Virus record (IMG/VR): IMGVR_UViG_3300048496_000008
Coordinates: 1-39,492 of that record
DNA: 39,492 nt
Reading direction: 5' to 3' (one strand)
Origin: a virus
Taxonomy: Duplodnaviria > Caudoviricetes
A program made the position numbers and the translations under genes. Position 1 is the first letter of the stretch, and the number at the start of each line of letters is the position of its first letter. The notes beneath the pieces are model-generated. The model worked only from the letters and a program-made list of their open reading frames with translations, ran no database searches and was not told where the DNA came from. This document shows, piece by piece, positions 1-39,492 of this stretch.

Positions 1-664
1 CGGCGAGGCCTAAAAGTGGCCGGATCTTTGCCCACTGCCCGCGCTCGTGGACGTCACGGACGGCCCAGTCCGGGGGGTGGGCTGGCTTGTGGATCGGTCC
101 GCTTTGCGACGCGAGCACTTTGAGCCAGCAGATCGTTTCGGCCATCATCGATCGGATCTGCGAGGACGGGGCCGGGACGATCCGGGGGGAGTCCTTGGGA
201 CGCTCGATGCCATCGGACAGAGTAGGCGCCTCGTTGATCATGCACAGCACTCCGCCGCGCTGGTAGAGATCGTTGCGCTTGGACAGAGCCAGGATCGCGA
301 AGTCTGCGATCTGGCGCTCGTCGGTGCCGATGATGATCTGCGGGCGCGGATCCTTGCCTAGCGGCACGTCGACGGGGCCGGGGGACAGGACGGTGCGGAC
401 CGCATCGGACACACCATGGCGCCGCAGAACTTGCCGGACACGTAGCCACTGGGCCGGATCCTTTTGTAGCTCACGCAGCGATTCGATGATCGGCTCGCTG
501 ACGGCGGAGGCGATGTCGCGCTTGATCTCCCCATCGATCCAGGCGATCACGTCGTCGGGGGGCGATGGCGGGTGCTCGAATTCGCCGCGCTCGATCGCAT
601 CGATCCCGGCTTGCTCTTCGGGTGTGGGGGGTCGGAATGGATCATCGTCGAATGGATCGGGCAC
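1..664 (-). CDS. N-terminal part of primase-associated-type P-loop helicase (partial; continues at 39492)
   Basis: Not in the ORF track. My translation from GTG 664 is open to base 1: VPDPFDDDPF...PRPQIIIGTDERQIADFAILALSKRNDLYQRGGVLCMI...PPDWAVRDVHERGQWAKIRPLLGLA. The LYQRGG and W..I.PL.G motifs precede the P-loop domain in this family. Confidence 0.8.
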   Translation of the reverse strand, partial: MPDPFDDDPFRPPTPEEQAGIDAIERGEFEHPPSPPDDVIAWIDGEIKRDIASAVSEPIIESLRELQKDPAQWLRVRQVLRRHGVSDAVRTVLSPGPVDVPLGKDPRPQIIIGTDERQIADFAILALSKRNDLYQRGGVLCMINEAPTLSDGIERPKDSPRIVPAPSSQIRSMMAETICWLKVLASQSGPIHKPAHPPDWAVRDVHERGQWAKIRPLLGLA

Positions 665-684
665 GTGAGTGGCTTTCGCGGTGT

Positions 685-780
685 GGGCTGAAAAGGGGCG
701 CTGCGGGCTGTGAGTTGGGATGGGCTTGAAAATGGCGGCTTGTCAAAGATGGTGAGCGGCGGGCTGAAAAAATGGCGGCT
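685..780. repeat. Intergenic direct repeats GGGCT(T)GAAAA(AA)TGGCGGCT
   Basis: gggcttgaaaatggcggct at 722-740, gggctgaaaaaatggcggct at 761-780, partial gggctgaaaa at 685-694. TTGACA lies on the minus strand at 746-741, between the two full copies. Confidence 0.6.
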
Positions 781-852
781 ATCCCCGGGTCCAGCCCGAA
801 CCCCCGACGCACCGCCGCCCCGTGCATCGGATCTCCCCCGCGGACCACACGA

Positions 853-1077
853 CTAGTCGGCGGGGCGAGTATTGTAGGCGATCTCGGCTTCGATCTGGGC
901 TTCGGCGAGATAGAGCGTGCGGCTGGTGCGAAATAGGGTGTGATCGGCGGCGAGACAGCACCAGTACCACCACCCAGACGGTCCGCGCTCGATCATTGCG
1001 ACATATTTTGATCTGACCCACCCACGATACCAGCCCGGCTTGGCTCGGCGCCATTTGATCTGCGTGGGGTGGGTCAT
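853..1077 (-). CDS. Hypothetical protein (74 aa, Trp-rich)
   Basis: ORF in the closely packed minus-strand early gene string. Confidence 0.6.
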   Translation of the reverse strand: MTHPTQIKWRRAKPGWYRGWVRSKYVAMIERGPSGWWYWCCLAADHTLFRTSRTLYLAEAQIEAEIAYNTRPAD

Positions 1078-1083
1078 CGCGGG

Positions 1084-1485
1084 TTACTCCGGGTCGTTTA
1101 TGATCCTTGGAAGACGGTCGCGCAGGGCGTCGGCCTTGTCCCACCACGCGCTGTTGCTGGCCGGCACGTCACGGCCGCCCACCTGGTCCAGCAGATCCGC
1201 CAGTTCGGCAATAAACGCGGGATCGAATGCAGCGATATGGCGGGCCGTGTATGTGTCGGACGGATCACACCCGTCGACGTCGGTATCGCAGATATAGCCG
1301 CCTGCGCCGACAACGGCGTACCCAACGCCAGGAGCCACACTCAAAGGGCCTTCCGTCTCACCAACGCAGCAACGTCCCATGCTGTCCTGGTATTCGCCGT
1401 GTTTCCAGCAATCACCCCATTCGGCCGCAGCTTTGGCCAGAGCGCGCATGCGGTTGGGCAGTGTGTCGGTCGACGATTTAGTCAC
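1084..1485 (-). CDS. Ead/Ea22-like phage protein
   Basis: RMRALAKAA...W start and ARHIAAFDPAFIAELAD motif; GTGA overlap with the upstream gene. Confidence 0.6.
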   Translation of the reverse strand: MTKSSTDTLPNRMRALAKAAAEWGDCWKHGEYQDSMGRCCVGETEGPLSVAPGVGYAVVGAGGYICDTDVDGCDPSDTYTARHIAAFDPAFIAELADLLDQVGGRDVPASNSAWWDKADALRDRLPRIINDPE

Positions 1486-1907
1486 TGGTCCCGTTCCTTC
1501 CGTGCGGCAGCGTGGGCGGCGACCGGGCAGTCCGATTCGTGCTCGGGTTCTTCGTCTTCAAACCACCAGCCAGTGGTGCAGAGCCGACACGTGACGATCC
1601 CTCGCGTTCCTTCGGACAGGTCGATCGCGCCGCGTTTCAGACAGCCCTCCGCCAGCCGGTCGGCCAGGGCGCGCTCGCGGTCGCGTTCAGACTCGGCCTC
1701 CTCTCGCATCGCGTCAGCCTTCATCAGTTCGTCGACATGGTAGCTATCGCGTAGCAGCGCATCCTTTTGGGCTTGCAGTCGGTCCCGCTCCGCCTCGGCC
1801 TTCTCAGCGCGGGCGATGGCGGCGTCGCGTTCTGACAACAAGTTGTGACTGCGGGACATCATTTTCCACGCTGGGACCGTTGAGCCGCAGTGCCAGCACT
1901 CACCCAT
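1482..1907 (-). CDS. Hypothetical coiled-coil protein with CxxC motifs
   Basis: ATG 1907 after GAGGAGG; CWHC, coiled coil, CRLC...HESDCP. Confidence 0.65.
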   Translation of the reverse strand: MGECWHCGSTVPAWKMMSRSHNLLSERDAAIARAEKAEAERDRLQAQKDALLRDSYHVDELMKADAMREEAESERDRERALADRLAEGCLKRGAIDLSEGTRGIVTCRLCTTGWWFEDEEPEHESDCPVAAHAAARKERDQ

Positions 1908-2166
1908 CGCGCCCCTCCTCGCCCTTGGTGCGGTTGCGATACTCCGATGCGAGGCCGTCCAGATGGTCAAGATCGGCGCCGAAGCTCCGCCACCCGGTCA
2001 GTTCGACGGCGCGGATCTGGTCGCGGCCGTATGTGCCGCGCACTTGCGCAAGGCGCAGTAAGAACTCGTGAATGGCGGAGCCGTAGTGGCCTGGTAGCGG
2101 GTTCTCATCTACGTCTGGCGTTGTGTTGCCTGGCAGTCGGGTCGCTCTGCGTTGGTGGTCACTCAC
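1900..2166 (-). CDS. Hypothetical protein
   Basis: 88 aa ORF overlapping both neighbours. Confidence 0.55.
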   Translation of the reverse strand: MSDHQRRATRLPGNTTPDVDENPLPGHYGSAIHEFLLRLAQVRGTYGRDQIRAVELTGWRSFGADLDHLDGLASEYRNRTKGEEGRDG

Positions 2167-2456
2167 GTCGGTCTCACTTTCGCGGGGGATGGATCCTCCT
2201 CGCCCTTGGTGTGGTCGCCGCGCTCGATGGCGTCCAGGAACCGACCGACCATCGCCTGTAGCCGGTGATCGTCGCGATGGCGGGTGAGTTGCTGGCGACC
2301 GAACGCCACGATCCGCGCCCGCTCGTGCGCTTCGCCGACCGGTTCGCCGTGGAGCTGGCCGGCGATGTGGACGTTGTCCAGGTCGGTTTCAAACTCTCCG
2401 CGTGTGTCGGTGTACTCCCTCGCCGCGCGCTCGCGTTGTTCGTCGTCAGTCGGCAT
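2163..2456 (-). CDS. Hypothetical protein
   Basis: MPTDDEQRERAARE...; ATG 2456 after GGGAG. Confidence 0.55.
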   Translation of the reverse strand: MPTDDEQRERAAREYTDTRGEFETDLDNVHIAGQLHGEPVGEAHERARIVAFGRQQLTRHRDDHRLQAMVGRFLDAIERGDHTKGEEDPSPAKVRPT

Positions 2457-2628
2457 GAAGATCTCGCTCCCGTTCTGTCCACGTTGCGCAATGGACGAGT
2501 GCCCGCCTTGTCTCATCCAGCACATCGAGAACGGAAGCTAAATCATTGCGCTGGACTAGGGTCTTTCCACTCTTGCCGGATGCGGCGGCCCGCAGTCTAT
2601 CCTCGGCATGTTTATTTTCAGCCCCCAT
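2446..2628 (-). CDS. Hypothetical protein (60 aa)
   Basis: MGAENKHAEDRLRAAA...; ATG 2628 after GGAGGGAG. Confidence 0.5.
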   Translation of the reverse strand: MGAENKHAEDRLRAAASGKSGKTLVQRNDLASVLDVLDETRRALVHCATWTERERDLHAD

Positions 2629-2986
2629 CGCTCCCCTCCCCTCGCAGTGCGGCGGTGCGGTCGAGCCAGGCGCGGGCGCGGTCCTTATAGCCGCCTTCCA
2701 TCGCCGATTGGACCACAAAACCGACAAATGACGCCGCCTCCCGCAGCGCCTCGACGGCTGCGTCCCTCTCCTCGCAGGCTTGGCGGTAGCCCGGGTGTGC
2801 GTCGTAGTGGGCCCAGCATGCAGCGACAACCTGCTCGCGGGTATAGTCCGTGTTGTCGTCGGTGTTCGCGTCACCCAACGCCGACCAGCGCCAACTCCCG
2901 CCGGGCGGCCTCTCTGGGTCGCCTGGAATGTCGTAGAAGTCCCAGACCTCGTACCCCGGCGGCGGCTTGCTGCGGTCCTGGCTCAC
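2618..2986 (-). CDS. Hypothetical protein
   Basis: GTG 2986 overlaps the XRE gene stop (GTGA), with GGAGG upstream. Confidence 0.55.
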   Translation of the reverse strand: MSQDRSKPPPGYEVWDFYDIPGDPERPPGGSWRWSALGDANTDDNTDYTREQVVAACWAHYDAHPGYRQACEERDAAVEALREAASFVGFVVQSAMEGGYKDRARAWLDRTAALRGEGSDGG

Positions 2987-3228
2987 ACTTCCACCTCCCC
3001 AACCCGCGGCAGCAGATCGCCGGGCTGCACTTCGAGCGCAGTCGCGACCATGTACAACATCTGTATCGACGGACAATGCCAGCCGTGCTCAAGTCGGCAG
3101 ATATGCCCGCTATTGCAGAGGCACTCATCGGCCACGTCCGCCATGGTCAGGCCCAAGGCGGTGCGGCGCGCCCGGATCTTGCGGCCGATGTGTTCGGCCA
3201 TTTCGGGAATGTAGGTGGCGCGGCTCAT
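2983..3228 (-). CDS. XRE/Cro-C1 family helix-turn-helix regulator
   Basis: IGRKIRARRTALGLTMADVAD...SGHICRLEHG...PSIQMLYMVATALEV...DLL. Confidence 0.9.
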   Translation of the reverse strand: MSRATYIPEMAEHIGRKIRARRTALGLTMADVADECLCNSGHICRLEHGWHCPSIQMLYMVATALEVQPGDLLPRVGEVEV

Positions 3229-4037
3229 AGCAGAGACCCCTGCTTGGGTTTCGTCACAGCCCGCGGCAATAGCTCCATCTGCTCCCGCGTCGCCCGCAGC
3301 CGCTTGACCGCCACGGCGAAGAACTCGGGGTCCTTCTCCCAGCCTATGAACCTGCGACCGAGACGGATCGCTGCTACGCCAGTGGTGCCGGAGCCGGCGA
3401 AGGGGTCGCAGACGAGATCGGCGGGGTCTGTGAAGTCTCGGATGAGGGATTCCATTAGGGCGAGGGGCTTCTGGGTGGGGTGTAGTCGGGGAGACTGACC
3501 GCCGCGATTGATCACAACCGGATGATCCCAGGCCGCTTGCTTGCCTCCGCCATTCCAGCCAGATTTCTTACACGCGATCTCGATGGCCTCGAAGGCTTGC
3601 GCGGGACCTAGACCGGTGAAGCGAGGAGCACCGTTGAGTCTGCGCCACATGCCGACGCAATAATGCTTGAGGCCGAACCGTTCTAGCTCGTATTGCCAAG
3701 CAGATGCGCCCTCTGCATCGCAGAATACCAGCGACCAGCGGACCACTCGCTCGGCGATGAGCTGCGAAATATCCCGACGCAGCCACTCGGTCAGATGTGT
3801 GAATCCCAGATCCGTCTGACGCCGTGTAGCAGACGCGCCGCGCCCACCATCTCGATCGACCGCCGCCGTTGCGATCATTGAATCGCGACCAGACGATCGC
3901 GCGCTGATGTGGACGTGCTCGGAGTAGGGCGGATCCGCAATTACATGGTCCACTGCATCCAGCGACGCCAGGCCGTTCTCGGGGTCGAGGCAATCAGAGC
4001 AGCGCAGTTCCCAGCCCGGGCCGGTTTCGATCACCAC
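3225..4037 (-). CDS. N6-adenine/N4-cytosine DNA methyltransferase, beta class
   Basis: DPPY near the N-terminus, HPTQKP, then DPFAGSGTT...GRRFIGWE near the C-terminus. Confidence 0.92.
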   Translation of the reverse strand: MVIETGPGWELRCSDCLDPENGLASLDAVDHVIADPPYSEHVHISARSSGRDSMIATAAVDRDGGRGASATRRQTDLGFTHLTEWLRRDISQLIAERVVRWSLVFCDAEGASAWQYELERFGLKHYCVGMWRRLNGAPRFTGLGPAQAFEAIEIACKKSGWNGGGKQAAWDHPVVINRGGQSPRLHPTQKPLALMESLIRDFTDPADLVCDPFAGSGTTGVAAIRLGRRFIGWEKDPEFFAVAVKRLRATREQMELLPRAVTKPKQGSLL

Positions 4038-4237
4038 ACACCTCGCGCACCGACCGAGCAGACCGGGCAGCCGTAGCCACTACTGCGACCGCGCGGCCCG
4101 AGATAGCCATGCTCGCATGGGGCCCGGTCGTCCCGATACTCCTGGGCGTGATCGTTACACATCGGTTCGTCCTCGTGCGTCCAGTCGTGCCAGATCCTAC
4201 AAGTCGCCGGCTTGCTGCACTTGTGGCATTCGATCAT
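4031..4237 (-). CDS. Small Cys/His-rich putative Zn-binding protein
   Basis: CHKC, MCNDH, CEHG, CPVC in 68 aa. Confidence 0.55.
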   Translation of the reverse strand: MIECHKCSKPATCRIWHDWTHEDEPMCNDHAQEYRDDRAPCEHGYLGPRGRSSGYGCPVCSVGARGVW

Positions 4238-4836
4238 GGCGCTACCTCCCCCGCAATCTCATACAACCGCACCAGATGCTCCTCGACCATCCGCGGGTAC
4301 CGGGTCGCCCGATCACACCGCCCGGCGTTGTACATCCGCAGCCCCTTGTGCGTCTCGCCGCCGCACTTGACGATCGCACTGCGCAGGATCCTCGCGGCCA
4401 GATCGACCACCTCGCGCTGACACGCCCCAACGATCTTACGGCACCGCTCGCGATACTTCGGATCGGCCAGAAACCGCAGCCGGCTCGCGTCCCTGCGCTT
4501 GGGGTGGAGCTGCAAGATCCCGATCTCACCGGCGCCGCCCTCAGCGAACGGATTTAGCCCGGACTCTTTGATCGCCATCGCAGCGAGCAGCCAGGGCGAT
4601 ACCCCAGTCTCGCGGCCCGCTTCGACGAGGTAGCCCGCGAATGCTTCGACCCGCGCGCGGCAACCCTTCGGCGCGCGGCGGCAGTGGGCGACCTGGACCG
4701 GGCGATCGCGGTTGATCGTGGACGCGTAGGTGAGTCGTCGCTCCAACGTGCGCGCGAGCAAGTCCGGATCGTAGCGGGGCGGATCGGGCGGATCGATTGG
4801 CGACGATAGGATCATGGCTAGGACCAGAGTGAACAT
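4234..4836 (-). CDS. Lytic transglycosylase (SLT domain) with N-terminal hydrophobic signal
   Basis: LLAAMAIKESGLNP (catalytic Glu), GEIGILQL, MYNAG; begins MFTLVLAMILSSP. Confidence 0.85.
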   Translation of the reverse strand: MFTLVLAMILSSPIDPPDPPRYDPDLLARTLERRLTYASTINRDRPVQVAHCRRAPKGCRARVEAFAGYLVEAGRETGVSPWLLAAMAIKESGLNPFAEGGAGEIGILQLHPKRRDASRLRFLADPKYRERCRKIVGACQREVVDLAARILRSAIVKCGGETHKGLRMYNAGRCDRATRYPRMVEEHLVRLYEIAGEVAP

Positions 4837-4875
4837 GTGAGCCATTGTAGCGTGAGCAGTGCGGCGCAGAGGGCT
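4837..4875 (-). promoter_or_regulatory. Putative leaderless promoter of the SLT gene
   Basis: TACAAT (4849-4844) ends 7 nt before ATG 4836; no SD sequence and no clear -35. Confidence 0.4.
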
Positions 4876-4916
4876 GCTAGGAGTAGGGTTAGGATCGATG
4901 CGGCTCGGGGCAACGA

Positions 4917-5429
4917 TCAGATCTCCCGGGCGTTGTCGACGTCGTAGCCGCGTGCCGATGCTTCGGCCTCCCATGCGGCGGCGACAGTTTCGTATGATGG
5001 AGCGTTGGGGGTTAGCACGCCCTCGAATGCGTCTGAGATCGCGGTTAGCGTCGCATAGATCTGCGATGCCCAAACGCGGCGTCGGCCGATCGTGTCAGCG
5101 AGATCGAAACCGAGGCGCTGAACTACGCCGAGGAGAAATTCTGCAGTCGCTGGATTCTTGATTTCGTCCGGGTCAACCCCTCCCTCTCCCATGGCCAACG
5201 CACCCCAACCCACAAGGCAGGCGTGCGTGTCACAGTCATAGATGACGCGCTTTCGGAGCGATGGCGACATTTCTCCCTGCTCGACTGCGAGATCTTCATC
5301 GTCTGTGAGGGACTCTAGTTCTAGCCAGCTATTCCGCCTGAAGTCCTCGGCGGTCGGCAAAATCATGTGACGTGGCCACTTCGCTCGTTTCATATCTCTA
5401 CACTCCCAGCGCTTTCGTCCCGCGCTCAT
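4917..5429 (-). CDS. Hypothetical protein
   Basis: 170 aa ORF with CDTHACLVGW motif; start may be the second Met. Confidence 0.6.
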   Translation of the reverse strand: MSAGRKRWECRDMKRAKWPRHMILPTAEDFRRNSWLELESLTDDEDLAVEQGEMSPSLRKRVIYDCDTHACLVGWGALAMGEGGVDPDEIKNPATAEFLLGVVQRLGFDLADTIGRRRVWASQIYATLTAISDAFEGVLTPNAPSYETVAAAWEAEASARGYDVDNAREI

Positions 5430-5574
5430 CCGTGTTGCTGTTCTCGGTTTCCTCAGGCGGATCGATCCGGTCCAGCTCCTCGGCGATGGCCGTGGCGATC
5501 GCTTGCAGTTTGGTCCGGTTGGATAGCAGCTCCTCGATCCGTTCGTAGATCCGTTGCGCTCGGTCGCCGCTCAT
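5398..5574 (-). CDS. Hypothetical protein (58 aa)
   Basis: ATGA overlap with the upstream gene; helical MSGDRAQRIYERIEELL... Confidence 0.55.
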   Translation of the reverse strand: MSGDRAQRIYERIEELLSNRTKLQAIATAIAEELDRIDPPEETENSNTDERGTKALGV

Positions 5575-6485
5575 CCCAACGCCCCCCGAAGCTTTTCGTT
5601 GCCGGAGCCTGTCTGCGCCTGTACCTCTCCAGCCTCGGCCGGCGGATGCCATTCCTCTTGCACTGCGGCCTGCTCCTCATCCGTTTCGTCGTCAGCAGCC
5701 GGCAGTGAAATCAGATCGCGATAGTCATCCGACACGCCTATCTGCTTTCGCATCTGCGCCGATGCCAAGGCCCGACGCTGTGCCGCTTCGATGTCCGCAG
5801 CATGTAGCTCGATGTGAGTGCAGTAGACTGTGCTGCGACGATCAGGAATCGCAACCGGCTCCAGACACAACACCAGCGGCAAACCCTGCAGGCAGCCCAC
5901 GGTCTGGATGATTTGCCGTAGCGATCCGATCATGCGCTGAATCGTGATGATGCTGGTAGTGCGGAACCGGTACACCGCACCAGCGACCGCGTGACCAGGC
6001 GCAGCGATCGAACAGTGCAGCACGGCGTGTGGGCGACAGATTGGCAGCTTTTTGTCTGCGGCGTCACGATCCTCATAAGGGATGAGGTAGTTGCACTTGC
6101 AAGCGACCTCTTTGCTTTCGCCAGTTCTGCGACCGTCGCGGATCTCCCACCGCATGGCCTCGCGACCGTTGCCACGGCAATGCAATTTCTTTCCGGCGTA
6201 ACAGGCATAGGCAGACGGAAACACCTCCTCGATCTCGTCGCTGTGCAGATAGATCGGGATCCTGGTGAGCTTGTCATTCTCATCCCGATCCAGCGCAGCC
6301 ATTAGGATCTCATCGGGGATCAAGTCGCCCTCGGGTGTACGTTCATTGCTGGTGGTGATCACAAAATGATCGTACTTGACCGGAAGGCGGTAGCTGCCAC
6401 CTCCCCGCTTTTCGCGAGTCTCGCCAAGCCCGCCGATCTTGATCTTGCCAGCCTCGGCGAGTGTAGGCAGTAAATCGTAGATCAT
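5571..6485 (-). CDS. Gp3-like / recombination directionality factor-like protein
   Basis: L.E.GKIKIG...LPVKYDHFVIT, Y.CY.G..LHCRGNG, CKC, CRPHAVL, G.VYRFRTTS motifs recalled for the phiC31 gp3-like family. Confidence 0.7.
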   Translation of the reverse strand: MIYDLLPTLAEAGKIKIGGLGETREKRGGGSYRLPVKYDHFVITTSNERTPEGDLIPDEILMAALDRDENDKLTRIPIYLHSDEIEEVFPSAYACYAGKKLHCRGNGREAMRWEIRDGRRTGESKEVACKCNYLIPYEDRDAADKKLPICRPHAVLHCSIAAPGHAVAGAVYRFRTTSIITIQRMIGSLRQIIQTVGCLQGLPLVLCLEPVAIPDRRSTVYCTHIELHAADIEAAQRRALASAQMRKQIGVSDDYRDLISLPAADDETDEEQAAVQEEWHPPAEAGEVQAQTGSGNEKLRGALG

Positions 6486-6754
6486 GCCTGTTTTCCTTTC
6501 TTCAACGGCGCCTGTCTCGCCTTCTTCCCCCGAAACAGCCCGGCCGATGTCTCGCTTTCGATCTGGGGCGGCTCGCCATTGAGCGCCGCGGCCATATTCG
6601 CCGCGTTCGTTTTGATCTCCAGCACGGCGATCTCGGTCAGCTCCTCGCGGTCACGATGTAGCGCCTGATCTTGCGCATTTTTTCGCGCTGAGATCTCGCG
6701 GCCGAAATAGATCGGGCCCTTGCCGTCCATGCCTGCAACTCTGTAAACGATCAT
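6482..6754 (-). CDS. Hypothetical protein (90 aa)
   Basis: ATGA overlaps on both sides. Confidence 0.6.
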   Translation of the reverse strand: MIVYRVAGMDGKGPIYFGREISARKNAQDQALHRDREELTEIAVLEIKTNAANMAAALNGEPPQIESETSAGLFRGKKARQAPLKKGKQA

Positions 6755-7713
6755 TCGGTTTCGTCCTCTTTGGGCTCGCGGATGGTCACACGCAACGATC
6801 GGGAGCCTGGCGATACGCGGGTGTGGTTTTGGATCAGCTCGTCGGGAACCTTCGCGGCCGCAGCGATCGCTTGCCAATCGACTCGCGTCCGATCCTTCGT
6901 GTTGCGGTAGGTCACGGAAAACCGCTCATCGCTCGCGCCGTCATGCTCGGCTAGCAATTCCTGTAGCTTCGCTTTGGCTAGCTTCTGCTGGGTCTCGTGG
7001 ACCTTGACCAGCAAGCGGGCCTCGTTGTACTCGCGCGCCCACGCATGGATCGCATTGACGGCCTCTGGGTCGTCCACCGCGGGCCGGCTCGCTGTGGGGT
7101 AGAGCTTGGCGAGCCAGTCCGAATCGTTCGCCGTGGCCTCGGGCCGCTCGCCTTTGACGATGTGGCGCTGGTGCCACGTACCGAGGCGGTCGACCAGCGA
7201 GCTAGCGATCTGCTCGTCGCGGTCGACCCAGTAGAGCCGGAACGAAAAATCGAACCCGCCGATCAGGACCGGCACGACGCAGCGCGAGCACTCGGGCCAG
7301 CACAGTAGATGCACGTGGGACTGGATCAGCACGTGGGTCGGGATCTGGTCCGTTCCGTCCTCGCCGTAGTCTTTGGCCATTCCCATGCCAACGGATTTAG
7401 CCTCTGCGGCATATTTCCTGCCGTTGCCGCTGAGGATTCCGTCTGTGCTCGCACCGAGCCAGCCGTGCTCAGGATGGGCGCGAAAGCCCGGGGTGGACAG
7501 ATCCATCTCCAGCTTATCGGCAGCCCAGCTCAGGATCGGATCCTCCAGCCGTCTGCCGCGCTCCTGATCTTTGTTGTCGGGCTCCCGCTCGTCTTGGCCA
7601 AGGATGTGGCTCCACGCTTTTATTGGTGAGAGTCGTGGCGCCAAGCCGAGGCACGCCGCGGCGGTGCTGGAGGTGATCCGGCCGATGCGGTCCGGGGATA
7701 GGTGGGCGGTCAT
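6751..7713 (-). CDS. YqaJ-like viral recombinase / lambda-exonuclease family
   Basis: RITSSTAAACLG, RGRRLEDPI, HPEHGWLGASTDG, EAKS, IQ motifs; ATG 7713 after AAGGA. Confidence 0.9.
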   Translation of the reverse strand: MTAHLSPDRIGRITSSTAAACLGLAPRLSPIKAWSHILGQDEREPDNKDQERGRRLEDPILSWAADKLEMDLSTPGFRAHPEHGWLGASTDGILSGNGRKYAAEAKSVGMGMAKDYGEDGTDQIPTHVLIQSHVHLLCWPECSRCVVPVLIGGFDFSFRLYWVDRDEQIASSLVDRLGTWHQRHIVKGERPEATANDSDWLAKLYPTASRPAVDDPEAVNAIHAWAREYNEARLLVKVHETQQKLAKAKLQELLAEHDGASDERFSVTYRNTKDRTRVDWQAIAAAAKVPDELIQNHTRVSPGSRSLRVTIREPKEDETE

Positions 7714-7994
7714 GATTCCTTTGCCTTCCTTCGCAGCCATTCTGTCGGGGTCTCGCCATCGCGAGCAGCTATGAGCGATCGTAGTTTCCCCTCGGCATCC
7801 TCCATGTTGACGCCGCTGATCTCCAATAGCTTTGTCCAGAATCTAGCCTGCTCACGCAGTTGCATCGTGATTCTCATCATTGTTTCGATTTGCTCTGGGG
7901 TGACTGCATCGCCGATGTTCCGCTCTAGTTCAGTGGCGTCGATCGCAACCTGCATCAGCGCTGCGGCTGTAGAGATCCTAGATTCGCCTACCAT
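7710..7994 (-). CDS. Hypothetical protein
   Basis: 94 aa coupled ORF. Confidence 0.6.
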   Translation of the reverse strand: MVGESRISTAAALMQVAIDATELERNIGDAVTPEQIETMMRITMQLREQARFWTKLLEISGVNMEDAEGKLRSLIAARDGETPTEWLRRKAKES

Positions 7995-8209
7995 TTCAAA
8001 GCCTCCCCAACGAACGCGCCGCGCTCAGCAATCGCATCCTGCTCGCTCCGATAGCACCCGTCACACAGGATCAGACCGTCGCCGATGCTCGGATGATATG
8101 CGCCCGATCTATCACCGCACGCACCGCACCGCGGCGGTTTGAATTCTGGATCGTCCTCCGGGTTGCACTTGTAGCAGCCGGGGCAGTCGTGTGCGTAGTC
8201 TGATTTCAT
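7988..8209 (-). CDS. Small Cys-rich putative Zn-finger protein
   Basis: HDCPGCYKC, CGAC, CDGC; ATG 8209 after GGAGG. Confidence 0.6.
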   Translation of the reverse strand: MKSDYAHDCPGCYKCNPEDDPEFKPPRCGACGDRSGAYHPSIGDGLILCDGCYRSEQDAIAERGAFVGEALKW

Positions 8210-8526
8210 GGCTTGGATTCCTCCAGGATTGCCGCGACGGCGCGGCCGAGGGGAGACGGGCTTGGTACGTCCATTCGTCGCTTGCTCGACCACGCGAGCG
8301 TGACTAGTCGCATGCGTTTGAACTGTTCGTAATGCTGGAACTCGCCGGGATAGGTCGGTCCTCCGGCAACGATGCGAACGAGCACGCGCGGATCCGCGCC
8401 GGTCCATGAGTCGTCACTCAACCCCGCCGCAATCTCCCGCGCCTTGAACGCCAGCTCCACGTCCCCATTCCGCTCGGCTGCGTTGACCGTTTCGGTCCAG
8501 TCGGTGTCTAGTTTCGAGCGGGTCAC
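8206..8526 (-). CDS. Hypothetical protein
   Basis: 106 aa coupled ORF. Confidence 0.6.
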   Translation of the reverse strand: MTRSKLDTDWTETVNAAERNGDVELAFKAREIAAGLSDDSWTGADPRVLVRIVAGGPTYPGEFQHYEQFKRMRLVTLAWSSKRRMDVPSPSPLGRAVAAILEESKP

Positions 8527-9290
8527 GATCCGATCCTCCGCGCCCCACCATGCAGGCTGATCGATCTGCCGGCTACCTTGCCGGCTCTGTACCCATCACC
8601 GGACGACACACTGCGGCTACCTCCGCTGGAGTAGCGCAGCCCCATGGTCGAGCGCATCCACGCCTTTACCTCGTCGCCGATCCTGTCGATCTCAGCGATC
8701 GCAGTATTCACTCGCACCAGTGCGGTCGAGTCGCCGGCAGTCTCGCGGTGCTTGGCTGCAATCAGGGCCTGCCCCCTTGCTTCGCGCTTCGCCGCGTTGA
8801 TCTTGCGGTCCACCTCATCTAATGCACCGTAACGAAATGCCGATTTGTACGATCGGCCCCGGCCCGATGCGAGCAGATTGGCGAGGCGCTCGATCTCCTG
8901 CTCTAGATAGCCGTACATCTGACGAACGATTGCGAGATCGTGCCCGTGGCCGTAGGCATAGGTGAGCGTAGGCTTTCGGCCGCGTCGCCACGGGTTGCAG
9001 CCGTTCGCATGGCAAACCGACCACGCGAGCGACCACCGCCAGGCGCTGGTGCTGGTGTGCTCGCCGATGATGGCCTCCGATAGATCGCCGCGATCCGCCG
9101 GACTCCCATCATCTGCACCGCCGGTCTCGTCCTCCCATATGTCGCCGATCGCGGCGGCGGTTAGGCGGTACTCCTCCATGAGTCGCTGGGCGTGGGCGAC
9201 CGCGTTGGCTGCCTCGTTCATGTCCTCGGATTCGCCGAGGCGCAGCAGCTTTCGGATCCGGTCTAGTACCTTGTCGGTCGTGTGTGTCAT
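8523..9290 (-). CDS. DUF2786-domain protein
   Basis: DKVLDRIRKLLRLGES...NEAANAVAHAQRLMEEYRL; W...LA..VC..NGC; SAFRYGA; DGYRAGK.AG..ISL. Confidence 0.85.
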   Translation of the reverse strand: MTHTTDKVLDRIRKLLRLGESEDMNEAANAVAHAQRLMEEYRLTAAAIGDIWEDETGGADDGSPADRGDLSEAIIGEHTSTSAWRWSLAWSVCHANGCNPWRRGRKPTLTYAYGHGHDLAIVRQMYGYLEQEIERLANLLASGRGRSYKSAFRYGALDEVDRKINAAKREARGQALIAAKHRETAGDSTALVRVNTAIAEIDRIGDEVKAWMRSTMGLRYSSGGSRSVSSGDGYRAGKVAGRSISLHGGARRIGS

Positions 9291-9294
9291 GGCT

Positions 9295-9330
9295 AAGTAA
9301 CAGTCTGCGGCAGGCCCCACGCTATGTCAA
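9295..9330 (-). promoter_or_regulatory. Leftward sigma70-type promoter
   Basis: TTGACA (9330-9325), 17 nt spacer, CAGACT (9307-9302), then ATG 9290. Confidence 0.6.
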
Positions 9331-9338
9331 CTTTTTAT

Positions 9339-9373
9339 TTGCTAAACTTCTCGGGTTGCCGTATCCTACCCAC
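9339..9373 (+). promoter_or_regulatory. Rightward sigma70-type promoter, leaderless transcript
   Basis: TTGCTA (9339-9344), 17 nt spacer, TATCCT (9362-9367), 6 nt, ATG 9374. Confidence 0.65.
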
Positions 9374-9541
9374 ATGGCCGAAGAGGAGGCATCCTACATC
9401 AATGTGCGTGTACCACGCGACCTGCGCGAACGGGTCGACGCGGCCTGTGACGTGCTCGGGCAGTCGCTGACCGTCTGGGTTCGGCGAGCGCTCGAAAGCG
9501 TGCTGGAGCGGCAGGAGGGCGAGCAGGACGGGGCTGCGTGA
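9374..9541 (+). CDS. Ribbon-helix-helix (Arc/CopG-like) DNA-binding protein
   Basis: YINVRVPRDLRERVDAAC..LGQSLTVWVRRAL. Confidence 0.8.
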   Translation: MAEEEASYINVRVPRDLRERVDAACDVLGQSLTVWVRRALESVLERQEGEQDGAA

Positions 9542-10080
9542 GCGATCGTGCGGAGAGGTGGCGGCCAGTAGCGGGCGCGGGTGGTTGGTACGACGTCAGC
9601 GACCTGGGGCGCGTACGGAGTTGGTACGCCACGGGAACGCGCGGCAAAATCCGCGCAGAATTTGCAAGATCGTTGCAGGCGGGGATCTCCGACTACGGTC
9701 GGCTAATCGTGATCATCTGCGTTGACGGGGTGAAGCGCAGTCGCCGCGTGCATCGGTTAGTGCTTGAGGCCTTTGTGGGACCTCGCCCTCGTGGCATGGA
9801 GTGTCGTCACTTGAATGGGGACGCAGCTGACAATCGATTGGTGAACCTTCGATGGGGAACGCCTAAGGAAAATAGAGCGGACTCAGTACGGCATGGCACA
9901 GCTACCACCCCGCCCGCGCAACGCGGTGAGCAGAACTGCAACGCAAAACTAAATTCTGAGAAGGTCCGCGAGATACGAGAATCCAGCGAAACAGACCGCG
10001 AATTAGCGCGAAGATTCGGCGTGTATTTTGGCACGATCGCGAAGGTACGCAGGCGAGAGCTGTGGACGCACGTCCTATGA
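9538..10080 (+). CDS. NUMOD4-HNH endonuclease with C-terminal HTH
   Basis: ERWRPV...YDVSDLGRVRS; VHRLVLEAFVG; CRHLNGD..DNRLVNLRWGT.KEN; AKL...VREIR. Confidence 0.92.
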   Translation: MSDRAERWRPVAGAGGWYDVSDLGRVRSWYATGTRGKIRAEFARSLQAGISDYGRLIVIICVDGVKRSRRVHRLVLEAFVGPRPRGMECRHLNGDAADNRLVNLRWGTPKENRADSVRHGTATTPPAQRGEQNCNAKLNSEKVREIRESSETDRELARRFGVYFGTIAKVRRRELWTHVL

Positions 10081-11423
10081 TTCGATTGCGCGACTATCAA
10101 ATTGAGGCTGTCAGCCGATTGCGCAAGGCCTATCAGGCTGGCGCTAGGCGCCTGCTACTCGTGGCCAGCGTCGGATCGGGCAAAACCGTGATCGCCGCGC
10201 ACCTCGTCCAGAGCGCCCACAGCAAGGCCAGGCGGGTCCTATTCGTCGCGCACCGCTGGGAGTTGCTCGACCAGCCGGCCCGTCTGCTGCGTGACTGCGG
10301 GCTACGGGTGGGCATAATCAAGGCCGGGGTCCGGCCCGACCTGGACGCCCCGGTGCAGGTCGCCTCGATCCAGACGCTAGCCCGGCGCGCCCTGCCACCG
10401 GCCGATCTGGTCATCGTGGACGAGGCTCACCGCGCAGTGACCGCATCCTACCGCTGCCTGGATGCGTACCCGGCGCACCTCGGATTGACCGCCACGCCCT
10501 GGCGCCTGGACGGCCGGGGCCTCGGCGAGCGGTTCCATGATCTGATCGAGGTAGCCACCACGCCCGATCTGGTCCGCGACGGCTGGCTGATCGATCCGAT
10601 CGTGTACGCGCCCCACGTTCCGGAGCTGCCGACCGGCGCGAGTAAAGAGTACACCGCCGCGCAGCTATCGTCCGCGATGGACCGGAACGAATTGGTGGGC
10701 GACATCGTGGAGCATTGGAAGCGGATCGCCCCGGGGCGCCGCACCGTCTGCTACGCGGCGACGATCGATCACAGCCGGCACATCGTCGCCCGGTTCGCTG
10801 CGGCCGGCATTGCTGCTGAGCACGTCGACGGCAACACCCCGCCGGACGAACGCGCGGCGATCCTCGATCGGCTCCGCACCGGCGAGACCCTGATCGTCTC
10901 CAACGTCGACATCATCACAGAGGGATACGATCTCCCCTCGCTGAGCTGTGCGATCCTGGCGCGGCCCACGGTCAGCCTGACCAAAGCGCTACAGATGATC
11001 GGCCGGATCATGCGGCCCACCGCGGGCAAGTCGGATGCGATCGTGCTGGATCATGCCGCGTGTACGATCCGCCACGGGCTACCGTCCGAGCCGCGGGTGT
11101 GGTCGCTGGAGGGTCGCGAGCAGAGGCGGGCCGATAGCGGCGTGCGAGTCTGCTCCTACTGCTTCGCGGTGTCACGCGCCAAGGTTCGGTGCGATCAGTG
11201 CGGCGAGGCTTTTCCCGTGGAGCACCGAACGAACACGATCAAGCGAGAGCGCCGCGGCGATCTGATCCGGGCCGCGGCGAGGGCCAAGGCTGCGCGGACA
11301 AGTGAGGCCGACAAAGTACGGATCTTTCACGAGCTGCGCGCCGTTGGGCAGCGCAAGAACTACAAGCCGGGCTGGGCCTATTGGCAATTTCGGCTGAAGT
11401 TTGGAGAGGGGCCGCCGCGATGA
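10077..11423 (+). CDS. Superfamily II DEAH helicase with C-terminal Zn ribbon
   Basis: LRDYQ, GSGKT, DEAH, LTATP, EGYD.P, QMIGRIMR, CxxC-CxxC, YKPGWAY. Confidence 0.93.
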   Translation: MIRLRDYQIEAVSRLRKAYQAGARRLLLVASVGSGKTVIAAHLVQSAHSKARRVLFVAHRWELLDQPARLLRDCGLRVGIIKAGVRPDLDAPVQVASIQTLARRALPPADLVIVDEAHRAVTASYRCLDAYPAHLGLTATPWRLDGRGLGERFHDLIEVATTPDLVRDGWLIDPIVYAPHVPELPTGASKEYTAAQLSSAMDRNELVGDIVEHWKRIAPGRRTVCYAATIDHSRHIVARFAAAGIAAEHVDGNTPPDERAAILDRLRTGETLIVSNVDIITEGYDLPSLSCAILARPTVSLTKALQMIGRIMRPTAGKSDAIVLDHAACTIRHGLPSEPRVWSLEGREQRRADSGVRVCSYCFAVSRAKVRCDQCGEAFPVEHRTNTIKRERRGDLIRAAARAKAARTSEADKVRIFHELRAVGQRKNYKPGWAYWQFRLKFGEGPPR

Positions 11424-11698
11424 ATAGAACTCCCAAAGAGACGATCTATGATGCAGAGATTTCGCCGCTGATGGGGCAAATCATCGCCATTTGCAAACAG
11501 CATAAGATCAATATGGCGGCCACGTTCTCGCTGGACTTCGATCAGGGCCTCGACGAGACTCTATTCTGTACGACGATCCTGCCTGTCGATAGGGCTGACA
11601 CGGATGGCTATCAAGCAATGCAGGAATGCCGTCGAGTTATGGAACTGCCCGCATCGGTTTACGCGATGACAATCACAACGATGAAGTCTGATGAATGA
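11420..11698 (+). CDS. Conserved phage hypothetical protein
   Basis: KETIYDAEISPLMGQIIAICKQHKI; ATGA overlap. Confidence 0.65.
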   Translation: MNRTPKETIYDAEISPLMGQIIAICKQHKINMAATFSLDFDQGLDETLFCTTILPVDRADTDGYQAMQECRRVMELPASVYAMTITTMKSDE

Positions 11699-11916
11699 TC
11701 TGCCCCCATTGCCACCACCGCATCGCCCCAGGCGATCCCGTTCCGGCCTCGGCGATCAAGCCGGGCGACCGGATCAAGCTATCGATCGAGCAAGCCCCGG
11801 CCAGCGTCGTAACCTCGCGGCCCTACCACGGCGATCGGTTCGTTCGGATCGTCGACCACACCGGCGAGACCTGGGACTACTACCTAGGCGCGGATCATAC
11901 CGTCTGGCGGCTATAG
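11695..11916 (+). CDS. Hypothetical protein (73 aa)
   Basis: ATGA overlap; CPHC followed by a small beta-rich region. Confidence 0.55.
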   Translation: MICPHCHHRIAPGDPVPASAIKPGDRIKLSIEQAPASVVTSRPYHGDRFVRIVDHTGETWDYYLGADHTVWRL

Positions 11917-12480
11917 AGGTTTTAGCCCGTTTAGTGGATCGTCTGGATCCACACCGGCCGCACGCTGCCGCGCTTTGTAGAGATTGGATTTCTTCGGGGG
12001 CTTCCGGCCGCGACTGCGCAGCAAGCTCTCGACCATCACCTCCGTGCGGACCGTCCGATCGCGGCTCGCTTGATTCTCTGTGCGCTGCTCGTCGACGTGC
12101 TCATCCAGGCTGGTCGATACGCCCTGCACCGCGCCGTCCAGCCGGCCTATTTCGCTATCTACGAATTCGACCCGGATCGCTGCGGCTTTGGTCTCGGTTT
12201 CCTTTTCGATCACCGCGCGGGTCCGGTCCTCGATCCGCGTTGAGTACCACCCCAGGGCCGCCGCCGCGGCTCCGCCGATCGTCACCGCGATCCATAGCAG
12301 CGCCTTGAGGATCTTTACGCTGCGCTGGAATTGCCAGGCGTCCTCGGCCGATTTAGTCGCGTTGTCATTCGCCTCGCGATACTTCCCCATGATCTCGGCA
12401 ACGCCGGAGTAATCGCCGGTCTCCTCGCGTTCGCGCTTGAGGGCCTCACGTAGTGCTGTGACGATCTCTGTTTGTGTCAT
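11911..12480 (-). CDS. Single-pass membrane protein with coiled coil (possible lysis accessory)
   Basis: TM segment ILKALLWIAVTIGGAAAAALGWY, then coiled coil; ATGA overlap with the fibre gene. Confidence 0.6.
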   Translation of the reverse strand: MTQTEIVTALREALKREREETGDYSGVAEIMGKYREANDNATKSAEDAWQFQRSVKILKALLWIAVTIGGAAAAALGWYSTRIEDRTRAVIEKETETKAAAIRVEFVDSEIGRLDGAVQGVSTSLDEHVDEQRTENQASRDRTVRTEVMVESLLRSRGRKPPKKSNLYKARQRAAGVDPDDPLNGLKPL

Positions 12481-13751
12481 GCTGTGCGATCCGAGGGCAC
12501 AGCGATCACAAATGCTGTGCAACGATACGTCCGCGCCGCCTCCGCCCGAAATTGTACAAATACGTCGGTTCCATCTGTGTTGATCTGCGAGGTAATCGCT
12601 CCACCGCCCGGTAGATTCTCATGCAGCGGGCCGGTCCCGTGCTCCGTCCCATCGGAGTCGACCAGCGTGGAGAGGATCGCGTTATAGCTGCGAGTCGCGT
12701 CGGTGTCGTCGGCTGCGGTGATCAGCGCGAACACGTTCATTGTATTTTTGCTATCCATCGTAAAGCTGCCGATGGTCGCGAACGATGCCCCGGTGATGTT
12801 CGCCTTGAACGTGCGTATCGTTGCGAACTGGCTTTCCTCCTCGGCCGTCCCTTCGTGGGTGCGCATGCGCCAGAACGGATTAGATCCATCGCTGAGACCC
12901 TCATGGCTAAACTGATTTGCGCGTGAAACGACATTGGCACCATTGCCGCCTGAAGCCACATCCTCGATTGTCCAGAATGCAGTGCGGGTCGAGGTGGTCT
13001 CCCACGGGTGCATGCTGAGGATCTTGTCTCCGCCCCCGCTCTCGGTCACTTCCATCAGGAAACCCTTGCTGCTTCCCGTTTCGCGATCGTCATCATCGAT
13101 CTGTGCTATGCGCACCGAATCAGTGATCAGCTCCGGCCAGGCGGGATAGAGCGCCTCGACGCCGGTGATATCCGTGGCATCCGTGATCACCTTGAGCACA
13201 TTGACGAAATCAGCCGTAGGCACAGGCGCACCGGCACCATTGCCCACCTCATTGATCTCGATCGTTTCCGAATCGGTCACAAAGATCGCAACGTACGCAT
13301 CCTTCAGTGCGCCGAACGTATGCGAATCGAACCCCTGCGCGGCGATCTGCGCAGGAGTGATGCCCAGCCGGAACAATCGGCCTAGTCCGCCATTTACCCA
13401 CACTGCACCGCCTTTGATCTCTCCGGTTAGCCCGGCAGTCTGGACGGCCCACAGCGTCGATCCTCCCGTAACGGGTAGCTGCGGATGGAATGCTCCGCCG
13501 GCCGGTCCAGGTGAGTAGAAAAAATCGGACGGGCCAAAACGGTTATGCGCCACAACGGTTTGAAAGTCGCTGGTCTTACTCAAGTCCTGCCCGCTCGCTT
13601 CGACCGCTCTGGCCAGCTCCTCCTGCCATGCGTTGGCGATGTCGTCCGTTACGATCGTTGCGGGGATCGTCGGCGGGCTGCCCTCTGTGAATCCATCCTT
13701 ACCGGGCCCGTGGGTATCGATCTCTCTGGTGGCGTTGTCGATCCGATGCAT
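12477..13751 (-). CDS. Mu-like tail fibre protein
   Basis: N-terminal MHRID...GKDGFTEG...PATIVTDD..NAWQEEL..AVE.SG..L anchor; follows gp48. Confidence 0.85.
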   Translation of the reverse strand: MHRIDNATREIDTHGPGKDGFTEGSPPTIPATIVTDDIANAWQEELARAVEASGQDLSKTSDFQTVVAHNRFGPSDFFYSPGPAGGAFHPQLPVTGGSTLWAVQTAGLTGEIKGGAVWVNGGLGRLFRLGITPAQIAAQGFDSHTFGALKDAYVAIFVTDSETIEINEVGNGAGAPVPTADFVNVLKVITDATDITGVEALYPAWPELITDSVRIAQIDDDDRETGSSKGFLMEVTESGGGDKILSMHPWETTSTRTAFWTIEDVASGGNGANVVSRANQFSHEGLSDGSNPFWRMRTHEGTAEEESQFATIRTFKANITGASFATIGSFTMDSKNTMNVFALITAADDTDATRSYNAILSTLVDSDGTEHGTGPLHENLPGGGAITSQINTDGTDVFVQFRAEAARTYRCTAFVIAVPSDRTA

Positions 13752-13787
13752 TATGTGTCTCCATGCCTCACCGCGTGCGATGGGTGC

Positions 13788-14375
13788 TTACGGTGTGATC
13801 TCCAATCCGAAGGTTGTGTGCGCCTGCTTGGCCTCGTCGATCAAGCAGTTGAGCTGATCATCATCGGCAAGGCTTGGCGGTCGCGTTCCGATTACCGTGA
13901 AATGATAGATCCACGGACCTTGCTGCAGCGGGTCGCCCACCGCGGAAAAGCCGACCCGGAACGGCATCGCATCCTCGCGAATGCTGACCGATGTGTAGCC
14001 GAGCTTTTCGGCGATCTCGATCATCGTCGGGATCGAGCTGTTTTTTTTCTGGGTCAGCTTGGAATGCAGCGCATCACGACGGCCTTGCGTGGTCGCAACG
14101 GGCGTATCGCAGCGACCGGGCAGATCGGCGAAGGCTTCCCATTCCGGCAGCAGCTCGCCGGCCGTGCGTACATCCGCCTCGCGCAACATATCTTCCACAC
14201 GGCACTCGACCCGGGCGAATTCAAACGCCAGCGCGCTGAGCAGCTTAGTTAGGATCGCATCGGGGTCGCGAGTCCAGGCCGGGCCGGTCGGCAGCAGATC
14301 CTGGAGTACGTGCGTATATTTCGTTTCGTCGCACTCGTCGCCCCAGAAGCCGGACCAGTCACTGCCCCAAAACAT
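13788..14375 (-). CDS. Baseplate protein Mu gp48 / YmfQ (DUF2313)
   Basis: LQDLLPTGPAW, EADVRTA.ELLPEWE, F..G.S.VGDPL, L.C.I...KQAHT. Confidence 0.9.
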   Translation of the reverse strand: MFWGSDWSGFWGDECDETKYTHVLQDLLPTGPAWTRDPDAILTKLLSALAFEFARVECRVEDMLREADVRTAGELLPEWEAFADLPGRCDTPVATTQGRRDALHSKLTQKKNSSIPTMIEIAEKLGYTSVSIREDAMPFRVGFSAVGDPLQQGPWIYHFTVIGTRPPSLADDDQLNCLIDEAKQAHTTFGLEITP

Positions 14376-16279
14376 TAGGCGATGTCCTCATCGAATCGCA
14401 GCTCCACCATATCGATCCGCGCGGACCAGCGCATCGCGGTAGCGGCGATCCCTGTTACCTCGATCTTCAGCGAGCCATTTGTGGTGTCAGCAGATACCGC
14501 GATATTCAGAGCCGCGTTTGACTCGAAAAGAAAATCAGACACAAACGCATGGAGCGTGGTGCTGCCCGCCGTCGTGTCCCTGGAGATCACGCCCGTCCCT
14601 TGCGTGGCGGTTTTCTCTACCTGCTGATCATCTTTGCCAACCACGTAGATAGTAAACGCATAGATCCGATCCGGTTCGATGATGATCCGGTTCGATCCGG
14701 GCAGGGTCGTGCCGGACGGCGCGGATCCGTCCAGGGTCAGCTCCGTAGGCGTAGCGTCGCCGGTCGCGCGGCGAAGGGTTAGGCCGCTCTGGCTCTGCAC
14801 GTCGCCGTTATCGCTGAAGCGTCCGTTAGCTTGAGCAAGCCCGCCTATCCTGTTCCCGATCGCGCGCGTACCCCATGCCTGCGCGCTATCGGCTGGTGCA
14901 TCGTTGACCACGCCGAACGCCCAAGCAGCAAGCCCGCCCGCAGTAGCACTAGATCCCTCTGCGTGGGCAGAGGAATTGCTAGCGACACATCCGAACCCGA
15001 ACGCATAAGAGGCGGTACCCGTGGCCTGTACGTTCGTCCCATGCGCCCATGACCCGGTGCCGATGTTTGCTGCGTCCCACTCGGTACCCGAAACGGATCC
15101 CGATCGCCATGCTAGCTTTCCCGGGACCCACATCGCCCGAGTCCCCGCGCCGCTGGTAGGCGTGTCGCCGGTATCGTTATCCCACCACCACGCCTTGCCG
15201 GTGTAACGCGTGGGCGGTGCGTAAGATGTCTGCTCGTTGACGGTCAATCCGGGATCGGTCGGGATCTCCGTGAACGCCGATGCGCTGTTTGTCATGAAAT
15301 CGTATGTAAAGGTTCCGGTGCCAGTGACCCAGGTATTCGCACCGGAGATCGTGATCCCTCCGGTCACCTGGACATTGCCGGTCGCCGGGATGTCGATCGC
15401 CGATCCGGTCGGACCGCCCGAGCAATCGGTATTGACCAGGCTGGCCGCGCCGGCAGATTGCAGGCCGATCGAAAACCCGAATAGCTGACTGCCGAGATCA
15501 ATCAGCGTGGTTCCGTCTGCAGTCTTTAGCGCAGTACCAGGGAACCCGGTCGGGAGGAATTTACAATCCTTGGTATACAGCGTGCCGGTCTGGAGATCGC
15601 AGGCCACCTTATTCGCTGTGGGTGTGCTGGCTGTGATCTCGTCGAGCGTGGCCACTGCACCGCCAGCCTGAGAGATCACGATCGCATCGTCGTCGAGCGA
15701 TTCGATCTTGCACCGTGAGATCTGGCAGCTCTGTGCGTTGCTGCCGGTGATGTCCACGGCGATGCCTGCCGCTGGGGTGATGTCGATCCCCGCCCAGCTT
15801 GCATACGTATCGTCAACATCCGTAGCGGTTACGAGATCGATCACAAGCTTCCCGACCAGCGTGGTCTGCCGATGGTCGCCGCCTAGGTCCGCCTCGGAGA
15901 ATCCGGCCTCGGCCCAGCCCTTGACGATCACGCCAGTTTTCAGCGCTACCGTCGCCTCCGTAAACGTCCCAGGCAGCACCACGACCACGCCACCGCCATC
16001 TGTGCTGGCCTGATTGATCGCAGCCTGGATCGAAGTGAATCGACACTCTGATCCGACCGGGCCCACCGCATACGTCGCGAGACAGCTCGCACCCTTGGCG
16101 ATCTGGGCTTGCGTCGCAAGTATGAAATCGTCGACGAAATCGCCCCAGTGCTCGTTGGCCCGCGTCTGCGACTGCGCGCGCGTGGTCGCAACCCGATCGA
16201 CCTTATCGGTAATCAGCTCTGCGTGCGTGGTGGTGAATGCAGGATCAAACAGATTGACGCTGTTTACTGGGTTCGCCAT
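14375..16279 (-). CDS. Second tail fibre/spike (beta-helix-like region plus YadA-head-like repeats)
   Basis: FTSIQAAINQA...GGVVVVLPGTF beta-helix start; 14-residue S.A.G....A repeats; 634 aa. Confidence 0.7.
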   Translation of the reverse strand: MANPVNSVNLFDPAFTTTHAELITDKVDRVATTRAQSQTRANEHWGDFVDDFILATQAQIAKGASCLATYAVGPVGSECRFTSIQAAINQASTDGGGVVVVLPGTFTEATVALKTGVIVKGWAEAGFSEADLGGDHRQTTLVGKLVIDLVTATDVDDTYASWAGIDITPAAGIAVDITGSNAQSCQISRCKIESLDDDAIVISQAGGAVATLDEITASTPTANKVACDLQTGTLYTKDCKFLPTGFPGTALKTADGTTLIDLGSQLFGFSIGLQSAGAASLVNTDCSGGPTGSAIDIPATGNVQVTGGITISGANTWVTGTGTFTYDFMTNSASAFTEIPTDPGLTVNEQTSYAPPTRYTGKAWWWDNDTGDTPTSGAGTRAMWVPGKLAWRSGSVSGTEWDAANIGTGSWAHGTNVQATGTASYAFGFGCVASNSSAHAEGSSATAGGLAAWAFGVVNDAPADSAQAWGTRAIGNRIGGLAQANGRFSDNGDVQSQSGLTLRRATGDATPTELTLDGSAPSGTTLPGSNRIIIEPDRIYAFTIYVVGKDDQQVEKTATQGTGVISRDTTAGSTTLHAFVSDFLFESNAALNIAVSADTTNGSLKIEVTGIAATAMRWSARIDMVELRFDEDIA

Positions 16280-17382
16280 TAGGGCAGCACTCCATAGACG
16301 GGGGTTCCGAGCACCGGCACCTCGCCGATCGCGTGGGTCACATTGGCAACGGGTGATACGGTTACGTGATCCTCCTCGCCGCTGGCCAGGCTGATCGCCT
16401 CGTTGATCTGGCTGAGTAGCAGGGTGGAGTTATCGCCACCGCGACGCAGTAGGTAATCCTCTAGCTGAGCGGTTACGTTGGCCTTGACCTGATCGAACGT
16501 AAAGCCCGATGCGACCTTGAGATCGATCACCGGATTTAGTGGCACCTCGGCCGGGGCGGCGACGGTCACTGCGGCCGTGACGGGTCGGAACGCATCGATC
16601 ACAGCCTGCACCTCGGCCACCTTGGTAGGCGATGGGATGATCGTAGGTGTCTGATCGTCCAGGACGAACGTTAGCAGTACGGTCCCCGGTCCAAGCTGCA
16701 AGGGGAATTCAAATGCCCGGGTCACACCGGCGACGGTTAGCGCCTCCTGGATATAATCGCCATCCGCTCCGCCGCGCGGCGGATCCTGGACGCGCAGCTC
16801 CACGCGACCGATCAGATCCTCGATCGATTCGATGTCCGTGCCGTTTACTAGCCCGTTGCCGGCCCCATCGTCCTCGACCAGCGCGGTGGCGTCGACGCCA
16901 GCGATCGGGCTGACGATCGTTAGGGCCGTTCCGATCACTGCGTTGCCATCTGCCCCGGGAGTCTCGGCCGTGATCGGCGTGGACACATCGCCGCCACCGC
17001 CAATTACCACGCCAGGGGAATCGACCAGATAGCGGACGCCATCGGCCCGCTGCCATACCGTGTCCGTGGGGACCGGCGTGGTGGGGACGCCGGTGATCGG
17101 GATCGATCCGATCGCTAGACCAGCCTCTTTGCGTCCATCGTCACCTAGCCAGAAATCACCCCAGCGCGTGGCGTTCTCCTCATCGTTCTCGATCGACGGG
17201 ATGATCTGCTTTACTCCGTGCTGGATGTGTCCGTGCAATCCATGCGACGCACCGCCCAGCGCGCGACCCAGCACGCCCTCGACCGTTTTCCGTAGCTTCG
17301 CATCGGCGCCCTCTAGGCGGCTTTCGATGTCGGCCGCGATCCGGCTGATGATCTGCGCTGCGGTGGGTCTGAAAAATGCCAT
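16279..17382 (-). CDS. Baseplate J-like protein (Mu gp47)
   Basis: MAFFRPT, G.DGN, GTDIES...L..R, PPRGGA..DY...AL.V.GVTRA. Confidence 0.93.
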   Translation of the reverse strand: MAFFRPTAAQIISRIAADIESRLEGADAKLRKTVEGVLGRALGGASHGLHGHIQHGVKQIIPSIENDEENATRWGDFWLGDDGRKEAGLAIGSIPITGVPTTPVPTDTVWQRADGVRYLVDSPGVVIGGGGDVSTPITAETPGADGNAVIGTALTIVSPIAGVDATALVEDDGAGNGLVNGTDIESIEDLIGRVELRVQDPPRGGADGDYIQEALTVAGVTRAFEFPLQLGPGTVLLTFVLDDQTPTIIPSPTKVAEVQAVIDAFRPVTAAVTVAAPAEVPLNPVIDLKVASGFTFDQVKANVTAQLEDYLLRRGGDNSTLLLSQINEAISLASGEEDHVTVSPVANVTHAIGEVPVLGTPVYGVLP

Positions 17383-17847
17383 TTAGAGCAGCCTCGCTGT
17401 GGTCGCGTCCCAGGTTCGGATCCATCTTACCGCCGGGGTTTCCGGTCTGGCTATCTCCACGCGGATGCAGAGCGGCCGCAGCGGATGATCCTCTAAAAAG
17501 AATGGAGTAGCCAGGACCGTCGCGGCTACCCCGTCGTCCAGCAGCCAGCGCAAGGCATCCTCGGCGAAACCCTTGGCAATCTCGATCGCGCTATCCTGGG
17601 ACTTCGCTTTGCCAAGCAGCCACAGCAGCGAGCCGATCAGATCCTCTGGAACGTCCGGGTACGTGTCGCCCCACCATCCGCGGCGCTCGGTCGGATCGGC
17701 TACCTCGCTGGCCGGCGCTCGGCGATCGGAGAACAGCGAGATCGTAACGGCTGACTCTAGACCATCGTCGGTTAGCAGCGTGCCGGAATCCGCGAACGCC
17801 AGATCCGCGAAGCCCTTTTCATTGTCGAATACCAGGGCGATCGTCAT
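17383..17847 (-). CDS. Baseplate protein Mu gp46
   Basis: LESAVTISLFSDRRA, RRGWWGD, IGSLLWLL, AEDALRWLLDDGVA. Confidence 0.93.
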   Translation of the reverse strand: MTIALVFDNEKGFADLAFADSGTLLTDDGLESAVTISLFSDRRAPASEVADPTERRGWWGDTYPDVPEDLIGSLLWLLGKAKSQDSAIEIAKGFAEDALRWLLDDGVAATVLATPFFLEDHPLRPLCIRVEIARPETPAVRWIRTWDATTARLL

Positions 17848-18449
17848 TAGGTGGCCTTGACCTTGGTGGCTGCGACGGGGGCGAGGGCGCCGATCAATGG
17901 GACTGGCACGCCAGTGGTACCAGGACCGGCTCCGTGAGAATGGGTATGAACGTCATAATCTGCCTGGATCTTGTCTAATCGCGCCTTGACATCCGCAGCG
18001 AGAGCCACGAACTGCGCCGCAGCATCGGCCCCCAAATGCACCAGCCCGGCAAGCTCTGGCACGGCCGCGATCGATCCGTCCTCTTTGGCGTGGACCCGGT
18101 TTCCCTTGTCCGTGTAGATCGCTGTCTCGCCATTTGCGCCGACCTTGAACCGCGAGCGCCGATCGCTGACCACGACCGCGACGGGGTGGTCCGTGTTGCC
18201 TCCCACTGCCAGCACGATGGCCTCAGAGCCGGCAGGCGGCCGCGCTGAGAGCCCGTACGGCTGGAAGTGCTCGACCGCATCGTCTGCCTCATCGGCTAGC
18301 AGAGTGACCTGGACGGTTTGGAGCTTGCTCGAATCGTTGACGATCTCGACGACGGCCCGCTTGACCATCCCTTGCACTCGCCCTCGCAACGGACTGATAA
18401 CCTTTCTGACGATCCGCTCTATGAGTCGTGCGGCTACCACTGGATCCAA
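17847..18449 (-). CDS. Baseplate spike/assembly protein V (Mu gp45)
   Basis: VEHFQPYGLSARPPAGSEA, GETAIY, C-terminal HTH metal-binding motif. Confidence 0.9.
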   Translation of the reverse strand: MDPVVAARLIERIVRKVISPLRGRVQGMVKRAVVEIVNDSSKLQTVQVTLLADEADDAVEHFQPYGLSARPPAGSEAIVLAVGGNTDHPVAVVVSDRRSRFKVGANGETAIYTDKGNRVHAKEDGSIAAVPELAGLVHLGADAAAQFVALAADVKARLDKIQADYDVHTHSHGAGPGTTGVPVPLIGALAPVAATKVKAT

Positions 18450-19510
18450 CTCTTCCCCTGGGTCCGCGCGTTGCGTTTCCCTGGTGGCACCAGCACATCG
18501 AACGCCTCGGGGCGGCCGGTCTGGATCGTGGTCACGCTGCGATTACTGGCCTTCTCATAGGTCACCGCAGTGATAAGCAGATCATCGTCGACGCGCAGGA
18601 ATCGGTCGCGCACCCGCACGATCTCGTTCGGTTTCCAGAGGCCATCGGCGTGGTGGTAGCCCTGGACGCGGTGAGACAACCGCCGCGACTGGCCGGCTCG
18701 GGTGTTGCGTTCCCACTCGGCCCGCCGGATCAGATCGTTGGCATTGCCCTGGTCCTCTGCGATTACCACTAGCGGCCGATTGCGATCGATCCCGTCGTCC
18801 GTCACGAAACCCTTGGGGCACGACGCGACGGCCCCGAAGAAATCATCCGTGCCCACGAGCTGGGACTTGAACGTGTAGATCTGAAACCGGCTTTTCAGAT
18901 CGCCGCTACGGGTGCCGCCTAGGACGTTTTGGCCCAGCTCTAGTGCGGTCTCGATCCGCTTGCTGCCGGCCCGGGTAAACCTGACCTGCGCGCCGTTATC
19001 CGTCACGATCAGCATGCCGCGCATCCGGGCCAGCCGGCTCAGCGCCTCGAATACCGCCTCGCCATCCTGGATCGAAAACCTCGGGAACTTGACCAGCGCT
19101 TGCTCTGCCGCGGTCGGATCGATCACTACGTCCACGTCGAACGGGCTGCACAGATCGTTGGCGATCGTCTCTAGCAGCGAGTCTCGCCATTTGCCGGTTT
19201 CATGGATCGCGCTACTGTCCACCAGATCGCCCGTATTGCCTCGGCCACTGATCGCGATATTGTGCGTGTTGGCATCGTAGGAGATCTCTACCTGATCGAT
19301 ATGCCCGACCATCACCTCCTCGCCATCGATCGCTACTATGCACTCGTCGCCCTCGTCGAATTCCAGCGGCTGATTCAACTCGCCGCCTCGGTCCACATAG
19401 TCAAAGCGGAACTCCCCTGCGAGCTGCTCGATCCCGAGACGCACCACAATTGTCGTCCAGTCCTCGCGGGCCTGACCGTCGACGCTCAGCCGGATCCGGT
19501 TCTCAGGCAT
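18434..19510 (-). CDS. Baseplate hub protein (Mu gpP/gp44)
   Basis: GIEQLAG.F, GR..TGDLVDSSA, RAEWE...RAG, LWKPN. Confidence 0.93.
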   Translation of the reverse strand: MPENRIRLSVDGQAREDWTTIVVRLGIEQLAGEFRFDYVDRGGELNQPLEFDEGDECIVAIDGEEVMVGHIDQVEISYDANTHNIAISGRGNTGDLVDSSAIHETGKWRDSLLETIANDLCSPFDVDVVIDPTAAEQALVKFPRFSIQDGEAVFEALSRLARMRGMLIVTDNGAQVRFTRAGSKRIETALELGQNVLGGTRSGDLKSRFQIYTFKSQLVGTDDFFGAVASCPKGFVTDDGIDRNRPLVVIAEDQGNANDLIRRAEWERNTRAGQSRRLSHRVQGYHHADGLWKPNEIVRVRDRFLRVDDDLLITAVTYEKASNRSVTTIQTGRPEAFDVLVPPGKRNARTQGKSWIQW

Positions 19511-20759
19511 CGGACGAGAGCACCTCGATCTCTACTCCGCCGGGGATGAAATTGGGATTAGCGATATCGTTGCGGGTTACGATGTCCAGATCCTGATCCG
19601 CGTCGCCGTAGAGGCTGTAAGCCAGCACCAGCGCATTGATCGAAATCGGCGGAGTGACCAGGGACACGACCGGCAGATCCTGCGCCACGCGTTGGAGGTG
19701 CGTCACGATCTCGGTTCGCAGATCTTGCAGAGCCTCGAATAACGGATCCTCTGTGGCCTCGCTGTTTAGCTGGGTCTCGAATGCATCGGCCAGCTCGTCG
19801 CGGATCGCTTGGGCCTGATTGGCGCTCTCTAGGGTTAGGGTCGCCATGATCCGGCTGGTCTCGGCCAGCGCAGCGACGGCCACCATCTGCTCGATTGCAT
19901 CCTGATTGCTCGCTTCGAGCTGACGCTGCGGTGTAGTGTCTGGCGGCTCGGGATCCTCGACCGTGAAATCTCGCAGCGATCGGAACGACTCGCGGAGGAT
20001 CTCCGGCCGGTTGAAGTCTAGCGGGATCGTGTTGCGCGGTGCGGCATCTGTGATCCCCGCGGCGGTCCGCACCAGATCGAGGACGCTGGCAACGAGGCCG
20101 GCAAACTGATTGACTAGCTGCTGCGGCGTATTGAGTAGCTGCGAGACTTCGGACTCGAACGATCGGATCGCTTGGCTGAGACTTTCGATCGTGTTCATTT
20201 TCGCGGCGATCTTGCCCCGGACTTTTCGCAGCGCAGAGGATGCATCGTTTACCCCGTTGATCGCTGCCTGCGCTACATCCTGGATCGTGTCGAGGATGCT
20301 TAGGCTGGTGCTGCTGCTCAGCTCCTCGACGGTACGATTCGCCAGATCGTTGACCCGCGTTGTCGTGTCCGGGATCTGGAGCCGCTCCTCGTCGGTGCCG
20401 GCCTCGACGAATACCAGGCGAAACGAGGCCATACCGCCATCGGCGATCGTCTCGCGCATATCGACGGCCGCATCGATCCGCACCGGCAACGTGCCCCGGT
20501 ACGGATGCACCAGGGTGTGCACTCCGCCGCGCTCCAGCACCTCGATCAGCGCGTCGCGCTTGGCGAAATAGTTAGGCTCCAGGACGATCGCATCGATCGA
20601 GAATCGCCGGGCGCGTCGGCCGAGATCCTCTACAAAGGGCTCGTCCCGATCGGGGAATTCGTACGTAACCGTGCGACGGCCCAGCGTGTTCCCGGTGTCC
20701 TTGAAATCGAACGGGACGCCATCGAGCGAGGCGGGGAGTAGCTGATCGCGAAATGCCAT
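19503..20759 (-). CDS. DNA circularization protein (Mu gpN)
   Basis: LLPASLDGVPF, GRR...YEFP.RD...VEDLGR, LVHPY.G, LAY.LYGDA...RN.I.NP.FIP. Confidence 0.93.
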   Translation of the reverse strand: MAFRDQLLPASLDGVPFDFKDTGNTLGRRTVTYEFPDRDEPFVEDLGRRARRFSIDAIVLEPNYFAKRDALIEVLERGGVHTLVHPYRGTLPVRIDAAVDMRETIADGGMASFRLVFVEAGTDEERLQIPDTTTRVNDLANRTVEELSSSTSLSILDTIQDVAQAAINGVNDASSALRKVRGKIAAKMNTIESLSQAIRSFESEVSQLLNTPQQLVNQFAGLVASVLDLVRTAAGITDAAPRNTIPLDFNRPEILRESFRSLRDFTVEDPEPPDTTPQRQLEASNQDAIEQMVAVAALAETSRIMATLTLESANQAQAIRDELADAFETQLNSEATEDPLFEALQDLRTEIVTHLQRVAQDLPVVSLVTPPISINALVLAYSLYGDADQDLDIVTRNDIANPNFIPGGVEIEVLSSDA

Positions 20760-22792
20760 TACGCGCCCACCTCGGCGATCCCGCCGTCGATCGTTACGTC
20801 GGTGTCTGTGGCGTTTTCGGTGGTCACGATCGTGCGTTCGTTTTGGACGCGTACGAGCAGCTCAGCCTTCGCGGCCGCAGCGGCCGCTTGCTCCCTTCGT
20901 GCCAGTGCGGCTTGCTGCTCTGGTGTGACCCGTCCCAATTCAAGCTCTACCTCGCCGACATCGGCAGCGGCTGCACCGAATCGCTTTTGTCTACCTCGCC
21001 CGGCCGCGTTGATCTGATCGATGATGGCCTTCGCCTCCTCGATCCGTTCGTCGGTATTGCTGACTAGATCTAGCCCCTGCTCGCTGAGCACGGCGCCTGT
21101 GAATCCCTCTGACAATTCCTTTCGTTCCTTCTGCGCGGCCGCTAGATTTTGCTCCGCTGTCAGCAATTTCCCCCGCTCCTCAGTGGTCAGAGTCTCGCGT
21201 AACGCTGGCGCGGCGCGACCGAACTTGTCGACCTTTTTGTTTAGGCCAGCGAGGATGTCACTAAGTCCTAGGGCCTTGTCCAGCATGGTGCCGAGCGCGA
21301 CGCCAGCGGCGAGGGCCAGGAGGGCTAACCCGGCAGCTCCAGCGATCCCGCCAGCGCTAGCCTTGATCCCGCCACTTAGGGCTTTCATGGCCGTGGCGCC
21401 CTTCTCGGCGCCAGTCGCCACGCGAGCAAGTGGACCGATGACACCGAGCAACCCCTTGGCGCCTGATAGTGTCGAGGTGAGCAGCAGCGTTGTCCGCAAT
21501 GCTGCACTGAAGGCGACGAGCTTGATCAGGAACCCTCCCAATTCCCGGACCACCCTAGGATTAGCCTCAGCAAATTCCTTGATCCCCTTGGCCATATCCA
21601 GAACATCGGCCAGCGCCTCGTTGACCGCAGGTGTGAATGCCTCGCCCACCTCCCGGGTCAATGCATCTAGCTCACCCTTCGCGCGCTCGAATGCCTGCGC
21701 TTGCGTCTTGGCCATCTTGGCCGCGGCGATCTCAGACGCGCCCATGCCCTCCGCTTGCAGCTTCATCTGCGCGGCGAACTCTTTACCCTGATTGCTGGTC
21801 AACGCCAGCACCGCGTTGATCCCCTCGATCGACCCAAACAGCTTGGAAAGGGAATCGATATTTCCGCCCGCCCGCTCGATCAGGACTTGGAACACCTCGG
21901 CATTGCCGCCAGACTGCTTGGCCAGATCGGCTAGTGCTTCCTGAGATAGTCCGGACGTTTTGGTAACGTCGCTCAGGAATCCCTGTAACCCCTTGGCCTC
22001 CAACGCGGCCACACTGAAATCGATTCCGAGCCGCTCCGCTTCCTCTGCCGCCTCCGAGCTTGGCTTGAGGATGTTAGCGAACGCTGCCTTGAGCCCCGAG
22101 ACCGCGAATTTGGTATTGATCCCCTGTTTGGTCAGTGTCGCGATCGCTGCATTAGTCTCCTCGACACTGAGGCCCATGGCCGCTGCGATCGGTGCGACTT
22201 TGCCGATGCTGCTGGCTAACTCCTCGACGGTGGTCTTTCCGCCCTTGACTGCGACGAAAAATGAATCACTAACCCTGCCTGCATCCTCGAACGAAATCCC
22301 AAACGCGTTGAGAGCAGACGTTAGTCCGTCAACCGCAGTCTCCACATCGGTCACGCCACCGATCGCCAGCTTGTTCGCAGCGGTCAATAGGTCCGTGGCC
22401 TCGGCTGCATTGGACGCACCGGCGCTGATCGTCTGATAGAGCGCCTTGGCTTGATCGGCCGCCTTACCGCCGAACGTGATCGCGGCTTGCTCGGTTATGT
22501 CAATCAATTCCTGATTGCTGATTACCGATTCGTCGACGAGTGTGGACACCTCGACGATCGCCTTTTCAAATTCGGTAAAGTCGACAACCGGCTTTATCAG
22601 AAGCCGCTTCGCTTGCTCACCTAACCGCGCGACACCCTCGGCCGCCTGATTCAAACTCGCGGCAAGCTGGAACGATTTAGTCGCACTCTTGCCGGCCTTG
22701 GCGATTCCTTTTAGGTTTTTCTTTATCTTGTCCGACGACTGCGAAGTCTTGTCGATCAGCTCCAGCAGGATCCGCACATTGAGATCAGCCAC
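20759..22792 (-). CDS. Tail tape measure protein (TP901-type core)
   Basis: 677 aa, Ala-rich; ALYQTISAG, VSDSFFVAVKGGKTTVEELA. Confidence 0.92.
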   Translation of the reverse strand: MADLNVRILLELIDKTSQSSDKIKKNLKGIAKAGKSATKSFQLAASLNQAAEGVARLGEQAKRLLIKPVVDFTEFEKAIVEVSTLVDESVISNQELIDITEQAAITFGGKAADQAKALYQTISAGASNAAEATDLLTAANKLAIGGVTDVETAVDGLTSALNAFGISFEDAGRVSDSFFVAVKGGKTTVEELASSIGKVAPIAAAMGLSVEETNAAIATLTKQGINTKFAVSGLKAAFANILKPSSEAAEEAERLGIDFSVAALEAKGLQGFLSDVTKTSGLSQEALADLAKQSGGNAEVFQVLIERAGGNIDSLSKLFGSIEGINAVLALTSNQGKEFAAQMKLQAEGMGASEIAAAKMAKTQAQAFERAKGELDALTREVGEAFTPAVNEALADVLDMAKGIKEFAEANPRVVRELGGFLIKLVAFSAALRTTLLLTSTLSGAKGLLGVIGPLARVATGAEKGATAMKALSGGIKASAGGIAGAAGLALLALAAGVALGTMLDKALGLSDILAGLNKKVDKFGRAAPALRETLTTEERGKLLTAEQNLAAAQKERKELSEGFTGAVLSEQGLDLVSNTDERIEEAKAIIDQINAAGRGRQKRFGAAAADVGEVELELGRVTPEQQAALARREQAAAAAAKAELLVRVQNERTIVTTENATDTDVTIDGGIAEVGA

Positions 22793-22795
22793 GGA

Positions 22796-22984
22796 TCACC
22801 CGCCTCTCCCAAGCAGTTTCATTCGCACCGCCTGCCGCAGCCAATGATCCATCCGCTCGGGTGTCAGTCGCCACAGCTCCGACTCCGAGAACTGGAACAC
22901 CGCGGCCAGTGCTCCTAGGCAGTCTCTCCAATTTGACGGGAAGCAAGCGCGAGCAGCATTTCGGAGAGTCCAACCCCTTTTCCC
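22796..22984 (-). CDS. -1 frameshift extension of tail assembly chaperone (gpE'/gpGT-like)
   Basis: Slippery G GGA AAA at 22984-22978 enters the frame with LAAVFQFSESELWRLTPERMDHW. Confidence 0.75.
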   Translation of the reverse strand, partial: GKRGWTLRNAARACFPSNWRDCLGALAAVFQFSESELWRLTPERMDHWLRQAVRMKLLGRGG

Positions 22985-23274
22985 ATTCGGGCAGCGATTA
23001 CCCCCGCGATCGCCTGGTAATCCTCCTGGTGCAGCCGCCTCACGTCTGCCATATCCAGATTCCCCAGCCTGGAGATCAGCAGCATGGTGCAAGCCGTACC
23101 GCTGAGATCGTCTTTATCGATCGCCTCCAGGTCGGCAACGTAGACCGGCCGCAATCGCACCTCGCTCGGATCGCCAAGCCCGGCCGAGGTGCTGCCCGGC
23201 TTGGGCATCATCGGATGCTTCAGCGTGTGGGTGATCGTCTCGTCCGGGTTCGGCAGCTCTAGCACGTCAGCCAT
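22915..23274 (-). CDS. Tail assembly chaperone (Mu gp41 / P2 gpE-like)
   Basis: TLKHP...EVRLRP.YVADL, LISRL.NL...DV..L...DY. Confidence 0.85.
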   Translation of the reverse strand: MADVLELPNPDETITHTLKHPMMPKPGSTSAGLGDPSEVRLRPVYVADLEAIDKDDLSGTACTMLLISRLGNLDMADVRRLHQEDYQAIAGVIAARMGKGVGLSEMLLALASRQIGETA

Positions 23275-23503
23275 CGCCCACCGCCTCGCCGGTCTCAGCG
23301 ACCCCGGACGGTACAGCCGGTGCGGCCGTAGCCTCGCCACCCTTAGCCAGTCCGCGGCCAATGGCGTAGGTCCCAGAGCCCCCAAACATGGCGTACACGT
23401 CGCCCTCGGAGAGGCCCAGCTCCAGGAAGCGGTTAGCGAACATCACCGCCACGGACACCAGGAAGGCTTGCCACTCGGTACGGCTTACGAGCTTTCGGAT
23501 CAT
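23267..23503 (-). CDS. Putative holin
   Basis: 78 aa; RKLVSR.EW.AFLVSV TM1, TM2 ending Y.IGRGLA, acidic tail. Confidence 0.6.
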   Translation of the reverse strand: MIRKLVSRTEWQAFLVSVAVMFANRFLELGLSEGDVYAMFGGSGTYAIGRGLAKGGEATAAPAVPSGVAETGEAVGDG

Positions 23504-23853
23504 ACCTCCACCGCCGGATTCCCCGTGATCTCCACGGTTAGATCGCCCTCGCCGCCGGTCAACTCTGGCGGGGTCGAAGTGAAAGCGCCATCTACCTGGA
23601 ACGTGATCCCGGTGTCCGTCTCATACTGGACCACGCCATCGACCAGATCGCGCAGTTCCGACACGTCCAGATCGGCCGTGTGGGCGATCGTGACCGTGAT
23701 CACGGACGGAGTGAATTCCTCGCTGAAGCCGTAGAGGCTGTGCCCCATCTGCGCGGTGCGGGTGCGACCGCCAAAGTTCAGCACCTCGCCCGTCTTGGTG
23801 CGATGCAGCGTGCCGTTGATCTTGACGCGAACGATTCCCGTGACTTGAGCCAC
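23500..23853 (-). CDS. Tail tube protein (Mu gpM-like)
   Basis: 117 aa directly after the sheath; VTG...VKING, GG.TR, GFSE, ETDTG. Confidence 0.9.
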   Translation of the reverse strand: MAQVTGIVRVKINGTLHRTKTGEVLNFGGRTRTAQMGHSLYGFSEEFTPSVITVTIAHTADLDVSELRDLVDGVVQYETDTGITFQVDGAFTSTPPELTGGEGDLTVEITGNPAVEV

Positions 23854-23862
23854 AATAGCCTC

Positions 23863-25335
23863 CTAGATCAGAAACTGGATCGACGTTGCCGACACCCTGA
23901 GCTGATTGATCAGATCGGGTGCTAGCTGTGCGTCGACCCGATTGGGGTCACTCGTCGATCGTTCGACGATTAGATCGGCCTGGAATTGCTCGAATCCCTC
24001 GACGAGTCCGCCGGGTTCCCAGGTATTGGTAAACAGATCCAGCGCCTCGCCTCGGATCACGTTGGGAGTCACCACGGCCTGGCCGGGACTAAACAGCGTC
24101 CCATCGTTGGCCAGCTTGTGACGCGGGTACTTGGTGGCAATCCTGGTGCGCCAATCGAACCGGATCCGCGAGAGCGTGCGGGGCGTAGTGATGTCCAGAA
24201 ATACCGTGCTCGGGTTGCCGAGGGCGTCCGTTTGGAACGTAGTAATCAGTCGCTCGATCGAGACGTTCCCGCCAAGGTCGACCACGTGCGAGGCGATCCC
24301 GTTATTGAGCAGGGTTTCCCGCTCGGCTCGATCGAATTGATCCTCGCGCGCAGGAGGCAGCACGGATCGCAGCCGCAACGTCTGGCGCGGCCGGGCCGGA
24401 TCCGGCTCGAATGCGTCGACCGCTCCGACGTTGGCGGCCCACTCCCATGGTGTCGTAGGGCTCTCACCTCCGCCGATGATCGTGGAAAATGCAGAGTTGC
24501 GGCCGCTGCCGAGCGTTGTGTGGTCGCTCAGTGTTCCGGTAATCCCGGTGAATGCGTGCCCGTCGATGTCGGCCAGCGGCTGCCACCGTGCATCCATCTC
24601 GGCCTCGATCGCCGCAAGGTTCGTCGCGTCGGTGTATGGGTGAATGATCGTGTGGTACTGGATCGCACCGATCGCCGTGATCGCCGTGGCGATGGATGGA
24701 TTCGTCGCGCCGGTCACACCGTCCGTGACCACAACGGTCAGGCCCGGCACGTCCTCCTCGCCATCGTTGAAATTGGTACGCACGTCGAATTGCTCGCCGG
24801 CCTCTCCGGCATTGCGAGCGGTCAGCGTCACAACGCCAAGCACAGCAGCGCTAGTCATCTGCAATTCCTGATCGGACTGCGCCGCGACGATCGCAGCGTC
24901 GACCAGCGGTCCGGCTGCGGCCGCGGTGGTCGTGTCCGGTATCGGAGTAACAACCCGCTTGCCATGGATGTACAGAAAGATCGATCCGGCCGCCGTAGCC
25001 GTGCCGGTGATCGTGACGATTTTGGTGGCAGCCGTTGCGCCACCATCATCGTCGAGGGCTATGGCGAACATCGGCGTAAACGAATTCGCCGCCTTCGCCG
25101 CCTTGATCATGGCGGACCCGATCGAACCGCGACCAAAGAATGTTTCGCCCTGATCCGAATTGAGGATCTGCTTTACCTCGCCCTCCGCTGCGGTGCCTGA
25201 CGCGAGCCGCTGCACAATGACTAGGATCTGATGTGGCTGCGCCGGTGCGCCCTGGATCGCTCGGCTCGCGTCGAATTCGACGAACGTGCCCGGGGTTCGG
25301 ATCGTTGGGGGAATGCTGCTAAAAGAGATCGCCAT
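23863..25335 (-). CDS. Tail sheath protein (Mu gpL-like)
   Basis: MAISFSSIP..IRTPG.FVEFD.S.A, FGRGS, DPARPRQTL.L, YPRHKLA.DG, DPNRVD. Confidence 0.96.
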   Translation of the reverse strand: MAISFSSIPPTIRTPGTFVEFDASRAIQGAPAQPHQILVIVQRLASGTAAEGEVKQILNSDQGETFFGRGSIGSAMIKAAKAANSFTPMFAIALDDDGGATAATKIVTITGTATAAGSIFLYIHGKRVVTPIPDTTTAAAAGPLVDAAIVAAQSDQELQMTSAAVLGVVTLTARNAGEAGEQFDVRTNFNDGEEDVPGLTVVVTDGVTGATNPSIATAITAIGAIQYHTIIHPYTDATNLAAIEAEMDARWQPLADIDGHAFTGITGTLSDHTTLGSGRNSAFSTIIGGGESPTTPWEWAANVGAVDAFEPDPARPRQTLRLRSVLPPAREDQFDRAERETLLNNGIASHVVDLGGNVSIERLITTFQTDALGNPSTVFLDITTPRTLSRIRFDWRTRIATKYPRHKLANDGTLFSPGQAVVTPNVIRGEALDLFTNTWEPGGLVEGFEQFQADLIVERSTSDPNRVDAQLAPDLINQLRVSATSIQFLI

Positions 25336-25338
25336 GGT

Positions 25339-25563
25339 CTAGTCCTCGATCTTTGCGTCGACCTTGCGCTGCTTGCCTGTGGTCGCGCGCTTTGTTTTGG
25401 GCTTGGACTTGCTCGCGGTTCTGATCGTCACCTCACCGCGACGGGCCCGCCGGTTCCAGTAATTGGACCCCTCGACCGTGGCGCCATCGCTCGGCAGCGG
25501 GCGCTTTGTTACCGGATCGATTACCGTTTGGCCGTCTGCTGGTGTCACGTGAATCTGTGCCAT
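25339..25563 (-). CDS. DUF2635 protein (Mu gp38-like)
   Basis: V.PA.G..V.DP....LP..G..V....YW.RR...GEV. Confidence 0.88.
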   Translation of the reverse strand: MAQIHVTPADGQTVIDPVTKRPLPSDGATVEGSNYWNRRARRGEVTIRTASKSKPKTKRATTGKQRKVDAKIED

Positions 25564-25571
25564 GCTGCCCC

Positions 25572-26120
25572 CTACGTCGGTAGCGATACGATGTCCGTGG
25601 CGTCGTCGCTGATCCCGTCTGTGGTATCCAGATCGTAATCCGTCACCAGGGTTTTAAAGTCTGCGAGCGAGTCCGCGAACGTGCCCACCAGATCGATTTT
25701 CTGATCCCAGACGACCGCCCACATTGCGAGGCCCTTGGCGTCGACTGCTCCAGAGAACAGATTGGCCGCATTGAATCCGGTCGCGGGCGCAGTGGTGAAA
25801 TCCAGGCCCCAGCGATTCTCAGCGATCAGGTGAGTGAGCAGCTCTAGCTTGGCCAGGGCGAGCACACCTCGGCGATCGTTGTCGCGGTTGCGCTCCAGGA
25901 TCATCGCGACCCAGCGCAGATCGGCCACGCGCTCGCCGCCTTGGATCTCAATGCTTCCCATGCGCAGGCACGCGACGATAATGGCCGGGGCTTTCGCGCT
26001 GTAGCGCTTGACCTGATCGAGATCGAACTGGCCGCCATGCGTGAACACCGAAACGTCGTCCGGCATGATCTCCTCGATCTTTTCGGCGATGGCGCTGCGC
26101 GTTTGTACGATCCGGCTCAT
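25572..26120 (-). CDS. Tail terminator/neck protein (Mu gp37-like)
   Basis: HGGQFD, APAI.VA, NLFSG......LAMWAV.W.Q; synteny. Confidence 0.8.
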   Translation of the reverse strand: MSRIVQTRSAIAEKIEEIMPDDVSVFTHGGQFDLDQVKRYSAKAPAIIVACLRMGSIEIQGGERVADLRWVAMILERNRDNDRRGVLALAKLELLTHLIAENRWGLDFTTAPATGFNAANLFSGAVDAKGLAMWAVVWDQKIDLVGTFADSLADFKTLVTDYDLDTTDGISDDATDIVSLPT

Positions 26121-26563
26121 CGTCTAGCGATCTCCCGCTCTAGGAATTCGCCGATCGATAGGAGCACATCCTTTTCGTTGTCGTCGCTTAGGCCCAGATA
26201 CTCGCGGGCTGGTATGCCATCATCATCACCGCCGCCGTCACCTAGCTGCTGCCGCTTCGCATAGACGAGAGAGCTGCCGACCTCGACCGCGCTGGACTTA
26301 GGGATCGCATCGATCGAGTCCAGCAGGAACCCCTCCGACTGCAGCAAGCTCTGCCCTGCGCCACGCGTCGCTGCGTATGCTTCGGACCATGCCGGCCATG
26401 GGTCGCCCTCGGGGCTGGCTTTCTGATTCTGGATCCGGTCGCGCGTCTGGCTTTCGACCACAGCCCCGATCGCATCGAGCAGATTGGCGGACGGCTGCGA
26501 CGCCAGGACCATAAGGATCCGGCGGATCGTCTGCTCAAGCTGCGTCATATCGACGACGATCAT
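26117..26563 (-). CDS. Virion morphogenesis protein (Mu gpG-like)
   Basis: SPEG.PW..WS, L...G.LLDSI, VGS.LVYA..QQ.G, IPAREYLGLS. Confidence 0.9.
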   Translation of the reverse strand: MIVVDMTQLEQTIRRILMVLASQPSANLLDAIGAVVESQTRDRIQNQKASPEGDPWPAWSEAYAATRGAGQSLLQSEGFLLDSIDAIPKSSAVEVGSSLVYAKRQQLGDGGGDDDGIPAREYLGLSDDNEKDVLLSIGEFLEREIARR

Positions 26564-26982
26564 ATGTTCCTCTGGGTTGCCCTGGTAAAGAGGCGCTCCG
26601 GCCCGAACAGAGTTACCCCGCCGCCTACGCTCGTGGGCGGATCGTCCAGACCTAGCGAAGCCTTGCCGGCCGCGATCGCCTTGAGCAATTCGATGCAGTC
26701 CTCGTATCGCCGCCGCCGCTCGTCGGTCAGGATGTCGTGGGTGATGTGCAGCTTATAGACCGCAATATCCACGCAGCAGGACTTGAGCACGTCCGGCACC
26801 GGGGAGATCGGCAGGTCATACCGCGCGGAGATCCACGCGTTGATCTCGCCGGTCGCATCGTCCAGGGACGCCTGTACCGTGTCGGTGTCCTCGACCTGAT
26901 CCCGATCTCGATCGGCCGCTATGTTCAGGATCTCCGGTCCATAGCGGTCGATGATGTCGTCTTTGGTGGCGTAGGCGGCCAT
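26560..26982 (-). CDS. Head-tail adaptor (Mu gp36, DUF1320)
   Basis: YAT..D...RYG, DAT.EI...I.ARY.LP, C.DIAVY.L, RYE.....L..IA.GK.SLG. Confidence 0.93.
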   Translation of the reverse strand: MAAYATKDDIIDRYGPEILNIAADRDRDQVEDTDTVQASLDDATGEINAWISARYDLPISPVPDVLKSCCVDIAVYKLHITHDILTDERRRRYEDCIELLKAIAAGKASLGLDDPPTSVGGGVTLFGPERLFTRATQRNI

Positions 26983-26994
26983 GCTCTCATCGGG

Positions 26995-27900
26995 CTATGT
27001 GGTCGGCAGCCACGGACTGATCAGGAGATCGACCGCTCGGAAGTTCCGGTTTGTTTCGCCGCTGGAGATCAATTGCTTTTCGAGGATGTCCAGCGCCTCG
27101 CTGCGTAGGTTGGACGGGACCACCAGCAGCGTCGGTCGGATGCCCAGCCGCTCGCCCTCGTCGTCGTCCTCGAATGCCATCATGGTCTCGAATGCGGCGT
27201 CGAAGTTCACCGCGTTCAGCGTCTGATTGCTCTGGAATGCAGTTTGCCACCAGCCGAACCCCCACGCCGATCGGGCCTCGACGCCAAACAGCAATTCGCG
27301 CCGCATGAATACGGCCTCTGCGGTGGGCAGCTCCACGTTCGTCACGGTCGGATCTTTGCGGGTCTGGTAGATCACCGGCTTGACTGACCGGCTCGCATCC
27401 ATCAGCCACCAGCGCGGACCGCCGCCGCCGGTGTCGATGTTCGACTGCGTGCCACCTTTCTTGGTGTGCGTGGCTGAAAAGAAATTCTGTTCATCGAGCC
27501 ACACCGTGGCGTCGCCAGCGGCGAGCGCGTCAAACGTGTTTTTCTCCACGTGACGGCCCGCGGCCATGCCCTGCTCGCGTGCGATGTGGGATCGGCCCGC
27601 AATCGCAGCGGCGACGCTGACTGCATCCTCCAGATGATTGCGATCGATCCCGATGGTCGATTCGTAATCCTCGTTGAGCAGTGAGACCCCGCGGGCTTTC
27701 AGCGACTTGATCTGCTTATCGCCGACCCACTCACGCAAGCTGGGGAACTGCGAGAGGTGCCCGTAGAATTCCTTTTCCGTGGACGAGGTGATCCGCGTGG
27801 CAATGGCGGCCCACTCGCGCGTCGCGGCTCCGAGCCCCACGCCGAATGCGGCCTGTAGCCCGTTGAAAAATTCTTGGATGTTTGTGCGATCGACGATCAT
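26995..27900 (-). CDS. Major capsid protein (Mu gpT-like)
   Basis: P.LREWVG, N.DYESTIGIDR, FFS.TH, KPVIYQTR, GFGWWQ.A, LGIRPTLLVVP. Confidence 0.95.
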   Translation of the reverse strand: MIVDRTNIQEFFNGLQAAFGVGLGAATREWAAIATRITSSTEKEFYGHLSQFPSLREWVGDKQIKSLKARGVSLLNEDYESTIGIDRNHLEDAVSVAAAIAGRSHIAREQGMAAGRHVEKNTFDALAAGDATVWLDEQNFFSATHTKKGGTQSNIDTGGGGPRWWLMDASRSVKPVIYQTRKDPTVTNVELPTAEAVFMRRELLFGVEARSAWGFGWWQTAFQSNQTLNAVNFDAAFETMMAFEDDDEGERLGIRPTLLVVPSNLRSEALDILEKQLISSGETNRNFRAVDLLISPWLPTT

Positions 27901-27911
27901 CGGTCAGCCCC

Positions 27912-28328
27912 CTAGAGCAGTCCTACGCCTGGATGGATCTCTACCCAGACGATGTTATCGGTTGAGTCGAAATCGACGATGATGCCGGCGATCGACATCC
28001 CGGTAGCCAGGGTGCCGACCGTCTGATCGTCCTCCCAGTAGCAGAGGGCGCCGATGTCCGTTTGGTCGACGACGTTGGCCCCGGAATTCTCCAGGCCGAA
28101 TACACCGGCCTCGACCTCGACCACCTCACCATCGTCGGTGTTATCCACCTTGGCAACGGCGATCCCGACCGACACCAGGCCAGTCGTCGCAGTCGGTGCG
28201 ACCGCCTCACCGTTGACATCCAGCGCGACACCGGCTCCGGCGAAGTGGATCTCCGCAGCCTTGGACGTGTAGGAAAAGCGCTTCCCCTCGCGGCGGGTGT
28301 AGGCTCGATCTGCTGTTAGGGCGGTCAT
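27912..28328 (-). CDS. Capsid decoration/cement protein (DUF2190-like)
   Basis: MTALTADR, GIA...VDN, GVF...NS, DIG..CY..DDQTV, VWVEI. Confidence 0.8.
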   Translation of the reverse strand: MTALTADRAYTRREGKRFSYTSKAAEIHFAGAGVALDVNGEAVAPTATTGLVSVGIAVAKVDNTDDGEVVEVEAGVFGLENSGANVVDQTDIGALCYWEDDQTVGTLATGMSIAGIIVDFDSTDNIVWVEIHPGVGLL

Positions 28329-28330
28329 GG

Positions 28331-28873
28331 CTAGTTACTCTCCCTGCGGATCTCCTCCGCGAGCTGTGCTGAGTCGATCTCGCCCTTGACCAGGCGGGCG
28401 TATAGTTCCGGCTTCACTCCCACGCTGTGGGCAATCGCAAGCTGCTCATCGGTCAGCCCATGCGCGCCCGTACCTGGCGTGGTCGGGCTGCGCTGGTCCA
28501 GACCGGAGGGCTCGCCCACGACCGTAGCGGCGCCAACGAACTTGGAGAATGCTTCGAGCCCCGCGGCCCGGCACATCTCGATCGCCTGGTCGCGTTGGGC
28601 CGGTGTGATCTTCCCATCCTTCGACGCCTGATCCACTGCGGCCGCGATCGCCTTTTCCTGCTCGGCTGCGGCCAGTGCCTTGATCTCGCCCTCGGCCTTT
28701 TCGGCCCGGGCCAGAGCGGCGGTGTAGTCCGCGCGCGGCGTCCACTGCTCCAGCGATGGCGTCTTATCCTCGGCAGCCTTGAGGGCCAGCGCGAGTGCCT
28801 TGGCTTTCGCTGTGGCCTCCTCGGCCGTTGCGGTCTCGGCGAGCCCTAGGGCGGCGAGTAGTGCTTTATCCAT
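28331..28873 (-). CDS. Scaffolding protein (Mu gpZ-like, in-frame internal start)
   Basis: ACAGGAG SD before ATG 28873; MDKALLAALGLAETAT. Confidence 0.7.
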   Translation of the reverse strand: MDKALLAALGLAETATAEEATAKAKALALALKAAEDKTPSLEQWTPRADYTAALARAEKAEGEIKALAAAEQEKAIAAAVDQASKDGKITPAQRDQAIEMCRAAGLEAFSKFVGAATVVGEPSGLDQRSPTTPGTGAHGLTDEQLAIAHSVGVKPELYARLVKGEIDSAQLAEEIRRESN

Positions 28874-29380
28874 GGTGTCGTCTCCTGTAGTGCCCTGGTG
28901 GCTGCTCAATGCCTTGAGTCGAAGCGCGGGCCGGTTGACCAGCGCGGCGCTGCTAATGCTGAGCACCTCGCCGGCTTCGTCATGGAACATAGCCGGCGAA
29001 ATGAAACGAAATGCGCGCGACTGGATCAGCTCGTGGCCCGATTCGTTCCAGGTCACATCCCCCCAGATGCTGCCGCCGCGCTTGACGGACAGAGACTCGA
29101 TCCAACCCACCGCCGGCCCGCCGAATAGTTCCGTTGCGTGGTCGGTGTCGATCGGTAGCGGCATTCGATCCTTTTCAAATGCGGCCACGATCGCCTTGGG
29201 GTTGCTGTTCTTGAATGTGCGACCGTCGCGGGCCTTGATCGTTTTCCCCGATGGGATGAGCTGGATCTCGCTAGGCGGCGATCCGTCGCCCTCGGCCGGC
29301 TCCTCGGCGAACAGCGCAGACGCTGACTCCGCCAGGAATAGGCCAGGCGGTAGCTCTCGCGCGACGGCCGGAACGGTCAC
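28331..29380 (-). CDS. Prohead protease (Mu gpI) with C-terminal scaffold
   Basis: IQLIP.G...RDGR, LPID..HA, A.GWI, FRFISP, AALVN.PAL. Confidence 0.93.
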   Translation of the reverse strand: MTVPAVARELPPGLFLAESASALFAEEPAEGDGSPPSEIQLIPSGKTIKARDGRTFKNSNPKAIVAAFEKDRMPLPIDTDHATELFGGPAVGWIESLSVKRGGSIWGDVTWNESGHELIQSRAFRFISPAMFHDEAGEVLSISSAALVNRPALRLKALSSHQGTTGDDTMDKALLAALGLAETATAEEATAKAKALALALKAAEDKTPSLEQWTPRADYTAALARAEKAEGEIKALAAAEQEKAIAAAVDQASKDGKITPAQRDQAIEMCRAAGLEAFSKFVGAATVVGEPSGLDQRSPTTPGTGAHGLTDEQLAIAHSVGVKPELYARLVKGEIDSAQLAEEIRRESN

Positions 29381-29417
29381 CCATTCCTTCGATCATGGAT
29401 CCGGGGTCGCGTCAAGA

Positions 29418-30104
29418 TCAGCGCAAGCGGCGACCTCTGTAGTCGTAAAGGGCCCCCGCTTGCCATTCTGTGGGTATCGGGCGCCCTCCTCCCGCTGCCA
29501 GCTCGCCATCGACCACGAGCCCGGCCCGCAGCGCCACCTCGCGCCACAGCCGCTCACCGGGATCGCCCACCCTGCCGCTGCTGTAGTTCCGGTGCGCCTG
29601 GATGTGGGTCACGTTCGCGCCGGCCTCCTCCGCCTTGAGTAGCATAAGCTTGACCGCCGCCCGGGCCGTGGCGATTAGAAAATCATCGATCGCGTGGTGC
29701 TTGGGTTTGCGCTTCGACTCCAGCCCCGGGAACGAACCTTCCACCGCGACACCCAACGATCGCGCGTTGCTGCTGTTCCCGTGGTAGGTGTAGCGATCGA
29801 TCTCATTGTTCCAGAGCACATCGCCGTTGAGCAGCGCCACGCAGTGATAGGGCACCTTGTAGAAACGCCGATGCAGCGCGAGCCGTTCGCCGTACTTGTC
29901 GCGGTTGCGTTTGGTCGTGCCGAACTTTACGGCGGTCTGGTGCAGTACGATCGTGGTAACGCTCGGAGCGTACCGGCCCGAATCTTTGCCCGGGCCGTTG
30001 CGCACGTCTCGGGTGTTGTCGAAGTAGTCCGGCCAGGCATCCTCGCGCGGATGGACGAACCGATCCGATCGGGCCCACTCCAGGATCGGCCGCCACCAGA
30101 GCAT
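29418..30104 (-). CDS. N-acetylmuramoyl-L-alanine amidase (Amidase_2), putative endolysin
   Basis: IVLHQTA, VPYH, TYHGN..N..SLGVAVEG, AHR.....GDPG; TGATG overlap with gpF. Confidence 0.85.
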   Translation of the reverse strand: MLWWRPILEWARSDRFVHPREDAWPDYFDNTRDVRNGPGKDSGRYAPSVTTIVLHQTAVKFGTTKRNRDKYGERLALHRRFYKVPYHCVALLNGDVLWNNEIDRYTYHGNSSNARSLGVAVEGSFPGLESKRKPKHHAIDDFLIATARAAVKLMLLKAEEAGANVTHIQAHRNYSSGRVGDPGERLWREVALRAGLVVDGELAAGGGRPIPTEWQAGALYDYRGRRLR

Positions 30105-30865
30105 CAGATCTTTTCGATCTCCCCGCTCAGCGCGTTGAGTCTGTGAGTCCCCGGATTGAAGGCCCATTGCGGATCTAGCCCCTCGTCGACCTTGACCTTT
30201 CGCCCTGTCCTGGGATTGATCATCTCCACCTCGCGACGCGGCGGCCTGGGTGTCGGCCCTCCTCGGCGCTCGACCTCGCGATTCCCTAGCTGCCGTACAT
30301 GGCAGTGACAATTCCAGCCGTTGGGCGGCATGTGATCCAGCCACCAAGGATCATCGGCCGGCAGCGTGGTCCCGTCCCACTGGATATGTAGATCGCGATG
30401 CCGCTCTGCCGGTCCTAGCTGATAGACCAGAAAGGGTAGCGTTTCCTTCGTGGTCTGCACACGTTGCCACTGACCGACCGCGCGCGCCGATCGCATATTG
30501 TGGAAGTAGATCGTTTTGAGCCGATGCGGCGATCCGAAATCGACCTTTCGCTTTCGTCCCGTTTTCGGATCCTCGATCTCTCGCTCGCCCCACCAGCCCA
30601 TGCGCTCAAGCCTCGGCTTTAGTTCGTCCTTGAATCGCTCGAATGTGGTGCCCTCGGCGAGCGCCCGATCTACCTCGTCGCGCAATGCCTCAAGCAAATC
30701 ACGTTCCATGGCACCAGCCGCAGTGAATGCCCGGTTATGCTCGTCTTGCCACACATCGCGAAAATCAAATGAAGGCTCTAGCCCCTTGCTGCGGAAGAAA
30801 TCGATCGCACGCTCCGGCGGATCGCCCGGCTTGCCAGGCCGGCGGAGATATAGATCCACGCTCAC
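30104..30865 (-). CDS. Head morphogenesis protein (Mu gpF), short form
   Basis: AIDFFRSKG, H.RAFT.A, GWWG, RLKTIY..N...A...G.W, R..H..WDG, PPNGWNC.C. Confidence 0.93.
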   Translation of the reverse strand: MSVDLYLRRPGKPGDPPERAIDFFRSKGLEPSFDFRDVWQDEHNRAFTAAGAMERDLLEALRDEVDRALAEGTTFERFKDELKPRLERMGWWGEREIEDPKTGRKRKVDFGSPHRLKTIYFHNMRSARAVGQWQRVQTTKETLPFLVYQLGPAERHRDLHIQWDGTTLPADDPWWLDHMPPNGWNCHCHVRQLGNREVERRGGPTPRPPRREVEMINPRTGRKVKVDEGLDPQWAFNPGTHRLNALSGEIEKI

Positions 30866-32415
30866 CGGATCGAATCCGTAGCGTCGCCTACTCCGCGCGC
30901 CTCGAAATTCATCGTGGCAATTCTCTGGACGATCGGATCGCTCGCCACCGCCTTGAGCACTCCGGGCAGCTTCCGCTTGAATTCGGAATAGGTGCTGACC
31001 GTCTCGGCGAGCCTGGCGATGGGCTCCACCAAGGGGTTCAATACCTCGCGCCATTCGTCGTCGAACTGCTCGCCGATCTCGCCGATGATGTCTGATTCGC
31101 CCCGGGTCTCGCCGATTGCTGCGAGTGCGGCCGTCTCGGTCCCAGGGAGGCCACCGCCGCCCCCTTGCGGTTCCAACACCTCGGCATCATCGGCCGGCTC
31201 CTGTAGCTTGAACTTGTCGCGGATCTCCGCAGCCTCGACCCGTAGCCCGCGATCAATGAATGGGGTAAGCGCTTTGGAAAGGGACTCCAGATCCTCGGCC
31301 CGTTCGATCGCCAGCTTGAACGTCGGGTACACCTCTTGCGGTCCGAAGTTCAGATCGACCCACGGCCGCACCAGATCGCGGTTGATCGTATCGCTGAGAT
31401 CGGCCGCGTCGGACTCCATGATGTCCCCGCGCACGCTGTCATGCACGATGGCCTGCGCCCTGCTGCTACCATCGTCCGTGGTCATGGTCTGGCCGAGCAC
31501 TAGCTTGCTGGTCTGCTTGTCGAGCCAGTTCTCTAGGACCACGAACAGCCCGCCGCCGTCCCCGCTGGTGGAGCTTGAGTCTACGAATTCCAGATCCATC
31601 GACTTAGGGATCGTCGCGGCCGCATCGGTGCCGATGTTTGCCACGGCTGTTTTGAGCGTGTCGATGTCAGAGGGCTCGGACTGATTCGGATCGTACTTGC
31701 CCACCCGCAACGGCAGGCCGAACACCTCGGCAAAGCTCATCCAGTCATTGAGCGCATAGCCCTTGTACAGATGCAGCGCCGCCTCGACCCGTGCCAGACC
31801 GCCACGGATCGGCAGGCCCGACTTGAGGTGCGGACGATGCACAATGAACTTGCACGGCTCCAGCGGCACGCCGAATGCCGGCGCATCGTTGCTGATCAGT
31901 CCGATCGTCTGACCGGCATCCTGATCGAATCGAAAGAACCTAGGATCGCGCCACTTGTACGCAATCGGATCCCACGCCTCGGCATCGCGCCGCCAGATGA
32001 TCTCGACCACGCTGTAGCCCTTGGCTAACGCGTCGAGCAGATTGCCGAGCGCCACGCGGAAGATCGGAGCGTCGATCATTCGCTGCGTGGCTTCCTGGAT
32101 CTCGACGCTCTTGGTATCGTCCGGGTCGCCCGCTGCGACCATTGTAGGCAGGGACTGCACCGCCATCTTGCGAGTAGAGATCACGCTGCGATAGTGCGGA
32201 TCCCTCTCCTCCATCTCCTCGGCCAGCGCGAGGTAGTCCCGCGGATCGCTACCCTCGTCGACCTGCCGCAGAAGCGATCCCAGCCGTTCCGGTGTCAGGC
32301 CACGCGCGATCGACTGGGTAAAGACGTTACGGATCGAGCTGATCGAGGCGCGGCCCAGCTCCTCCTGCAGTCGGTCCGTGTTGATCGGGCGGCCCTGTGC
32401 GTCAAGTATCGGCAT
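30862..32415 (-). CDS. Portal protein (Mu gp29, DUF935)
   Basis: GLTP.RL..LL, EEMEERD.H, LDA..KGYSV.EI.W, F.EVFGLP.RVGKY, SKLVLGQT.TT. Confidence 0.95.
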   Translation of the reverse strand: MPILDAQGRPINTDRLQEELGRASISSIRNVFTQSIARGLTPERLGSLLRQVDEGSDPRDYLALAEEMEERDPHYRSVISTRKMAVQSLPTMVAAGDPDDTKSVEIQEATQRMIDAPIFRVALGNLLDALAKGYSVVEIIWRRDAEAWDPIAYKWRDPRFFRFDQDAGQTIGLISNDAPAFGVPLEPCKFIVHRPHLKSGLPIRGGLARVEAALHLYKGYALNDWMSFAEVFGLPLRVGKYDPNQSEPSDIDTLKTAVANIGTDAAATIPKSMDLEFVDSSSTSGDGGGLFVVLENWLDKQTSKLVLGQTMTTDDGSSRAQAIVHDSVRGDIMESDAADLSDTINRDLVRPWVDLNFGPQEVYPTFKLAIERAEDLESLSKALTPFIDRGLRVEAAEIRDKFKLQEPADDAEVLEPQGGGGGLPGTETAALAAIGETRGESDIIGEIGEQFDDEWREVLNPLVEPIARLAETVSTYSEFKRKLPGVLKAVASDPIVQRIATMNFEARGVGDATDSIR

Positions 32416-32707
32416 CGTCGCTCCCCTTTCCTATCGCGCGGCGCAGCGGTCCGCCGCAAAGTATCACGCTCTGACGATCATCGCCCCGATACAGCAGCCG
32501 CACTGGCGTAGCCCCGAGATCGCGCGCGGTCTGGATCAGCCGTCCAAAGTCGCGATCGAATAGCTGACCCCATTGCTTGGCTTGGCTAAACGGCGGCGAG
32601 GCGTTGAACCGTTCGCGCCGGGTCGGCTCGCCCACCACTAGAACGGTCGCACCGTCGCGGGATAGTCCGGGGGCAAGGCGAGCGCGGCGACGGTCGAGGA
32701 TGATCAT
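32402..32707 (-). CDS. Hypothetical protein between terminase and portal
   Basis: 101 aa from ATG 32707 after GAGGA; overlaps the portal start. Confidence 0.5.
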   Translation of the reverse strand: MIILDRRRARLAPGLSRDGATVLVVGEPTRRERFNASPPFSQAKQWGQLFDRDFGRLIQTARDLGATPVRLLYRGDDRQSVILCGGPLRRAIGKGSDDADT

Positions 32708-32711
32708 GGTG

Positions 32712-32767
32712 CAGTCCTCACAGCGCCCCCCCATGTAGCGGCCCGGTCAGTCCTCACAGCGCCCCCC
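32712..32767. repeat. 20-bp perfect direct repeat at the terL 3' end
   Basis: cagtcctcacagcgcccccc at 32712-32731 and 32748-32767. Confidence 0.85.
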
Positions 32768-34205
32768 GCTTCCACATCCCGCGCGGCGCTACCTTGTCAT
32801 ACCGGATCGTCTGCACCTCGGTCCGGCTCGCCGCGTAGGCCAGCATAAAGGCTACCGCCGAATCGCCGTGCCGGGGCTTGCGGTCCGCCTTGCTCGTGGT
32901 GCGCGCTTTAGTCAACTTAGGGATCCCGTTGATTACCTTGACCTGGCGCAAGTCGCTGAGCACGTCTGCGTCTCGGGGGATCGAGATCCGATGGTCCTCG
33001 AATGCAGACTTTAGCAGCGGGAACATCTCGCCATACTTGCGCTCGCTGAGGTGGACGCCCTCGATTTTATCGCCGTATTTTAGCGCGGCCGCCTCGGCCA
33101 GGGCCTGACCGTTGCCACCCGCGTCGATCTTGCCCGCAATGAATCCGGGCAGATGATCGATCAGGTAGAACAGCACTTGCTCTTGCTGCCGGAAAGGGAC
33201 GTTCCGCAGCTCGATCAGAAACGGGCACCGCCGCGATAGGTTCTGCTCCAGGACAAGCGGGGCCAGGGCGCTGATATCGGACGTCCGCCCAAAGTCCACG
33301 CCCACTGCCGAGCCCTTGGCTTTCCCCTCAAGCTGCCGCAGCGGAAGCGATAGGTGCGTGCGGCACCAGCCCTCGACGTGATCGCGGCGATCCTCCTCGG
33401 TACGGTGGGCGAAGTCGTCGGACAGCCCCAGCCGGAAGACCGGCGCATCGGCCATGCAGTCCTCGATCAGTCGACGGCTAAAGTAGGTGCCACCGCTCCC
33501 GCTCGGGATACAGAACAGCTCCTCATCGGCCGCGTCGCCGTAGTCCTCTAGGATCTCCTCGCGCCATCCGATCTCCGCTTCCCTGCTCCACTCGAATCCT
33601 TCCACCTCGCAGATCTTGCGGTAGAGCCCATCGCCGATCGCATCGTCCAGCGTGATCCGGTGGTGACTGTAGTCCCGCTTCCCCGCGTGGATGTCGTCGA
33701 CCAGCGTGGCGAAGTCCGAGTCGGTCCCATCGTGCGTGCTGATCACCATGACCCGGCCGCCCCACATCGTGAATGCGAGCGCCGACTTTAGGATCGCCGC
33801 TGGGTCGTCGTGAAAGGCGTACTCATCCGCGACGCAGACGCCCCGCTTACCCCGCAGCGATCTGGGCATGGAGGGCAGCGCAATGATCCGGTTGCCGCTA
33901 TTGAACCGGACTGTATGCACCAGCATCTGCCGGCCCTCGTCGTCGATCATCTCCTGCCGGATCGCTGGGACCTGCGAGAGCCTCTCGACCCACCACCGCA
34001 CGTCGACGATAAACTCCGCGGCCTGATCTTTGTTATAGCCCGTGTAGTACCAATCCGTCCCGCTCTGGCTCGCAGCGTCGATCACCGCATCGCCAGCGGT
34101 CGCCCACGTGATCCCGATCTGCCGAGACTTTTCGCAGACTTTGACCCGCGCCAGATCCTCGACCCAGCGCTGCTGATAGGGCAGAAGTAGCCCCTCCTCA
34201 GTCAT
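32754..34205 (-). CDS. terL: Terminase large subunit (Mu gp28-like)
   Basis: LLPYQQRW, EKSRQIGITW, DEYAFH, ISTH.G, GVDFGR..D, HGDSAVA. Confidence 0.95.
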   Translation of the reverse strand: MTEEGLLLPYQQRWVEDLARVKVCEKSRQIGITWATAGDAVIDAASQSGTDWYYTGYNKDQAAEFIVDVRWWVERLSQVPAIRQEMIDDEGRQMLVHTVRFNSGNRIIALPSMPRSLRGKRGVCVADEYAFHDDPAAILKSALAFTMWGGRVMVISTHDGTDSDFATLVDDIHAGKRDYSHHRITLDDAIGDGLYRKICEVEGFEWSREAEIGWREEILEDYGDAADEELFCIPSGSGGTYFSRRLIEDCMADAPVFRLGLSDDFAHRTEEDRRDHVEGWCRTHLSLPLRQLEGKAKGSAVGVDFGRTSDISALAPLVLEQNLSRRCPFLIELRNVPFRQQEQVLFYLIDHLPGFIAGKIDAGGNGQALAEAAALKYGDKIEGVHLSERKYGEMFPLLKSAFEDHRISIPRDADVLSDLRQVKVINGIPKLTKARTTSKADRKPRHGDSAVAFMLAYAASRTEVQTIRYDKVAPRGMWKRGAL

Positions 34206-34419
34206 CGTCCTTAGCGACCGGCACCGGCGGTAGCTGCATCAGCGTCTGCACCATCATCTGCACCTCGGCCACCGTGATTTTAGGTACGCACATCTCGGTC
34301 AAGAACTGGATCAGCGCGCGGACGGTCCCGTCCTGAATCACGCGTCCGGCCGGTTGCTGTGCGCGTTGGAGCTGCCGGATCTTATCGTTGGCATCGGTTA
34401 CTGCTTGATCGTCTGGCAT
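34198..34419 (-). CDS. Hypothetical protein (73 aa)
   Basis: ATG 34419 after GAGGAG; overlaps the terL start. Confidence 0.6.
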   Translation of the reverse strand: MPDDQAVTDANDKIRQLQRAQQPAGRVIQDGTVRALIQFLTEMCVPKITVAEVQMMVQTLMQLPPVPVAKDDD

Positions 34420-34709
34420 GGGGTCTCCTCGATCATCTCGCGGCGGGATTCTCGGCGAGCGTGTCGGCGATAATGTGGATAGCTCGCCGACGCACGCAAG
34501 TGCTGGCGTCGCTCCGGGCGTAATGGGGACCATGCCCATGGTTCTGGCTCGCCCAGATACGGGGGCTCGAATGGCGGTCCCTCATGGAGTTTCGGAAGCA
34601 GGAAGATCGGCGGGGGCTGTTGGAAATTGTTTCCGATCGTGATCGTTGGGCTAGCGCAGTTGCAGGCAGAGCCGCACCAACCACAGATGCTTTGGCTGTC
34701 GAAAATCAC
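34398..34709 (-). CDS. Hypothetical Pro/Cys-rich protein
   Basis: GTGA-coupled ORF filling the gap; CGWC..CNC; weak support. Confidence 0.4.
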   Translation of the reverse strand: MIFDSQSICGWCGSACNCASPTITIGNNFQQPPPIFLLPKLHEGPPFEPPYLGEPEPWAWSPLRPERRQHLRASASYPHYRRHARRESRREMIEETPCQTIKQ

Positions 34710-35329
34710 AGTTTGAACGCCTCGAAATCAATCAGCACCTCGACCGGCTGCGCCCCAGTGCTGTGATACGTCGCCCGCAAGATCAGGCCCGCCACGACCG
34801 CCGCAGCCTTACCGCTCCGCAGCACTCGCCGCTCGCCTGGGACCACGTACATGGTCTCGACGTACTTGGCTAGCGTCACCTCGGGCGGTCCGGGGTTGAC
34901 GATCTCGAATTCGATGTAGTCGCCTAGCTTGGCGTTTGCGTCGCAGTAGAACGACCCGCCGAACAGATTGGCCGCGTACGGAATCGTCCAGTCCATCTGG
35001 GAATCCGTGTCGGCCGCCGCGGTGTGGATGTGACCTTTCCACTGCGACTGGCCATCGTACTCGGCGAACGTGGTGGCCACGATCTGCTGGCCCTTGTCAT
35101 TGATCGCCGGGCTTTTCGGCACGCCCTGGTGCGCCGCGATGATGGCATTCAGGTCAGCCTGTACGACCCCGCCGCGCATTACGACGTCGACCGTATCGCC
35201 ATCGAGCGCGAGGTGCTTCAGCGCCACGGGAATTTCAGATGCATGGATCTCCGCCTTGAGGGTCGATAGATCGACCTTCGCATTCGGAAAGTCCGCGGCG
35301 ACGCTGTATGTATACGTGGTCTCAGCCAT
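34706..35329 (-). CDS. Putative virion accessory protein
   Basis: 207 aa, beta-rich C-terminus; AQ-type structural composition; coupled to neighbours. Confidence 0.55.
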   Translation of the reverse strand: MAETTYTYSVAADFPNAKVDLSTLKAEIHASEIPVALKHLALDGDTVDVVMRGGVVQADLNAIIAAHQGVPKSPAINDKGQQIVATTFAEYDGQSQWKGHIHTAAADTDSQMDWTIPYAANLFGGSFYCDANAKLGDYIEFEIVNPGPPEVTLAKYVETMYVVPGERRVLRSGKAAAVVAGLILRATYHSTGAQPVEVLIDFEAFKL

Positions 35330-35779
35330 CTAGCACCCCACCCTTTGCAGAATCATCGATCGGCCCCGCGACGTCGCGGTGTCGCCCGTCACGCGCCAGC
35401 GCAGATCGACCACATCGCCATCACTGATCACCCGCGCCAAAACGGCCACGGTCATGGTGCTGGATGTGGTCGGAAATGCTCCGTGCTGGTGCTGCATGCC
35501 CGCGCGCTCTGAGTCTGTGATCTGTACGCCATTGACGTAGGCGCTAACCGTCGTTTCCTCGGTGTTCCCGTTCGATAGCTCGACGGTACCCACTAGCAGA
35601 TACTCCCCGGCCTTGGGCGCGACGATCGACATCCCCGGCACCAGGACATCGGTTAGGCTCGTGGTCGCAGCGGTTACGACGGACTTGGCTTCCAGCGGCG
35701 GATCGAGCAGCAGCGATCCGGTCTTAGTCAGCCGGACCGGCGCGGTGCGGCGTAGCAGCTTGACGGTGGTATGCGTCAC
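35330..35779 (-). CDS. Putative C1q/BclA-like beta-sandwich protein
   Basis: VPGMSI..P.AG.YL..G.V, YVNG, GDVVDLRW pattern. Confidence 0.5.
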   Translation of the reverse strand: MTHTTVKLLRRTAPVRLTKTGSLLLDPPLEAKSVVTAATTSLTDVLVPGMSIVAPKAGEYLLVGTVELSNGNTEETTVSAYVNGVQITDSERAGMQHQHGAFPTTSSTMTVAVLARVISDGDVVDLRWRVTGDTATSRGRSMILQRVGC

Positions 35780-36156
35780 AGCGCAAACCTCGGAGAGATC
35801 ACGATCGTCCCTTTCTGGATCGTGCGCTGTGCCGATAGCACCGCGTTAGTCGCAACGATGTTATAGCGGTGCGTTCCGACCACGGACACGCTCTCGGCGA
35901 TGTCCAGCGTATAGGCCCCGGCCGCATCGAACCCGGACACGCTCGCAGCGAAGGGTGTCCCCTCGATCGTGATCGCGCCGACCCAGCCGCCGTCCGCTGT
36001 AAAGTCGGCCGGGTTGATCGGCGTGCCATCGTCCTCGAAGTCCTCGGCGATCTGGAACTGGCCTTTGAAGGAATCATTAGCCAGCAGCGGATCGTTCGGA
36101 TCGTGGCCGATGTGGACCGGCTCGCCGGTGCCGAGGGATGCGATGTCGATGGCCAT
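35776..36156 (-). CDS. Putative Ig-like adaptor (BppU-N-like)
   Basis: DGTPI...DFT...W, G.YTL.I, G..RYNI, G.I.ISP pattern. Confidence 0.5.
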   Translation of the reverse strand: MAIDIASLGTGEPVHIGHDPNDPLLANDSFKGQFQIAEDFEDDGTPINPADFTADGGWVGAITIEGTPFAASVSGFDAAGAYTLDIAESVSVVGTHRYNIVATNAVLSAQRTIQKGTIVISPRFAL

Positions 36157-36159
36157 GGG

Positions 36160-36330
36160 TTATCCGCTTTGCCGCTGTCCGAACGCCAACGCTAGCGGCC
36201 AATCCGGATCGCCGCGTCTATGAATCTCACCGCAGTCCCTACATTGAACGTCGGAGCCGCCCCGCATATTGACCCACGCCCGCACAGGATGGCGGCATTG
36301 CTGATCAGTCCACTTGGTAGATTCCTCCAT
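36160..36330 (-). CDS. Small Zn-ribbon-like protein (56 aa)
   Basis: CRH...CRDC; TGATG overlap. Confidence 0.45.
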   Translation of the reverse strand: MEESTKWTDQQCRHPVRAWVNMRGGSDVQCRDCGEIHRRGDPDWPLALAFGQRQSG

Positions 36331-36704
36331 CACGCAGCCCTCCGCTTCCACCGCCCAAAGTCCTCATCGGGCGCCTGATCCGGGATCTCCTGCGCGGCCC
36401 GTTTCATTGCGGCCTTGAGCACCCGACCCTTGAGCCGCTGTGCCTGCCTACCCTGCAGCCATCGGATCGCAGCCTTCCATCGACGGATCCGTCCGCGCAG
36501 CCACGAGACGCGCCACAAGCTGTGCCGTTTGCGATGCAGCACTCGACCGAGACGCCTGGCGAAGACCCGCACGCGCTGGCGCATGTAGATGATCAGGCCC
36601 TTGATCCCGGCGTCTGCGATCGTGCGGAGTAGCCAGCGGCCGATCCGAAGTAGGACGCGGCGAAGGCCGGGCCACATTGCGGTGAGAATTGAGGCGGTAG
36701 TCAT
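36330..36704 (-). CDS. Highly cationic amphipathic protein
   Basis: 124 aa with 26 Arg, 7 Lys and 7 Trp; ATGA-coupled to the putative terS. Confidence 0.6.
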   Translation of the reverse strand: MTTASILTAMWPGLRRVLLRIGRWLLRTIADAGIKGLIIYMRQRVRVFARRLGRVLHRKRHSLWRVSWLRGRIRRWKAAIRWLQGRQAQRLKGRVLKAAMKRAAQEIPDQAPDEDFGRWKRRAA

Positions 36705-37150
36705 TGTGTGCCTGCTTTCTTAGCCTCGATCTGGATCACCCGCGCCGGCTTGCCCCCCAGTCCATGCGCGCGAATCATCCGCACCTCTGCGTCCGTAAAC
36801 CCCCGCCGCACCGCGGGCACCTTAGCCGAAACCTGGACGCGATGCACCAGCCCGCCGTAGCTCTGTAGTAGCAGCTTGGCCGCGCCGAGTCTGACCCGGG
36901 CCGCATCGACATCGCCGATCGGCTTTCGCAGCAGTCGCCACACCTCGGCCCGTACCTCGTCGGCCCGCAGCGCTTGCAGCTCCTGGCGGTCGCTCTGATT
37001 GCTGATCGCATGCTGCACTACCTGGGACTGGATGGCCTCGACGATCTGCTCGCGATCCAGGCCGGCATGGGCCGCAGCGCTGTGACCGTCTGCTGTCTCG
37101 ACGTAGATCGCTGCGAAGCGCTCCAGGGCGAGGGTATCGATGGCACTCAC
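36701..37150 (-). CDS. Putative terminase small subunit
   Basis: GTG 37150; ERFAAIYVET.DGHSAAAHAG resembles the TerS HTH; RLGAAKLL; C-terminal GFT.AEV.MIR...LG. Confidence 0.6.
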   Translation of the reverse strand: MSAIDTLALERFAAIYVETADGHSAAAHAGLDREQIVEAIQSQVVQHAISNQSDRQELQALRADEVRAEVWRLLRKPIGDVDAARVRLGAAKLLLQSYGGLVHRVQVSAKVPAVRRGFTDAEVRMIRAHGLGGKPARVIQIEAKKAGTQ

Positions 37151-37521
37151 CGCAACCCCGCCCCCTCCCCGATCCGCAGCTTGACCAGCGCAACGTCCTC
37201 GATCTGCCGCACCCGCTCCCTGGTCACGCCCATGACTGCCCCGATCTCCTCCAGGGTATGCCCGCCCGCATCGGCCACGTCCAGCGCGCAGCTCTGGGGC
37301 GGTCCGTCGCCGGGCCACATCTCGACGAGGGATCCCGACTCGCTCACCTCCCACCCGAGGTGATAGCGGCAGCCGATCCAGGGGCATGGGCGGGGGCCGT
37401 CGATGCAGTCCGATCGGTATCGAGGCTGGCTGACCCGCTCGGGGAATAGCAACCGGCCGATCTTGATCTCGACGCCGCTGAAGCGGGCGCCGTAGTTCTT
37501 GGCGCGGCGGCGGCCTTTCAT
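37147..37521 (-). CDS. Zn-binding sigma70 region-4-like HTH protein
   Basis: RSDCIDGPRPCPWIGCRYHL...SCALDVAD.GG.TLEEIG..MGVTRERVRQIE..AL.KLR. Confidence 0.85.
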   Translation of the reverse strand: MKGRRRAKNYGARFSGVEIKIGRLLFPERVSQPRYRSDCIDGPRPCPWIGCRYHLGWEVSESGSLVEMWPGDGPPQSCALDVADAGGHTLEEIGAVMGVTRERVRQIEDVALVKLRIGEGAGLR

Positions 37522-37700
37522 GCGGCCAGCCTTGCGTAGAACCGAACTGTGCGCCGATCGGTGTAGTACCCCACCACCGCCTTACCCGTATGCGCAAGCC
37601 GTCGCACGCCCGCTCTGTGGCGTCGTGGTATCGGCTGCTGCTGGGGGGTGAGCCAGTCCAGGGCAGCCTGTTCGAGTCGTTTGGCTTTGCTAGTTTTCAC
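37518..37700 (-). CDS. Hypothetical basic protein (60 aa)
   Basis: GTG start; ATGA overlap with the downstream gene. Confidence 0.45.
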   Translation of the reverse strand: MKTSKAKRLEQAALDWLTPQQQPIPRRHRAGVRRLAHTGKAVVGYYTDRRTVRFYARLAA

Positions 37701-37787
37701 CCCACACCCCTACACGAAACGGGGACCCGGCACCGCTGTGCTTGCGACACGCACCACGTTTGAAGGATGGCCGACACCGGACCCCGG

Positions 37788-38189
37788 TTAATCCTGGGGG
37801 CCATAGCCGAGTGAGCGCAACCGTTCGATTGCGTCCTCCGCACCGCGCGCGACCATGCACCACCAGCCTAGGGCTCCCAGATCGGCCAGCCACGATCGTT
37901 GCGGAACGGTCATGGTGCCACCAGCGCGCCGCTTCATTTCGATCGCAACGCCATTGATCTGTGTCCACAGCAAAGGCGGACTAGAAAAGATCAAGTAATC
38001 CGGCACCCCCGCCTTCGCTCCCATCCGCTTCAGTTTGGCTGCACTTTTACGATCACGCAGTCCGCCCATGGGCACGTGGGTGTACACGATGCCGTGCCGG
38101 TCGAGCCACTGCGCGAGAGCCACGCACTCCTGATACTCGGAGGGGACCGGGGTTGCTTTGGACGGATTCGCCTCGGTTTCGGTGGTCAT
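37788..38189 (-). CDS. VRR-NUC family nuclease
   Basis: SEYQE, HVP.GG.R....A.KLKRMG.KAGVPD, IEMKR..GG.....Q..W...L. Confidence 0.9.
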   Translation of the reverse strand: MTTETEANPSKATPVPSEYQECVALAQWLDRHGIVYTHVPMGGLRDRKSAAKLKRMGAKAGVPDYLIFSSPPLLWTQINGVAIEMKRRAGGTMTVPQRSWLADLGALGWWCMVARGAEDAIERLRSLGYGPQD

Positions 38190-38225
38190 TATCGCGCGCC
38201 TTTCTTCGGGGGGCACTATTTTGCG

Positions 38226-38520
38226 CTAGAGGGATGTAGGGCTCTTAGGGATCTGGCCCCTACTCCTCTAGGGTAAAAATATTTTGCTTCAACCAGCACC
38301 CATAACATCCCTTACAGGTCCTAAGTCATACCGCTTTGTTAGCAATCGGAGCTTTACCACCCCGGTATTCCGGTATACTCTCCTGATTCACAACAGCCCA
38401 ATAGGAAACGTTCCCTTTTCTAATGGCGTCGATCGATCTACCACCTACCCATCTGCGCCTATAACCTCTGAGCCTATTCCCAATAGACCGCGCCTCTAAC
38501 CTACAGCCTATAGCTGCCAG
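38226..38520. other. Candidate replication origin (AT-richer, TAGG/CCTA motif cluster)
   Basis: Imperfect inverted repeat 38226-38271, AAAAATATTTT tract, repeated CCTA motifs running into the helicase 3' end. Confidence 0.4.
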
Positions 38521-39492
38521 TCCTTCTCTCAGCGCTTCGTAACCGCCCGTCTCGCTCGTAAGCTCCACGGCGATCCGTCGCGAGGTGACCCCCCGCAGTC
38601 CGTCCCTTAGCTCCTCGCCCTTGGCGCTGCACATCATGCCGAGGCCCTCGATAATTCCCGGAAGGGCGTTCGCATCGGAGTCAGCCAGCTCGCGGAGCTG
38701 CAAGCGGGTCTCGCCGGGATCCTCCAACCCGACCCATACCAGCGCCTGGCGGACCAGATCGGACCAGGGCCCATAGCTGCCCCACGGTCTCAAGCCCTGA
38801 TCGGGGCTGCCGGCCATACGGAAGGCTCGCAGGATCCGTACGGCCTGGACGACCAGGGTGGACCGGTTGCGCTGGACCCAGCGGATCAGGTTGGGCTGCT
38901 CGAAATCGCGGCGGTCCTCGGGGTGCTGTAGTGGACTCTCTAGGCGGACGTGGAGGCACCGGCGGGACGTATCGCCGCGCAATTGTACGTTATTCCCCGT
39001 GGCATACCAGCACGTCCGTAGCGGCAGTGCCGGCCGGACGTTGCTACCCAGGATCCGCTCGGCCCAGATCGTCGAGGTGAGGGCCGCATCGAGCGCGCCG
39101 GATCCCAGCGGCCGGGTCAGGTTGTCGATCAGGACCATCGGATCGCCCTGTAGCGCGATCGACGTGATCCGCTTGCGCTCCTCGTCCTCGTCGCGGGCCT
39201 GGGACATACGGGCCATCTCGTGGCCTGAGACCAGCGCAGCGGTGACATCGGTTAGCAGGCCCTTCCCACTGCCGCGGGTATTGGCGTCGAACAGGACCAG
39301 CGGTGAGGGCCCGTGGAAGGCATTACGAGCCAGGGGGGTCAGGACACCGGCCAGCCAGGCCGATCCATGGACGGGCGAGGCGAACGGGAAATCCTTCGTG
39401 ATCATAAGCAGCTCCAGGGCCGCGGCTCGCGCGTCGTCGAGCGTGGGATCTCCCACCGGCGGGTACTTCGCGCTGGGCCGGTAGACAATCGC
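38326..39492 (-). CDS. C-terminal part of primase-associated-type P-loop helicase (partial; joins 1-664)
   Basis: Frame open from 39492 (AIVYRPSAKYPP...); DFPF, PLVLFDANTRGSGKGLL (Walker A), VLIDN, RILG, ATGNN, GDTSRR. Confidence 0.88.
   Translation of the reverse strand, partial: AIVYRPSAKYPPVGDPTLDDARAAALELLMITKDFPFASPVHGSAWLAGVLTPLARNAFHGPSPLVLFDANTRGSGKGLLTDVTAALVSGHEMARMSQARDEDEERKRITSIALQGDPMVLIDNLTRPLGSGALDAALTSTIWAERILGSNVRPALPLRTCWYATGNNVQLRGDTSRRCLHVRLESPLQHPEDRRDFEQPNLIRWVQRNRSTLVVQAVRILRAFRMAGSPDQGLRPWGSYGPWSDLVRQALVWVGLEDPGETRLQLRELADSDANALPGIIEGLGMMCSAKGEELRDGLRGVTSRRIAVELTSETGGYEALREGLAAIGCRLEARSIGNRLRGYRRRWVGGRSIDAIRKGNVSYWAVVNQESIPEYRGGKAPIANKAV

Follow-up and report, generated by a model that had tools for sequence, protein, structure and literature searches.

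The window analysed here, a stretch of 39,492 nucleotides of phage DNA, had been reported in a preliminary description to pair a complete Mu-like head and tail module with a genome in which no transposase or integrase could be recognised. Mu is a pac/headful packager whose substrate is its integrated copies. Pfam and PHROGs scans of 78 ORFs gave the following assignments for the late region.

32754..34205, minus strand: Mu gp28-type large terminase (TerL); best cultured-phage matches BcepMu-group gp28 (49%) and Mu gp28 (42%)
30862..32415, minus strand: Mu gp29-type portal (PF06074, 1e-97)
30104..31054 as listed, minus strand: Mu F (gp30) minor head protein (PF04233 and phrog_220)
29418..30104, minus strand: Amidase_2 endolysin between F and I (PF01510, 1e-6)
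26995..29380, minus strand: Mu I protease/scaffold, small virion protein and gpT major capsid protein (PF10123, phrog_1731, PF10124)
25339..26982, minus strand: neck genes gp36, G, gp37 and gp38 (PF07030, PF05069, PF08873, PF10948)
20759..25335, minus strand: sheath (L), tube (M), chaperone (gp41) and tape measure (Pfam/PHROGs)
19503..20759, minus strand: gpN/gp43 tail-tube initiator (PF07157, 1e-25)
13788..19510, minus strand: baseplate genes gp44, gp45, gp46, gp47 and gp48
14375-16279, minus strand: 634-aa insert among the baseplate genes, without family assignment
11911..13751, minus strand: tail fibre (phrog_2617, 1e-13) and membrane-anchored coiled-coil ORF (hydrophobic segment)

The Mu-type head (gp28 TerL, portal, F, I and T) and the Mu tail are complete, as had been claimed. 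The portal, gpT (E = 3e-83), I (E = 2e-48) and F were matched in the head, gp36, G (Phage_tail_S), gp37, gp38, sheath and tube followed, and the tape measure, N (DNA_circ_N), gp44, gp45, gp46, gp47/baseplate J and gp48 completed the series; TAC/gp41 scored 24.3 bits, slightly below the 25-bit cut-off. All structural genes lie on the minus strand in Mu order, except that G is placed after gp36, and the PHROG pattern of the TerL is identical to that of Mu and BcepMu gp28. The true start of the F ORF is probably near 30870. The endolysin is 61% to L007/L008, where it holds the same position. The coiled-coil ORF is possibly a lysis gene, and spanin and holin matches for the 11911..13751 region were not significant. 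The retention of gpN, which had been mentioned specifically, is not remarkable, as Mu gp43/N serves as the structural initiator of the tail tube according to the available text of PMC11915804; reading it as a sign of retained Mu-type circularisation was rejected as unnecessary.

The window is the whole phage genome but for 62 nt, and both of its ends fall in one helicase gene:

2..664, minus strand: 5′ half of a primase-associated helicase gene, 40% to the N-terminal part of the 610-aa gene of G001/L001
38326..39492, minus strand: 3′ half of the same gene, a P-loop ATPase with SF3-like motifs, 68% to G001

A 1,531-nt contig (depth 15.9) from run X1, which is possibly the source sample, bridges the junction, its letters 421-1531 corresponding to window 38382-39492 and its letters 1-358 to window 1-358, so that the map closes as a circle of 39,554 bp. 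The number of missing codons predicted from homologs was 21 in 92/119 cases and 22 in 24. A second X1 contig of 18,520 nt covers window 19889-38408, and strain variants were found in three further runs; among the listed pieces of X2-X4 none was shown to bridge the junction, and no terminal repeat or overlap was found in the window. The earlier estimate that the window is nearly the whole genome thus held, and since the missing 62 nt lie within a single gene, there is no room at the junction for a transposase, an integrase or any other gene. ORFs tile 98.9% of the window (66 ORFs; largest gaps 188 and 109 bp). According to the available part of PMC5000459, assembly into circles is not expected of host-end phages, while phages with fixed direct terminal repeats (DTR) or cos ends likewise give circular assemblies. 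The circular map is also compatible with an intracellular circle, with cos ends or with terminal repeats at fixed positions; the analysis used assembled contigs, which cannot reveal virion DNA ends. In X1, depth was about 18 over the late genes and 10-16 over the early genes. This slope was set aside as a pac signal, depth being flat within each contig.

Family searches bore out the reported absences. Six-frame searches of the genome with PF00589, PF00239, PF00665 and PF13614 gave no match at E<=10, with positive controls matched, and the same held for phrog_310 (Mu/B3 transposase; controls Mu 1e-202 and BcepMu 1e-141) and phrog_296 (MuB); the search with PF02914 was uninformative because its own controls matched nowhere. 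In six frames of the window, no match to a DDE recombinase, a tyrosine/serine integrase or a resolvase was found. tblastn with 14 Mu/BcepMu proteins (A, B, Ner, Gam, GemA, Mor, C, gp27, Gin and BcepMu counterparts) gave nothing at E<1e-4, and GemA, Mor/C, Gam and Ner had no Pfam or PHROG match among the 78 ORFs. A ParA partition system was not found in six frames, nor were other partition types by Pfam scan. The relative G001 likewise had no phrog_310, PF00589 or PF00239 match. As the preliminary description had stated, this head module normally travels with a transposase, which was present in 32/34 records with a related TerL or portal (each >=90% complete). Apparent exceptions in the survey were G049, which is probably a transposable phage in truncated form, with Mor and gp27 near the start of its contig, and G015, which has a TerL fragment only, without Mu portal or capsid. 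A literature search that covered few subscription papers (the Saltoviridae papers were outside it) found no description of a gp28-TerL phage lacking transposase.

Beyond what had been described before, the most informative feature is the predicted replacement of Mu gp27, at its place, by a small terminase of SPP1/SF6 type:

36701-37150, minus strand: divergent small terminase (TerS), Terminase_2 (SPP1/SF6/Sf6) type, from profile, Atlas and fold comparisons
34198..36704, minus strand: block between TerS and TerL, for which family searches were uninformative; five of its genes have G001 homologs (40-68%)

The gp27 family (phrog_426) was matched in 48/52 other Mu-head records and in 0/2 records of this lineage. 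By itself, the window TerS had no match to TerS families, a word-based homolog search recovered only the protein itself, and its single-sequence fold failed, at a pLDDT of 40. A profile built from the window and G001 TerS proteins recruited 11 proteins; PF03592 was matched by 5 of them (4 above cut-off), and the resulting 11-row profile matched the SF6 TerS structure 3zqp at 2.5e-15, a value that is partly circular because Terminase_2 members are included in the profile. Repeat-protein rows in that search were rejected as summed short matches with no passing stretch. The N-terminal domain of the model aligned with the SF6 G1P DNA-binding domain over 50/56 residues (middling Z of 6.7, VIA; rmsd 1.9), while a Foldseek match to Sf6 TerS was not significant (E 0.82). 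SPP1, SF6 and Sf6 are pac phages.

The remaining genes are of helicase and recombination types, in line with the replication mode that had been proposed:

38217..38325: origin-like element in an intergenic region, its AT-rich core flanked by 8-mers in inverted orientation (38230-38237 and 38305-38312)
37788..38216, minus strand: VRR-NUC/Holliday-junction-resolvase-like nuclease (phrog_824, 7e-28; phrog_5702, 1e-6)
37147..37521, minus strand: Sigma70 region-4 HTH protein (PF04545, 4.5e-11)
9284..11916, plus strand: RHH regulator, NUMOD4-HNH endonuclease, SF2 helicase and two small ORFs
5571..7740, minus strand: YqaJ/RecE exonuclease (phrog_434, 6e-52) and Gp3-like protein (PF18897, 7e-23)
2983..5073, minus strand: XRE HTH regulator, N6/N4 DNA methylase and SLT-domain protein

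The helicase, whose intact homolog in G001/L001 is 610 aa long, had Atlas scores of 0.98 for the primase/helicase cluster and 0.92 for DUF5906, and no significant match by PDB sequence search or to the D5/P4 Pfam families. Its homologs are fused to various primases; a primase label for the split gene was rejected, as it does not contain the primase domain present in the longer homologs. Across 43 homologs the GK, DN, NN and RR columns are invariant, which we take to be Walker A, Walker B, motif C and the arginine finger, and for the 38326..39492 motifs we assume the label SF3. The Walker A of the window reads GSGKG, where homologs have K-S/T. Inverted hexamer arrays followed the conserved helicase domain in 30/42 family loci versus 1/42 in-gene controls, a count obtained after re-anchoring the test at the domain end (8/56 when first anchored at the stop codon); the array of the window taken alone was not significant (p = 0.085). 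The Sigma70 region-4 protein is a candidate late regulator that would replace Mor/C. The exonuclease and the Gp3-like protein probably form a recombination pair; the latter gave nothing by PDB sequence search or by tblastn in cultured phages. The XRE and RHH regulators and the RDF-like gene are compatible with a temperate state. The ORFs at 1482-1970, 2618-3076 and 4917-5429 are among those without assignment.

The relative G001 is a single contig that spans the tail fibre, the entire early region and the portal, and its helicase, VRR, TerS, TerL and portal genes follow one another as in the window (36-68% identity). Together with the absences and the closed map, it supports the view that the window represents a non-transposing lineage with a Mu virion. 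Six TerL homologs group in one clade with the window TerL; a sheath scan of GTDB contigs found no lineage member, and metagenome contigs held no close relative (best TerL 53%). The phylogenies that had been called for gave a mixed answer. The portal tree nests the lineage within a 99%-supported clade holding 17 transposase-bearing portals, while two TerL trees conflict on the root. An AU test favoured the derived state with Suso and L170 removed (p = 0.026); no weight was given to a first AU test (p = 5e-76), a result that Suso by itself could have produced. The portal tree and the AU test thus favour descent from transposable phages. We consider it unlikely that the lineage is no recent hybrid and instead survives as a non-transposing sister group to the Mu gp28 terminase clade: one TerL tree places it so, on long-branch outgroups, and both the other TerL tree and the portal tree contradict that placement. 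Were it true, the lineage would show an origin-replicating, pac-packaging type of phage whose virion later joined a DDE transposon to give Mu-type phages.

In the explanation that we favour and hold to be probable, the phage replicates as an autonomous circle from a helicase-side origin and packages concatemers by headful with an SPP1/SF6-type TerS predicted to take the place of gp27, without detectable transposase or integrase. Gene content, the absences, the closed map and the syntenic relative are observed, and from them we infer the steps. The YqaJ exonuclease, with the Gp3-like protein as its partner, would circularise the injected linear DNA, which would be terminally redundant. The helicase would bind the inverted-repeat element at 38217-38325 and recruit host primase and polymerase, because the phage encodes neither. 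Rolling-circle or recombination-dependent replication would yield concatemers, and the VRR-NUC nuclease would resolve branches in the replicating DNA. Packaging would then start from a pac site marked by the new TerS, and the heads would be filled by the TerL/portal motor derived from Mu; concatemer packaging is plausible given the circular map and the TerS family. As Mu already packages by pac/headful from integrated copies, only the substrate and the recognition subunit would need to change. The life cycle is probably lytic. The lineage likely arose by a module swap, in which the late genes of a transposable phage (TerL to tail fibre) came together with the arm of a non-transposing phage that carries the early genes and TerS.

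The circular map and the origin-like element would also suit a temperate phage-plasmid, that is, a non-transposing genome kept as an unintegrated circular prophage by helicase-origin replication; XRE HTH and RHH regulators flank a divergent junction near 9300 and a DNA methylase is present. However, neither ParA nor a resolvase or tyrosine recombinase for dimer resolution was found, the GTDB sheath scan returned no member of the lineage, and a Mu portal/capsid lay within up to 10 kb in 0/63 helicase-family loci, which makes this reading rather unlikely. Less likely still is that this non-transposing phage has cos ends or fixed direct terminal repeats in place of pac/headful ends. Such genomes also assemble as circles, as the accessible part of PMC5000459 states, and contigs cannot reveal ends, but the TerS family is that of the SPP1/SF6/Sf6 pac phages, Suso with its Mu-family portal was called pac/headful by PhageTerm (PMC9022531), and X1 shows no doubled-depth block (weak evidence).

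That the phage still integrates, through an unrecognised recombinase or a host/helper integrase with the Gp3-like protein as RDF, the circle being an excised intermediate, seems to us very improbable. PF18897 is indeed named recombination-directionality-factor-like and several ORFs of 150-200 aa have no assignment; against this, the DDE, tyrosine and serine families were unmatched in six frames of a genome tiled to 98.9%, and G001 has an unrelated 151-aa gene after YqaJ, in the place of the Gp3-like gene, which indicates that the latter is exchangeable and behaves as the partner of the exonuclease. The metagenomic origin of the sequence could suggest an assembly chimera in which the early region is unrelated to the Mu-like late region, but with the gene order conserved on the single G001 contig, the 18,520-nt X1 contig over 19889-38408 and the strain variants in three further runs, this is hardly credible.

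If the autonomous-circle reading is right, a Mu-type packaging gene would not always mark a transposable phage. Packaging mode is routinely called from the clade of the large terminase, the Mu clade being read as 'host ends' (available text of PMC5000459), and this lineage, with its gp28-type TerL, circularly closed map and lack of transposition, is a counter-example both to that rule and to Mu-head markers for transposable phages. The apparent pairing of a Mu motor with an SPP1-type TerS offers a natural test of whether the start and the substrate of packaging are determined by the small subunit alone.

The transposable phages (Mu, BcepMu, POA1180; proposed 'Saltoviridae') share with the window the gp28-type TerL (36-49%), the gp29 portal, F, I, gpT, gp36-38, G and the Mu tail/baseplate in near-Mu order, and are of similar genome size. 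Unlike them, the window is without A, B, Ner, Gam, GemA, Mor/C, gp27 and invertase, and has a circular map, its own helicase, YqaJ, VRR-NUC and an SPP1-type TerS; their linear map has fixed ends flanked by variable host DNA, whereas here a contig joins the window ends. P4/PICI-type replicons have helicase-linked origins. The window resembles them in that its P-loop helicase is of the primase-associated kind and has short inverted repeats behind it that enclose an AT-rich core, but it differs in having no primase domain, no D5/P4 Pfam match and a full, helper-independent virion. Its TerS is like those of SPP1/SF6/Sf6 (Pfam Terminase_2) in its N-terminal HTH and helical oligomerisation region and in profile/fold matches, yet is highly divergent, with no direct family match, and lies ~2.5 kb from the TerL, with unassigned genes between and a Mu gp28-type TerL as partner.

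Mu-family heads without transposase are already known from cultured phages with other TerL and capsid families. Suso/StM171 (Stenotrophomonas, proposed 'Nordvirus') lack transposase and integrase but have a portal, F and gp36 of the Mu family (for StM171, as far as the available text of PMC10747581 goes), and their portal, like that of the window, is nested among transposable phages in the portal tree. Suso differs in its TerL (phrog_979), capsid (phrog_1005), non-contractile tail and DnaD/RecA-type early genes, whereas the window retains the gp28 motor, gpT and the Mu tail. The Meiothermus phage MMP17 is a 33-kb circular-map myovirus with Mu-family portal, F, I and gp36 that encodes a primase-polymerase and a helicase of its own and lacks transposase and integrase, but its TerL (best phrog_7579) was undetected by the window TerL, its capsid is phrog_544 and not gpT, and its portal is only 25% identical to that of the window. 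These cultured heads, and ordinary phage mosaicism, temper the significance of the present case; taken together, the window, Suso and L170 suggest that Mu-type heads have escaped from the transposing lifestyle on more than one occasion.

The preliminary description had proposed a complete Mu-like head and tail module in a genome with no transposase or integrase. We searched 78 ORFs, chosen from 300 of at least 50 aa, against PHROGs and Pfam, and 43 window ORFs against NCBIfam. PHROGs and Pfam placed Mu-type structural genes from 13788 to 34205, all on the minus strand, and every head and tail gene that had been named was among them. The window TerL had its best cultured-phage matches in BcepMu-group gp28 (49%), with Mu gp28 at 42%, among the best 60 of 120 records. 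The gene for gpN, whose retention had been singled out, is indeed present but is nothing special, because gpN is described as the tube initiator of the Mu baseplate and is therefore expected (PMC11915804). Other genes are placed as follows.

Between F and I: amidase.
14375-16279, flanked by gp47 and gp48 in the baseplate operon: 634-aa unassigned gene.
34198-36704, between TerS and TerL: unassigned genes, five with homologs (40-68%) in the syntenic relative G001, with no informative family match.

The 14375-16279 product could be a second receptor-binding or depolymerase protein, and the genes at 34198-36704 possibly encode virion decoration proteins. A weak glycosidase-like N-terminal match (NCBIfam) and Gly/Ala-rich repeats were seen in the former. 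In two other loci of the lineage (L007 at 3190-6443, and L008), the amidase comes next after the portal with no match to F (gp30); compared with the window, their capsid is just 41% identical and their sheath 80-88%. Loss of F and exchange of the capsid within the lineage are suggested. The portal has 425 aa in G001 versus 517 aa.

Six-frame searches of the window for tyrosine integrase, Mu/B3 transposase, MuB, resolvase, rve and ParA gave no match at E<=10, and the controls worked; the DDE_2 search was run without a working control. Nor did 14 Mu/BcepMu early, gp27 and invertase proteins match the window by tblastn. With 98.9% of the window covered by 66 ORFs (biggest gap 188 bp), the claimed absence of transposase, MuB, integrase, ParA and invertase stands, and a recombinase of an unrecognised family among the unassigned ORFs seems unlikely from the sequence. 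According to PMC8705779, TnpA and TnpB are the sole proteins common to all transposable genera compared.

The missing junction had been named as a place where a transposase or integrase might lie; it amounts to just 62 nt inside a helicase gene. The window, an entire IMG/VR record, is classed there as linear, with a CheckV completeness of 100. ORFs 2-664 and 38326-39492 are halves of one gene, whose G001 homolog is intact (610 aa). Among 119 of 120 fetched homologs that aligned to both halves, the residues missing between them numbered 21 in 92, 22 in 24 and another value in 3; 21 missing residues and the reading frames together give 62 nt. A 1,531-nt contig (depth 15.9) from metagenome run X1 matches 38382-39492 with its letters 421-1531 and window 1-358 with its letters 1-358, the two alignments being taken as one contig on equal length, depth and strand. 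The gap it leaves is exactly 62 nt, giving a circular map of 39,554 bp, so that homologs and bridging contig agree that the window is the whole genome but for these nucleotides. X1 may be the source sample; three other runs (X2-X4) contain strain variants in small pieces, none bridging the junction among the matches listed. Circular assembly is not expected for host-end phages (PMC5000459).

Mu-type heads usually accompany a transposase. The TerL survey covered at least 80 anchored viral loci, of which the 45 with contigs from roughly 20 kb upwards were taken further, 8 of them yielding no record; among those with a completeness of 90% or higher, the Mu/B3 transposase family phrog_310 occurred in 15 of 16. 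The portal survey (at least 80 anchored loci; 45 plus 2 helicase-anchored controls taken further) gave 17/19 near-complete records, or 17/18 without control G074. Combined, 32 of 34 near-complete records carry the transposase, all these counts being among the matches listed. Of the two exceptions, G049 resembles a Mu-type phage that has been truncated, and G015 appears to be a fragment of TerL lacking a Mu head. Eight cultured phages were chosen from portal and capsid match lists as possible exceptions; six have a transposase, and Suso and MMP17 have none.

The small terminase also departs from Mu. Of 52 other Mu-head records (G049 and 51 with a transposase), 48 contain the Mu gp27 family, phrog_426; neither lineage record (G000, G001) does. 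ORF 36701-37150 gave no direct family match; its G001 homolog matches phrog_641 TerS (2e-5), and a Terminase_2 cluster is listed by Atlas (0.93). A two-row profile recruited 11 proteins from 1.84 billion, of which 5 match PF03592 (4 over cut-off), and the resulting 11-row profile matches SF6 TerS at 2.5e-15, a partly circular value. The predicted model (pLDDT 78) had Sf6 TerS as its top, non-significant Foldseek match, and over its N-terminal 50 residues it superposes on the DNA-binding domain of SF6 G1P (Z 6.7, rmsd 1.9). ORF 36701-37150 is probably a TerS, predicted to replace Mu gp27.

Members of the split gene's family are usually fused C-terminally to Prim-Pol, AEP or DnaG-type primases; the split gene and its six closest homologs (570-610 aa) lack such a domain. 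Columns that never vary in the family agree with Walker A, Walker B, motif C and an arginine finger, a pattern which we take to be that of an SF3 helicase. Walker A, in 38326-39492, reads GSGKG in the window, GSGKT in G001 and GSGKS in the family consensus. In the intergenic gap after the gene, inverted 8-mers flank an AT-rich core, with a related array in G001. An inverted-hexamer array after the conserved helicase domain was significant in 30 of 42 non-independent loci (those of 68 that aligned far enough) versus 1 in-gene control, an anchoring picked after a stop-anchored test (8/56); the window's own array alone gave p = 0.085. Such arrays could be a family-wide replication origin with diverging specificity, and the layout resembles P4/PICI origins. 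Just after the helicase domain, the hexamer differs in nearly every locus (L272-L334). YqaJ, a Gp3-like protein, an SF2 helicase and a VRR-NUC nuclease would plausibly complete a concatemer-making set. The largest intergenic gap, 665-852, upstream of the helicase gene, holds a 12-nt sequence repeated exactly in direct orientation (729-740 and 769-780, 40 nt apart), with no counterpart at that position in G001. An early-region gene at 4234-5073, distinct from the amidase endolysin, encodes an SLT transglycosylase domain with a hydrophobic leader; a leader-bearing ORF is similarly placed in G001, and the two proteins do not match.

G001 carries on one contig gp48, tail fibre, SF2 helicase, methylase, YqaJ, the split-helicase homolog, VRR-NUC, TerS, TerL (63% identical to the window) and portal (66%), with no match to transposase, integrase or resolvase families. 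Six TerL homologs (633-688 bits, 58-64%; next homolog 537 bits) cluster with that of the window in each of the two TerL trees, with support of 1.0 (FastTree) and 92% for a subset (IQ-TREE). The proposed non-transposing lineage is supported by this grouping and by G001, which shares the layout. Longest contigs are same-sized for capsid P0127, TerL P0128 and TerS P0248 (39,264 bp), for helicase P0004 and TerL P0133 (42,652 bp), for P0001 and P0129 (31,115 bp), and for P0003 and TerS P0249 (28,134 bp), indirectly suggesting that each set shares one contig. The seven matching runs listed, three with small shares, are all sediment metagenomes. The next TerL homologs beyond the clade lie in Ca. Binataceae bins, and helicase homologs mostly in Planctomycetota and some Myxococcales bins, which point weakly to hosts. 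Across the window, TTAA occurs 2 times versus 17.6 expected, CTCGAG 0 versus 13.1 and GAGCTC 0 versus 10.5, and GATC is enriched (692 versus 585); this skew may reflect host restriction systems and could help host assignment.

The portal tree (LG+C20 quick search on 36 rows) joins the lineage and the portal relative L170 to 17 transposase-bearing portals in one clade of 99% support; Mu and BcepMu lie outside it, and Suso takes a separate position, nested within transposable phages. After nine rows were taken out (Suso, L170 and seven with a transposase), monophyly of the transposase-bearing portals was rejected (p = 0.026). The lineage is nested in the 98-row TerL FastTree; in the 37-row IQ-TREE, long-branch outgroups attach to its own branch. 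These trees favour a derived module swap without proving it. Of portals outside the lineage, the closest is that of L170 (1-1353; 55%), on a contig of only 8 kb. The TerL of L170 differs, being phrog_979, the family of Suso TerL; this is exchange of the entire TerL on a Mu-type head near the lineage.

Together, these results indicate that the window is the genuine, closed genome of a non-transposing phage, one of a small lineage from sediments; it has a near-complete Mu virion and is not among the transposable phages. It probably behaves as a lytic phage of the pac type. We found no description of a gp28-TerL phage without a transposase in the literature searched. StM171 is reported, in PMC10747581, without integrase or transposase. 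Suso, without a transposase, carries a portal, F and gp36 of the Mu family, and its packaging is pac by PhageTerm (PMC9022531). MMP17 has a circular map, Mu-family versions of portal, F, I and gp36, and its own primase-polymerase and helicase (PMC7448439). The TerL and capsid families of Suso and MMP17 differ from those of the window, which, in contrast to them, keeps the gp28 motor, the gpT capsid and the whole Mu tail, only TerS and the early arm being different.
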